A stretch of 59,864 nucleotides of DNA, counting the filler, from Porpidia crustulata (lineage: Eukaryota): the NCBI GenBank assembly GCA_964255105.1. It is 2 parts of 2 records of this genome, joined end to end, with 100 filler letters (N's around TTAATTAATTAA, not from the genome) between each part and the next. Parts side by side here need not be neighbours in the genome. Positions count along the whole stretch, not along the records: positions 1 to 29,904 come from CAXUWE010000023.1; 1 more part is not named here. The stretch is one strand, 5' to 3'. The translations under genes were made by a program, and so were the position numbers. The stretch's first letter is position 1; each line of letters starts with the position of its first letter. The notes beneath the pieces were generated by a model. That model saw only the letters and a list, made by a program, of their open reading frames with translations, had not been told where the DNA came from and did no database searches. This document shows positions 1-59,864 of this stretch, in pieces.

Positions 1-168
1 GTAGTGATCTATATACATTATATACACCCCGAGCTTAGGATTGGTGATTGCCGTTTTGATTCGGGACAGGGAGCAAGGCCGCTTTGGAGGGAGCAGTAAG
101 GGAGCAAGGGGGAGCAGCAAAAAAGCAAAGGGGGAGCACCGAGTGAGTAAGGGGGGGGCATCGAGAAA

Positions 169-212
169 GCAGATAGAGAACAACAATTACACGCATGTTG
201 CACTCACTACGT
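169..212. repeat. 44-bp direct repeat, copy 1 (possible end of an LTR-like or other mobile remnant spanning about 1-212)
   Basis: gcagatagagaacaacaattacacgcatgttgcactcactacgt recurs at 4392-4435 with 42/44 identity. The window start gtagtga is the inverted complement of tcactac at 204-210. Confidence 0.75.
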
Positions 213-1349
213 TTAATATTGCATTGACATCAATCTTCGATCCGTCACCCGTTTCCCACGGTGTTCAACTACGAAGCGGCTACTATGAAATGGTTCCCCA
301 ACATACGCCGCTACCGTGCAGCGAATTTCTGATTTTTGAAACCGCTATTGATGATATTTACACTGCAGATATTCAAATCCTCTGCTTTCCTTCTCCCTTA
401 TCCCGGTTCATGCAGTTGAGGGTCTTGAGGTTCGAGGGGATACAGATCGCAAAAGCCGGAATCCCCAAAAGCCGAAATTACGATGAGCATTGATCAACAA
501 TTGGGCGGCCAAGGTCGCATTTATGATTTGATGACTCGAGCAAGCAGCGAAACACGATTTGATGGCGACAGTATTCAGCGCGCCGTCTTCACCAACGCTT
601 TAATTATCAAATCTCTTTCTTGATCATTTGAACGTCCCCCTGAATACGTGCTTCATTGCCCTTGAGTCCAGCCTGGAGGGGATATGTGAACACGAACATC
701 TGATCGGAGGCTTCTAATTTACCTGGCTGTTATGATTTCCATTCTGGTTTGGCTGTTGATTTCCACGAGGATTGGTCTTTGACAGTTTTGGTGGAGGTAG
801 GAGACATACTGAACGCGGCGCCATACGTCAGCGCCTCCAAAAGTGGCAGGCTTGATGGCATCTTTAGGATGAAAGCTTTTCGACAGTCGGTCAGGAGGAG
901 CAGTATTAACGATATGACCGTAAGCGTCTGGCTCTCCGAAAGTATTCACTGATCAACATGCAGTGACCCCCTTGCTTCCTGCTAGATAAGTGTAATTTGC
1001 TTTTACTCTATATTCTTAGTCCAAGCATCCTTGTATCGATGCATATTTCCCTCTATCCTCTTCCTCTCCATATCCTCTACCTCCTTATTATAAGGAGGTA
1101 TTTTTTTACTCGACTTTTTAGATAAGTCGATTATCCGTTTCCTATCGAAAACTTTCTGTTTATACGGAGGTCGGTATGCAAAGTCCTGTCCCAAGCTTAC
1201 AGGGGTAACGATTAAGGGACCTGATAGGGAGGACACCCCTAAGAAGTTCCTTCTCCTTTGAGGTTCTAGAGATAAGGTCCGGGCACTAACTGGGATATAT
1301 CTGCCTATTGTCTAAGCGACCAGAACGCTTGCCTCGATTGGGTATAAGC

Positions 1350-3821
1350 TTACTCTCTTAACGTGGGACAGGACTTTGCGAGGGTCGATGACAAAAGTCG
1401 TTTCTCATTTCGGCTAAAGTCATCGACCCTCGTTGCGTGCCAACCTCCGTACTTCTTCTCAGTTTCTTCACTCTCCTCATCAGCTTCCTCACTCTCCTCA
1501 TCAGCTTCCTCACTCTCTTCATTCTCCTCATCAATTTCTTCAATCTTCTCCTCGAAAGTGCTCTGATACTTCTCTATGTCAAAGTCGTAGCCGAGGGGTG
1601 TTGCCGGTCCACGGTAATAGAATGTGCCGATGCGCCTGTAGGTGTCCTCAGAAGGAGATGGAGGAGGAACAAGAACCTTTTGCACAAGGATGCCCTCGAT
1701 CTCCAGCACAGGTGTTGTGTCGCGATCGAGCATAGGAATGTATCTCTGTAGCTCGACGCAGTAGTAGTCTAGTATCTTTTCCGTGTACATTTTTTCCACA
1801 TCCGCTTCTTCGAAGTCGTAAGCAATGTACAGCCCTGTTTCGAAAGATTGGAGGATGAATTCCTTCGTGTCCGTACGCTTCAAATGTGTTATACCTGTAC
1901 TAGATGGGAGTTCATAATGGATGTAGCTATCTTCTGTGCTGCTAATCTCTGACAGGTTTCCGAGCTCAATTGCGGGGACAACATTGGCCCTTATCGTTAT
2001 GGAAGAACCTTCCTGCAGTTCCCCGAACGCATCAGGGCTCTTTTGCAAAGCATTCATGCTGACAAGCTGAAATTTGTCGTCTGCGCTGAACTTCTTGACA
2101 GTGCGTGCATCACAACGTCTCCAAAAGATTTCACGCTTGGAAGCCCATGACCACGATGGAGCGTAGTAGTTACCGTCAGTCTGCGTGGAAAGAACGGTCG
2201 CCCAACAAAGACCCAGTGGGAGACAATTGCGCCAAAGTCCAGCACAATAAGGGCCTAGAGTGACTCCTTGCTCTTTAGCTTTGCGAGAGACTTCCTGAGC
2301 AAGCCCGGAGAGGGCCGGAAAGATATCACAATGGAAAGTGAGCTGCAGGTTAGTGTAGACTTGAACTAGCTCGTTCCACTCCTCTACAGGACTGGTTTTG
2401 ACCTCCCAGATGGTTCCTTCTTGTCCGCCTGTACCGCAAACGGATACTTTGTCTTGGATCGTGTGCTGAAACGCTGTTCTGTGAATAGAGAATTTGGAGA
2501 CTGCGCTGCATTGGCATTTCAACTCCGTCTTACACTCAAAAAGCATCTCGAGCGGCGTGAAACGAACAGTTCTAGTCGACAACAGCCGCTCCTGAAAAGT
2601 CCAAGCTCGACGAAGTAGAGGCAACTGATGAAGTAGTGTCAACTGGTCCTCCGGAGACACCCAATTTTCATATATAGTATGAATTTCTTTCATGTTCTGA
2701 ACGAGTGTGCAGATTACTTCATGGATCGTGTTTGCCTCAACTGGATCTTTAATTGTCAATACATGGGACAAGGGCGTTCTTTCTGCGAAGAGTCCAGCCG
2801 AACCATTTTCCGCCGAAGACGCAGCAATCGTCATCAAAGCACCACTGTATATTTGCGCCATCTCTGAAGACTGAATAGCCCAGTCTTCAGCGTCGTCTTG
2901 AATGATACATAACGAGTCAATCCAGAGATAGCGAACATGCTGTCGGTGTAAAGCTCTTGCAAAACCAACTGCATCGTAGAAGGTATGAGGTAGGTAATGA
3001 AGGGGTATACCAGCCATTCGATAGACTTTATTTTCAGTCGTAGTCGTGAGCATCGGTTTGCTCCCCCAGCAATGACTCAACGCCAGGTAATGCCCATGAA
3101 AGGCTTCCGTAGACTAAACGAGTCTGACGCTATCACCACATTCCTGCCAATCTTTCGGCGCACTGATATCTATCAGTCTTTTCGGCCGGTAAGTCCGTTG
3201 TTTGCAACCGGCATGTCGCTTCAAATAACGCTTGAGTTGAAGGCGAACGAACTCGAGGGATTCGTTGGAGTAGTCCTCCCTTGGGACATGTGGCGTCAAT
3301 TCTCTAGGAGGGGCTCTCAGGGGACCCAGCACTTTTGTGCCCTTGTAATCTAAGATGTGTCATTCTGTTCGCCTATTCAACCAAAATTCGCTCATCATAC
3401 CTGGAGGATAATGGAACATGAAATTGAGCTCCGGACCATCAAAGCCCCTTATAGGTCTTACAAGCACAGACAAAGACGTCACGGATGGTTTAAATTGGAT
3501 CTGAAGGTTCTTGTGAAGGGGCCGCTTATCGAAATGCAAGATAGCTAGAGTGAATATTCTGCACCCCAGGCAGCCATTTTCCATCGATATCTTGACATCA
3601 GCCCACAATCTCGTGAATTCGTACAGTTCCAACCCCTTTGGACTCGGAATCTTTGCATCGCGGATGCATTGATAACGACAGACTTTGCAGCCCTTAAGCC
3701 TGGGTTCCAATTCCCGAAACCTGGGCTGCATACGGTCGTTGAAGGCTATGAATTTTTCATCCGCATCGCGATCTCTCAGATACTCAAGGACTCCTTCGAA
3801 TTTCTGCAGATTGCTTTCCAT
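1350..3821 (-). pseudogene. HET (heterokaryon incompatibility) domain protein with an in-frame nonsense codon
   Basis: HET motifs are present: YLALSHCWG, YLWIDSLCIIQDD, IYSGALMTIAA, RAWTFQERLLS, APSWSWAS. Exon 1 is 3821-3401 and the GT-AG intron is 3400-3350. A TAG at 3114-3116 interrupts SVRLV*STEAFHGHYLALSHCWG. The C-terminus carries an acidic 21-bp tandem repeat. Confidence 0.85.
1466..1535. repeat. 21-bp coding tandem repeat (EEADEES) in the HET C-terminus
   Basis: tcactctcctcatcagcttcc x2 plus degenerate copies. Confidence 0.8.
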
Positions 3822-4391
3822 GATTTCGCGAGCGACTACACCGGTTGTAGTGCGTTGACATACCGTCTGCCTTGCGTTTCGATATGTCAGTCGCTCTGTC
3901 GAGCAGCTTTTATGTGACTTTGTAACGACGTCAAAATTATACAGCTCAGCTTAGATATTTCCATCGATAATTGTCAGCTCCAATTGATAATGAAGGGAAA
4001 AAGCAATTTACGCTCCTCAGCTTATCTGCCAACGACTGATGAGGAGGTGGATCATACTACTTATCATTTTATGTCATGGTCTCAACTGGTGATGGCTCTA
4101 TGATAGATCTATCATATCGTAACTTTACGATATGATGTCTCAGCGGACTAGTTCCAATTGGGCCTAGCGCGCTATTTCCTTTTTCTACTGCTTCCGCTGT
4201 AATGTATCGAGTTTAAAGCAATTAAACGACTCCTTCTCCATTCACTGAAAAGGCGTCGGCTAGGAAAATTGTTGGTGTAACTGCAGATTTCTCTCCTTAT
4301 AGAATAGTAGGGCTAGGGCTCACGAGAAAATCCTAGGCTAGATCTAGCCTGATATAGGCTAGCCTAGAAGTAGAGATGCAGATTTTGCATC

Positions 4392-4435
4392 GCAGATAAA
4401 GAACAATAATTACACGCATGTTGCACTCACTACGT
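4392..4435. repeat. 44-bp direct repeat, copy 2 (end of a putative ~240-bp remnant starting tgtaatg near 4198)
   Basis: Matches 169-212 except for one G>A and one C>T transition. Confidence 0.75.
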
Positions 4436-5900
4436 ACAACAAAAATAAGGAAGGGCGACGTTGTCTTGCTCATCGTCCTTGGCAGTGTCATCAAGTTGAG
4501 AACTGCGAGGTCTAGATGCCTGCATGTGGGGTAAGCACGACATAAATCAGGTTAGGCTGCGCCGTATAAGCCTACATGAAATACTGTAGCGCGGCTGAGA
4601 GACATCGCTAGTGTTGCGAATACGCATTTGCACAGCGGACGGGAAAACTTCGGCTAAAGGACTCTTTGTTGAATAACTAGAAGCTGGGAACTGTATGAAC
4701 ACTTCTATCAATCTACCGCCATATACCACCATTGTATAAACCTGAAGAGATGACTCAATTGCCCTTTTAGGCCTTTTTAGGGCACATTGAGTACGTCTTG
4801 TAGCCTGCTTCTATTTCGTACGCGTGGTGGCTGACGAAGAGCTGAGTTCCTTAGCTGCTGCGGCTGACAATCTCCAACAGCTAGAGCTGACTACCAACCA
4901 AGCCAACTAAGCGCTATCGCCTCTTCAATGACCAGTCAGATCAAATTCTTCCGATACCAACGTTTCTCATTCGAGCCAGACCCTACGTCTTTCACCGCGA
5001 CCGTTCTTGTGGCAATAATTGGTTCCGAACTGAGCGCCTTTTCTCTAAAGGATCTATCTGTCACCTGTGCGCGAAGCCCCCTTAATCAGCGACCTCCATA
5101 AGACAGGAGACTTGGGGATCGTGAATACTCTCCTTTTATCGACGTTCTTTTCGCTGATCTTCTGCGTACGGCTTTCCTTGTACCCGCTGAGCTTTATTCC
5201 TTTTGCGTGTGCTCGATTCTCTTCTACTGCTTCTCCTTCCTCGTCGTTCTTATTATCGTTCTTCTCTTTATTTGTTGTCTCAAAGTCTTTAAGACATCGA
5301 CGAAAAGAAAGTGAAGTAAGATTTATTTGACAGATAACTTATGAGCGATGTATATTACGGCGAGTTAAGATATGCTCACGATATCTTGCTTCGATAAAGA
5401 CTATTCGAATCGATTAGTCGACTTATACATATAGTATTTATTGTTATCTTCGTCGACGGACGATACTTAATTAAGAATATACTTTCATTATGCTAAAAGC
5501 AGACTATGTATGCTAAAGAAGTTGAGATAGTAAACCTCGCCGCGCTAGTTATGCAAGATGCTCTGAAATTGCAGGTTGAAGCAAGTCGTACAAAGTGAAT
5601 GGTATTCCTCTCTCTCGATAGGTGAGGTACTGTACGGCTCACAAACCCCTGCAGTCGCTCCCAACAAGTCTTATCAAACAATCGTGGCGGTGTGAGATTC
5701 TGTTACTATGAAGTATATTTGTAGTACAGTATCACTGGCACCTTCCCGGTCCCCTTGGCACTGGACTTCTTCAACTTTTTTGATAGCATCTCTCTCACAC
5801 TTTCGTTGAGAATATCTAAGTCTACTTGTGAGTAAGAGCTGGAGTGCTTAATGCTTTCCCAGAGGGTCCAGAAGGACTAACTAGGACTAGCCAGGCAACA

Positions 5901-8053
5901 ATGGACTCGAATACTTCGGTATTACACACCACCGCCCTGCTCGCAGGCGTGCTTGTGACCCTAGGATACCTGCTGTACCGGGCTGCTTTGCCAAAGCCCA
6001 TACCTGGAATACCGTGTGCTCGATATTCCATCAATCGGCTCTTCGGTGATGTACCAGATGCACTCAAGTACCATGCCAAAACCTCCGAGACGGTTGCGTT
6101 CCTCGCCTCGAGGTGCGAAGAGCTCAAGTCGCCCATCGTTCAAGTCTTTGTGCGGCCGTTTTCTCGGCCCTGGGTTGTACTCGCTGATAGCCGCGAGTAA
6201 GTACGATGGAGCCACTTATAGTGATAAGTTTGGAGAACCTGAAATGCTGATCGTCCAGGTCCCAGGATATAATGGTCCGCAGGACTCGAGAGTTCGATCG
6301 CTCTGGCTTTCACAGCGATCTGCTCGGGGCTGTTGTACCTAATCGTGAATGATCCCGAGTGCATTATGTTTGTTCATTGGCTGATGAGATGGATATAGAT
6401 CGTAAGCATTTCAGATGACGGGTGCAGAAGACGAGCTCACTCTCATGAAAGAGGTCGTCATGCGTACAAACGACCAGTGGCGTCACAATCGAAGGCTCGT
6501 TAATGATGCAATGTCTCCTCGATTTCTCAGCAATATCGCTAGTCAGCAGGTCTACAATCAAGCTTTGAACCTTGTCGAGCTGTGGCGGCAGAAAATGCGA
6601 TTAAGCAAAGGTCATGCCTTTAGTCTACGTGCAGATCTTTCATTATGCACAGCCGATTCTATCTGGGCCACAACGTTTGGAGACGATATCGCTGCCTGCA
6701 AAGTGCAAAGCGACTACCTGACGAGTCTCGATAGCATCAAATTACTCGAAGACGAAGAGGCCTTGGCTCAGTTTCCCGCCAAGCCAAATCCAGACGCTTA
6801 CGCTGCCTGGAAAGCGATTAGTGAGAGCGGTGAAATTCCAATGAACTCTCCACTTGGACGCCATCATCACGTAAGCTCGGCAAAGCAAGATGAAAAAGCG
6901 ACTAACAAGGTTCTCTATAGTGGTTCGCCGTCACCTTCTACCCTTACTTACGCCAAGCCATCTCACTCAAGAACAATATCGTCAAAGACAGGGTCGAAAA
7001 GGCCTGGGAAAAAGCCAAGATTGATAATACCAGTGAATCCAATGCAATCGATTCCATCGTTGATCTCGTCATCGATCGCGAAGTCGCATTGGCCAAGAAA
7101 GAAGGCAGGGTGTCAGAGCATGATTCGAAGTTCGTCTACGACGAGCTCGCTGGTTTCATGATCGCGGGAGTCGATCCTACAGCTACGAATATGGGCTGGG
7201 GTCTGAAGTATCTGGCGAAGCACAACGACGTACAGACCAGACTCCGAAAGGATCTACGAGAGGCCTTTCCTAGCGCTTTACAAGAAGGCAAACCCCCCAG
7301 TGCGAATGATATTACCAAAGCTCGTATCCCATACCTGGATGCTTTTATCGACGAGGTATTACGCCATAGCGGCGGCCAACCAACCAACGTCAGAATCGCC
7401 ATCAGCGACACTGAGATTCTGGGGTATCATATTCCCAAGGGAACAGATGTTTTCATGCTGGTCAGTATACCCCCCAAGCCTCTATCGAGCATGCCCTCTC
7501 CTTCATATGTGCTGGTCATGCCATGACCAGCCTCTTTTGACAAATCCAATGCAAGCTCCAGATACTAATCGCACACACAGACGATGGGCCCGAGCTACAA
7601 GTCCCCCGCCTTGCCTATTGACGAGAGCAGCCGAAGCCAAAGTTCTCGCGAATTCAAAAAAGATAGCGAGAAATGGGCTCATGAGGACCTCGGCAGCTTC
7701 AACCCCGACCGCTGGCTGGTCCGAAATGAGCAAGGCGAGATCGAGTACGATAGTCGCGCGGCTCCGATGCAAGCGTTTGGAGCTGGTATGAGGGCATGCT
7801 ATGGTATGTACTCGGTTGTGTCCTTCATCTGTTTATTGTTTACCATTTTCATTATGGCAAGCCATCAGTACTGTTTCTCACCATGTGCACAGGAAGAAAG
7901 CTTGCGTACCTCGAAATGCGCATCATATACGCGCTTGTGATCTGGAATCTGGAGGTCCAACCTCCGCCGGAAGCTTTGTTCGATTTCAAAGCAGTTGATA
8001 AACTCTCGCATCAACCGCAAAATGTGTATATGAGGTTCGATGTACCGAAGTAG
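5901..8053 (+). CDS. Cytochrome P450 monooxygenase (TRI13/CYP526-like N-terminus), about 6 exons
   Basis: N-terminal TM helix followed by ALPKPIPGIP. I-helix AGVDPT, K-helix EVLR, FNPDRW, and heme motif FGAGMRACYG across a splice junction. Approximate introns: 6197-6258, 6346-6398, 6871-6920, 7461-7580, 7805-7892. Confidence 0.93.
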
Positions 8054-9516
8054 GGGGAGACAACGAAACTGCTCGGGGTCCTTTCGCTTTTCTATCTCTT
8101 TAAAAAATCTTGTAACGGAACACCGCAATAGACTAAGGCACAATGCAGTGTGATTGCTAGAAAGAGAAGATTCTCCCTATAAAACATAGAAAGCTCAAAT
8201 TAGATCAGACTTCACTACTGTTTATGACTGTCTCCCCGTACGCCGCGGTCTCGTACCATACAGGTGCGGTTTACAGTCCTCACCTACTCATCCACATGCC
8301 CTACTATCCCAAACCCTTCAGATCCCCATATCTCGCCCCTGGATTTCCTCTCTCCTCATCTCCCCCCCTTTCTTTTCCACATCCACCTCTTGCGCCTGGG
8401 CTTCTGTTCATGCCTACAGTGCAAGCACGGTCTTGCCGTGACCCGGTAGGTCGAGCTTGTGGAAAAAAGCTAGACTGTATACAGAGGAGGTATCGGGACG
8501 AGTGAGTGGTATAGGAAAGACAAATAGCTCGCTACCGCATAAAAGATGCGCGTCGTCATCAACCGAATGTGTTACAGCAATAATGAATGCCTGGACTAGA
8601 CTCAAGCCTCTGTCTATTGGATATGACTGAGAACAAGCTGGCTCAGCCTCGCCTCGCGACCAGCGGATGTTTAACCCGATTGTATGTTGTCTACCAGTAA
8701 GGAATATCGGCAAATTCCAACATGTAGCCCCAACTTTGCAACATTTCCAAATTGTATGTCACTCCCCAAAGCAGCTAAAAGGTGTCTGTTCAACTCTGTA
8801 TGATTTCGCGCCCAGTCCCTGATTATCGACCTAAATCTTGCTTTGAATCGCTGCCTTGGCAGCTACTCGAATCTTGAACAGCATCTCGAAGAGGTGCTTG
8901 AAAAGCTGCCTACCCCGCCTACCTACCTACCTACCGCTACTTGAGAAGCTGCTTGAGGACTTGGCGAGAATTTTTCGAATTTTTCGGTTACTTGGTTACT
9001 TTGTGTACCGCGACGCGTCGTACCCCTACTATAATTGCCTCTGCGATTACTATTATATACATACTTGATTTTCATTTACCCACACACCTTGTTGAAGAAA
9101 AAAACGGAAATGGGTCTCGCCTGATTTCGCCTGATTTATACCAAAGCCATTTCCATTTTTTTCTTCAACAAGATGCCACAGTACCCTTTCACCTTGTCAC
9201 GATCACGGCTCGGAACAATTAGGGTTAGGGTTCCCGGTGGGGGGAAGGAAACCAAAGCAACACCGACCTCAACCAAAAGAAGAAGAAGAAGTCATGTGAC
9301 AATCCAAGAAAGCCACGGCGCCAAGAGGGTTGGACACCTTGGACAATCGTGCGTGTCCAAAAAGCACAAGAAGTCCGGGGATGGACATCTTGGACATGCT
9401 GAACACGAGGGTATTTCAAAGAGTATGTAGATCTCGAACACTGCGCTCTTAGGTATAGTTTGTGTTCAACTCAATCGTTCTCTATATAATACGGTGACTA
9501 TTAAGGTTGATTGACT

Positions 9517-9585
9517 GGCATTCAATTGGGCATTGAATTGAGCACTGGGTGGCCATTTAATTGGGCATTGGATTGAGCACTGAAT
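9517..9585. repeat. Short tandem duplication (~34 bp x2)
   Basis: cattcaattgggcattgaattgagcactg / catttaattgggcattggattgagcactg. Confidence 0.65.
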
Positions 9586-10156
9586 GAAACAGCAAATTCG
9601 AGTTAAATTTAATCGTCTTCGTGATCGCTTTTCGCTAACTTCTCATCTCGCACCGAGATGGCGACCACGTAGTCGCTACATACTGCTATTGATATCACAC
9701 TGGTTACCCACTGCTACGCCCTATGATCCGTGATACTCATCTCCCGAGAACTAAGACCCTCTTGTGTAGCTCTGAATACACCTATCTACCTTTTTTTTTA
9801 CCTTCTCGCTTGCAATTTTAGCTTGCTCGACAGCTTTTTTCCTGTTTACCTACCTAGTGACGAAGCTGCTTGGTGAGCTGCTTGAAGAAGCTGCCCGGAA
9901 CTATGCTTGATATAGCTCTGTGAATAGCTTCAAATACTTTGTGTCACCCTGTACTGGATGCACTACAGCACACATGGAAAAAACTGCACTGTATTGTCTT
10001 CTAAGCTGTCTTCTACTTGCAAATCTAAGTCTATTGCAAATGCCCCTCTTCTATTTCGCTGGAACAAAGCTAAATCTAGTGTCGCGAAGATCTATGTCAG
10101 AATGCCTCCAACCAACTCAACTCATCACGTTTCACCCGTGACAACACCCTAATCCC

Positions 10157-12181
10157 TTACTCCTCCACTTCTTTAAGAGTGGTCAGGACGACATCGTACA
10201 AGCGTCCCGACCTGATCGACTCGTAGACCCGCGCGTTGTATAGCCCAATGCTCGGCGTGAGACCGTCCAGCGTCACGGCCTCGGTTGACGCTAGGTGCTC
10301 CTCGCCCAAGAACGGAACGCCGAGGTCCTCTCTAATGAAGCGGTATATGCGCAGCGAAGCTGGGCCAATGTACGGGGTCGCGTCGGGCGGGGCGTCCTTC
10401 CGGCCCTCAATCTCTATCGCGCGCAGGTCGAGCGCCTGACACAGCACCAAGAGGTGCGCCGAGGCGATCTGGGACAGCACGTCGACGGCCTCGAGTGTAT
10501 AGCGGGCGGAAACAAGCGCGAGGGAGTTGAGAGACTGGTTACCCATTTCGGCCGTCTGCACATGCGACCCAACGGGGTTGGCCAGAAAGCCCAACTCGGA
10601 CGTGAGGCCGGCAACGACCACGTCGAGCCCCTTGAACAGAAACGAGTCGTTGGGGTCGTCGGAGCACAGATTTGGCGGCAGGCCCCAGCTGGTGGTCGGG
10701 TTGATCATCTCGGTGCACTGGGCGAAAAGCATACGGCCGATGCTCTGCAGGCCCTGGCGCAGCTTCTCGGCCGCCGACGTGACGGCGCGCGCCTGGAAGT
10801 TACCGCCGTGGAACACGCGGCCTGTCGCCGTTTCGATCAGCGGATTGTCCGTCACCGAGTTCAGCTCGATTGTGAGCTGGTCGTGCGCCAGACAAAAATC
10901 TTCCAGCACGGGGCCGATCCACTGGCTGGCCGTGCGGATCGAATAGCGGTCCTGCCGTAGCGTCGCCTCGTTCTGGCTATCGTGCCGGTTCAGCAGCTGC
11001 GACCCGTTCAGGAACGCTTTGATATTTCGTGCACTATCCACCTGCCCAGGGTGCGGCCGCACTTGCGCAATGAACGGCTCGAAGCTCTCGTCACTACCAC
11101 GCAGCGCCTCCACGCTCATCGCCGTCAGCACCTGCGACAGCGCTGCGAGATTAAGGGACTCATGCGCCGCGAGAGCCGCCACGCCGGCCGACACAGCCGT
11201 GCCGTTGACGATGGCAAGGCCTTCTTTGGCGTGCAGACTGATAGGTGCTATGCCGGCCTCCTCCAGGGCGACATCGGCTCTCGTCACTCTCCTAGCGCCG
11301 TCGACGTCCCGTGGACCAGCGCAAGCCGTAGCGGATGACTTGCCTTGCATCACGGCGCCGATCCACGCGAGCGCGCTGAGGTCCCCCGATGCCGAGATGC
11401 TCCCACGGACGGGAATCCGTGGCACGACATCCTTATTCAAGAGGTTAACCAGGGAGTCCGCGATGTCGACCCGAATGCCCGACGCACCACCGGAGAGGGA
11501 ATTGAGGCGGATGATCATGGACGCCCGCGCCCATGACTCCGGCATGCAGGTAGCAGCGAGCGGGTCGTTGAGCGGAAGCGAACTTTTCACCAGCGTGCGT
11601 CGTCGTTGTTTTTTAAGGTCCTTGATGGGATCGGCCACGCCATTACTATGGCTGGGGTGGGTAACGCCGTTACTTTGGTCAAGGTGCGTTACGCCGTTGC
11701 TTCCATTACTTTGGCTAGGATGGGTAACGCCGTTGCTTTGGTCATGATGGGTTACGCCGTTGCTTCCATTGCTTTGGCCAGGATGGGTCACACCGTTGCT
11801 TTGATATAAATGTCCATTGCTCTTCCGGACGGGCTCCTGCTTACCGTCCGAAACGACTCCGCACGTCAGATGACTGATCAGGCTCTGCTGGACCCTCTCA
11901 ACGTCGTTGGATCTCGTATTAGCGCTGCCCCCGAATCCCGTGTTGACGCCGTATATGACATGGCCTTTGGCGACCTTCTCTGGGATGATCTTGCTGCACA
12001 CTTCGATGGCGTTGATGGACTCGGATGTGAGCTCCACATGTTTTAATTGTCTCGAGACTTCCACCACATCGGCGATGGTCAGGCTCCTTCCGTCAACGGC
12101 CAGAGTCGCCTTGGTGGGCAATGAAGGATCACGCCATTGTGAGAGGACTAAGCCTGTGAATGAGGACATTGAAGGGGCCAT
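10157..12181 (-). CDS. Aromatic amino-acid ammonia-lyase (PAL/TAL, MIO enzyme), intronless
   Basis: YGVNTGFGG, MIO motif SISASGDL (11384-11392), KEGLAIVNGT, RPHPGQ, LRQDRYSIR, SVTDNP, HGGNFQ, AEMGNQSLNSLAL. Likely ATG at 12181 (MAPSMSS). Confidence 0.97.
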   Translation of the reverse strand: MAPSMSSFTGLVLSQWRDPSLPTKATLAVDGRSLTIADVVEVSRQLKHVELTSESINAIEVCSKIIPEKVAKGHVIYGVNTGFGGSANTRSNDVERVQQSLISHLTCGVVSDGKQEPVRKSNGHLYQSNGVTHPGQSNGSNGVTHHDQSNGVTHPSQSNGSNGVTHLDQSNGVTHPSHSNGVADPIKDLKKQRRRTLVKSSLPLNDPLAATCMPESWARASMIIRLNSLSGGASGIRVDIADSLVNLLNKDVVPRIPVRGSISASGDLSALAWIGAVMQGKSSATACAGPRDVDGARRVTRADVALEEAGIAPISLHAKEGLAIVNGTAVSAGVAALAAHESLNLAALSQVLTAMSVEALRGSDESFEPFIAQVRPHPGQVDSARNIKAFLNGSQLLNRHDSQNEATLRQDRYSIRTASQWIGPVLEDFCLAHDQLTIELNSVTDNPLIETATGRVFHGGNFQARAVTSAAEKLRQGLQSIGRMLFAQCTEMINPTTSWGLPPNLCSDDPNDSFLFKGLDVVVAGLTSELGFLANPVGSHVQTAEMGNQSLNSLALVSARYTLEAVDVLSQIASAHLLVLCQALDLRAIEIEGRKDAPPDATPYIGPASLRIYRFIREDLGVPFLGEEHLASTEAVTLDGLTPSIGLYNARVYESIRSGRLYDVVLTTLKEVEE
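11636..11803 (-). repeat. Coding minisatellite inside the ammonia-lyase (63-bp / 21-aa period built from QSNGVTH subunits)
   Basis: QSNGVTHPGQSNGSNGVTHHD-QSNGVTHPSQSNGSNGVTHLD-QSNGVTHPSHSNGV. Confidence 0.9.
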
Positions 12182-12915
12182 GTTGATCCAGAACAAGGCG
12201 GGCAGTCAGAAATCCAAGGAAAAGGAGGGGACGATGAAAATACCTTTGTTATACATTCTTTCCCACTTGAAGGTGGCAATTTATAACATTTACTAAAGAC
12301 TTTAACTGCTTAGAAGCGTCATCGCAAGTACCATGAGCAACTATCACATCCGAGCTAGCTTTCCCCTACTTTGCATAACTAGTTTCACGAAGGAATCGAT
12401 GGGTGACGAGACTGTCAGCCGCCAGGGGCTGGGCAGGAGAGTGGGTCCACAAAAGGCTTGATCCTTGGGCTTAGCCTGCTTACGCTCGTGTATCGATCTC
12501 GGGCTTCTCCCGCATCATATGGCGAAGAGGCAAGCAATCCTTTACACGCCAACATGAACATCTTCTAGCGGCCGCACAGAGTACGTATGGTTCGGCCTTA
12601 CATTATGCAGGTCAGCTCAAATAAGCATGGCGAGGCAAGTAAAATCCTCAAGGCAGACCGCGGACCGCTGAGCGGCCTTTGGAGCCTTGTATATAGGCCG
12701 ATAAGGAGATATGAGAGACTCCGCCGTTATCCCGTTCCAAGCTTACCTTCCGATATTGCAGATCGATCCCGGGTTAGGCCGCTTGCTATCTTGGATACCT
12801 AGGTAGGCTGAACGAACGGCACGCTCTATCGTTTGCTAGCTGACTACAGTCGGTGAAGAAAACTAGCTTGATGAACTTCACTGTTATCAAAGCAAATGCG
12901 GTACCCGGAAGGGAA

Positions 12916-13232
12916 CCTTTTATACCTCAGGCGGTCTGAAATTTTTGTAAGTGCGCCAGTAGGGGGGATCCCGTCCGCTAAGCCACATTTTGTCTAGCGG
13001 TTTGGATTTCAAAAATCACGTTCAATTTGTCGTTTCACAACGCATCATTTTCAAAAGAGAAAAATATTTTAAAACAACGAGCAGATGTTTCAATTGATGA
13101 CGTGTCAGTTTTAAATATCTGAATATGTCGTTTTATGTTCAGTGTTTTACTTCAAAATATGATATTATGATCGCGGAAGAGCGATATATTAGTTTTTGAC
13201 CTAAAATTTTAGATCGTCTGAGGTATAAAAGG
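12916..13232. mobile_element. MITE-like element with ~30-bp terminal inverted repeats
   Basis: Left end ccttttatacctcaggcggtctgaaatttt matches the reverse complement of the right end, ccttttatacctcagacgatctaaaatttt (three G/A differences). Interior is AT-rich and non-coding. No clear TSD. Confidence 0.75.
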
Positions 13233-13416
13233 GGCCCCGAGAAGACCAAATCTGTATGTCGAATCACTGCTTGGTCGAAGTATGGCCTTTTGGGGATTCA
13301 TGATGTGCCTTGGCCTACCAATCACCAGATCGGCCAATCCTGACCATTGGGGGCTCTGGTTACATGGGCGATTTATAGATATGTTCATGGTCTATAACAC
13401 TCCCATGTTACAAATG

Positions 13417-14826
13417 TTACAGCATGGATGACTCTCTTGTCCCGTCGATACCATTGTGGGGTTTGACTCCATATCCATGGGTCTTGGAAAAGTTTTTCCA
13501 CGCCACTCGTCCACTTTCTGCAGCGTCGTACTCCCAGAGCCACTTGAACAGCTCATGATCTGCACCCGCACGAAATTTTGCATCGCGTTTCTCCTGGTCT
13601 GGGCCATCGGCAAAGGCAAATTTAGCCTTCTGGTCTAACGTGCGATGTCTGACATCCGAAGCTCGTGGTTTGCGAACCTCCTCGAACACCCTAAGGGCGT
13701 CCGGAATTTGGTCACGTCCCACCGGCAGGCTGAATATCCCTCCGAGGACTCCTGCATCCTCGAAGGCCTGTGCGGCACCCTGTGCGCTGAAGAGGAGTTA
13801 GCCAGTTCCATGATGAATAAAGAGACCATGGTTATACTTACAGGCATGGCAGTATTGCGTGAGCAGCGTCGCCAATCAGTACGAAGCGTCCACTCTCATG
13901 GCGCCATTGGGTCGGCTCATGGATCTGGAACAAAGTCCACTTGGTGCAAACAGACCCTTCCACATTGATAAGCTCATGAAGTACTGGGTCCCAGTCAGAG
14001 ATCTTGCTCCTGAACTCTTCTAGGTCTGCTCGCTGCGGCCCGTACATAACCTTGCCACTGCCACCCTCGGCATATACTAGGACTATATTAAGTATATCGT
14101 GCTGGATGAGGTACGAGACCACGTGTCCGCCTGATCCCATCCAAAAGTTGACGCTAGATCGTTTTTTCAGGTCCCAGGCTAGATGGTCTTCAGTTATATC
14201 TACTACAGGGACAGAGATCCGGTAGACGACATCGCCAGGACTGTAAGGAGGGTCCGCATGGCCCAACAGGATACCCCTACAGCGGGACCTCTCTCCGTCA
14301 GCACCCAGGATCACGTCTGCTTCATAAACCTCGCCGGTGGACAAACGGAGGGAGGGCTTGCTGAAATCGATCTCTTCGACGTCGCTGCCAAGTCTGACGT
14401 CTATCTTCTGCTTCCTCGCTCCGGACAACAAGGCTCTTAGGAGATCCGCACGATGAATCACGAGGTAAGGGGCCTTGTTGACCAGCCTCGGATCGGACAC
14501 GGGCGGAGACTGCGAGAGCACGTCTCCTCGATAGGAGCGGAACGTCCCGGCCTCGGGTCGGTCAGCGTACTTGAGGACCTCCTCAAGAACGCCCCAGCGT
14601 TGGAGCATCCGCGTAGCATTGGGTGCCAACTGAATTCCAGCGCCGATCTGTTAAAACTAAGTTAAAATAAGCTCGAATGTTATATCGAAAAGCATGAGAT
14701 TACCTCTTGTAGCTTAGAACTACGCTCGAACACTGTTACGCGGTGTCCAGCCTGAGCAAGAGCCAGTGCTGAAGCCAGTCCACTGAGACCGCAGCCCACA
14801 ACTAGGACACGACACTTGTACGCCAT
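13417..14826 (-). CDS. FAD-dependent aromatic monooxygenase (group A, salicylate hydroxylase / hydroxybenzoate 1-hydroxylase-like), 3 exons
   Basis: Exon 1 MAYKCRVLVVGCGLSGL (GxGxxG). IGAGIQLAPNATR, GADG motif, and LIGDAAHAILPCLAQGAAQAFEDA after splicing. Confidence 0.93.
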
Positions 14827-15390
14827 GTTAGGAATTGAAGGTGACAATTCCTTGTAGTTCCATAAGAATTTTAGAAAGATTATAACTTTGGTACTGGCCG
14901 TTTTTCAAAACAGGTACCTGGCGGGGAGAAAAAATACCGGCTTGGAAAATAACAGCAGGGTAAAAGTAACGGTTAAGTAATCTGATGCACATGAATTTTG
15001 TAGAACCCATTCCGCCTTTCCCGTGCTGACAATTATGCATAAGCCAGGATTATTTAGCATCCATCATGCATTTAGAGGCGGCCATAGTACTTCGAGTCTG
15101 TTGCGTGTCAGGGTGCCAATTGACTAGTTGTGATAACACGATCCATGATAACCACGCCTCACCGGCGCAGAACATAGGTATCATTGAAGTGAGCAATAGG
15201 GGGAAATATGCAAAAGTATACTGTCTATTTATGATCAAGAAAGAAAATTAATCTATCGGGAACATAATGGAACGGGCAGTCGAGCCATTCTATCTAGGGT
15301 ATGTGTTGTGGTTGTGTGATGAACCAAGTCTAGAGGAGGAAAAAGCCGCTCGATCACAGATCTATGTGGCCACCTCCGTCTATAGAATAA

Positions 15391-17041
15391 TCATACAAAG
15401 GCAGGAACAATTTCAGCTAAGCTCATTGTCGAGGATAATTTACTGCGATAGCTAATGTTATTCCACCCGGCGAGGTCATCCTGGGCCCAGGAAGCCTGCA
15501 GCAGTTTTTTACAATGATTGAAAGATCGCGACGAGCTCAGCTTCTCTGTCCGGAGGATGACGTCGAGGATACCGGCCCGTTGGTCATCAGTTCGCGACTC
15601 ACAGCCAATGATGTAAATGGGAAATTGCTGTTTACAGGAGCTCAGCCGGGGCAAGATAGCGAAGGCCTGGTCGATTTGCTGTTGCGTCCTAATGGGTTGG
15701 TCGATTAGGCCTTCGGAACATCGATTGAGATACAAGAGCATAGCAAGCTGGTATAGCTTCATCACCAACGTCGCATTACCGCTATCCTCTGTGACTTTTG
15801 GTATTGGTAGGCTCCTGATTCTCCAATCCAACACTTCTACGAAGTTCTTATGATCATGCACATCGTCGCTCGTTTCCGGCGAGGTTGCGCTGCTGGATAC
15901 TGTATCACATACTTGAGACAGCAGATTCAGCATGGAGAGAATGGGCGGCGGAAGATTGGAAATCTGGAATGTTAAACATCAGACCAACACGTCATGTAGT
16001 CATATAATCTGTATCATATACGAACCTGCGGACAGAAGTGATCTGTCGGAGTGAATGGGAGCTCCGGGGCCCCTTCTCTTTTCCAATGCAGTAGTGAAAA
16101 TCGAGCGCAAACATCGTGGTAGTGCAGCCAGTCCAGCAGGACGGCCACATCAGAGCTGAACTGAAGTAGTGTTTTGATAGAGGACGCGTTGATGACTGTC
16201 TTGACACCGTCGAGGTATTGCGTCCATTGACCTGAAGTACAGGATGCCTGGTGAACCTCAAACGAACAAAGCAACATCCCCGTGCCAATATGCTGAATAG
16301 CCCCTATCGCCCCAAAACTCGGCTCGAAAGATCCTTGCGCTAGGCTTCCCAGAGCAGCAATTTTTGCTTCGACGGCTTGGGGTTGTAAGCCGTAGCGATG
16401 TAGTGAAGAAAAGGCTATCAGCGCCTGGAATAGTGCCGCAGCCGAGGCCGTCTTCCCTTCCAGGCTAATTCGAAGCAGGATTTTTCCGAGCTTAGTGGTG
16501 TCTTGACCAAAGGTAGCCAGGGATGCGGACGCTACACAGCAAACTACACGTGGCGTACATGAACCTATCAGTACTCCCTTCCAATCTGTGACTAAGCTCG
16601 GTAGGTAGCTATACGGGATGTACGCAACATACAGTATTCAAGCAGATCTGAATCAAGAGTGTCCAGATCAGACTGGTTCCAGCACGTTGATGCGTCTAGA
16701 AAAGACAGGGTTCGTACCGGGACAGAGCCTGTCAGGTTGTGGTACAATTCCATATCCCAATGGGTTGTGTGAACAAACCGTGCATCTGAGATTCGGCCCT
16801 GCTTGGGAGACGACGGAAACGACTTGGAGACGACAGCACGCCGACGATCGTTGGCACCCGGCCAGGATAGCTTGAGGTTATGCCACAGGCATTTCCGATT
16901 GGATCGAGAGCAGTTTGTACAGTTCGGCTTGGTGCGATCGCAACTGATGGCACGACCTGGCCCGAATTAGTGGGCTTCCTACTTCTCCTGGGGCCGCGAC
17001 CACCTACCTTTACACGTGGCACAGCCGTTGAGGACAGGCAT
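15391..17041 (-). CDS. Zn(II)2Cys6 transcription factor with fungal-specific TF C-terminal domain (probable cluster regulator)
   Basis: Splicing the micro-exon MPVLNGCATCK onto GRAISCDRTKPNCTNCSRSNRKC gives a complete C6 cluster. Downstream MLLCSFEVH...WTQYLDG and FPIYIIGCESRTDDQR are typical of the Fungal_trans_2 type. Confidence 0.9.
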
Positions 17042-17075
17042 GTAGTACTAAATGTTCCGGATTGGATACTTGTAG

Positions 17076-17371
17076 TGCATAAGAACAGGACTCGGTGGAC
17101 GGTCTTATATTTGCAAAGTTGCCATTTGCACGGCTTCGGCGTTACACTACCTTAGCGAACACAGGAAGCTGACTGTGTCATGTAAGGGCGGTCAAGTACG
17201 CTTTCTGTGAGATGTTCAGGGTCGGTTACCTGCATTGCATAAGAGCAGGGTTCGGTGAACGCCTTATGTTTGTAAAGTTGCCATCTGCACTGCTTCGACG
17301 TTAGACTACCTTAGCGGACATAGGAAGCTGACTGTTTCATGTGGTGGCAGTCAAGTACGCTTTCTGTGAGA
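17076..17371. repeat. Tandem duplication (160-bp period, ~135 bp conserved) just upstream of the TF start codon
   Basis: tgcataagaacagg...tacgctttctgtgaga at 17076-17211 and again at 17236-17371, with scattered substitutions. Confidence 0.88.
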
Positions 17372-18630
17372 CATACTTGTAAAGTATTTGGTTGGTTATG
17401 TCGTTTCATCCAAAGCTGACGATCAAATGCCGCATGGAGACAGGGTGCATACCGCTGGCAATGCACACTCTGACACAAGGTACCCATTTTGTAATTATAA
17501 CCATTTTGAAAGACTTGGCAACAGGCAACAGGCAACCATAGAGTAAGTTGCCGAAACAAACGCCAACCATAAATTGCCGAAACAGACGCCAACCGTCGAC
17601 TTTCAAGGTTCCGAGATCGCAGTTTGCTCCACGTCCAGTTGCTAATTGGCATAGCTCGTGTTGGCGAATCAGGTGGCAGCAATTAGGCAATTGGTCAACA
17701 TAAAGCATTTGTTATGGTGATCGTTTATATTGATGTAGATGGTAAATATGAAAGGGGTTCTGGAGAGGTGAAAACTCTGCATTCCTACTAGCGCTAAATA
17801 AGCGAGATGATAGGGCTAGCCTGGTAGGGCCGGAAACTTCCAACCCAGTATCAGCACTAAAATGGAGCGCTGTATGCCAACAGCTCGTAAGACTTATCAA
17901 CAAGTGCGAGCACAAGCCTGCGTGCCTGTATCCCGGATTCGCATGCGTGTCCTCCTCGGATCATAGTCGGAGTCTGACACACTATAGTGATCTTCAAAGA
18001 AAAAGAAGAAGTGGAAGCTGGCAGAAGTAGGAAAGGCGGTAAGTTCGAGAGAGATGATCTGCCAAGGCTTGCCTTGTGTGATGCAATGTAACGTCAGGTC
18101 TGTAGAAATGGCAAGTTCATAAATATCATGCAAATGTTAAAGCTCCGAAAAGGCGGCTTATCAGCGGCTAACACACCAACTTTACGTCCGCGCCCTTACA
18201 AAGTACTACGGTAAGTTCCAGAATCACACAACAGGGGCGGAAGCAGGGAGCTTGATTGGTCAGCATCCTCGTCCCGCCCCCTGTCCCCGAGAGCGTACTA
18301 ACAATCATTATGGGACCTACCGTAGTACAAAGTAATATCACAATCCTCAAGCCGCGCGGCGCCGAAAGAGCTCTTTTGAAGCTGAAGATTGGCTATCTTG
18401 TAGCTTCGATGAAGGCTTATACCTTCAAAAGTGACTGACGATCCCACAAGTCCTGGACTTTGCTCTCGGAAGCTGTGTGCAAGACATTCACCCTTGGTGG
18501 AAGTCTAATGTGTCAGCACGGCCAAATATACGCTCTAGAGCGTCAGCTAAGCTGATACCGACCTCAGCCCGAGGCTTCCAATCTGGGCTGAGCCTCAGCC
18601 AAAGCGCCAGGGCTCACATCTGTTGTACGT

Positions 18631-18879
18631 CACGCGGGTGAAGAAAAAACCGATTGTTAGGAGGTTCATCCGCCCTGAAGAATTTCATCAAATTTACAAG
18701 CAAATCTGATTCAAATTTATTAAAATAACGATTATAATAAGTCACAACACGTAATCTATCGAGAGTCTGATTAGTTATTTTCTTATTAAAGCTTATGGTG
18801 TAATAAATTTGATGAGATTTCTTGTGGCGGGTCTGATGGATGAAACCTTTGAACTATCAGTTTTTCCTTCACACGCGTG
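18631..18879. mobile_element. Foldback/MITE-like element with long imperfect TIRs
   Basis: cacgcgggtgaagaaaaaaccgattgtt...ttcatcaaattta pairs with taaatttgatgaga...aactatcagtttttccttcacacgcgtg. AT-rich core. Confidence 0.75.
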
Positions 18880-18885
18880 TATGTG

Positions 18886-19098
18886 AAGAAGTTGTGTTTT
18901 CTGACCGAGCAACGTTATCCTGGCCGAGCTAAAGAAGTTGTGTTTTCTGACCGAGCAACGTTATTCTGGCCGAGCCAAAGAAGCAAAGATAATACAAAGG
19001 ATAGATTTTCTTTTTGAAACACCGAGGTCAATAATTGAAAATGAGGTATGGTTTTATTTAGCTTCGCCAGAATAATATTGTTTGGTCAGAAAACGTAA
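18886..19098. mobile_element. Second MITE-like element abutting the first; its left TIR is tandemly duplicated (46 bp x2)
   Basis: aagaagttgtgttttctgaccgagcaacgttat(c/t)ctggccgagc at 18886 and 18932. Inverted copy ttagcttcgccagaataatattgtttggtcagaaaacgtaa at 19058-19098. Confidence 0.75.
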
Positions 19099-19825
19099 TA
19101 AAACACACCCTGGCCATCCGCAAACGACTCTGGGCTCAGATGCGCTGAGCTCCAGTACGAGCTGAGCTATTCTTAGCAGCCCAGTCAGCTCGAGCTACAG
19201 CTCACTCTGGGTTATTTACCGCTCTGGTTGTTTGGATTACATAGTAGGTGGAGATAGGAGTACAGTACCGTCTCATATCAATTATACTAATCTAATCAAG
19301 GTGAAACCAGGGATTCAGTAGCATATATTCTTATCTTGCCTTATCTTGCAGGCTGCAGGAACAATAACCCGGCCACGTGCGATAATCAGCTAGGAACCAC
19401 AGCCTCGGGCCTCGTTTATACTCGTGATGAAGCATTGCTCAATCAATCAGGCTTGGTCTGACTGGAAGCCTGGAATTCGTATCCAAATTGAGGAGTGGCG
19501 ATCACAAGATCTTCCAGCCGTCAGCCACACGATCAGTCGTCCCGTCCGAACGTGCTATGCTGATGGGCTGTGCCTTGAAACGGGCTGGGATTCATTGTGC
19601 CGTCCCAACGTTGCTTTGCTGATTGGCACTGGCTCGGAGAGGAGGGAGACTTCGAGCGGCGTGGTAATGGACTAAATCCCGAGATTGGAATTGGTCGTAA
19701 GCCCAGCGCGAGGATTTCGGTGGCAATTCTGAGTCAAGACTACAAAAGCAGACGCTCGATGGAGAAAAAGAAATGCATTCCACATCTTACAATTGTTACT
19801 ACAGCACGACCGCAACGAAGCAGAA

Positions 19826-21609
19826 ATGGTCACTACCAAGTCCTTGATCGTGGCTTATGGCCTCGCCCTCCTGCCGCTGCTCGTGAGCAGTTCTCCCATC
19901 GTGCCTCGTTATTTTCAGAGAAACCTGTACTCGCGAGACAACATGACTGCAAGCACGGTCAAGACTGAGCTGGGCCGGCAACTTTCAAAAGGCTCGCTGA
20001 TCTTTGGACCTGATAGCGCCCTGTACCCAAATGCCACAGAAAGATGGAATACTCGTATCACGCCTAATGCTCAAGTTGTCGTGCAACCAGCAGCCGAGTC
20101 CGACTTTGCACATATTGTGAGTGGCCTATTCAGGAGATCCTTGAGAATTTGATGATATTCCTGCTGACTCTAGTCAACATAGGTCAAGTACTGTAATGAT
20201 AATAGCTTCGAGTTCCTCGTGAGGAATCGTGGTCATGGAACAACGGACTCCTTGTCAACTTTCTCTGGTATAGAAATCAATGTGGAAATGCTTACGGGCG
20301 TTACTATTCAGCCGGATAAGAAGACTGCTATACTCCAAGCAGGAACATTTATAGGTGAAGTCATAAACAAGCTTTGGGACCAGGGCTTTGTTGCCGGTAA
20401 GCGCTCTTTTACTCATTGAAAAGTTTCACCACTGATATTGATTTCGCTAGCCACTGGATCCGCAGGATGCGTTGGACTGATGGGTGCAGCACTGGGTGGT
20501 GGCCACGGGCGTTATGAGGGCCTCTACGGCTTGGTCCTGGATAACATTGTGCATTACAATGTTGTCTTGGCAGATGGCACAGAGCTCGGTGTAAATGAGA
20601 CAAGCCACCCGGATCTTCTCTATGCCTTGAAAGGGGCTGGTCACAACTTTGCCATCGTCACCAGTGTTGTGGAGAAGATTTATCCTCGGGAAAATTGGTA
20701 CCAGAAGACCTACACTTGGACGCAGGATAAGCTGGAGACTGTATTTGAAGCGCTGAACAAGTTCCACAAAAGTGCCAATGGCACCACACCTGTCAGGATG
20801 GGTGTCAGCTACGGGTCCATCATTATGAATACGTCCATTAGCACTACTGAAGTGAGTAGTCTTTTACCTCCACTTCAAGATTATTGCTGATTATGACCAG
20901 GCAGTGCTAGAGTGGGGCTTTGAATACGCCGGCCCTGCTGCTGACGCGGAAAAGCTCCTGGGACCATTCAATGCCATCAAGGCTATCCAAGTGGGCTCGG
21001 GCGAAGCCTCATACCCCGTTATATCTGGAGCCGACTATACCTTTTGTCCTGGCGCCAAGCGAGCCATCGCCAGTGTCATGACACTGGAGTATAACGCTAC
21101 AACAGAACGTGCGCTCTATAATCTTTTCAACAAGAACATAGCCAAGTACCCTGCACTCATTCCCTCCGCCTATCTTTGGCACGAAGGCTACGCGACTGCC
21201 GGCATGCAGGCCATACCTTCCGCCTCCACCGCCTACCCTCACCGCGAAGAAAACCATTTGCTGTAAGTCGTCCCCGGTCTGTGCGATGGGCACGTCTTAT
21301 TGTACATGTGATCAGGGAGATTAATTTTGTATCTACAGGGTCTTCTTCAGCGAAGTTCCGGCAGGGTCTGGCCTGACGGACGCGGCAGAGGCGTGGGCCC
21401 AGGAGAACCGGAGACTTTGGAACGCCGGCCAGCCCAACCGTCAGCCACAGACGTATGTGAATTACGCCCAGGGTAAAGACTACGAGACGCCTCAATCCGT
21501 CTATGGTTATGAACCATGGCGCTTGGACAAACTGCGCTCGCTCAAGGCGAAATACGATCCACATAACCGTTTCCGCTTCTTTGAGCCTATTGTATCTGGT
21601 TCGTCATAG
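19826..21609 (+). CDS. Secreted FAD-linked oxidoreductase (FAD_binding_4 plus berberine-bridge-enzyme-like C-terminus), about 5 exons
   Basis: Signal peptide MVTTKSLIVAYGLALLPLLVSS. RNRGHG carries the covalent-flavin His. Also CVGLMGAALGGGHGRYEGLYG, GAGHNFAIVT and YVNYAQG...WRLDKLRSLKAKYDPHNRF. Confidence 0.93.
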
Positions 21610-21671
21610 GTTCGACCCGCGGGGGGACTGCTTATTTCTTTGGAGCATGGTATATAACGGAGGCGATAATT

Positions 21672-21768
21672 TCATAGTTTTGTATTGGTACGGCATAGAT
21701 TGAAACCGCGGCAGACTGCTCATATTTTTGTATTGGTACGACATAGATTGTAAACTGCAGCGGGCTGC
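21672..21768. repeat. ~48-bp tandem duplication in the 3' flank of the oxidase gene
   Basis: tcata(g/t)ttttgtattggtacg(g/a)catagattg x2. Confidence 0.7.
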
Positions 21769-21825
21769 TCATTTCTTGAAGCATGTATGCAATCATCTCA
21801 TAGATTTGTATCATAGAACGTTCAT

Positions 21826-21980
21826 TTTTTTTTTTTTTTTTTTAAAATTAATAAAAATTTTTAAAAGAATTTTAAATTAAACAAAANNNNNNNNNNGGCT
21901 TTTCATTTTTTTAATCATTTTTTCAATCATATTATTTTTTTTTTTTTTTTTATTTTTTTTTTTTTTTTTTTTTTTTTTTG
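21826..21980. other. Assembly gap (10 N at 21887-21896) flanked by poly-T, low-complexity sequence
   Basis: N run with homopolymer flanks. Confidence 0.95.
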
Positions 21981-22304
21981 ACAGTTATAGACATTTTTAA
22001 AAGCATATTTAAGTATCCACAATCACATTGATATTTTCTCACTCGCTCGACTGATTTCGCTGGCCATTGACCCGTATAAGCCACCGAGTAAACTATCCTA
22101 TTCTCTCATCAGGTCTATGTACGCCACCACAAATCCCACTGATTGCCGAAATTCAGAGAGATCTGAGCCCTGAGATGACAATTCGCAACCTTATCTAATC
22201 CAGCACCAATCGAGGACAATCAGATATCTATTCAGTGCCGGGCCGGGCATTTTTCCAATCGGACTGTCAATGTGATGAAGGGCAATGGCAAGGGAGTGGA
22301 GAGG

Positions 22305-22486
22305 TAAGAGTATAGATCACAAGTCATGCATAGAGGGAAAATTTTAGGGTTATTTTTTACTAGCAAAACACTAACAAATTAAACCCAAATTCTGCTCCGC
22401 AAGTCAACCTATGTTTACTTTCGGGACTTGGTTAAAATAACCCTAACATTTCCCCTCTATGCATGACTTAATGATCTATACTCTTA
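22305..22486. mobile_element. Tc1/mariner-type MITE (~55-bp TIRs, TA target-site duplication)
   Basis: TA-agagtatagatcacaagtcatgcatagagggaaaattttagggttatttt ... aaaataaccctaacatttcccctctatgcatgacttaatgatctatactct-TA. Confidence 0.85.
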
Positions 22487-22678
22487 CAAAAGGGTGAATG
22501 TATACCAGGATTTATCAAACTCTGGTAAACCCAGTTACGTCAATCGATATCTGGAATTGAGATGCTCGAGATGTAATTCAGTCTCGCGGAGTCTATTAAT
22601 GGATGTACAGCGTACACCCATGTCGATAAATATATCTAATTCAAGTGTATCTAATTCAACTGATCCGGACCTCTGAAT

Positions 22679-23656
22679 TTACACCCACTGCTTATTTCCG
22701 AAATGCGAGACGAATGCACCGGCATACCCAGACTCGATGCTGGCCCTCTCCCAGAGGTCCCTGATAGTCTGAACGGCTCCTTCGACGGGGACTGGACCCT
22801 TGAAGTGAGGCGCGTAGGTTTGAGCCCTGCCCACGAATTTCATCAACCCCTCGGTCTGTTTTGGAGACACTGTGGGAACATTTTAGTAAAATGTTCGGAT
22901 GTTTCTCGGGAACGGAGGTACATACGGTCGCCAAAGTGGCCCACTTCCACCACTCCCGGGCTCAAACTGAAGACGAGCACGCCGTCTTTCTTGTATTGTG
23001 CGCTGAACTTGGCCACAATGATGTTCAAGGCCGCCTTGGAGGCAGCGTACAAGGCAGAATTCTCAATGTCGAAACCGTTGATGAATTCAAGATCGGCATG
23101 ACCACTGGTGATGGCGATGACCTTCTTGGTCTTGCTCTTCAATACAAGAGGCATGAAAAGGTTGAAGAAGTGGATGTTACCGGTGACATTGGTCTTGAAT
23201 AGTTTGTCTGCAATGTCGTCGAGCTCCTCATGCTGTTCGCCTCTGTGAAACAAACATCGTTAACCTCAAATAGTAATCAGAGGGAAGTAGACCTACAATT
23301 CACCAATAGCTGAATAAGCGTCGAACTGGGCGGGGAAACCTGCGTTGCCGACAAGGTAGTCAATGCCACGCTCGCCAACGATCTTGGCAGTCTCGGCAGC
23401 GGCTTGCTTCAGACTGGCATAGTTGGTGAGGTCTCCATGGACGATGTGGACGTTGGAACGCTTGCCCAGGTCTGTTGTCACCTTCTGTTCAGTGGCGGCC
23501 TTGTTACGGACCAAACCGACGACCAGGTTCTGCGGGTCTTCGGAGATGCTCTTGAGGAAGCCAAACTAGGCCAGATTAGACAGAGGCCAGGCGCGACCAG
23601 GCAGGCATACTCACGCCGATTCCGCTGGACACCCCGGTAATTACATAGACAGACAT
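22679..23656 (-). CDS. Short-chain dehydrogenase/reductase, about 4 exons
   Basis: Exon 1 MSVYVITGVSSGIG (TGxxxGxG), IDYLVGNAG, catalytic YAASK, LSPGVVE, and end FVSHFGNKQWV. Confidence 0.92.
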
Positions 23657-24099
23657 GTTGAGTGATTCGAACTTGAAATGGGTGCGAGTTGGTGCGAGTT
23701 GGTGCAAGTAAAATGGTGTGGAATGCGATGGGTTGAGTTACCAAGTTCAACTAGCTCCTAATATATGGCACGAAGCATGCACGGGGTGCTGAATAATGAG
23801 ATGGCTGCCTTGATTCACATTCTTGATTAATAATGTGGACATTCTTGATTAATAATTCGGACAGTTGCCTGGAGTCTCACTTCGCATGGCACCTGCATCT
23901 GCATTGAGTGGCACAGTGGTAGCTGCCTCACGGAATCGTCAGCTCCTTCTCAATCACATCCCGTCGCACGCCATGCAATGGCCATGCAATGAGAACCCTG
24001 CTCTGCTGTTGGGTGGGTTTTGGTGTATCAGTACCTATTTTACCTGTCCTTGCTGCCTCGGAATGTTTGGTGGCAACGGCGCTAAGAGGCTCTGTGAAC

Positions 24100-24310
24100 C
24101 GACTAACCCATATTGGAACATGCAGGTGAGATCGGACAAACACGACGGAGCAAGTAAACTCTCCGCTCGAGTCAGATTGCCAGACGGCATCCACCAGTTG
24201 TTTCTGACCCATATTGGACTGGTTTGCATGATGCAGATAAGATCGGAAAAGCGCCACGGAGCAATTAAAATCTTAGCTCTGGGTATGCAGGTCAGACCGC
24301 CAGACGGCTT
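24100..24310. promoter_or_regulatory. Duplicated ~110-bp promoter block with two CGG-N10-CGG motifs in the divergent SDR/P450 promoter
   Basis: gatCGGacaaacacgaCGGagcaa (24133-24148) and gatCGGaaaagcgccaCGGagcaa (24244-24259). Flanks acccatattgga and gccagacggc are also duplicated. Confidence 0.5.
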
Positions 24311-24721
24311 GTGGGCAGTTATGAGAGATAGGCTGCGCACTCAGGAGAAGTATCCGAGCCTTGCCGGGCAAAGTGGCTCCTGCCGCTGACAGGGGGCAAA
24401 ATCCTGGATTTAGCTTGCATGGGACTCCCACCCCCTTCCGAGGAATAACACCATCTTCTTGACCGCTACAAAGTAAGAAGATCCAGCCATAATGGCACTG
24501 TGAGCCATGTCATGCAAACCTTGGGTGTGCAACTTGGGAGCTTGCCTGGAAATACTAAAGAGTGATCTACAGCCAAGCGAGCATCATCCGCTAAATTGAC
24601 CTCTATCTATGCCCATCACTATTATCCCTGCGCCGACTATATCACACTTCTTCCTTCCCAATGGCCTGAAAAGTAACGGGACCGCCAGCGGCATCTCATC
24701 TCCTACCTGGCGGCTGCTGTC

Positions 24722-26423
24722 ATGTATTCGATCGAAAGCTCGTACTACCCCTTTCTGGGACTTTTTCTTTTTTTATGCAGCAGCTGTGTAGCACTCGTTC
24801 AATTCTTGAAACCCACCGACTTGAAACGGTCCGGTGGCAGGAAGAGATGGGCAATGCCACCAGGGCCACCAGGCCTACCAGTCTTAGGAAACTTGTGGCA
24901 GATGATGCAAGCCCGCCGAGGCGGAGCCCTTTCTTTCAATGAGTGGGTGAGTTTCAAACCTGTCGAACACAAGCACGTGCCTGGATCTGAACGTCCTGCA
25001 GCTATCCTCCTTGATACCGTATGGTGAAATGGTGACGCTTCATATGGGATCTAAGACTTGGATTGTGCTCAACTCGGACCGCGTCGTCTCGGAGCTCATA
25101 GCCAAGCGAGGGAAGATTACCAACGAGAGACCCCAGATGCCCATCGCGAGTGATCTTGTGAGCAATGGAAAGCGCACAGTCATAAGGCAAGAAGAAGAAT
25201 GGCGAGAGGGACGCCGCGTGATGCATCAGCTGCTCAGCGGCTCGAATCTCCAGGTCTACGCTGGCATGCAGGAGCTCGAGAGCGTGGACATGCTGCGCCG
25301 ATATGTTCGGGAGCCCAACCTGTGGTTTTCTCACAACTTTCGATATGCCACGTCCGTTCTTTACAGAATCGTCATGGGCTACCCATTGAACAAGACCAGA
25401 GCGGCGCTAGATGACTATCAGAGGGTGACAATCGAGTTTGTCACGACCATCAACCGTAGTTATGTGGATTTCTTCCCTTCGCTTAGCAAGCTACCCCATC
25501 TCCTACAACCTTGGCGGCATTACTGGGCTCAGATGGGCTCGTTCCATCGCCGTGTCTTTCAGCAATGGTGGGACCCCATCAGAGCGGCCGTGAGTAAGGG
25601 CTCGGCGCCGCCCTCGTTTGTCCGCGACGTTCTTCTAAATCCGGATACAAAGTACTCTGGCGATGATGAAGAGGCCATGTATCTGGCTACGTCTGTCATG
25701 GCAGCTGGTGGTGACAACACACGCATGACGATCAACACATTCATTATGGCCATGATCACGCACCCCGAAGCCCAGGCTCGGGCACGCGAAGAAATCGATC
25801 GAGTGTGCATGAGCGGTCGCTCGCTCAGGCTTCCCCGGATGTCCGATCTTTCGGAAATGCCTTACGTAGCCGCTATGATTAAAGAGACCTTACGTTGGCG
25901 ACCGACCGTCCCCATCGTTCCACCCCACCAAGTCACCGAGAACCTTGAGTTTGATGGGCACTTCATCCCTGCCGGCACAGTCTTACTGATCAATTCGATA
26001 GCACTGTCGAGCGAATTTGAGAATGCCCATGAGTTCCAGCCGGAGAGATGGATTGATGGCTCGGAAGCCAGAACGACAAATAACTTCTGGGGGTTCGGGG
26101 GCGGCCGTCGGATCTGCGTCGGCTGGAAGGTTGCGGAGCAAGCTTTATTCATTTCATTTGCTCGTTTGCTTTACTGTTTCGAATTGAGTCCGGTTTGTTC
26201 ACCTTTGCCTCTGGTCCATCACCTTGGTTCTGAGCGACGGATCACTAACGCATGAGATGTCTAGCGCGGGCCTATCGACAGCGAGAGACTCAACCACCAA
26301 ACTGTCAACGAGCCATTCCCTGTCAAGGCCACCGTTCGCAGCGCCGAACACGCATCGCTCATCGAGGAGGAAGCATCCAAGTACGAAGCTTCATTCTCTA
26401 AATTCGGGTCGAGGGCCAAGTGA
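24722..26423 (+). CDS. Cytochrome P450 monooxygenase (aromatic-substrate type), 3 exons
   Basis: TM helix, MPPGPPGLPVLGN, I-helix AAGGDNT, KETLRWRP, FQPERW, heme motif FGGGRRICVG. Last exon ends ...FGSRAK with TGA at 26421-26423. Confidence 0.95.
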
Positions 26424-28166
26424 GCCTGATTTAGCATGTTCAGCAATGCACAACGTGGTAGAGCATGGTATGGTATAAGCGTCACGGCCAGATCAAACCT
26501 GAGAGGACTTCTAGAAAGAAAAGTTAGCCATGGACATCCGACTGCCCAATTCAATCAAGACAGAAGTCGTTCCAAACCGAAATTGTATAGATCTGTCAAC
26601 GGGGTGGTCATGAAGTGATAGCGGCTACATTGAAGAATGCCGGCACCTAACCTTCGCTCGATCCGGATGATTAGCACCTATACATAATCGTACAAGAGGT
26701 CAATCACTGTCGTCTATGCCACCGAGATTCTGCCCCACTAGTCTGATCAAGGCCTGAACAAATATGCCGCGTCTCCATGGCCCCTGTTACAGCTCTAGGG
26801 CTCCCATCGGTCGAGATGCGTGCGTACGCATCCTGGAGCTGACGCTTGTCCGTCTCAGCGGGTGGTGTCATAGAAGCCGACTCAGACAATTTCAAAGGTG
26901 GCAGATTGGGATTATTCAACAGATGATACATCTGATTCGCTATCAAATTTATTTATATATACCGAATGCGCATTCTCAAGACATGTCTTGAGATGGTGAA
27001 GAGCCCCTTGAAGGGAAAAATCTTGAAAATGCCGGTCCACTGAAACTCAATTTCCCAGTAATCATTTTCATGAAACGTAGCAAATCTACCACGATCTGGT
27101 CCGTCCTCGGTTTTTTGGCTGGGCAAAGCATGCAGAATCCCTTCGGGTCCCTTCGGGTCCATTCGGGGTAGACTGAGCTTTCCCTACATCTTCTTGCTAC
27201 CTGCGTGCGGGATCATTAATGTTGAGCGGGAGGACCCAAATGCGAGCAAGGCAGGAGCCCCGTTTCCGGTCCCGTTTGAACCCATCGGTGAGTGGTCGAC
27301 CACCAAGGAGGGTGACACAAAAGTCAGTGGAGTCAGGCCCTTTCGAGACATCTCCAGCTCAGGTCTCACCCGCAATCTACCTACGGATGAAGAAACTACG
27401 GGCGCGCATGAGGGAACTGCTATGACGTTGTGATCGGCTATTTGAAGTTGGTGATGAAACTAAGGTATTAAATCGTGCTGATGATGATGATGGCTTCATG
27501 TGGTTAGCAAAAATTTCGATGTTTTGGTGGGATTGAAGATAGCGCGGTAGAGCTGACTCCCTTGACTTTTGTCATCCTCTGTGCCACCAGACTGTTGGAC
27601 GGCAACGTGTCAGCCCAGCTCGCTACGGACCGTTATCTTGGGCGCGAAAAAACCATGTCATAGCTAATGCATTGTCACTTGGTTGATGCGACTAGCTTGA
27701 TATCTAATGCAAGCACACCGAGTATCAACAATCTCTTTCCCAAAACTCCGATCCGCCTCTCACTTGCATATTCGTTCCAAACGTTATTCAACGGAGGCTT
27801 GGTGATCGCTGCTGTTAGGCCCTGTTGGTGCTGTGTGATATCCCATAGTTACTAAGCTGCCAAGCTTTGTGCATTTACCACTTAGTTAGCATTTCTTTTG
27901 TATGTGAAATACGAGCAACCGATATACTACTCAAGTGGCTGAATAATAGCCCCCTAACCTGATCAATTGTTGGCCGGATTGAATGTAAATTATATGGAGA
28001 TGCTGCGATGCAGACTAGGCGCCATTTGCCTTATCGAGGGACGATCCCCGAAGACGTTAAACATCATCAATTACTCTTTGTTGTCCTTTCCGGAACTCAT
28101 CTGTTCTTTTTTTCAAGGGCTCATACTATCAATATTATTAGATGCTGATGTGATAGAGCTTTCACT

Positions 28167-29573
28167 ATGGCTTCTTCAATCACTTCGAACGGTGTGGGCC
28201 ACGCGGCTAAGGCTCTACCGATCCTGGATGAGGTCAATCAAGAGATCCGTTCTGATGGTGAGGACCGAGCCTTCTGGTGGGAAACCATGTCCGGAACTCT
28301 GGCCACGCTCCTCCAGGCAAATCAATACAGCGATGAAGCGCAACGTCACTATCTCCGTTGGTTTCAGAAATGGGTTCCCCCGGCTCTGGGGCCACGTCCT
28401 GTCAACGGCAAACCCTATTACGGTTCATGGCTAACTCATGATCTGTCGCCCTTCGAATTCAGTATCAACTGGAAAGAGAAGAGTCGCAAACAAATCGTCC
28501 GCTTTACCTTTGAACCAACTACGAAGCAGGCAGGGACAGCCACCGATCCCATCAACCAGCTGGGGACAAAAGAGTTTATGAACACAATCTCGAAAGACGT
28601 ACCGGGTCTGGATCTAATACGATTCAATCAGTTCCTCGAGGCAACCAACGTACCCAGCGATGGCGTGGACGATGCCATAGCAAAGCACCCACCCAACTTC
28701 CCACGGTGCCGCGCCGTCCTCGCCTTCGACCTGGAGCACTCCGGCGACCTCATGGTTAAATCATACTTCCTGCCGCACTGGCGCGGGCTTCAGAGCGGGA
28801 TCCCGGCCAAGACCATCATCTCCGACGCGGTCCGGGCATGCAACGGGCCCGACGGGTTGTCGTACGATGGATCGGTGGATGCCATCATGTCGTACCTGTC
28901 GACGTTCGAAGGGCAGGAGGACGCGCCGCTGGCCTGGCTTCTCGCCAACGACTGCGTGGCCGACACGCCCGGGATGCGCCTCAAGGTCTACATCCTCGCC
29001 GAGGCGGACTCGCTCACCAAGCTCAACGACATGTACACCCTGGGCGGCCGCCTGAAGGGCGTCCGCACCGCCGCCAGTCTCGAGGGCATCCGTGAGTTAT
29101 GGTACCACCTGTTCGGCCTCAGCGGCTTGGACCCAGCCGCTAACGACAAGGTCTGCGTCGACAAGATGAAGTGCGTTTTCGTCTATGAGATGCGCTCCAC
29201 GCACGGCTCGGAGCCCGACCTCGATGTCAAGCTCCACCTTCCAATGTGGCAGCTCGGGAAATCGGATGGGCAGCTTAGCGAGATGATGGCTTCTTGGTTC
29301 GAGAGCCACGGTCATCCTGATCTCGCCGCCAGGTATAAATCCGACTTGAACAAAGCATTGTCCGTCTCCCCCTTTTCTTTCCTTTCCCCACCTTATTGTG
29401 TTTTTCATCAAGTTGGCCCAGAAGCTAACATGTGGTTTCAAAGTCCCAAGCACGGAATTACAGAAAATAAGGGTGTAGGAACCCATACTTGGCTGTCCAT
29501 CACCCACACGCCGAAGACGGGGCTTTATATGACTATGTATCTCAGCCCGAAACTCCCCGAAGTCTACTACTGA
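28167..29573 (+). CDS. DMATS-superfamily (ABBA-fold) aromatic prenyltransferase, one in-frame intron at 29360-29443
   Basis: FWWET, ALGPRP, SPFEFSINW, VRFTFEP, AGTATDPINQ, LAFDL, VKSYF, RLKVY, YTLGGRL, YMTMYLSP. The late intron position is typical of DMATS genes. Confidence 0.95.
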   Translation: MASSITSNGVGHAAKALPILDEVNQEIRSDGEDRAFWWETMSGTLATLLQANQYSDEAQRHYLRWFQKWVPPALGPRPVNGKPYYGSWLTHDLSPFEFSINWKEKSRKQIVRFTFEPTTKQAGTATDPINQLGTKEFMNTISKDVPGLDLIRFNQFLEATNVPSDGVDDAIAKHPPNFPRCRAVLAFDLEHSGDLMVKSYFLPHWRGLQSGIPAKTIISDAVRACNGPDGLSYDGSVDAIMSYLSTFEGQEDAPLAWLLANDCVADTPGMRLKVYILAEADSLTKLNDMYTLGGRLKGVRTAASLEGIRELWYHLFGLSGLDPAANDKVCVDKMKCVFVYEMRSTHGSEPDLDVKLHLPMWQLGKSDGQLSEMMASWFESHGHPDLAARYKSDLNKALSVSPFSFLSPPYCVFHQVGPEANMWFQSPKHGITENKGVGTHTWLSITHTPKTGLYMTMYLSPKLPEVYY

Positions 29574-29904
29574 GTAGCTGGCGGGTGTAACGACTCGGAT
29601 CGTAATTGCCACTGCTCACTGATCATAGTGTGACTGGCGATGGTGGTTCATTACTAGAAGGTGTTGTCGGGGTTGGAAACTGCACCTCGGTGCGGGGCTG
29701 CCTGGACGCCTCACCAATGTATTTAGTCTAGTTTTGCAAGAAACACACCTCTAACTGTGCAAAACTCAATTATGAGACGATGATCACCGAGTGAGCCATA
29801 GCATGCATATGTTCTATCTATTCATGAAATTGGAGTCTTACAGTGGGAACAATTTTATATTGCTAGACAAAGCAGACCTCGCCCACATTCTAAACAGCGA
29901 AAGA

Positions 29905-30004
29905 NNNNNNNNNNNNNNNNNNNNNNNNNNNNNNNNNNNNNNNNNNNNTTAATTAATTAANNNNNNNNNNNNNNNNNNNNNNNNNNNNNNNNNNNNNNNN
30001 NNNN
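29905..30004. other. Artificial contig-joining linker (N44-TTAATTAATTAA-N44, stops in all six frames)
   Basis: Exactly 100 bp with the 12-mer at 29949-29960. Confidence 0.95.
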
Positions 30005-30688
30005 GAAGGAGGAAGAGGAAGGAGATACTGGGTTTTGAGTGAAGCCTTGGCTAACGTGTCGGTGCCGCAGTGCGGAAACAGGTGTTGTTTTTGGAGCAGA
30101 AGAGGGGTGGGAAGTGAGGGATGGACGGACGGTGGATAGGAAATGGAAAGACTTCAAGTGCCGGATGGACGAATCTGCAGCCGGGATAATATAAACTAAG
30201 ATGGTATGGAGGTTCTTGTCGAATACACTGTGGGTGTGCGGACATGAAGATACATCGGACTCGGGGTGGTTGAGTGTGGGTCTCAGGATGGTTTATACAG
30301 CGAAGCTACAGGATACCCTAGGAAATATGCATCAAGCGCAAGGAGTAGGCTTGGTCACTGCTTGGCCTGAACTTTTGGGTCTTGAGCCATGTATTTGAAT
30401 TTTATCTAAGCTCGTTGTGCAACAAGCGATATTAGAGCGACTTGGGCTATATGCCACATGTTCGAGCAGCAAGCATTTCCATGTAATGCGACAAGATATT
30501 GGAGAAGCCATTTTGATACATGTAATATGTGCACGTTAGCAAGCCAGAGAGCAGGCGGTAATTTCTTTTCTGAAACGAGATTTGCTCGGTCACAACCATA
30601 ATCTTGGGTCTGCTTGGCTCTAGATACAACATTGCTTCTGGCAGCGTCCCAACGAGCCAGGACAGCGGCGATACTGACCCAGTGACAG

Positions 30689-33600
30689 TCACAGATCTTG
30701 GCTCAGCTCCTGAGAGAACCGACGGCTATACTTGTCATCTAAACCCAATCAGCAGAGAAACTTATGTCAACGCAGCGACTTACCCTTGGGCTTCTTTCTA
30801 GAGTTCAACTTTGCGGGTCGATGGTTTCGCGCCGGGATCCGCGAGCCTTGCGGGGATTGTGAGTCTGGAATGACTGGTCCCAAACCTTTGACGCGCTTAT
30901 TCGTACCGCGTGTATCAGGGTGATCAAAGGAAGGGATAGATGCTGATCGTTTCCCTCCTGTAGGCTCCTTTAGGATCCCGCGTCTTTGAGAGGTTGGCCT
31001 GATTTCTGTTTCTTGACGCTGAGAATCTTGTTCATGCCTTGATTCACTAGTGGCAAGATCGGTCCGGTGTGATTGGGACGTAGTGCTCGATTCTGTAGAG
31101 CCGTGCATACCGATCGCTGGCTGCGAGAAATGAATGGACTTGCGGGTGGTAGAACGAGACTCGTACACGCTGTTGAGCGTCTTGGAAGGTGTTACATCCG
31201 CTGTGCCTTTCACAACTGACTTGCTCATATCTTGAGTTGCCCGTCGTTTCAGAGAATCCGTCTTCCCTGCGGTAGGAACGGGCGTGGGTGGGAATAAACC
31301 CACCAGATCTCCAAGATCGTCCAGCATATCATCAAAGTCTTCCAATGGCGACGATGGAACAGTTGAGTTTCCTTGGGGATGACTCTGAGTGCGTAATGGT
31401 GTAGCGATTTTGCTTCTTGCAGGGCTAGGTTTCGTCACGGCTCCAATTTGGACGTCATTTGGCTGGGAATCTTCGACAACAGAAGGGAGTCGTTTCTCTG
31501 CCCTATTGGCCTTGCGCTTGGGTTGGTCTGTATCCTTGGAAATGGATAATTGGGCCGAGTTCACAGGCGTACTTAAAGAATTGGTTGTAGTGAGCCTCAA
31601 GATCTGTGCATCCTTTGCGTCATGGTCTCTCGTGATAGATTTCAGCTTCTCCTCTACGCCATTGAGTGTCTGGATGCGGATATCCTTTGCTTGGAGATCT
31701 TTCTTCGTACTTTCGATCGTCATTTCGAGATGGGCTAGACGCTCGTCTTTTTCTTTTGTCTCAATATCCAATTGGACTACACGTGATTCAAGGGCGGCGG
31801 ATACCTCAGCCTTTGACCAGATCAGTATTACCCTTGAACATAATGAGTGAACAACATACCTGTATCGACTTTTCAGCCTGTAAGTTAGCTAGTAAGGAGG
31901 AGGTATGTCCTGCTTCTGTTTCAGCTGCATGTATTTGAGCTTGTGACCGATTCATCTGATCGGTCGTTTGCTTTAGCTTGGCCTCTACGTCAGTAATATG
32001 TTGCCGAAGCTGGTGCAGCTGGTTCTGGTGACTGCTTTCGATTTTGACCTTTTCCAGGCTTGCGGCTGTCCACAGCTCTTTCTTTGTCTGTTCAAGGATA
32101 GTAAACTGCTGATCCTCATTAGTGGCCTTCTGCTGCTCAAATAGGAGTTTCTCGGCCTGCAATCCCTCAATCTGGGACTGCAAATCGGCCAAATGAGTGT
32201 CATTTCGTGATACGTCCTCGATCTTTTCATGAAGCTGCCGAGAAACCTCACCAACTTCCTTTTGATATGTCTCGTTCCGCAGTAGTAGGCCCTTGTTTTG
32301 AATCTCAAGCTCCTGGATGCGAAAAATGATATGTGGCGATTCTTGTGGCTGGCTACGGAGTTCGATGACCTCGCGTTCGAGAGTTGAATAGCTGTTACAC
32401 TGCGACTGATGTTTATTTTGCAGACAGATCACTTGTTGACGGGCATCTACCAAGGCATTCTCTGTTGCTTGTAGTCTTTCCCTAAACGTTGCTTTCATCT
32501 CACGAAGGTCTGTCACTTGCTCTGCCAAGGCCTGCTCTGTCGTTATGGTAGCACTCATAGCTTGAAGCCGTTCTCGAACTTCGGAGGCGAATTCGTTTTG
32601 ACTTGCTTCACCGGATGCAGATGCCTCCTGGCGCATAGCCAGAGATGTTGTGATCCTTGTTGGTGTTAGTATGACAGCCTACAGCCTAGTAAGACGCACA
32701 CGTACCTCTCTGCATACGATGTCACGGAAGCATCAAGCTTGCGAAGGTCATCTGGCCTAACCACATCCACCTCCCGGAGCTCTTTAAGTAGAGACAAGAC
32801 TTCCACTAATACGGGTTCAAGATGGTCTTGATTTGGCATTGAGATCACGGTCTGTACTTGCTCACTCTTGGTCAACAGGTCATCTAGCTTCTCCGTTGTG
32901 TTTTTACGATGTTCTGTGAGTACACTGATGAGATATTGGTAGTTGGTAGCTAATTCCGAGATATCGCCCTCCAAATGGCTGCGTCTCTCACGCTCTGCAT
33001 CCAAAAGACCAGCTCCTTCTCGAAGCCGTGCTCCCTGGTCACTGATTGTTGTTTCTAATACTTCCATATGGTGACGGGCCTCGACTAGAACTTTTTTCGT
33101 TTTAGTATGATCCTGTTGGACGGTCTGGTGAACATCATGGAGCGCTGAGGTTAGATCTGATTTATCGGTCTGGAGGGAAACTTGTCGGTCACGTATTGCT
33201 CGGGCGTCATCTCGTAGTATTAGATGGTCCTCCGTTAGAGTCTGGACATAGTCACTAAGCTTCTTGACTTGGGTCTCCCACCGCGGCATAACTTCTTGGA
33301 ATTTTCGAAGCTCTGCTTGTTGAGACTTTTCCCGTTGCCGGCCTTGCTGCAATTGGTGGTAAATCGCATTACTGATATCCCGAAGATCCTCAAGCTCGGT
33401 TTCTTTTGCCTGAAGTGCGATCCTTGCTTCGTCTCTCTCCAATTTTTCGGTTTTGTAGCGGACGAGAAGAACACCGAGCGTATCTTCATAACTGAGACCG
33501 GTTGTGCTATCCATGGGGTGCTGGGCTTTCATTTGGATTCGGCCTTTCTTCATGCTTAGTTTCTGTTGAAGCTTCGTAACCTTGCCTGGACCACGAGGGC

Positions 33601-34390
33601 TACTTGATCGAGCCGTGGGGTCGGACGTGCCATAAGTCTGTGTCCGCTTGCTCATTAGACTTGAGCCAGCATCCACCGGGCTGTGCACTAGTTCTGAACC
33701 GCCGTCGGCACTTGGAGATGTGGCTACCTGGACTTCTGAGCTCTGGAAAGCCTGATTTGTATCCCCATGTGCTCCCAGGCTGTCCCCTTCCATGGATGTA
33801 ACCAAGGTAGAGGATGCACCCGAAGGTGCTAATGAATCCGAGGCTCCGATCTGAGCCAACATCCCTTCACAATTGTGGGTGATATCCGTAGTCTTAGGTC
33901 CTATGCTGGAAAAATGGCAAGGTTCCAAAACTGTAGCAACATTGGAGACTGGCTCTGGCTCTAGCACAGGAATAGAAGGTGCTGGATGTTGACCCGTTTT
34001 CCGGCTGAAGTCAAGCGGTTTTGGCTGTGGCTTGTCAAATGAGAATGATGTATATATATCCTCATGAGAAGTTGAAGGACGGAGGAAAGGTGTGAATCTT
34101 GGGGTTAGTCGTTGAATCACTCGTGCCGCTTCACTAGTAAGGACTGACCCTTCCTGTGTTCCCTTCATCTTATGAGACGTTGGTCCCTCCGACTGAGCTC
34201 GTTCCACGCTGGATTTTGAAGGTGAGGTCTTCGAGCTTGCTTGTGGAGATTGAGCTGACTGTTCTTCGTCTACCTCAGTAGCGAATTGACTATGCCAATC
34301 GTCATTATCCCGAACCTTGGAGCTAGAAAAGGTGGCAAGAGATTGAACGGCTCGATCTATTGGTGACACGTGAGTGGCAAGAGAATCCAT
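30689..34390 (-). CDS. Large coiled-coil protein with disordered termini, function unknown; true start may lie upstream (up to ~34647)
   Basis: Three long consecutive minus-strand ORFs rich in E/Q/L/K, joined by short GT-AG introns. Terminal micro-exon DDKYSRRFSQELSQDL* ends at 30689. Confidence 0.78.
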
Positions 34391-35051
34391 AGCAAGTAGA
34401 AGTATTGGAGCCTCGCGCCGACGGGGGCTGAATGAGATTAGGACAGGACTCGGACCGATCTAGCTACATCTTGGGTAATATGCTCACAGAGAGCCTGATT
34501 AGAGTTGACATGAACGTGCAGCTTCTCACTGATCCGTACCGAATAAGGGAGGTAGTTTGAGAAACAGGTGGTGAAAGATTGGCAATCGGGACTGCTTTGG
34601 CTCTCGGTTAACCCAAGCACAGAAGTTCCTGTAAGTATACACGTCATAAGAATAATTACTGATGACAGAAGGAACCTCGTCTGAAAGCAGTGACTTTACG
34701 ATACTAATGGTGACGCTGCAAGTGTCTAGAAATTCGGAAATGATACCTAAGAAGACAGGTGAACGACAAAGATAGAGTTTATGATGTCTGAAGAAAGCCG
34801 GTCTCGCCTGGCTTGGAGAGCGTAGATACTCAAAGATAGCACATGAAAACAGTACTTAGATCTTTCCTAGGTGCCCAAGAATCCGAGATCCAGACCAATT
34901 GTGCCATAAACAAAGCGAAACCGTCCCCTACCTCTCAGCTTAATAAACCAGCATATGTCCAAACGCCCATCATGTATCGTACCGCGTAGTGTTCCATGTA
35001 TTAGGAGTTTCATTAAACATGGGTTCGAAGGCTCAATTGGTGGTATCCCCG

Positions 35052-35946
35052 TTACGCCGTCTTCTTCCAGGCGCTCCACACCCCAATCAAACTGCTTAAA
35101 GTACCTGCGAGCCCAACAAGACCATCGTCTAAGTTGGTATATCCAAGAGCGGTACTTGGGATTGTCAAGTCACAGAGATCCGAAATCAGCTGGAAATCGA
35201 TCACAGTACGCTCCCTAAAAGCTAGTTTCAGTATTACTGGCGCCGTAGTCCTCAAGGATAGAGCAGACCTTATGAGCTTCTTGCTCTCTACCACACCTTC
35301 CCCATTGCTCTTATCAATATTTTGCTCCCGCTGTCGTATCTGCCATAAAGCATATAGCCCAGCGACAGTACTAAACATCAGCCCAGTAAACCATGCCCTG
35401 TAGGCCTCCTTCTGCAATCTTTTTGCACTAGCGAGAGGCCTTATGCCTGCAGAATCGAGCTGTGACAAAATCAGGCTTCGCGATCCAACATTCTCATTGC
35501 GAACCCGAGATCGTTAGACTTACATAAGTGACAGCGTCCAAGCTTAGGTACCCAGCGTATCCCAGCTGCCGGCCCACAGCACAATACTTGAGCACCGGAT
35601 CCATGCCTTTGCTATCCATCGCAACAGCAGCCGCTTTGAAGTGTTCGACATTCTTGCCCAGTCTGAGGGCCTTGCGAGTCAATCCAAATTGCTTCTTGAT
35701 GGCTTCGAAGGGCGCAATGACTCGATTGGGACTATTCGTTCGATACAAGTACCAAGCATAGAATCGTGAAAAGTACTGAAGGGTACGCAATAGCTTGTCT
35801 CGGCCGACTGCAGAGCAAAGTCAGCACTGTTAGGGGACTTGAACTCCCAAAAGCGGATGGAATGGTGGGGATGTTCTACCGGTAGTCGCAACGAAGCGTA
35901 GGTAGTGAGCCACCGTCGGGTGGTAAACCAGCGCATCTGTAACCAT
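35052..35946 (-). CDS. PEX11: Peroxisomal membrane protein / peroxin 11
   Basis: MVTDALVYHPTVAHYLRFVATT-VGRDKLLRTLQYFSRFYAWYL, RLGKNVEH, LDDGLVGLAGTLSSLIGVWSAWKKTA. Confidence 0.95.
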
Positions 35947-36231
35947 ATCGTCTCTGAATCAATGATATAATGATGGCTCAAGGATTTGGGGTGTGACTTT
36001 GAGAACCTCTTTGGCACTCGGATTGTTATGTCCGGTGCGCCGACACAATGCCTGCGGAGCAATTAGACCTCGGCAATCAATCAAAGCGCACGGAGCACGT
36101 GATGCATGCTTTGAGTGATGCATGATAGCAATATACATACTCGTGAGAGCAATACCGACAGAATTTTTATAGTAAAGGGGAAAATTAGAAAACATTTCTC
36201 ATTGAACACGGGGTATCATACGCTATGTAGT

Positions 36232-38490
36232 TCATATGTTCCTGAAGACATTACCACTCGCACTTCGCCTTCCTTTGTCCCGCCTATTCTCAGTCCGCTC
36301 AGCTTTTTGGACCTTTCCTTTCCTCTTCTCCGGCGCGAAAGTGATCTCTCGCTCGCCTACTACCTTCCCGCTGCTGACCTTGGTGGTCTTGACTCGTTCT
36401 GCACGCGATCCAAAAGATTGATCGCGAGATTGTTGCGGTTTCCTCGAGGACGACACATGCATTTGTTGCTGCTGAGGCCGATGACCAGACCTCTTGTAAG
36501 ACGCTGAGGATATCCGACTATCATTCTTGATCTTTGCAACAGGCTTTTCCTCATCCGAGCCCGAATCATCGGATTCTGATGCAGGTTCTTGGTCAGCGGC
36601 TTCTTGCTCCACAGCCGTGAGCTTGCGGCCGGGTCTCTTGATATCCTTGGCAACTGGTACTGTGCTCGGGTTCAAAGACTGAAATTCTCTTGAGTGTTCA
36701 TCAATGGCAAAATCTTCATCCTTGAACAACTTAGCAAAACGAGGATCGGCCAGGAGACCACCTGGTTCCTTTCTGACTTCATCCTTCATGACAAGCTCAT
36801 CTTCTATCGGTTCGTCCTCTTGGCCTTTCTCGAGCAGTCTCTTAGCTCGTCTTCGTTCATTCTTCTGTGCTCTTTCAAGCACCTTCTCAGCTAAGCGTCT
36901 GTTCACTTTAGTAGTGGCCTGTTTGTTGCCCCTAATCCTACTCTCGCGTTCGGCATCAATTTTTTCTTTTACCCTCTTGCTCTTTTCTTCCTCCCACACA
37001 AACGGATCTGCTATAAGCTTTGCTTCTTGATAGAGCGGTTGAGCTACGAAATAACCGTGCATATAAGGTCTGAGTAGACTCGTGGTACCAATCAAATGTG
37101 CTAGGTTCAACGACTTCAGCTGCTGCATGGTTAAGAATTTGTAATTATCATAGACATCGCCAGCATTTTGACTCGTGAAGGCGCCAGGGTCATTAGGATT
37201 TTCCGCCATCTCTTCAACCAGGTTGTCTAGAAAGGAACACCATTTAGGCGCAGGGCCTAGTTGCGGAACGAAGAACGCGTGCTGCTGTCTGCCTTCGTTG
37301 GCAGTGAGGAGCATTCCAGAGTCTTTACACCAAGCTACAGAATTGAGATCTGCGGTGGGTTCGACAGATGTCCAAGGCGAGCCATTTTGAGCGTCCCAGA
37401 TCTTAATAATCCTTTTGTCTGCCGAGAGAATCTTGGGCTCGGACACCTGTGATCTAGTGGAGGTTGATGATTCAAGGAAGATTAGTGTATGGATGGGATA
37501 GCCGTAGCCTTGGTCTTTTTTCAGGAGGGGGTTGGGAGACCGAAGGTCGTAGAGATTGATGAGGCCCGCTGACGACCCGGTTGCTAATTGTAAGCCAGAT
37601 CGCGCAAACTCCAAAGCCGTCACTTCTTGTATGCCATCTATCAAATCTGAGTGTGAAGTTGTCTCCAGCAATCCCACCCTCCCTCGTGATCGTGGATCCC
37701 AGAATTCCACAGTCCCTAGTGAAGTACCAAAAGCAAGAAGGTTATGGCTTTCTTCTGCAATAGCTGCAGTATTGACGCTACCAGTGCTTATACCCCCTTG
37801 TAACGCACCCCCTCCCATAGAGGTGAGGTCGTCGCCGCCAACATCAATTTCGTAACTGCGCAGATATCTACCAATGTCCAGATTCAAACGGAATACTTCA
37901 CCATTACCGTTCTCATTCACACCAACAGCAGGGACAAGAGCTTCGGCAGATCGCCTATCGTACTTGAGATCCCTCCCGTAGCGTGGTAGGCGTGTGGTAT
38001 AATGACACCCTTGAGGGGTATGGAACTCGATTGATCTATCGGACTGAAGATGGATGGATTTGGAGTAATCGGATGATAGTAGGAGGAACGTGGTGTTTAG
38101 AGAGATGGTGTGCCGGGCAAATGATAGTGATAGATGCGGTAGGTAATGCGCATGTATCTGAGGTTTATATGTTCCTGAGTCAAAGTCTCAGTAGATTCTC
38201 CACCAATAGGTTTCGTTGGATGACAATTGCTGAGGAGGTTTGGGGTTTACCCACGGCAATACGGAGGGCGCACCTGTGCTCATGACCCATTGACCATCAT
38301 CACTGACTCTGACACATTGACTGGCCTCTTCAAATTCGAAGTCCTGGAGGAGCTCGATGCGGTTGGCGTACTCCGGGTCATTCTTCAAGCTACGCTTTCT
38401 CTTTCTAGCGAGCCATTCTGGAAGGGGTCGTGCAGTGGATGAACCAGCTATGGTATAGACTGGCATACCAGAGTGGTGACTGAGCTTCAT
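36232..38490 (-). CDS. ENP2: Ribosome biogenesis protein Enp2 / nucleolar protein 10 (WD40 plus NUC153)
   Basis: RIELLQDFEFEEAS, QLGPAPKWCSFLDNLVEEM, VYDNYKFLT, LRPYMHGYF, DPRFAKLF.DEDFAID, RRSASGNVFR. Confidence 0.95.
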
Positions 38491-39008
38491 GGCGGAATGC
38501 TCTCGAAATGAAGAAAAAGTAGAAGTAATTCAACATTGAAAAATCTGTAACAAACAGCAGCTGGTTGGTGCGTGGCGACTGCGGCAATAGCCGGCGGTAC
38601 TCGGCGGATCTCCAAGACAGATAACCACGTTCTCTAGAGAGTGGAAAGTGTTCACAGCCAAATGACTACAACCGTATACAATCATCTTCAGATATTGAGT
38701 CTGGTCTGAAAAACTATTCGCTACGATTGTGTCAGCTGTTTTTGCCTTGTTACACTGTTTCCTCTATTTGCATGTTCCTTTGCTTGTGCCGGTCTCGAGA
38801 CATCGAGAGTATACATCCCCCGTCTGTGAGGAGTTTCCACCCTTGGCTGGTAGTTCTCACTCGGATATCTTTGGAATGGATATGATGAATGCCCCTTGTT
38901 CGGAAAACTCTGTGATATTTGACTTCCCTATGATTAGACAGCTTTGCCACAATTCCAAGGATTTGGCCAAGCCGTCAAGTCTGGTGGCCTTCAACGGGGC
39001 CAGTGGGC

Positions 39009-42000
39009 ATGGAATCTCTAGAGGATGTACTTACAAATGTGTATAGGATAGTCAGTTCATTTTCTCGTTATTTGTGGTGGATGACCAGCTAAGATTCTAC
39101 CAGGATGCCATCTCAGAGATTCCTTGGTGGCAGTACGGGCTTTCGCAGAATACACAATCATCTGCTGATTGCATGCAAGAAGATGTAGACGATAGACTTG
39201 TAGGACTGAGAAGTGTTGAAAATCAACTCAGGCTTGCGGGTCACCATGTTGTTCTAGAAGAGGTCTCGGCTACGTTATGGTTGTTTGACTTGAGTGAAGT
39301 GGTGGGAATGACAGCTTCTACGGATTATCGCCAGCACATAGTTTCGCAAGCGATGAAGGAACTGGACCTGATTGGTATGTCAAGGTCCGGAAATGTCGAG
39401 AATACCTCTGACACCTCATGAAGAAATAACAACAGGACTACTACAGCTATCAGAACTACAAAATGACTTCATACTAGATATCCCAGCTTCGAGGTCAATG
39501 CTCGCACCTCATCTTGCCGAGCTTCCTGCGGACAATGCGGCTCTTAGCAACAAGACTAATTCTACAAATTCAGCGAATATACCAACCTCAAATAATTCGT
39601 ATGATAGTCGAAAAGAGGCTCCTATCGAGCTGATCTGCTCTAGATTCTTGGAAGCGGTAGCAAGATCCATCTTGCTTCATACTTCTGATACAATGAATTG
39701 GGTACGGCTTGGGCCCCGCTCGTTTATTGGCCCTTTAGGTTCTACATTTTCAAAGACCCTAAAAGGAGAGACCGATATCGGTCAACCCTTACAAAGCTTG
39801 ATTGTATATGCCTTGCATCTAGAACTACTAAAATCTAGAACTCTACTTATTGCATGTTTTCCATCCTCTGAGCACGAGATTTACAGTGTCTACGATGCGC
39901 TTAAGACTGGCCTAGAAACCCCCAGTGCAATCATGGGCCGCGATGTATTACTGGCACCTTCAGGTAGCACATATAGCTTTGATGGGATAATACAGACCCG
40001 ACGTTCCAATAAAGCCTCGACGTCACTGGCTCTGCATAGTAGGCCATTGGATGATTCGAGCTCACAAGAATTTCATGCTGCGAACACAAAAGCTTCTATA
40101 ATCAAGAATCTGCTTCGGCAAGGTATACATGTGTCCAAAGGAGAGAAGTGGGTTCGCCTACGACCAAAAATTTCCCTTGGCGAGTTTGATCAGATTATCG
40201 GCGCCACTGTTGATTTGGAAACAAGGTCTAAAATACTGTTGTGGCCGGCAAGCTTTTGCTTTATTAAGGGAACACATGACGACATTGAAGACATGGACCA
40301 GTCAGATCTTCGCAAGCTCTCCGAATCAATGCCCTTAGATCCTCTATTGAACGCAGAGACTTGGTTTAGAAACAAAGCCGCTCGGGCGAAGTCCCTTAAA
40401 GCCGCCCTAGAGGTACAAAAACAAAAGCACGAACTTGAGGCTCGACTTGCAGAAGAAGCTAGTCATAACGACGAGGATGACTCGCAATCTGACACGGAAG
40501 CTCGCTTGAATCAGTATCTTAGTACTCAGGATGCTAGTCGCATTTACCCCACGCCACCAGATGGCTTACGATCAGAGGCCCTCTTTTCACAGAGCGTCCA
40601 AGAACCCGAAGTAATATGTGCTGGACGTGTAGACCAGCCCGGATCAAATGCTGGGGATGCCCAAGCTATTTTGAGCGCAAGTCGACCTCCTCAATCCCCC
40701 GGCTTTGACGAGTCTACAAGTCACTATGGTCAAACCGTCGACGACGACCTTTTTGGCGACATAGATACTGGGCTCTTCGCCGCCAGCAATCTCACAGAAG
40801 CCGACTTCAGCTTCTTTGATGAGCCTAGCGAAGACGACGGGGTTAATCAAAACATCGAATCCAACGCAAGGAAGCCTAAATACGCGGATATGAAAAGGGA
40901 AGAGAGATCATCAGAGATTATAGGAACTGGCTGTATTGATATTGATGCTGTTTCAAGACATCGCCTAACAGAACAGGACGAGGCCAGAACAGCAGACACA
41001 GCCAAGCTCGGTGCTTATGAAGACCAGCACAGTAGGATCAGCCCTGAACATTCCTCTGAAAGTAAGACTAATCTAGCTATCTAGATAGCGACTCAGGCGT
41101 CCAAATGGAACCTCAATCCAATCAGCCTCGGCCATCTGACGGCTCCAATGTATACTCAGAAGTAGAGCATGACGACCTAAGAACATCTCTACGACTACCT
41201 AGGATCAAGGGTAATTCAGCAAGGCAGATCAATGATTATATCCAGTCGGACAAGGAACATCACGGAGACCACTTTGATGGTTCTTTTAACTCCGTAACCT
41301 TCAACAAGATGCTCGACGACTTCGATAGTAAATATGTGCGCCAGGGAAAATATGGCGCTACAAAGCCATACGAACAAGACATGTCTGAGCTTGGAGGCGG
41401 ACTTGTGGCAAGAGGATTCGCGCTCCCGCGATTACGCAGCAAGGATGCGATTGGATCATCATGTGATGATGTGAAAGCGCTCGATCAACATTCAAAATGT
41501 CGACTTTCTCAAGAACCACAAGTGATGGCAAGCTCCCCCTCGGAGCCCGAATGCACAGACGGCGATGAGTCCTCCAGAGCATCTCTGGATGAAGAAAACT
41601 CGCCAGCCTCAGAAGATCCCGACCAACGTATTGAGTTCGATATAAGTTCGCGCAAGCGCAAACGTGAACAATGGATCGATCGTCATCAGTATACAGTGTT
41701 CTCTGTTTCTGCCTCCCCAACAGTCTTGTCTCCAGACAACGCCGAACATCCGCTATGTATGTCAGATCCCATGTTTGACCCTACCTCGCCAACAGGTTTT
41801 ACATCCGCGAGTGACCAAATCCTGCCTAAAATCCCGAACAGCAAGCCAGAGTATCTTGTGTATGAAGGGAACGACAAGATCTTTATCCAGATTGCTCAGA
41901 TACTTGTCGACCAAATCGTCTGGGCACCAGAAGTAGTGCCCGAACCTCCGTTGATGGCAGTAACAGGATGTCAACTTTCGGAAAATAGTACTAGGGGTGG

Positions 42001-43950
42001 ATTCGATGATCCCTTACCACAAATTTTGTCGAAGATTTTCCCATGCTATAAACGCTGTGACTTGAAGAGCTATGCAATCCTCCATGGCCCAGGATTGAAT
42101 TTTCATGACTATTCTAATTCTATAGTGGATTCGGCTGCAAAGCATGCAAATATGGTACGGAACGAGCAAAACGCGAAGTCATTTCGGAACAACGTTTTCA
42201 AGCTCGAGCCTCCGTATACATGTATAAGCCGCGCAGAGAAATCCATCGAAGTCACCTCCTCGGCTCTTGTATTTTGGGAAGAGCTTGGTCTTGGACCAGC
42301 TTACAGTACCAAAGACGTATCTGCGTTCTGCATGTTCCCAGCTCACGAGTACATCAAAAACGGAGCTATTACCTTCCTCTCGATGATGAGTAGTGCCTAT
42401 CACAGCTGTAAGCTCGGGATTCATGACCATGGATCACTCCATCCTGAACAGGATGAAGGCTTGGTACCAGTTGTTGTTAACGGTCTTGGAGTGAAGGACT
42501 TTCTTGAGGAAATTTGCAGGACATGCGAGAAGCTAGGTAAACTGTTTACAACTAGTATCTAGAAAGTCTTCCAGCTAAAGAATAGGATAGGTCAGCGCTT
42601 GAACCGAGACGGTACACAGAAAAGAAACACTGTGGTCTACATGATCAATCCATTTCGGAACCGCAGAGTCCTCCCTTGGCTTTGTGCGGCGTTTATGAAG
42701 ATTCTCGATAGCTGTGGACAAAGTCTACATATGAAGACAAAGTCCACTGGCGCCCTCGTCCTTCAGATAGTCCCTTTGAATCTGGTTGCGTCGCTTGAAG
42801 GGGCTACCTTACCACCAGCAAAAGCCTATTCTAGGTTAGCAAGAGAAGTATATAATCGCTGCGGCTCTACTTCAACAGGTGGTAAAAGACAGGATCCGCA
42901 ATACCAATGCGCTCCAGCCATACGTTTGGCGCGATCAATTCCAAAGGCGATAAATTTCAGATTGACGCCAAATCCATCCACAGCATTATTGCAATCCGAT
43001 CGATGTTTTCATCTGTCTTATAGTTGGTCTTTCTACCAAGACTGGCTCACAGCGTCTTGGACAGACAACCCAGGTGTACTCCAATGGAACGCAACATACA
43101 ATATGGGGAAGGAAGTGGTTGAGAGGTGGCAGATATTTGTGAAAACTGCGAGAGAGATCTGGAACACAACTTTGGACATCTTTAGACCAGGGAGCGCCCC
43201 ATGGCGCATTTTTATTGCAAAAGATAGTCCTATGCACAGGGAAGAACTTCGAGGCAGGGCATACATCTTCCCCTCCATTATTTATCCAGGCTTATAGTGA
43301 TAATAGTGTGGCTGCACTTATGCTCCAATACCAAGCCCCCTACGCCATCCATATCTCTCATTATAATCGACGGAAACCCGACTTTGCGATTTCCTCATTT
43401 AGATGTTCTCTATAAAAGTCTGTCGAATGCCAGTAACCATTCTGTGACACCTGCTGCAACGCCCCTTGCCAGTACCTTCTCGCCCGATCAATCTGGATTC
43501 GTGTCGACCCCTGGTGGGCCTGTAGTTCCGACAAGTGCTCCAACCCCCACGTCGAGCGCTTTCGAGGACAATGTAGAGGCCAGACTCATAGATGCCATAG
43601 ACGAAACATGGGGAGTGACCATGGCTCGCGATTTTCAACACCCAGACATGTCTCTGGCCTCCGTCCACGCATCGGCGAGCGGATACTTGATCAAGAGGGC
43701 TGGTGCGCGTGACGACGATGGATTCAAGGCCTTGGCAGTGAGCATAATACATGCAGCTAAGCCGGACAAGGCACTATTGAGGGAAGTGCTAGGTATGTAT
43801 AGAGGTCTGGCACTGTTAGCAAGGGTGAGGGGAGTTGTAGACCCAGTGAACAACATGCTACCCTGGCATGTTGCTGCTACAAGAAAAGCACAGGCAATCT
43901 TTAGCGATACTATGCGATGGACAGTTCAATCTCCGAAGACCGGCTCGTAG
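39009..43950 (+). CDS. SSN2: Mediator kinase-module subunit Med13/Ssn2, multi-exon
   Basis: VLLAPSG, LLWPASFCF, IYPTPPDG, LTEADFSFFDEP, FWEELGLGP, VVYMINPF, LVLQIVP, WLTASWTDN, LPWHVA. Start inferred at MESLEDVLTNVYRI. Confidence 0.92.
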
Positions 43951-44133
43951 GTGAGATTGGTACTGATACTGGTGGTATCGTTGAGGTAAAATATCCAAGA
44001 TACAGTATGGTGTTTGCGGCAGAATAGACTAGAGACCTTTCTACCTCTATTTCCTTGACCGCCCATCTCACCTCATCTGACATTGGACGTAAACACCAAA
44101 TCTTTACTTTTTAAATCTAAGTCATCGTCAGTC

Positions 44134-44343
44134 GTTACAAGGCCTTTATACTTATCAAGGTCTACGGTTCATCAAGGTCCACCGTTCANNNNNNNNNNNN
44201 NNNNNNNNNNNNNNNNNNNNNNNNNNNNNNNNNNNNNNNNNNNNNNNNNNNNNNNNNNNNNNNNNNNNNNNNNNNNNNNNNNNNNNNNGTTACAAGGCCT
44301 TTATACTTATCAAGGTCTACGGTTCATCAAGGTCCACCGTTCA
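44134..44343. other. 100-N scaffold gap whose two flanks are the same 55 bp (unmerged overlap)
   Basis: 44134-44188 is identical to 44289-44343. Confidence 0.92.
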
Positions 44344-44351
44344 CATCATCA

Positions 44352-46122
44352 ATGTCTACTACTATTGACCTCCGACAGCGCATCTTCGAACTCAAAGTGG
44401 AGGTGTTCGCTGATAAAGAGCTACTCCAGGTCAGCGTCTCAGCTCTGTTGTTTCTACGTTTCTGCGCGTTCAATTACTGACGACTAGCTGTCTAGGACGT
44501 GTTACGTGAGAATGACAATCTGAGAAGGGACTTTGATGCCGTAAATGCCACGGCCGTCGAGTCAATTGATTGCGATTTCCAACGACAACAAGCCACCCGA
44601 CAATTTGAAACACCAGATGAGGTCGAGAATGACAATAAAGAGCGATGGCAGGCTCGTGCGGAAGCTGCCGAACAAGTTATCAAAGAGACACAAGATTCGA
44701 TGGTCAGTAGATACCTGTTGCCAACCTTAGAATACCTGCAGCTGATCCATCGGTGCTCGCAGAAGATAAACAATTTCGTACTTGTTCTCATTGACGGTAA
44801 CGCACATACTGTAAGCTTACTGAGCCAGTCTCTGCTCAACGCAATTTACTATCACTTACTGGTTTACTAGTTTCCCGAGGAACTACTGGCCAAAGGTGCA
44901 TATGGCGGAGCAGAAGCGGCCGACTTCCTATTGAATCAGGTACATAACTGTATACATCGTCGGAGCAAGAAAAATGATTGGAAGATTGTGGCTCGTGTTT
45001 ATGTACATGCGGAAGAGCTTCTACGTCGATCTCAGACTCGATCTAGACCACTCATGGATTGGGAGCTTACGGAGTTCGCTAAGGGTTTCAGCCAACAAGA
45101 ACCTTTGTTTGACTTCATAGACGCTGGTAGTGAAGTATCTGTGGTTATGAAACTTGAGGGTAGGTGGATTTCCGCTCAAATCTATGAGTGCTATTAACAG
45201 TCGGTATTGACAATTTAACACAGAGTCCTTCAAGTTATTCATCAACAACAATCAGTGCCAGCATATATTTTATGGCTGTCGGCATGCTTCGGACTCTCTT
45301 AAACTACTTGAACCTTACCGGGGAAACATCTTGGATGCTTCAAGGATCTCTTTGATTGGGCCGGTCGAGCCAGGCTTCCAGTCTGGCTTTGAAGCTATCT
45401 CGTTGATTATATCAACCAGTTCTGAGATTCTGGCCGATCAAATAATCCCCGAAAGCAGCGACGAGTCTTCATACTCAAAATATGTAGAATTAGCCCATCC
45501 AAGACAATCCTTTGAGCGCCAACAGCCCGACACTCCTCCAAGCAATGCAAGCTCACTTGGCAAGCCCAGTCATAGCACAAGCTTTCCAATTTATCGCTTC
45601 TCCGACAGAAGAACTCCAGTTGCTAATAGTGCGAATAGCCACATCTCAAAGCACGTCATCGTAGACGATTTGCGATTGCTAGCTCGTTCATCTCCTGGGA
45701 GAAATGACTACGAACCATGCCAAATTACAAAGGTCTGGAGCCCGAATCAGAGGGTTATTCTCCTCAATGCCAATGACGAACGAGTTGATGCAGATCTAGG
45801 GCCCATCGACCCTGAGGCGCAGAGAAGACTATCTAAACAAGCTTATCGACAAAAGCTGTGTAACAATTTCGTGATTCTGGGAGATTGTAGTCGGAACGGA
45901 TGTCCGTATCTACATGATGCAACATTAGATCAGGAAGAAATGAAAGCTCTGGTATACCACGCGAGACTCTTGCCATGCATCCGAGGCTCAGAGTGTCGTC
46001 TTGAAGGCTGCTGGTATGGGCATACGTGTCCGATAAAATGTGATGGAGGTCCAAGGTGTATGGAAAAGGTTCATCACGTGGACCGGTCCGCTGTTAAGAT
46101 CTACAATGCACAATGGTGGTGA
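44352..46122 (+). CDS. Fungal CCCH zinc-finger protein with N-terminal coiled coil and NYN/PIN-like middle domain
   Basis: FVLVLIDGN, FAKGFSQQEPLFDFIDAG, CQHIFYGC, ILLNANDERVD, LCNNFVILGDCSRNGCPYLH, PCIRGSECRLEGCWYGHTCP. Confidence 0.82.
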
Positions 46123-47427
46123 CGCTTCGCAGAAGGTTGATATTGCGAGGCAACATAGGCACAGGGGAAGGACAACGTATCGATGACGAGACAATGATCT
46201 AATAGCAACGAGTAAACAGATATCCTCGGGATGGTAACGAGGTGGTCAGATGTTTGAATTTATGCTTTGGTTGCACCAAAACTGCTATGCTACAACTTCT
46301 TCGATAGTAAGAGCCTGATCAATAGCTAAGTAGTGGTATCTTCCCTTATACAGAACCATCATCACATTGGTGCCAATTCTCCAGTGGTTATAGGGATGTT
46401 ATGCAATTGAATTATCGTTTGCTAGGGCTTCATAAAAAGATTCTTTCGGAATACCTAAGCCATTCTGAATTACACTCTCTAAATCACCTCTAGGTCTTGT
46501 TGATATCTTTAGGACTAGCAAGATAGACCGCGTGGAACCTAGAGGAGCTACGGAACAACAACTCATCTGGGTACTGGAGCACCAACGCGGATCCACGCTG
46601 ACTCCTGATAGCGTTCGTGGTAGGAATGTCCCGAATTCATAGCATATCCCCATGTTCTAGTGCATGGTGAGCCAATAGGAAAATGAATACCGTTGTGCAG
46701 GCTCGGTCATTGGAAAAGAAATTAACAGCTATTTTCTGTATTGTTGATATGGAGTACCTAACTTGACGATGGAATAACTATAGGATCATACGCCCAGCCG
46801 TGCTGAAGGTTGATTAATAGATCAACTGTCTACAGTGAATCGCCATTCTCTGCAACAAAGGGGGCAGGATCTTTCTGGGCCCAGCGTCTAGGAATAAAGA
46901 TTCTGTTACCTTTTGTTTAACTATTAGAATACATCGTGCAGGCAGATCAATACAATAAGAAGGGCATGAGTGGTTGGGCTAATAGCCCATACATCTAGTG
47001 TAGAAGGCCTTAGAGCGCTGAGATTCTACGTATCCAAGATCGTCATGGAAGTGCACAGATCGGTCGTAGGATATTTAGGATACCGCCATGGTGATATAGC
47101 ATCAAATCGTGGTCGTCTAGGATCTTATCATGTCTTGCAGTATCTTGCGAGCAGGTTTCGACGTCTAGATTGAGTGAGCTTGGAACGGACATTAGGTGAT
47201 TAAGTAGTGACAGTTGACTACTTGGTGGCTGGCGATTTTATCGCGATTCTGGGAAGGGGCAGCCTGGAGCGTATTGCACATATACATCATCTCGCCGCTG
47301 ATCAAACTTGAGATTCAGAACCCGTTCCATACATGACCTCTCAAGCAACTTGACACCGTAGAGAACCTCACATAACAACCACAATCTGACACCATTCTAT
47401 TCCTCTATCTCACAACGCCTACCAATT

Positions 47428-48054
47428 TCAAATACACGTCCTCCAAAGATGAAACGTCCCAGCCTCCTCTGAACTCTCAAAAATCCGCCTCACAGTCCCA
47501 CAGCCACCACAAACCCCCAACCCAAACAACGTCAGCGCCGCAGCCATCCAAGTACCGCCAGCTCGCCCCGCGGCAGCCGATTTAGTGTAACCGCTGTGGC
47601 CGCAACTCATACATCCTGCGCCTGCACCTCTCCCCCCATTCGAGCCTGGATATCCCATACCGCCTCCGCCGCTCTTTTTATTGTATCCTCCACCTCCGCC
47701 ACTCTTTGTACCACCGGAGGAACCTCCACCGTATCCTCCTCCTCCGCTACTTCCTCCAACGCTACCTCCGCTCTTCGTACCGCTGGAGGAACCCCCACTA
47801 TAACCTCCTCCGCTCCCACTGCGTCCTCCGCCGCTTACGCTGCTGGAACCACCGCCACCGCCACGTTTGATTTCAGGACCATGGAAGAAGAACTCTGTTG
47901 AGACCTGGCCGGATTTGATGGATGGAAACGTTTCATTGGCGAAGACGTCCGGTGCCCACATTTCGGAGGGTACGGGGGATCTTGGGATCGTTAAGGCGGT
48001 GGTGAGGGCTGAGAAGGTGAGGATGAGGAGCCTAAGTATTTTGGGGGTTCTCAT
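47428..48054 (-). CDS. Secreted glycine/serine-rich protein, possibly GPI-anchored or in the cell wall
   Basis: Signal peptide MRTPKILRLLILTFSALTTA, KR dibasic site, GGGY/GGSSxGTKSGG repeats, hydrophobic C-terminal segment. Confidence 0.7.
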   Translation of the reverse strand: MRTPKILRLLILTFSALTTALTIPRSPVPSEMWAPDVFANETFPSIKSGQVSTEFFFHGPEIKRGGGGGSSSVSGGGRSGSGGGYSGGSSSGTKSGGSVGGSSGGGGYGGGSSGGTKSGGGGGYNKKSGGGGMGYPGSNGGRGAGAGCMSCGHSGYTKSAAAGRAGGTWMAAALTLFGLGVCGGCGTVRRIFESSEEAGTFHLWRTCI

Positions 48055-49845
48055 GTTGAAGAATGGTGTTGTGTGTAGGTTTGGTTGGGTGGTACGAAGG
48101 AGGTTTGGGGCTCTTGATGCCGAGAATATTTGACGAGGATGAATGAAAGTCTTGGAGTTTGTAGAAGTACGAATGGAAGTAAAGGCAAGAAATCGGTAAG
48201 AAAATGGAACAATGGTTCTTCCTAAATGTGATCCAAGATATCTACCCTTCGAGCGAGCATTTACCTTGCACTTTTTAATTCTTGATCGAGCTCCGCCACT
48301 TCTTGTGCCCTCCATTGTTCCCCATAATCATATCCCTGTTGCTGAATTCTGCTCTTTCGTCTCTCTGTAAACATGGACCAACTCAGTTTTCCACGGTACG
48401 GTGTGGCCGGTGCGGGATTGAGCAAATTATTCATCCACGCACGCACAAATCGCCGGGATTTGTGGAAGTTGCGAATACAATGCAATGTAGGCGGAGCTGA
48501 TAAAGCTGGAGAGGGAATTGTGAGGCATCATATCATCCTGGAAAAAAGTGAGCGCGATTTGGGTAAAGTTGGGTTGAAGCAAAATACCGAACGCGGTTAA
48601 TGCGCAACGGATGGTGCACTCGTAATCACATGCTTCCAGGAAACACGCAATCTAAGACTATGGCAGCTTACATCCCTCAGACAAAAGGCGAAAACAATAC
48701 TCCGGTATTGGAAAAATGGCCATTATGTCTTTTCAGAGTCGCTCTCTCGCTGGCCTGGCTTGATCTAAGATTGCCATATTTTCTAGGTGCATCAAATGCT
48801 GAATTGGCCAATTTTGAGCGATACCAAAAAGTAACGAGGATTGAATCTGCACCGTGAGCGGGGAATGTTTATGGGATCTTGATGGAGCTTGATTACAAGG
48901 GGGCTTGAGAGGATACTCCCGAAGTGTAAATATATTGGATACCAGTCCCTCATATAGTGCTGGCGTGCGGCGAAGCGCTGGTTGTCGTGGAAGTAGCCGC
49001 CATAGTGAGCGGGCTACAAGTTTAAGAGTAGCTAATCCGGCAAATCCAAAACATGAAGGGCCGTTACACGATCAACGGGACACATACTATAATCACTGAA
49101 GAGTGAGAGATGAGACGTCCGGTTCTCCGCCCACACACGCCACAATCAAAGTCTTATTTCAAGTGGCATCGCCAGGTACTCGAACGATGCTACAAGGCAC
49201 GCACTTGGCTGTCGACGCTCGTTCAGGAAATGACAAAATTACGAAATCGAAAGTTCGAGTTCTCTTAAATTACAAAAGCATTATAGAGCAAATGAGAAGG
49301 TCGAGGATAACGGATTGAAAGTTCTCTTGGATTGGTGTCCGCTAGGTCTGTCGCGGATGCACCGGAAGCGTAGGAACAGGACGACAAGAGCGCTCAGTGT
49401 GTAAGGGTCGGTAGCATCCAGTGCAGGATGACGGAGAAGGGTCCCGGGCGAGATTACAATTGAATAGGTGAGATAGACGGGTCTCATTCATGTTGGGTAC
49501 AAAAGTGTAAGGTTTCCTTCAACGGACTGTTGCTTGGACGACGTTCGCGGTGTGTGAGGGTCAAAAGCGCAAGAAGATATATGGTCAGCTGATCTTCGTG
49601 GTAATCTCCGAATCGGAGGAACCTCACTTCCGACCTTATAAATAGTGTAAGTAGGTCTAGGGGCCTACAGGGGATATTCATAGAAAGCACGCACACAGGC
49701 AACAGTGTTTCCGTTAACGCCAATTCAGATTAAATGAATTTGTAATACAGTCCCGGATCTGCGATGGATCCGTTCCGGTTGAAAATGTATATATACGGAA
49801 GCAGTCGTGGTGTCGATGTTCCCACGTACAATCATTCGGCTTACC

Positions 49846-50873
49846 ATGTCTCTGCCTGATGTCCCAGATAAATTCCTCGAACTATCTGGTATTTCTACTT
49901 CGATCTCATAGTTGCCAACTCAGACTAATCCATAAACTAGGTCACTATTTTGCAGAACCTCTGCATAAAGACACATACCCGGCCATCGACTCGGGAAAGG
50001 CCGACCTGACAGGCAAAAGTGTCTTCATCTCCGGTGGATCCAAAGGGATTGGTAAAGCAACCACTTTGTCCTTTGCAAAGGCCGGCGCATCCTTCATCGC
50101 TGTCGGGGCTCGCTCCAATCTCCAGCCTCTCGAAAAAGCCGTCCATGACGCTGCAGTGTCGGCCGGGAAGAAACCCCCGCAGTTCCTGCCCATCAGTCTT
50201 GATGTCACCAGTAAGGAAAGTGTAGAAGATGCAGCTGCCGAAGTAAAAAGAGCCTTTGGTAAGCTCGACATTCTCATCAACAATGCCGGTGTGGTGGAGG
50301 CACCAGTCCCCATCGCCGATGGCGACCCTGACATCTGGTGGAACACTTGGATCATCAACCTTCGCGGACCATATCTTGTGACTCGCGCCTTTTTACCTCT
50401 TCTCCTAAAGGGAGAATACAAGACGATTGTCATCACGAATAGCGTTGGAGCGTTTGGGACCTTGCCGGGCCTCAGTGCCTATCAATCGGGAAAGCTGGCG
50501 CTACTGAGATTCGCAGACTTCGTCAACAGGGAATACGGGGATAAAGGAATCTTAATATATTCCATACATCCTGGATCCGTCTTGACTGAGATCTTTGATA
50601 CTATGGGAGGACTTCCCGAGAACATGAGAGATCGTAAGACTCGGATCGGCCAGGACAGCTGCTCCTTTGTCAGAGTAGCTTTGTGCTGACTACCAACTAG
50701 AATTCCAAGACACGACGGAGCTTCCGGCCGATACGATGGTATTTCTGACGAGCGAGAGGCGAGACTGGCTTTCTGGAAGGTACATTTCTTGTACATGGGA
50801 CATGCCGGAACTGATGAAGAAGAAAGACGAAATTGTTAGAGAGGACAAGTTGAAGATTCGTCTGGTGTTGTGA
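49846..50873 (+). CDS. Short-chain dehydrogenase/reductase, 3 exons
   Basis: VFISGGSKGIG, LDILINNAG, YQSGK, IHPGSVLT, RDWLSGRYISCTWD. Confidence 0.93.
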
Positions 50874-51732
50874 TTTGAGACGATAGCAGCGGTGTCGTGA
50901 TGCATTATAAATGAATCAGTGCTATTTATCATGTAGATGGGGTCCGAAATGAATGATACGAAGTTGCCAAGTCTAATTAAAAATGCAAGTTCAGAGCTTG
51001 ATGCACGTCGGATTCTCACGGCTCGAATCTGCCTTGTAAATGCGATGGCAGTGTCTAAGGAACATCGCTCATGTCTACGTTAATCTAATCTGTAATATCC
51101 AGATACCATTTTTGAGTGACATTTCCAGATGAATTCCCATAAGCGTAAGTATCCAGCTTACGGACTGCAGACCACTGATCACGATGCGTGCATGCCTACA
51201 CCATACAACGGTAACACGTACCTACAGTTCAACTTAATGTCACTGACCACGAGCAACATGGCTTCTTCCGTGATTGCCGACTCACGAGAATCAACTCTCA
51301 TGGCCATAGCTCAGCTTAAGATAAAGTTTCTTGTCGAAAGTCCATACGCGCGCGGGGAGCCAAGCGAGGCCCAGAGGATAACCCAAGGGCACTGGTTGAT
51401 AGCAAATAGGTTTACCGCCGCCACAATCATAGTCCCGAACAAGGGAAGTTACCAAAGAGTATGTTGAACTGATCGCTCCTTCTTCTATCGATTTTTGGTT
51501 CATTCTCTATGTTGTCGATCACGGCCGTAGCTGGCTCTTCTATACTCTAGCTGAACTGTTGTGTAAGTAACATAGCGTAAGAATATTGGACCGATGGCAT
51601 ACGTACAAAGAGCCCCGCCGATAAGGGAGCAATTCCGTGACCGAATCAGTGACAAGATCATGACAGCCGCGGTTCCTTGATTATGTCCAAGCGGTAGTCG
51701 AGATGTCCCTTGTCATTGGACTTGAGGTTTCT

Positions 51733-52562
51733 TTAAGTTTCAGTACCCTCAGTGAAGGTTGTCCATGAGACCCCAAGCAGTATTTTAATAGCTCCTCCAA
51801 GCCAGAGAACAATCTGAAATCCATTCTTGAGCCTAGATAGCCATCCACCACAGATACCACCGAGGAGGACCATAACAACAGCCACGACCCTTCTGGTTCT
51901 TTTTGGATTGCTCCAGGCCCACAATTTCGTATCACTCGCAAAATCATTGTATACGCTCGTGAGCACCGTCGTGGGGATCTCGTTGAAGCCAAGTGCCCTA
52001 CTTGTTGCTACCTGAGCGCCGAATTGGGTTGCCAGAAATGGGATTGCGATAAGGATGAGAAGACTATTTGGATTGCTCTCTGGGATAGAGTCTGTTGTGA
52101 CTAGGATAGCAGAAACAAAAACGAAAAGTCCTTGTAGTAAGAATGATCCCGAGAGGCTTCCTCGGCGTAATGCGCCACATGTGCGATAGTATCGCCCGGC
52201 GAAAAAGGAGCCAGTCATGAAGGAGACTATGGCAATGAGGCAGCGCAGCCACTGGAGGCGATTGCTCCCCACGGGCAGGTGAGCAGCTCCGAGTGCGAGA
52301 AAGATCGTATTGCCTTGAAAAACAGGTCAGTCTTGGCGTCTCAAATCAAGTGGGCCTACTGACCAGTCTGCATGCCCATGAAGATGCCCCAGGCATTGAA
52401 AGCACCAGCATCGATTAGGCCTGTCACAAAGCAACAGACCAGCAGAGGTAGGTCGGCATGCTTGAGGCTTATCGGCGCCAGCAGGTAATCCCGCATTCGC
52501 CCCATGGTAGGTGCCTGTTGGCCACCGAGGAGTGGAGTTGCGTCATCAGCGGTGCCATACAT
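51733..52562 (-). CDS. DUF1275 (YoaK-like) multi-pass membrane protein
   Basis: CCFVTGLIDA, FMGMQTG-NTIFLALG across an intron, EIPTTVLTSVY, NPKRTRR. Confidence 0.88.
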
Positions 52563-53256
52563 TGGTACTGGCTTTCTCGCGACAGTAAGGTTCTACGAAT
52601 CGAAGATTTGCGCAGAGCGCCAAACCCCTGTATTTAGGCCGTCTCGGTACGCGCGGCAGCCTAGAGCCACGAATAGTTCGGATGGCTTCCCCGGAAGTTC
52701 TATCCCGGCACGCCCGGATTTCATGAAATTCCCAATTACTACTGCCATGCGAGTCTACTTGGAGGTTGAAAGTTATAATCAACAAGCGAAAACGCTATAT
52801 TGCATCGATGTCCATACGCTTTTTGACTTGACCTACACTTACATTCGAACGACGGTAAGCAATCCAGGATTTCATATACATCAAACGTCGTTGCAGCAGG
52901 GCGGCTTATACGCGCTCGCCTCAAAAAGACAACGATTGGGACCAATCGTCAAAAATCGAACATTGCAGTGCCTCGGGAATGTTCAGGCCTCGACAGCCAG
53001 TAGTTGATGCCCTTGCCCCATTCCTGGGTGGCACGCGACCAGAAAAAAATCCATACCGCAAAACTCGATCCTCATCAATGTGGATCTGATTTGATAGTTA
53101 TTTCAAGAGGGTTTTTCGGCGAGTCTACGTAGTCTGATAGTGTGTCATTCTTACGTCGATCTTTGCGTTCATTATCACTTGACTTTGTAGGTAGTGTTTA
53201 GAAAGTCAAGTGATAATGAACGCAAAGACAATCCCGAAGACTTGCTGAGGAACTCT

Positions 53257-55573
53257 ATGGATCCTCTCTCTGCAACTGCTAGTGCAATCGCAATTATTGG
53301 ACTTCTCGGCCAGTCCTGCCAATTTGTCTCGAGATTTCTGGGCGGAATTTCTGATGCGTCGGCAAGCATCAGAGCTCGCCATACCACTCTCCAGGCTTTG
53401 TCTGCGAGTCTTCGAAAAATACAAGCGCTGTATGCCGAAAATTCCCAAATCACAGAACCAGCGCCAGAGTTTGCCGCACAGGTTGCAGATTGTATGACCG
53501 ACTTTGTGACTATCGAGGCCAAACTTCGAAAAGCCATAGAAGGCTTGAACAAAGGGAGATGTACAAGAAGATTGGCAAAACTGAAATGGTCAATCTCATC
53601 AGAAGATTGGCTAAAAAGGTTCTTGACCCGTGTTCAACGTTACCATGCTGTCATGTCTCTGGAGCTTATGACTCTGCAAATGTCTTTACCCATCCGTCCC
53701 AGCTTCCTGCCTCGTGAGACTGACAGAGACCTAGTAAAACAAATCTGGTCAATACCAAATCTCTCTCATATTCTAGAGCCATCCAAGCCGAGTGCGATTG
53801 GAAATTACTGGATGCATCCACCCAGCAAGATATTTTGCCGTCGGAGATAGTCTATCTACTTCCTCGTAAAGTTCCGTCTAATGGGACGATTCACAGGAGT
53901 GAAGTTGAACGAGGCCAAATTGTGAAGCTGGCCCATCAAAATTCACCTGCGCATGATACGACATATCCAGCCCAAATCCAACCAGGATCAACTGCGTTTG
54001 CTTCGCGGCACTCGCAACCCATGTCTTCCAAATCTAGTAGCTTAACGACTTTCCTAGAAAATTACAACGAACCTATCTCGATCAAAAGTCATGATACTCA
54101 CCTTCTGCAAATTAGTAGTGTCTCTCTGGCACTGCAGTCTGGTCCTTTAATAGTGAAAAGATTCTCGTATGAGCATGGGGAAATCTACGAAGTATCCTCC
54201 AGTAATCAATATGGATTTGGCCTGGCTGTACAACTACCATGGTACTACTTTGGACGAATGATGCTAAATATCTTTATCGTGAGACAGTCTCATCAGCGTC
54301 TGGACTTTTCGCTTCGCTGCGATTTCTCCTTCCCAAGTGTAGTACCTCATTCTGCAGCTATAATGAAGTTGGCCTATACTGGAGATATACCTGGCATGGA
54401 AACCCTGTTCAAAACTGGAAAGGCTTCACCCAATGATGTGACTTCCGATGGCACAAGTCTATTACATGTACGTTTACCTTTTGGAGAGGGTTGCAGCTAT
54501 TCACGTAACAAATTATAGATGGCTTCGCGAACCAACAGCTCGGAATTTGTCGATTATCTCCTGAAGAAAGGTGTGAAAGCTGATGTAACTGATGATAATG
54601 GCGAGTGAGTTTTTCTCAACTTAAATGATGAATGCGAACCCTCCTAATGTTTTAGGACTCCTCTCCATTTTGCTATAGCACACTCTAGCGACTACAACGT
54701 CTCTAGATTGCTCATCGAACGGGGCGCCAATATTGATAATCCAAACAGATTCTGGTGCACGCCTCTCCATACATTCTTTAACGATGCCGTCAGAAGGGTG
54801 ATCTTGTGTCACGGTAATGCTACGAAGATCGATCAGAAAAACAAGAGAGGTCGAACGGCACTACACTATATTGCCTGGTCAAGCAAGTCTACTATTAGTG
54901 ACCTGGATGGTCTGGTGTTTGACCGCTCTTGCCTGACCGCCCAAGATTGTAATGGTGCCTCGCCCCTGCATTTCGCCGCTCGACGGGCAAATACAGAGCT
55001 CACAGCCTACTTTTTAAGTATCATACCCTCAGATTTAAAGGATCAAGCCGATCGAACGGCAAGACTGCCTTTCATTACGCTGTAGAGAGTAAAAGAGCAG
55101 AAATCCTTGATGTGTTGAGGAACAATGGTATGGACGTCCACAAGAAAGATGATCTGCACCGAACCGTACTTCATCATGCCGCACTTCATGACAACATTGA
55201 GGCCGTCAACCGAACAATCACTATCTGCGGGAAGCAGGAACTCGAATCTAAAGATATTGATGGGAGAACCCCAATCCAATTAGCCCATCAGCATGGGGCT
55301 TATGCTGTTGTTAACTATCTGCGGTCTACATACAGTCTCTCGCTTGATGCAGCAGATATGGGGAACAACACAGTGTCTCGCAGGCGTTCAATCTCGAAAA
55401 CCCACCCGGTTCGCCCACAAACGGACTGGACGGTACTTTCAAATAAGATGTATATATTGCTAGTCGTCGTTGCGATACCGATCTCCCTCATGCTATATTT
55501 TCTTTCAAGCACCTTAGCGTATTCAGGCATCGGACCTCTTACCTCTCCTTTGTCCACTAGTTTCAACATTTAA
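53257..55573 (+). CDS. HeLo-like (fungal STAND N-terminal) domain plus ankyrin repeats plus C-terminal TM helix; apparent frameshift at ~55054
   Basis: MDPLSATASAIAII N-terminus. Ankyrin motifs DGTSLLH, TPLHFA, GRTALHY, GASPLHFAA, RTVLHHAA, GRTPIQLA. The frame changes between DQADR and NGKTAFHYAV with no intron signal. Confidence 0.8.
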
Positions 55574-55998
55574 ACAATTGGATTTGGATATGACATTGAC
55601 TAGTCTACTGACTTACGAACTCCCAAAAACACAATGCGGCTTCGAATCCTATCCATCAGTGTATCTTATTTTATCTATGGCCTTTGGAGATGGACTATCA
55701 TTTCAATGCTTCACACTACAAACGCATAAAGCGCTCTGTACACTCGCCGTCAGTCAGTTGAATGGCTTTCTGAACAACGGACTCTTTCAATTTTATCTCT
55801 GGATCTATTTCTGGATCTATTCATTAAAGTTCAGATAAGGGGAAAGATTCTTAACCAATACACTTTGCGGAAGGGTTCATCTGAGCAGTACTTTATCATG
55901 AAGTAAGAAGTAATTAGTTTTCTTACTCAAAAACAATAACCCTAACTGTAGCAATATTGTCATGCGCCAACGACCAACTAAGACTCTGTTCACGCAGC

Positions 55999-58900
55999 CT
56001 ACCGATACGTACACTTCCCTGCATCAAGCTTGCCACCAGCCGCAAACGTGGCTTCACCCAAAATCTCAAACACAGCAACCTCAGCACTCACATTCCTCGC
56101 GAACCATTTACGTAACTCGACCGCTACCAGCGAGTCCACCCCATACTGATGCATGGGCTTATCAACATCCACATTCTTCTTCTCGATCAAGATGGACTTG
56201 GCCAGCTTCGCCATCAGCGTCTCCGTCACAATGGCCGCCGCGTTGGCCAGCGACTCCGCTGCCATATATACGGCCACGAAGTCGACGCCCTGCTCCGATA
56301 CAGTGGCGGTGGAGTCGGTGTCCTCGATTTGGGAGAAGTGGCTGAAGCGCCGTTGGTGCATGTAGTCCGGGTGCTTGAGACCCCGGGCGCGGGAATTGCT
56401 CGGCGTCTCGATATCGAGGATGATCTGGCACGTTGCCGACGATGGATCGAGGTGCGGGTCGCAGAAATAATCTAGTAAGGCGTGCAGTTCGTTTGAACAG
56501 ATGGGGATGAGGCTGCCGGATGCTCTCATTTTGGTCATGAGTGCGGCGTTTCTCTGTAGGATAACTTTGTCCTCCATAATGCCGAGGTCAAGGCTGGTTG
56601 CGCGCTCGCCATTGCGGATGCGGTAACGGGCGAGGGCGTCCTGGTACGTGTTGCCGGCGGCGTAGTTGGCCTGGCATTCTTTGCCAATGATACCGTAGAT
56701 TGAAAAGAGGAGGATGAAGAAGTCGAGACCTTTTGGGAGGAGGTGTGGAGGTTCCAAGGTCCGGAGACCTTGTGCTGGATTCCAATGGTCCAGTTTTCGA
56801 AGGACATGTTATTAAAGAGGGCGTCCTGTATGGTGGTTAGCAATCTTGCAGTTGAATACGGATTTAATTGTACCTTCAACACTACTTTGGCTTGGATACA
56901 TCCTTTGATACGCGGCATCGCTCCCGTACGTTGCTCAAGTATAGCCTCTAGGGATGATGCGTTAGACACATCGCTAGCCGGTGTTTCCACATGGACACCC
57001 ATGTTCCTCAATTCTGCTACTAGTTGAATAGCATCCTTGGTCCGAGGACCGGTACGGGATAGAAGGACGAGATTTCTTGCCCCTTGAGCCACAATACAGC
57101 GAGCAATGCTCCTACCCAGACCTCCTAGGCCACCAGCGATCAGATAAATTGCTGCGATATCGAAATGAAAGGAGAAATTTGTATTCATCGTTATCTAGTG
57201 CATTGACAATCACTGTTGATTCAGCATCATCTCTATAGTTGACGTACCAGAATGGGGCCATGGTCCCCCATGGTCACCACCGATTTACCTGAACTCTTGC
57301 CGCTTTGTATATGTCGAAATGCTTTTATTTTCCCAAGGGATCCCTGATTTGGGTTTTCTTCTCATCAGAACCTACTGTGAAGATATCTGTAGATTTGAAT
57401 TGCAGCCCGGTCAGTCCCGCCAGTGGCAGAGTGGATCAAGATTGACTCTCCGCGCTGAACATGTGCGATTTCTTGCAATGCGTGATAAGCGGTACAAAAA
57501 TTTGTTGACAACGCAGCTGCCTTGTAGCAAAGTCGTCGTTCTTGGGACCGAGCGTCAAAGCCTGTCTCGATTCCCGCTACGAGAGCATACTCTAGATCTT
57601 CGACTAAAACACGAATAGCATCGCCACTCTTGTCAAGTGTAGTGATGAAAACCTGCTTCCGACGACCTCCCGACGGCAACAGCTTTGCATGTGCCTTAAG
57701 CGCATCAGCTAGTGGGTGGCTAAGGCCTTTACCTGAAATCCATAGCCTGTGTAAGCTTGTGGAAACCATCGTAGGCACACTGTCAATGCCCCCCTTAGAC
57801 AGATAGTGAGCGGTAATTGAGATATACCATCAAGAGAAGAAGGATGTATTGTGTGGGGTTGATTTCCGTTTGTGTTTTTATCATTGGAACATTTAAAGAG
57901 GCTCAACAGCGCAGTAGCCTCGCTACTGTCACTGCAACAATCGTTAAAAAGCAGCGCCGTAGCAAAGGGCGTAGTCTTCCATGCGCTGATACATTTGCTC
58001 TGAGTCTAGTGACTTAGAACAAGCCGCTTGACCGATACTGAATTCAGTATTGTAATGTCGGAGTGTTTCTTGCGCTTCTTTCATTGCATTCGCTTCTGTA
58101 TCCTCGCATTCCACTTATATATATCCATGGCAATTTCCAATAGAATCACTGGTTAGATACCTGAATAGTCGAGACTCAGACCAAGGTATCCCTTTGTTAG
58201 AGGGACGCTGCACAGAGTGAAAATATAATTAGGTCTCAATTCCTTCCTCCGATAGTGGTATGATAGGCGAGTTCTAAAAGACGATCTCTTTGATATTTAA
58301 TCCAGCGACGAACCGGCTCTCTTCACTCACTTGCTCTGCAGCTTCAATTGCCATTGTGACCATCGCGGCAGCAGGAAATAAGACGGAGCCATTGACCTAT
58401 ACCGGATTAGCGTTTTGAAAAATGCTAGAGGAAGCCGCCTACCTGATCATCTTCAATCCAAAATAGTTCCGATATATGCGTTCCATTCTGCATTGGGGGT
58501 TCCAAGCAAGTTGAGGCGAGAAGCCTTACGCGTAGTGTGGCAGTACACCTGTGAATGATCAGGAGGATATTCTGGAAGATCTGTCAGAGTAAGTAGAACT
58601 TCTAGCTTCTTTGCCAGAGACCGATTCACTTGTGCAATATTCACAAAATAGCCTGAAAAATGCAAGCGACCAATAGCCTCCAATATAGAGAGTGACGCAG
58701 ATCGATTACGGATTGGTATAGAGTCATAAGTAACTTTTCTCTTTTGTTTCAAACTCCCTAATATATCTCTAACCGGTCTTCTCAAAGCGGTATGAGGACC
58801 AATTTCTAAAAGAGAATCAATTAGAGCTGAGTCTCTGCTAACGCTAGGCTTGGAGATTATTTTAGCTAGAGCTTCTGAGAAGCGCACAGGTGAGATCATG

Positions 58901-59570
58901 TTGTCGACCCAGTAATCACTTTGCCTGAGATCATCTGAAGATACAATGTTCCCTGTCAAAGTGGAAATCATAGCTGGAGGATGCGCAAGGGGTTCCCCGT
59001 CCTTCATGTCTTTGATGAGTTCAAGATGTTGGGCCGCAATCTCATTTACTTGCGCAGAGTGATAAGCGATACGATCCTGCAGCTTACGAGCAAAAACTCC
59101 TTGCCTTCCAAAGCGCGCCACAAGTGTATCAATTTGACTCTCCGATCCAGTGACAGTGGTATTTTCTGAACTATTCAAGCACTCAATGGCGTGTCCTTTC
59201 CTTTCAGTCTCAAGCGCTATCTCCTAGACGTACAGCTGGACTTGGATGTCGGCATAGTCCCTCGATCTTCACTGAACTCGACCGCGGTTTCGGCGATGAT
59301 ACCATTGTAGTAAGAAGTCGGCAGGCAGACTAGGCAGAAATTGCACCAAAGCAATATCTACAATGCTGTCAGAGGGAGCAATATATATGTTTTCGAATAT
59401 GCACCTACGCTGCAGCAAACTCGCTAGAGGAATATTCGATAACGGCCTTAGACATTATGTTAAAATACTGAGGAGATCAATCATAGCAATCTGGATTGCG
59501 GTACGAAGTGGCTGACAAAAGGAGGTTTCGTTGACTCTGGTCGTAGAACCATCTCTCAGAAGCTCATCTG
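55999..59570 (-). pseudogene. Degenerate highly reducing polyketide synthase remnant (AT-DH-partial ER-KR-ACP; no KS seen)
   Basis: AT: CQPLRTAIQIA, AYHS, YWVDNMISPVRFS, LEIGPH. ER: FCTAYHAL...ILIHSATGG. KR: YLIAGGLGGLG, QANYAAGN. ACP: GVDSLVAVELR. Multiple stops, frameshifts and internal deletions. Confidence 0.9.
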
Positions 59571-59729
59571 GTGAAAGTCGTTAATGTCATCTTTCTATTG
59601 CGGCTGTGAAGTACTAGTCAAGCAGGAATCAATGACATCCCATTTGTGGCAAGGTTACCTCTAGAGCTTTGAGACTATCTAGGTGTTAGGACGGCTCACC
59701 AGGCAGTTTCAAATATACGCGAAAGGAGC

Positions 59730-59864
59730 GTATATCTCAGCATGCTAGGCATGATAGCTATGTTATGGAACATAACATCCCTAGCATACCGAGCATCATC
59801 ATGCTAAGGGTATATCTCATCATGCTAGGCATGATAGCTATGCTATGGAACATAGCATCCATAG
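59730..59864. repeat. 80-bp-period tandem repeat with internal hairpins, running off the window
   Basis: gtatatctca.catgctaggcatgatagctatg.tatggaacata.catcc at 59730 and 59810. Confidence 0.85.

Follow-up and report, generated by a model that had tools for sequence, protein, structure and literature searches.

An eight-gene cluster of Porpidia crustulata, probably the visible part of a siccayne/biscognienyne/asperpentyn-type pathway

Does a run of Porpidia crustulata genes that includes an ammonia-lyase and a soluble DMATS prenyltransferase represent a new kind of pathway, or a known pathway seen in part? The window that we analyzed is a 59,864-nucleotide stretch of assembly GCA_964255105.1, and the genes in question lie on its first contig (contig A, 1-29904). 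The initial annotation had read them as an uncharacterized combination leading to a Phe/Tyr-derived prenylated hydroquinone or enyne. The product class proved right, while the premise that the biscognienyne pathway relies on UbiA only and the claim of an uncharacterized combination did not hold.

Gene content and limits of the locus

We scanned against Pfam 148 stop-to-stop ORF translations of at least 70 aa from positions 1-31328; these came from a list of 153, of which four more were scanned separately and ORF 31988-32428 was left out. The scan also took in 150 of the 163 intergenic fragments of at least 35 aa and 64 more (cut-off E<=0.05), together covering all but 6 of the 163. The scan confirmed eight genes at 5901-29573 in the order P450, PAL/TAL, FAD monooxygenase, Zn2Cys6 factor, BBE-like oxidase, SDR, P450 and DMATS, and detected no PKS, NRPS or terpene synthase among them in the ORFs or the intergenic fragments, exactly as first described. 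The outer bounds of the spliced gene models, a start at 5901 and a stop at 29573, coincided with the limits originally proposed. UbiA and cupin domains were absent from the scanned ORF fragments of the 29.9-kb contig. The DMATS stop codon is followed by only 331 bases before the contig end at 29904, which was also placed correctly: a linker (N44-TTAATTAATTAA-N44, 29905-30004) separates contig A from the next contig, and beyond 30004 lies this different contig with housekeeping genes. The contigs printed for two relatives (X2 and X3) likewise end at about 29904. The initial annotation had foreseen that genes might be hidden past the contig end.

The BBE-like and SDR genes face each other with their 3' ends, and the A/T-rich spacer that separates them is interrupted by an assembly gap (N10, 21887-21896); no contig spanning this gap was found among the matches listed for the relatives. 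Its flanks are connected in Heterodermia speciosa, where the PAL (009569) and P450 (009573) genes lie on a single 598,027-base contig at a distance of four tags. We also found neighboring tags in other lichen genera (Endocarpon 001061/001063, Polycauliona 003306/003308 and Calogaya 000040/000041) and in other fungi (P. fici 01576/01577, Penicillium macrosclerotiorum 007764/007767 and A. viridinutans 005015/005018). In B. mediterranea the homologues of the DMATS, P450 no. 2 and FAD monooxygenase each lie on a 127,211-base contig, in B. marginata each on a 168,654-base contig, and elsewhere each on a 24,769-base contig; in all three cases the equal lengths point, indirectly, to one shared contig. 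The cluster genes are neighbors in several lichen genera. Since the same genes adjoin in other genera and the DNA contigs of two relatives are collinear with the window over 9905-29904, the grouping goes beyond chance, and the original observation of a gene cluster is upheld.

Two lichen metatranscriptome studies supplied RNA contigs that resemble the window at 88-95% and contain spliced transcripts of the FAD monooxygenase, transcription factor, BBE-like oxidase, SDR and P450 no. 2. These contigs derive from related lichens, were compared with the 20-kb stretch 9905-29904 and cannot rank expression. RNA-library contigs also covered the PAL and DMATS genes, with no spliced joint seen for either.

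Enzymes encoded by the cluster

The DMATS/ABBA-type aromatic prenyltransferase (440 aa, 28167-29573, + strand) is encoded by exons 28167-29359 and 29444-29573, separated by an 84-base, in-frame intron, and gave a Trp_DMAT match at 28149-29570 (+) with an E value of 3.3e-82. It was 93% and 91% identical to proteins of Lepraria finkii and Gyalolechia, respectively, and 70.5% identical to BisB at full length (441 columns). A tree placed it together with BisB within one 12-row clade with support of 100/100, while a Colletotrichum protein with a tyrosine-prenyltransferase annotation, 51% identical, fell into a separate starred clade. Solved DMATS enzymes matched it only weakly (best E 8e-31). By sequence and phylogeny, the DMATS is an orthologue of BisB, the siccayne prenyltransferase. 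The initial annotation had held that the asperpentyn and biscognienyne enyne pathways use a UbiA-type enzyme instead of a soluble DMATS. According to passages of PMC12720273, the biscognienyne pathway uses both, with the UbiA enzyme BisJ performing the first prenylation and the soluble ABBA/DMATS enzyme BisB the second. Because of its orthology to BisB (70.5%, clade support 100/100), the DMATS marks no new UbiA-free logic.

P450 no. 2 (524 aa, 24722-26423, +; exons 24722-24946, 25002-26192 and 26265-26423) had a p450 match at 24951-26252 (+) with E 1.9e-66, and RNA joints 24945>25001 and 26191>26264 were present in two runs. Its full-length identity was 95% to Usnea florida, 87% to Biscogniauxia marginata, 85% to Aspergillus udagawae, 84% to B. 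mediterranea and 76% to PFICI_01577, a protein named in passages of PMC8998291 as a homologue of BisI and AtyI (~79% and ~78% identity). We predict that P450 no. 2 is an enyne-forming P450 of the BisI/AtyI group. The group A FAD monooxygenase (432 aa, 13417-14826, -; exons 13417-13786, 13842-14647 and 14704-14826) had a FAD_binding_3 match at 13841-14904 (-) and an RNA joint 14647>14705. Over its full length it shared 87% identity with B. marginata, 84% with B. mediterranea, 76% with PFICI_01576 and 73% with PesG, and an Aspergillus udagawae protein was 83% identical. Its top PDB match was 8GSM, '4-hydroxybenzoate decarboxylase' (E 1.8e-58), followed by 8X38, 'decarboxylative vanillate 1-hydroxylase', and it is predicted to be a BisD/AtyG-like decarboxylating 1-hydroxylase of a 4-hydroxybenzoate. 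Likeness to BisI, BisD, BisK, AtyI and AtyG was judged indirectly, from identities in the literature and by way of P. fici and the Biscogniauxia species.

The aromatic amino-acid ammonia-lyase of PAL/TAL type (674 aa, intronless, 10157-12181, -) had a Lyase_aromatic match at 10160-12205 (-) with E 8e-145 and was covered by RNA contigs without joints over 10090-11640. Its top PDB match was the PAL 1Y2M (E 1e-119), and the alignment revealed the ASG triad that forms the MIO cofactor, with His-Leu at the selectivity switch ('ishl' aligned to 'ehql' of 1Y2M). The lyase has an extra Asn/Gly-rich segment of ~100 aa and is without ~100 aa of the yeast PAL C-terminal domain, the alignment skipping from chain residue 551 to 653 of 1Y2M. 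The SH[LM] motif and the short C-terminus are common to its relatives.

The BBE-like FAD-linked oxidase (512 aa, five exons, 19826-21609, +) starts with an N-terminal signal-like segment and had FAD_binding_4 and BBE matches at 20183-21606 (+) and RNA joints 20851>20901 and 21257>21339. It matched glucooligosaccharide oxidase, EncM and BBE-like proteins in the PDB at E ~1e-12. A His in RNRGHG and a Cys in GSAGCVG occupy the usual covalent-FAD positions, and we take these to be the FAD-binding residues. The SDR (272 aa, 22679-23656, -; exons 22679-22869, 22926-23242, 23297-23565 and 23615-23656) had an adh_short match at 22846-23565 (-), RNA joints 22865>22926, 23242>23297 and 23559>23615, and only generic SDRs as PDB matches (E 2.7e-8); it is a predicted ketoreductase. 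The Zn2Cys6 transcription factor (~482 aa, 15391-17041, -; exons 15391-15963, 16026-16543, 16633-16956 and 17008-17041, the bounds of the middle intron being ambiguous) had Zn_clus and Fungal_trans_2 matches within 15394-16966 (-), with RNA joints 15963>16026 and 16954>17006 in two metatranscriptome runs. P450 no. 1 (~589 aa, 5901-8053, +; exons 5901-6196, 6259-6344, 6407-6870, 6921-7460, 7581-7803 and 7893-8053) comprised three p450-matching fragments within 6406-7937 (+) and a haem motif, FGAGMRACYG. Its model admits GT..AG introns only and is one of 15 solutions, of which the three listed differ in the last intron alone.

Downstream of P450 no. 2, RNA contigs covered 26424-27400 (+), with one contig (X17) reaching 26944 and another (X15) continuing 255 letters beyond 27126. 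Pfam found no recognizable protein in this stretch, and its ORF 27074-27430 had no usable Atlas match and low recognition; the stretch could represent either an extended 3' UTR or a small gene that escaped annotation. In Endocarpon, Polycauliona and Usnea, a single locus tag or accession number lies between the DMATS and P450.

Proposed pathway and alternative readings

We conclude that the eight genes are real and clustered, that the cluster is truncated by the contig end, and that it is probably a copy of a characterized siccayne/biscognienyne/asperpentyn-type pathway and not a new kind of pathway. On this reading, the window holds the visible part of the bis/aty/iac pathway of a lichen-forming fungus, leading from 4-hydroxybenzoate to prenylated enyne hydroquinones and epoxyquinols. 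Going by the published roles of AtyH, BisK and PanA, the lyase would deaminate Phe or, in view of the His-Leu at its switch, perhaps Tyr to feed the 4-hydroxybenzoate pool, and a UbiA-type enzyme encoded off this contig would form 3-prenyl-4-hydroxybenzoate. P450 no. 2 would convert the prenyl chain to the 1,3-enyne of eutypinic acid, as its close homology suggests, and the FAD monooxygenase, judging from homology and its best PDB relative, would decarboxylate and hydroxylate eutypinic acid to siccayne. The DMATS, as a BisB orthologue, would then attach another prenyl group, yielding a pestalodiol E-type compound, followed by oxidation, epoxidation and ketoreduction, with the SDR as the likely reductase. 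The BBE-like oxidase and P450 no. 1 would be tailoring enzymes without an assigned step, and regulation would probably fall to the Zn2Cys6 factor. Since UbiA and cupin domains were not found on contig A, two defining enzymes are unaccounted for. No enyne meroterpenoid from a lichen fungus was reported in the literature searched.

The 29.9 kb without either domain could also indicate a self-contained lichen variant, close to the idea of the initial annotation and involving neither a UbiA enzyme nor a cupin, in which 4-hydroxybenzoate or hydroquinone receives its first, or its only, prenyl group from the DMATS and the BBE-like oxidase and P450 no. 1 carry out quinone formation, epoxidation or chromene closure. 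Such a variant would give work to the BBE-like oxidase and second P450, which have no step in the published aty pathway, and a DMATS-BisB identity of 70%, not 90%, leaves room for a shifted substrate. Passages of PMC12720273 describe a P450 in basidiomycetes versus a cupin in ascomycetes, with PanH of the panepoxydone pathway as the precedent. We nevertheless consider this variant unlikely. P450 no. 2 and the FAD monooxygenase are 84-87% identical to enzymes of fungi that rely on a UbiA enzyme to make the substrate, and this speaks for identical substrates here; the contig ends 331 bases past the DMATS; and split loci are known, the P450/FAD monooxygenase pair of P. fici lying apart from the remaining pathway. 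Moreover, the BBE-like enzyme or the second P450 may sit among BisA, E, G and H (4 of the 11 bis genes).

It is improbable that only a conserved core of PAL, FAD monooxygenase, P450 no. 2 and DMATS belongs to one pathway and that the other four genes (P450 no. 1, BBE-like oxidase, SDR and transcription factor) are neighbors with other roles. Conservation beyond close relatives was seen for those four genes only, and these were the four for which homologues were searched. However, the remaining genes are interleaved with the core and not grouped at one edge, the four tag steps from PAL to P450 in Heterodermia leave room for intervening genes, and spliced transcription factor, BBE-like and SDR transcripts occurred in the same relatives' RNA libraries as the core genes. 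We regard as very improbable a tyrosine-based phenylpropanoid pathway, in which the DMATS would prenylate tyrosine like SirD/TyrPT and a TAL-like lyase would convert the product to a prenylated coumarate. The His-Leu switch would fit, and lichen fungi have functional tyrosine O-prenyltransferases according to passages of PMC11443524. Against it, the DMATS belongs to the BisB clade and not to the other starred clade of the Colletotrichum protein, and in such a pathway both a BisI/AtyI-type P450 and a decarboxylating 4-hydroxybenzoate hydroxylase would be superfluous.

Comparison with known pathways

We took the roles of the known enyne clusters from passages of PMC12720273, PMC8341276 and PMC12356543. 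The PAL, FAD decarboxylase, enyne P450, ABBA prenyltransferase and SDR all occur in the bis, aty and iac pathways described there, contrary to the initial view of the combination, and three window enzymes (DMATS, P450 no. 2 and FAD monooxygenase) are close homologues of enzymes in or beside these loci. The basidiomycete Panus rudis makes panepoxydone by a pathway that matters here solely because it shows that a P450 can take the place of the cupin. As outlined in PMC12720273, it shares PanA (a PAL, the starting enzyme) and PanI (a FAD decarboxylating hydroxylase) leading to a prenylhydroquinone but is without an enyne or DMATS, and its epoxidation is performed by the P450 PanH.

The bis cluster of Biscogniauxia sp. 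71-10-1-1, which makes biscognienyne B (Lv et al. 2020, via the reviews PMC12720273 and PMC8341276), shares with the window the PAL (BisK), FAD decarboxylating hydroxylase (BisD), enyne P450 (BisI), siccayne-prenylating ABBA/DMATS enzyme (BisB) and SDR (BisF). Other Biscogniauxia species have proteins, apparently contig-mates of their BisB homologues, with 84-87% identity to P450 no. 2 and the FAD monooxygenase. In contrast to bis, counterparts of BisJ (UbiA) and BisC (cupin epoxidase) are not on the window contig, the gene order differs if the lettering B, C, D ... I, J, K is taken as a guide, and the genes belong to a lichen-forming fungus. Relative to the bis genes covered in those passages, the window has a BBE-like oxidase, another P450 and a Zn2Cys6 factor in addition, BisA, E, G and H lying outside the comparison.

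The aty cluster (Aspergillus sp. PSU-RSPG185, asperpentyn) shares the PAL AtyH, the enyne P450 AtyI, an SDR ketoreductase and the FAD decarboxylase AtyG, which converts eutypinic acid to siccayne (passages of PMC12356543), and the Aspergillus udagawae proteins were 85% (P450 no. 2) and 83% (FAD monooxygenase) identical. It differs in having AtyB (a UbiA enzyme), AtyE (a cupin) and AtyD (an aldehyde reductase), while a DMATS-type second prenyltransferase and a BBE-like oxidase are not named in those passages. For iso-A82775C in Pestalotiopsis fici, iac and the separate PFICI_01576/01577 pair share the prenylation of siccayne to pestalodiol E by IacE (passages of PMC8998291 and PMC12720273); IacE itself was not identified among the matches. 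The P450/FAD monooxygenase pair of the window was 76% identical to PFICI_01577/01576. As described in those passages, the P. fici pathway is split between loci, whereas the P450, FAD monooxygenase and prenyltransferase of the window lie together.

Gene content and limits of the cluster

We searched 148 stop-to-stop ORF translations of at least 70 aa from positions 1-31328 against Pfam and recovered the eight families in the order proposed by the initial annotation. These were P450 fragments at 6406-7937 (+), Lyase_aromatic at 10160-12205 (-; E 8e-145), FAD_binding_3 at 13841-14904 (-), Zn_clus with Fungal_trans_2 at 15394-16966 (-), FAD_binding_4 with BBE at 20183-21606 (+), adh_short at 22846-23565 (-), a second P450 at 24951-26252 (+; E 1.9e-66) and Trp_DMAT at 28149-29570 (+; E 3.3e-82). 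Spliced models were built from GT..AG introns, tblastn with full-length homologues and RNA joints, and their outer ends were identical to the cluster limits assigned earlier, 5901 and 29573. The spliced proteins were 589, 674, 432, 482, 512, 272, 524 and 440 aa long and had no internal stops. A short-fragment Pfam scan of the intergenic sequence covered 150 of 163 fragments (six of the 163 were left out) and 64 more, three of these from contig B; no polyketide synthase (PKS), NRPS, terpene synthase, UbiA or cupin domain was detected in the scanned fragments at E<=0.05. The claim that the cluster genes include no PKS, NRPS or terpene synthase was thus borne out for both the ORFs and the intergenic fragments at this threshold. 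The sole further Pfam match on contig A (1-29904) was a heterokaryon incompatibility (HET) domain gene at 1353-3113 (-), located at the left edge outside the cluster. Beside it, and also outside the cluster, was a 196-aa open frame (3363-3950, -) with no domain match. The divergent transcription factor and BBE-like genes were separated by a 2.8-kb spacer (17042-19825) that had no domain match and was the least conserved part in the DNA contigs of relatives.

The DMATS stop codon is followed by 331 bases before contig A ends, and no convincing reading frame was seen in the terminal 345 bases (29560-29904). The RNA contig of a relative went on for 255 letters past 29789; transcribed sequence therefore lies beyond the end of contig A. 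The listed DNA contigs of relatives likewise ended at about 29904. The linker at 29905-30004 (N44-TTAATTAATTAA-N44) is artificial, and at least two contigs are joined in the window. Contig B carries the housekeeping genes PEX11, NOL10 and Med13; it is a separate contig across the linker, and none of the genes beyond 30005 is a neighbour of the cluster. At its far end we found part of a highly reducing PKS (56002-59864, -; also 49718-50686, +) with KR, SdgA-type C-terminal ACP and acyltransferase domains, which runs off the window. This is a second, separate secondary-metabolite locus, and it cannot be counted as a neighbour because contigs A and B are different contigs. An SDR, a DUF1275 protein and ankyrin-repeat ORFs were present near the PKS. 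Three long open frames of 373, 290 and 597 aa, next to one another at the start of contig B (30770-34459, -), had no Pfam match at E<=0.01 and could together represent a single large gene of unknown family.

Relationship of the enzymes to enyne pathways

The biscognienyne B (bis) pathway of Biscogniauxia is outlined in passages of a 2025 review (PMC12720273). The UbiA enzyme BisJ prenylates 4-hydroxybenzoate, the P450 BisI converts the prenyl group to an enyne to give eutypinic acid, and decarboxylation by BisD yields siccayne. The ABBA-type prenyltransferase BisB then adds a second prenyl group to form pestalodiol E, the cupin BisC and the SDR BisF complete biscognienyne B, and BisK is a phenylalanine ammonia-lyase (PAL). 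An excerpt of PMC12356543 describes a matching set for the asperpentyn (aty) cluster of Aspergillus, comprising a PAL, a UbiA enzyme, a P450, an FAD monooxygenase, a cupin and an SDR. The initial annotation had set the DMATS apart from the UbiA-type prenyltransferase of the asperpentyn and biscognienyne routes, whose logic it considered otherwise similar. This distinction did not hold, as the bis pathway employs both a UbiA enzyme (BisJ) and an ABBA-type enzyme (BisB). Since the known pathway uses both kinds of prenyltransferase, the DMATS of the window would be the second one.

Matches of the DMATS (28167-29573, +) to solved DMATS structures were weak, the best among the 16 matched sequences being 8DAY (E 8e-31). 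Against a large protein collection, the unspliced frame was 85% identical to a Gyalolechia protein, 80% to one of Endocarpon pusillum and 66% to BisB of Biscogniauxia sp. With an in-frame 84-base intron removed, identity was 93% to Lepraria finkii and 91% to Gyalolechia over the full length, and 70.5% to BisB over 441 columns (full length). In a maximum-likelihood tree of 38 sequences the DMATS fell with BisB in a 12-row clade with a support of 100/100. Besides BisB, the clade comprised three further Sordariomycete proteins (two Biscogniauxia, one Discula), a pair from Dothideomycetes and six sequences from lichens, among them that of the window. These relationships point to a siccayne-prenylating ABBA/DMATS enzyme of the BisB/IacE type, which belongs to the branch of bis and of the iso-A82775C (iac) cluster of Pestalotiopsis fici only. 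In the same tree, Endocarpon, which belongs to a different class, nested within the Lecanoromycete group. A metagenome scan with the DMATS alignment returned two loci of 1,817 and 2,248 bases, neither showing neighbour genes. A 2024 survey of 67 lichen DMATS genes (PMC11443524, in excerpt) assigns part of them to the same network cluster as 'a PT active on siccayne'; a description of this locus was not found in the excerpt.

The second P450 (P450 no. 2; 24722-26423, +) was 95% identical to a protein of Usnea florida, 87% to Biscogniauxia marginata, 84% to B. mediterranea, 85% to Aspergillus udagawae and 76% to PFICI_01577 of P. fici. In the available part of PMC8998291, PFICI_01577 is a homologue of both BisI (~79%) and AtyI (~78% identity) and sits outside the iac cluster, adjoining the putative hydroxylase PFICI_01576. 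By way of PFICI_01577 and the Biscogniauxia P450s, P450 no. 2 is predicted to be an enyne-forming P450 of the BisI/AtyI type. The FAD monooxygenase (FMO; 13417-14826, -) showed 87% and 84% identity to proteins of B. marginata and B. mediterranea, 76% to PFICI_01576 and 73% to 'PesG' of Pestalotiopsis humus. Its best PDB match was 8GSM, deposited as '4-hydroxybenzoate decarboxylase' (E 1.8e-58), and the next solved relative was 8X38, a 'decarboxylative vanillate 1-hydroxylase'. The FMO is accordingly a candidate for the FAD-dependent decarboxylating 1-hydroxylase of a 4-hydroxybenzoate (BisD/AtyG). Conservation of P450 no. 2 and the FMO was unusually high for secondary-metabolism enzymes, at 95% to Usnea or Endocarpon and 83-87% to Sordariomycetes and Aspergillus, and the 90%-identity clusters for these conserved proteins had 75 to 104 members. 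Strong selection, cluster transfer or mis-binned contigs could each underlie this conservation.

The lyase (10157-12181, -) was of the eukaryotic PAL type, with 1Y2M as the best PDB match (E 1e-119) and the ASG triad present. Together with the Pfam match, these features suggest an in-cluster phenylalanine/tyrosine ammonia-lyase corresponding to BisK/AtyH. At the selectivity site it has His-Leu opposite the His-Gln of the bifunctional yeast enzyme. A bacterial tyrosine ammonia-lyase, for which a selectivity switch was reported in 2006, carries the His-Leu pair as well. This residue pair makes direct action on tyrosine plausible. The nearest relatives of the lyase also have SH[LM] at the switch site and share the same ~100-residue loss in the C-terminal domain. 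Between the N-terminal part and the MIO domain we noted an insert of ~100 residues (about 11549-11848, -) composed of imperfect Asn/Gly-rich repeats with units like QSNGVTHP; it is shorter in the Heterodermia and Colletotrichum relatives and absent from others. Among the remaining enzymes, the SDR, which may correspond to the ketoreductases BisF/AtyC/IacG, carries the TGxxxGIG and YxxxK motifs, and the BBE-like oxidase has a signal-like N-terminus with His and Cys at the usual covalent-flavin positions.

Linkage and transcription in related fungi

Gene linkage in relatives was judged from locus tags and from the sizes of the contigs given with the protein matches. The DMATS and P450 genes were one or two tags apart in E. 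pusillum (001061/001063), Polycauliona (003306/003308) and Calogaya (000040/000041), and they were also close in U. florida (accessions ...794 and ...796). Orthologues were present on long contigs in E. pusillum (96,094 bases), U. florida (242,207), Polycauliona (84,101) and Calogaya (113,990), and on a chromosome-scale sequence in Xanthoria calcicola. The P450 and FMO genes were close in P. fici (01577/01576), Penicillium macrosclerotiorum (007764/007767) and Aspergillus viridinutans (005018/005015). Homologues of DMATS, P450 and FMO were found on contigs of the same size in B. mediterranea (127,211 bases) and B. marginata (168,654 bases), and a contig size of 24,769 bases was likewise common to all three; equal sizes are indirect evidence of a shared contig. 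In Heterodermia speciosa, PAL (tag 009569) and P450 (tag 009573) lie four tags apart on one 598,027-base contig. The concern raised at first, that the N10 assembly gap at 21887 might be a misjoin, is answered because these two genes, from opposite sides of the gap, share a contig in Heterodermia. None of the listed DNA or RNA contigs of relatives on 9905-29904 crossed the gap.

The share of sampled words of 22000-29900 was 0.97 in one run, 0.18-0.20 in 13 further runs of other organisms and 0.06-0.13 in five lichen metatranscriptome runs. We aligned two DNA runs and two RNA runs to 9905-29904; little-cover stretches (17242-19242 and 27247-27913) were left out of the evidence. The DNA contigs of relatives were mostly 90-99% alike to the window and covered 30/30 and 28/30 bins in the same order. 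This ruled out a single ultra-conserved gene behind the 0.18-0.20 share and, because the contigs span nearly all bins, indicated that related species carry the whole locus.

RNA contigs from two studies contained intron-removing joints, most with canonical ends. Joints were found in the genes for the FMO (14647>14705), the transcription factor (15963>16026, 16954>17006), the BBE-like oxidase (20851>20901, 21257>21339), P450 no. 2 (24945>25001, 26191>26264) and the SDR, which had three. Since spliced RNA contigs were obtained for these genes, relatives transcribe at least five cluster genes in natural thalli; such contigs cannot rank expression. The intronless PAL and the DMATS were covered by RNA contigs with no spliced joint seen for either, and P450 no. 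1 (5901-8053, +) lies outside the stretch compared with RNA. At 26424-27400, RNA contigs of relatives ran on for ~0.5-1 kb beyond the P450 no. 2 stop codon with no recognisable protein, and annotated relatives have one locus tag between DMATS and P450. A short repeat near 27126, with units like CCCTTCGGGT, differs in length between species. An ORF in this interval (27074-27430) was not accepted as a gene, as an Atlas search gave no usable match and low recognition.

Proposed pathway and comparison with known clusters

The cluster is probably the visible part of a pathway of the bis/aty/iac type whose UbiA enzyme lies off the contig. The lyase would yield cinnamate or p-coumarate and hence 4-hydroxybenzoate, to which the off-contig UbiA enzyme would add the first prenyl group. 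P450 no. 2 would form the enyne, the FMO would give the hydroquinone siccayne and the DMATS would add the second prenyl group, after which the SDR, the BBE-like oxidase and P450 no. 1 may tailor the ring. All six steps are assigned by homology.

No UbiA-type prenyltransferase (BisJ/AtyB) matched in the 148 + 150 + 64 ORF-fragment queries of a contig that ends near the DMATS. The same scans gave no match to the cupin epoxidase (BisC/AtyE/IacF), a small multi-exon type of gene that could escape a fragment scan of a contig cut short. Taken at face value, this would suit a rewired variant that dispenses with both enzymes. The P. fici pathway is split between loci (PMC8998291, in part); because of this split and the truncated contig, the absence from contig A is no firm absence, and we regard the rewired variant as unlikely. 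It also appears rather doubtful that several families of lichen-forming fungi, as well as Endocarpon, maintain a strongly conserved cluster of the siccayne type that is unlike bis and aty and is expressed in the thallus, with UbiA and cupin not in cis and a BBE-like oxidase and second P450 present. That only the four-gene core of PAL, FMO, P450 no. 2 and DMATS forms one pathway is improbable. A prenyl-tyrosine route is very improbable. The DMATS is only 51% identical to an annotated 4-O-dimethylallyl-L-tyrosine synthase of Colletotrichum higginsianum, and starred branches separate the two enzymes. Proteins annotated as tyrosine prenyltransferases lie outside the BisB clade, and the DMATS did not group with them in the tree, in which annotated proteins rather than SirD or TyrPT represented this type.

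Enyne prenyl-hydroquinones of fungi, among them siccayne, eutypine, asperpentyn and the biscognienynes, are bioactive. In the literature searched (siccayne, pestalodiol), which did not extend to the original publications on bis, aty and iac, we found no report of such compounds in lichen-forming fungi and no description of this cluster in lichens. Should the BBE-like oxidase and second P450 stand in for the missing steps, or the first prenylation fall to the DMATS, such a rewired route would lead to an as yet undescribed enyne or chromene hydroquinone of lichens, and the cross-class identity of P450 and FMO would then indicate strong selection or cluster transfer between lineages. Under the preferred reading of a bis/aty/iac-type pathway, lichen chemists gain a concrete compound class to seek. 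An intron-mapped gene set is also on offer for heterologous expression, which is still hard for lichen genes. The cluster adds no new class of biosynthesis; for natural-product research on lichens it is useful, and it would not surprise a specialist in fungal meroterpenoids.

The window shows a prenyltransferase together with a predicted enyne P450, a predicted decarboxylase and a PAL. This arrangement recurs in several lichen genera, and related lichens transcribe the cluster in nature. The BBE-like oxidase, P450 no. 1 and the Zn2Cys6 factor differ from the known systems in having no counterpart among the described bis and aty enzymes, which cover seven of the eleven bis genes (all but BisA, E, G and H), and each cluster of the enyne family 'contains its unique genes', in the words of an excerpt from a review of Diatrypaceae (PMC11376284).

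What the first reader, a model, noticed from the sequence alone, without database searches (positions are those of the whole stretch)
11855..11885. Ammonia-lyase has His-Leu at the substrate-selectivity switch, pointing to tyrosine ammonia-lyase activity
Seen: QQSLISHLTCGV (His codon 11870-11872, Leu 11867-11869). Known: this position is Phe-Leu in strict plant PALs, His-Gln in bifunctional Rhodotorula-type PAL/TAL, and His-Leu (His89) in Rhodobacter sphaeroides TAL. Inference: the enzyme may make p-coumarate directly from Tyr, supplying a phenol for the DMATS without a cinnamate 4-hydroxylase. A fungal TAL would be useful for biotechnology.
Basis: partly seen in the sequence, partly recalled or inferred. 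Interest (0 to 1): 0.72.

Follow-up and report, generated by a model that had tools for sequence, protein, structure and literature searches.

The report
Lichen Phe/Tyr lyase in enyne cluster
The histidine is real, but it is the normal residue in a widespread fungal enzyme family that probably strips ammonia from both phenylalanine and tyrosine; here the enzyme feeds a known type of alkyne-terpenoid gene cluster that appears to have moved sideways between lichen fungi.

Summary
His104-Leu105 (11870-11872, 11867-11869, minus strand) is real and sits at the switch: it aligns with RtPAL His137, sorghum PTAL His123 and RsTAL position 89. It is not unusual. All 119 of the 120 closest homologues that cover the site have it, and grass bifunctional PTALs carry His-Leu too. 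The enzyme also has the second PTAL determinant (Ile before the catalytic Tyr) and the PAL-type Glu484 equivalent. Its neighbours match the asperpentyn/biscognienyne (aty/bis) enyne clusters: a BisI/AtyI-type P450, a BisB-type DMATS (70.5%) and an AtyC-like SDR. Published atyH primer ends match this lyase clade. AtyH is reported to deaminate Phe in vitro and to give p-coumarate in yeast. Best reading: a bifunctional PAL/TAL that supplies 4-hydroxybenzoate precursors (0.68). A Tyr-preferring TAL is possible (0.15). Direct hand-over of coumarate to the DMATS is unsupported, because BisB prenylates the hydroquinone siccayne. Side findings: the enzyme lacks the ~100-residue shielding domain. The cluster looks horizontally shared among lichen fungi of two classes, and homologues are spliced in lichen metatranscriptomes. 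No UbiA or cupin gene was found on this contig, and the product is unknown.

The parts
11867..11872 (-). His104-Leu105, substrate-selectivity switch (RtPAL H137-Q138, SbPAL H123-L124, RsTAL H89)
   Evidence: 119/119 homologues covering the site
10157..12181 (-). Aromatic amino acid ammonia-lyase, 674 aa, one exon, AtyH/BisK type; MIO triad Ala264-Ser265-Gly266, Tyr77, Tyr413, Asn326
   Evidence: TIGR01226 PAL 547.3 bits against cut-off 519.15; AlphaFold model pLDDT 86, best fold match RtPAL
11951..11956 (-). Ile76-Tyr77: Ile equivalent to Ile112, the second PTAL determinant, next to the catalytic Tyr
   Evidence: Ile in 119 of 119 covering homologues
10547..10549 (-). Glu545, equivalent to parsley PAL Glu484 / RtPAL Glu496 (PAL/PTAL type; Asn in bacterial TAL/TAM is recalled, not checked)
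   Evidence: Glu in 120 of 120
11640..11803 (.). In-frame 63-nt tandem repeat (2.6 copies) giving a disordered insert after the switch helix; length varies among homologues
   Evidence: (residues 124-200 pLDDT<50)
5901..8053 (+). Cytochrome P450 (P450a, 587 aa model); role and cluster membership untested
13417..14826 (-). FAD monooxygenase, salicylate-hydroxylase-like; candidate AtyG/BisD-type decarboxylative hydroxylase (orthology not shown)
15391..16970 (-). Zn2Cys6 transcription factor (5' end approximate)
19826..21609 (+). Berberine-bridge-like FAD oxidoreductase, 5 exons
   Evidence: three of its four introns listed as joints in RNA contigs of relatives
22679..23656 (-). Short-chain dehydrogenase, AtyC/BisF-like (both termini match those encoded by the atyC primers)
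24722..26423 (+). P450b, 524 aa, orthologue of the enyne-forming BisI/AtyI: 76% to PFICI_01577, the published BisI/AtyI homologue
28167..29573 (+). DMATS prenyltransferase, 440 aa, BisB orthologue (70.5%); intron 29360-29443
29905..30004 (.). N spacer: the contig ends about 330 bases after the DMATS; what follows is another contig
   Evidence: the window's own protein is recorded on a 29904-base contig

Best explanation
The gene encodes a bifunctional phenylalanine/tyrosine ammonia-lyase of the AtyH/BisK clade. Its MIO cofactor (Ala-Ser-Gly 264-266) and Tyr77 remove ammonia from Phe (giving cinnamate) and from Tyr (giving p-coumarate); His104 binds the phenol OH of Tyr, helped by Ile76. The acids are shortened by host enzymes to 4-hydroxybenzoate. 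That is prenylated, converted to the 1,3-enyne by P450b, decarboxylated to a siccayne-type hydroquinone by the FAD monooxygenase, prenylated by the BisB-like DMATS and tailored by the SDR, the BBE-like oxidase and perhaps P450a. Shown here: residues, fold, gene content, orthology of P450b and DMATS, conserved linkage, spliced RNA of homologues. Inferred: every activity, AtyH orthology (from primer-encoded ends and context), the FMO role, and who performs the first prenylation (no UbiA on the contig).
For: Switch His plus Ile before the catalytic Tyr, the pair sufficient for PTAL activity in plant PALs. His-Leu plus an acidic residue at the 484 site resembles grass PTAL. Passes the TIGR01226 PAL cut-off and fails the HAL, PAM, TAM and bacterial TAL cut-offs. 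The atyH primers encode an N-terminus ending RMF and a C-terminus TTNGNHV; the His-Leu homologue P0048 ends in exactly these 7 residues and 10 of the 120 best hits begin M-x(2-4)-RMF. AtyH: Phe to cinnamate in vitro, p-coumarate in yeast. Lyase and P450b homologues have consecutive locus tags or accessions in 7 assemblies of Aspergillus, Penicillium and Trypethelium; atyH and atyI are also neighbours in the aty map labels. Lyase and DMATS lie 5-8 locus tags apart in Gyalolechia, Xanthoria calcicola, Letharia and Endocarpon, and 2 apart in Monosporascus.
Against: No member of the lichen branch has been assayed. The full AtyH and BisK sequences were not seen and the primary paper was not available, so AtyH's own His-Leu and its Tyr kinetics are inferred. 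No UbiA prenyltransferase or cupin was found among 96 intergenic frames of 58 aa or more on the contig. The FMO termini do not match those of the atyG primers. Close homologues also sit in unrelated contexts (L001 beside a tannase-like esterase; Pestalotiopsis beside an amidohydrolase); in 9 metagenome loci the only other cluster-gene hit was one distant P450 at 27%. The Tyr453-equivalent in the pocket is Phe514 in 117 of 117 scored homologues, with unknown effect. A cluster lyase can be specialised for neither Phe nor Tyr (PpnC).
Confidence: 0.68

Rival explanations
1. Tyr-preferring or strict TAL, like RsTAL, that makes p-coumarate directly and avoids a cinnamate 4-hydroxylase.
For: His-Leu and Ile76; no evident cinnamate 4-hydroxylase in the cluster, since P450b is an enyne P450 and P450a has no assigned role; AtyH gives p-coumarate in yeast; compact architecture like bacterial enzymes.
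Against: AtyH deaminates Phe in vitro; His-Leu enzymes of grasses are bifunctional; Glu at the 484 site; bacterial TAL models score far below their cut-offs.
Confidence: 0.15
2. Effectively Phe-specific PAL; the His is a clade trait with little Tyr turnover, and hydroxylation comes later (for example by a host benzoate 4-hydroxylase, recalled).
For: Reviews describe AtyH as a PAL and the pathway as starting from Phe; His alone gave only about 10% of PTAL efficiency in plant PALs; Phe514 replaces a pocket Tyr.
Against: The second determinant Ile is present; p-coumarate forms in yeast, which has no cinnamate 4-hydroxylase (the yeast fact is recalled).
Confidence: 0.1
3. PpnC-type lyase acting only on O-prenyl or O-alkyl tyrosine made by the DMATS (penipratynolene logic).
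For: The ppn cluster has a similar gene inventory: DMATS, two P450s, lyase, reductase, BBE-like enzyme; PpnC ignores Phe and Tyr. Some lichen DMATS are Tyr O-prenyltransferases.
Against: This DMATS groups with BisB; P450b is a BisI/AtyI orthologue, whereas PpnB and PpnD were said to resemble no known P450; no methyltransferase found on the contig. The ppn sequences could not be seen.
Confidence: 0.04
4. Aminomutase making beta-Tyr or beta-Phe.
For: Same MIO fold; Taxus PAM is among the top sequence hits and also has Ile before the catalytic Tyr.
Against: No NRPS or acyltransferase on the contig to use a beta-amino acid; aminomutase models fail their cut-offs; the aty/bis pathway needs the acrylate.
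Confidence: 0.03

Closest known systems
AtyH (asperpentyn cluster, Aspergillus sp. PSU-RSPG185) and BisK (biscognienyne B cluster, Biscogniauxia sp.)
   Same: Ammonia-lyase in a cluster with an enyne P450, SDR and FMO; the primer-encoded ends of atyH match this clade; atyH was amplified from genomic DNA, in line with an intronless gene.
   Different: Lichen branch, 73-80% identical to most full-length non-lichen members; longer repeat insert; this contig has a BisB-type DMATS and a BBE-like enzyme but no UbiA or cupin.
Grass and graminid PTAL (SbPAL1 6AT7, ZmPAL1, JaPTAL)
   Same: His-Leu at the switch and Ile before the catalytic Tyr.
   Different: Independent fungal lineage; lacks the shielding domain; Phe instead of Tyr at the Tyr440/453 site.
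Rhodosporidium toruloides PAL/TAL (1Y2M, 1T6J)
   Same: Best PDB hit by sequence (E 1e-119) and fold (TM 0.77); His at 137, Glu at 496.
   Different: Gln138 instead of Leu; has about 100 extra residues (552-652) that are absent here.
Rhodobacter sphaeroides TAL (2O6Y)
   Same: His at the switch; compact, no shielding domain (the latter recalled).
   Different: Distant (E 5e-44 against 1e-119 for RtPAL); bacterial TAL family models are not passed.
PpnC (penipratynolene cluster, Penicillium polonicum)
   Same: Cluster lyase beside a DMATS, two P450s, a reductase and a BBE-like enzyme.
   Different: Acts only on O-alkyl-Tyr; its DMATS is a Tyr O-prenyltransferase about 30% like SirD; sequences not seen.

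Membership tests
MIO-dependent aromatic amino acid ammonia-lyases | Ala-Ser-Gly MIO triad, catalytic Tyr residues, PF00221 fold | tested here: met
Eukaryotic PAL (TIGR01226) | Score above curated cut-off | tested here: met
   547.3 against 519.15
Eukaryotic PAL (TIGR01226) | C-terminal shielding domain of about 100-120 aa | tested here: not met
   alignment jumps RtPAL 551 to 653; 92 residues after the ALDLR motif against about 175-235 in most full-length representatives; TM 0.92 over the 536-aa Anabaena PAL
Bifunctional PTAL | His at the 137/140 site | tested here: met
Bifunctional PTAL | Ile at the 112 site, before the catalytic Tyr | tested here: met
   the determinant was established in plant enzymes only
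Bifunctional PTAL | Measured turnover of both Phe and Tyr | not testable with these tools
   only indirect, through AtyH
Strict bacterial-type TAL (RsTAL, BagA, FlxA) | His89 equivalent | tested here: met
Strict bacterial-type TAL (RsTAL, BagA, FlxA) | Family model cut-offs; Asn rather than Glu at the 484 site (marker recalled) | tested here: not met
   231.8/1000 and 207.5/700 bits; Glu545
Strict bacterial-type TAL (RsTAL, BagA, FlxA) | Strong kinetic preference for Tyr | not testable with these tools
   the probable orthologue AtyH acts on Phe
AtyH/BisK orthologues | Full-length sequence identity to AtyH or BisK | tested here: inconclusive
   only 8 N-terminal and 7 C-terminal residues known from primers; both fit clade members; neither name appeared in the lists
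aty/bis enyne-meroterpenoid clusters | Enyne-forming P450 (AtyI/BisI) | tested here: met
   76% to PFICI_01577, itself 78-79% to AtyI and BisI as published; termini resemble those of the atyI primers
aty/bis enyne-meroterpenoid clusters | BisB/IacE-type DMATS and AtyC/BisF-type SDR | tested here: met
   70.5% to BisB; SDR termini match atyC
aty/bis enyne-meroterpenoid clusters | Decarboxylating FAD monooxygenase (AtyG/BisD) | tested here: inconclusive
   right family and size; termini differ from atyG; no direct comparison possible
aty/bis enyne-meroterpenoid clusters | UbiA prenyltransferase (AtyB/BisJ) and cupin epoxidase (AtyE/BisC) | tested here: not met
   none among 96 intergenic frames; short exons could be missed, the contig ends after the DMATS and no genome is held
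ppn (penipratynolene) cluster | Tyr O-prenyltransferase, PpnB-type P450, methyltransferase | tested here: inconclusive
   ppn sequences unavailable; best characterised relatives point to bis/aty; no methyltransferase found
Aminomutases (PAM, TAM) | Family model cut-offs | tested here: not met

The most novel reading that the evidence does not exclude
The clade is a compact, shield-less fungal lyase that prefers Tyr (an efficient fungal TAL), and in lichen fungi it opens a horizontally shared, transcribed enyne-meroterpenoid pathway that has lost the UbiA and cupin genes, so that the DMATS does the first prenylation and the product is an alkyne-bearing lichen metabolite not yet described. The horizontal-sharing part alone I put at about 0.75; the whole statement is less likely.
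Probability: 0.15. Interest if true: 0.65.

Novelty: new member of a known kind. Interest (0 to 1): 0.33.

Why it matters
What remains worthwhile is that hundreds of natural variants of a compact fungal lyase with both PTAL determinants have, as far as my searches show, no kinetics on record, so they are cheap candidates for coumarate production. The surrounding cluster also predicts an alkyne-bearing meroterpenoid in common lichens, shared across fungal classes, for which my searches found no report.

Tried and rejected
No whole genome is held, so UbiA and cupin genes elsewhere in the genome could not be sought. The single-sequence fold was useless (pLDDT 34); the alignment-based fold was used. 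The ppn cluster was my first lead and was set aside once the DMATS and P450b matched BisB and BisI/AtyI. The metagenome scan gave 9 loci, none from the lichen branch and none with the cluster. Atlas searches named only the broad families of the FMO and P450a. Cluster-member look-ups did not turn up AtyH, BisK, AtyI or BisI by name. Chen et al. 2020 was not held. Literature searches for His-Leu in fungal lyases (0 papers; 44: 2; 82: 1 unrelated), for AtyH (2) and for lichen enynes (0; 25 of 371 listed, one relevant) found no description of this lichen cluster; the supplements of the lichen DMATS paper had none of 5 terms. Earlier scan findings: nothing. The careful tree did not finish; quick and FastTree trees were used. 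Depths come from contigs of related organisms and were not used to rank expression. Contig 2 genes (beyond 30004) were rejected as cluster parts.

Full report
Observation. The window is a join of contigs; the first ends at 29904. It carries an intronless ORF at 12181-10157 (-), a 674-aa aromatic amino acid ammonia-lyase. A PDB search with the 48 residues around the site aligns the His without gaps to RtPAL His137 (next Gln) and sorghum PTAL His123 (next Leu), and by range to parsley PAL 137 and Joinvillea 140. For RsTAL the range gives position 89, and the wild-type entry outscores entry 2O78 (the H89F mutant, recalled) by 3.8 bits. The site is the known selectivity switch (passages of PMC9002059 and PMC8773403).

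Is it unusual? No. Of the 120 best homologues (those with a name are all ascomycetes; nearly all 70-97% identical), 119 have His-Leu and one is a fragment without the site. Among 150 representatives at 50% identity, 73 had the anchoring motif: His-Leu 14, His-Gln 10, Met-Gln 7, Phe-Leu 5, His-Thr 5, others fewer; 4 of the 14 belong to this clade and some rows are out of register.

Rest of the active site. The MIO triad (264-266), Tyr77, Asn326 and Tyr413 are intact. Ile76 precedes Tyr77 in 119 of 119 covering homologues. In plants His140 alone gave about a tenth of PTAL efficiency, while His140 plus Ile112 at this position gave full PTAL behaviour (bioRxiv 10.1101/2024.11.06.622220, passages); carrying that over to a fungal enzyme is inference. 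Glu545 equals parsley Glu484 (120 of 120), the PAL/PTAL state (the Asn of bacterial TAL/TAM is recalled). Phe514 replaces the Tyr453 of plant enzymes. The protein passes the PAL model and fails HAL, PAM, TAM and two bacterial TAL models. The alignment-based model (pLDDT 86) matches RtPAL best (TM 0.77) and covers the short Anabaena PAL at TM 0.92. About 100 residues of RtPAL (552-652, the shielding domain; name recalled) have no counterpart, and a 63-nt tandem repeat encodes a disordered insert.

Neighbourhood. Gene models: P450a, lyase, FAD monooxygenase, Zn2Cys6 factor, BBE-like oxidase, SDR, P450b, DMATS. The DMATS is 70.5% identical to BisB, its best characterised hit. BisB adds a prenyl to siccayne, a hydroquinone, after a UbiA enzyme, an enyne P450 and an FMO have acted on 4-hydroxybenzoate (PMC12720273, passages and part of section 6). 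P450b is 76% identical to PFICI_01577, which PMC8998291 gives as the homologue of BisI and AtyI at 78-79% (passages). Primers in the supplement of PMC12356543 (parts 6, 7 and 9 read) encode protein ends. Those of atyC match both ends of the SDR; those of atyI resemble P450b; those of atyH (start ending RMF, end TTNGNHV) match the His-Leu clade: P0048 ends identically and 10 of 120 start with the RMF pattern. The window's own protein has the lichen-type ends, so the link runs through the clade. Lyase and P450b homologues carry consecutive locus tags or accessions in 7 assemblies, and 28 pairs that I picked by eye share a contig length (not a count over all hits). Against a complete aty/bis cluster: no UbiA or cupin among 96 intergenic frames, FMO ends unlike atyG, and homologues in unrelated contexts.

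What the relatives do. AtyH converts Phe to cinnamate in vitro, and yeast expressing it makes p-coumarate (one search agrees on Phe). Yeast has no cinnamate 4-hydroxylase (recalled), which implies Tyr deamination. I saw this only through reviews and a later paper; the primary paper was not held, and its data on Tyr may sharpen or change this. A cautionary case is PpnC, a cluster lyase that ignores Phe and Tyr and acts on O-prenyl-Tyr (PMC13232330, parts 1-3 of 8, legends and passages; supplement unreadable). The ppn inventory is similar, but the enzymes here match bis/aty.

Mechanism. Most likely (0.68) a bifunctional PAL/TAL that raises the supply of cinnamate and p-coumarate, shortened by host enzymes to 4-hydroxybenzoate for an enyne-hydroquinone meroterpenoid. 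Rivals: Tyr-preferring TAL 0.15, Phe-specific PAL 0.10, PpnC type 0.04, aminomutase 0.03. All activities are inferred.

Spread among lichens. Named lichen lyases are 88.5-93% identical over full length. They form one branch (100 SH-aLRT) inside a group rich in Xylariales (98-99, quick trees). Endocarpon (Eurotiomycetes) falls inside the Lecanoromycetes lichen branch for lyase, P450b and DMATS, and holding the 8 Eurotiomycetes lyases together is rejected (p-AU 1.7e-91; group chosen after an earlier tree suggested it). GC3 is 0.74 for the lyase and 0.71 for the DMATS against 0.41-0.50 for five other frames. Contigs of other organisms align through non-coding DNA at over 90%. Lyase and DMATS are 5-8 locus tags apart in four lichen genomes. 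Hidden paralogy or contamination of lichen assemblies is not excluded. Contigs from three lichen metatranscriptome studies cover the lyase and skip the predicted introns of the BBE, SDR, P450b and DMATS homologues, so relatives transcribe the cluster; these are not the window's organism. PMC11443524 (passages, first part of results, supplement search) notes lichen DMATS grouping with a siccayne prenyltransferase but, in what I read, does not describe this cluster. Searches found no account of it; subscription journals are largely not covered. PMC8341276 and PMC11376284 were seen as passages only.

Verdict. Real residue, correct position, ordinary for the clade: a new member of a known kind. 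Interest 0.33, carried mostly by the unassayed shield-less lyase clade and the shared lichen cluster with unknown product.

Noticed in passing
window 10157-10400 (-): The lyase lacks the ~100-residue shielding domain of eukaryotic PALs; the gap is similar in most close homologues that could be scored.
   Followed up: partly
window 10157-29573: Cluster genes are 85-95% identical across lichen fungi of two classes, with Endocarpon nested among Lecanoromycetes, high GC3 and alignable intergenic DNA: likely horizontal transfer, possibly from a Xylariales-type donor.
   Followed up: partly
window 26424-28166: Endocarpon, Polycauliona and Usnea have one predicted gene between P450b and DMATS; here no family hit, and a related contig has about 830 unaligned bases where this one has about 480. 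A cupin or UbiA gene may have been lost.
   Followed up: partly
window 17300-19300: An RNA contig of a relative covers this gap with one GT-AG-type joint (18101-18326); no Pfam hit in any frame. Possibly an eroded gene or long UTR.
   Followed up: no
window 11640-11803: In-frame tandem repeat of variable length inside the lyase, disordered in the model.
   Followed up: partly
window 1350-3950 (-): HET-domain gene with an acidic repeat tail at the left of the cluster.
   Followed up: no
window 55999-59223 (-): Pieces of a reducing polyketide synthase (KR, ACP, AT-like frames) that look fragmented, on a later contig.
   Followed up: no
L001 212-14300: A 76% identical His-Leu lyase sits beside a tannase/feruloyl-esterase-like gene, a P450, an SDR and an FAD monooxygenase (read by eye), suggesting reuse in phenolic catabolism.
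   Followed up: no
P0146; P0346, P0359: Close DMATS or P450b homologues are filed under Acinetobacter baumannii and Phytophthora cactorum on 1-1.5 kb contigs (probable contamination) and under the basidiomycete Mycena sanguinolenta on a 1.7 Mb contig (possible further transfer).
   Followed up: no
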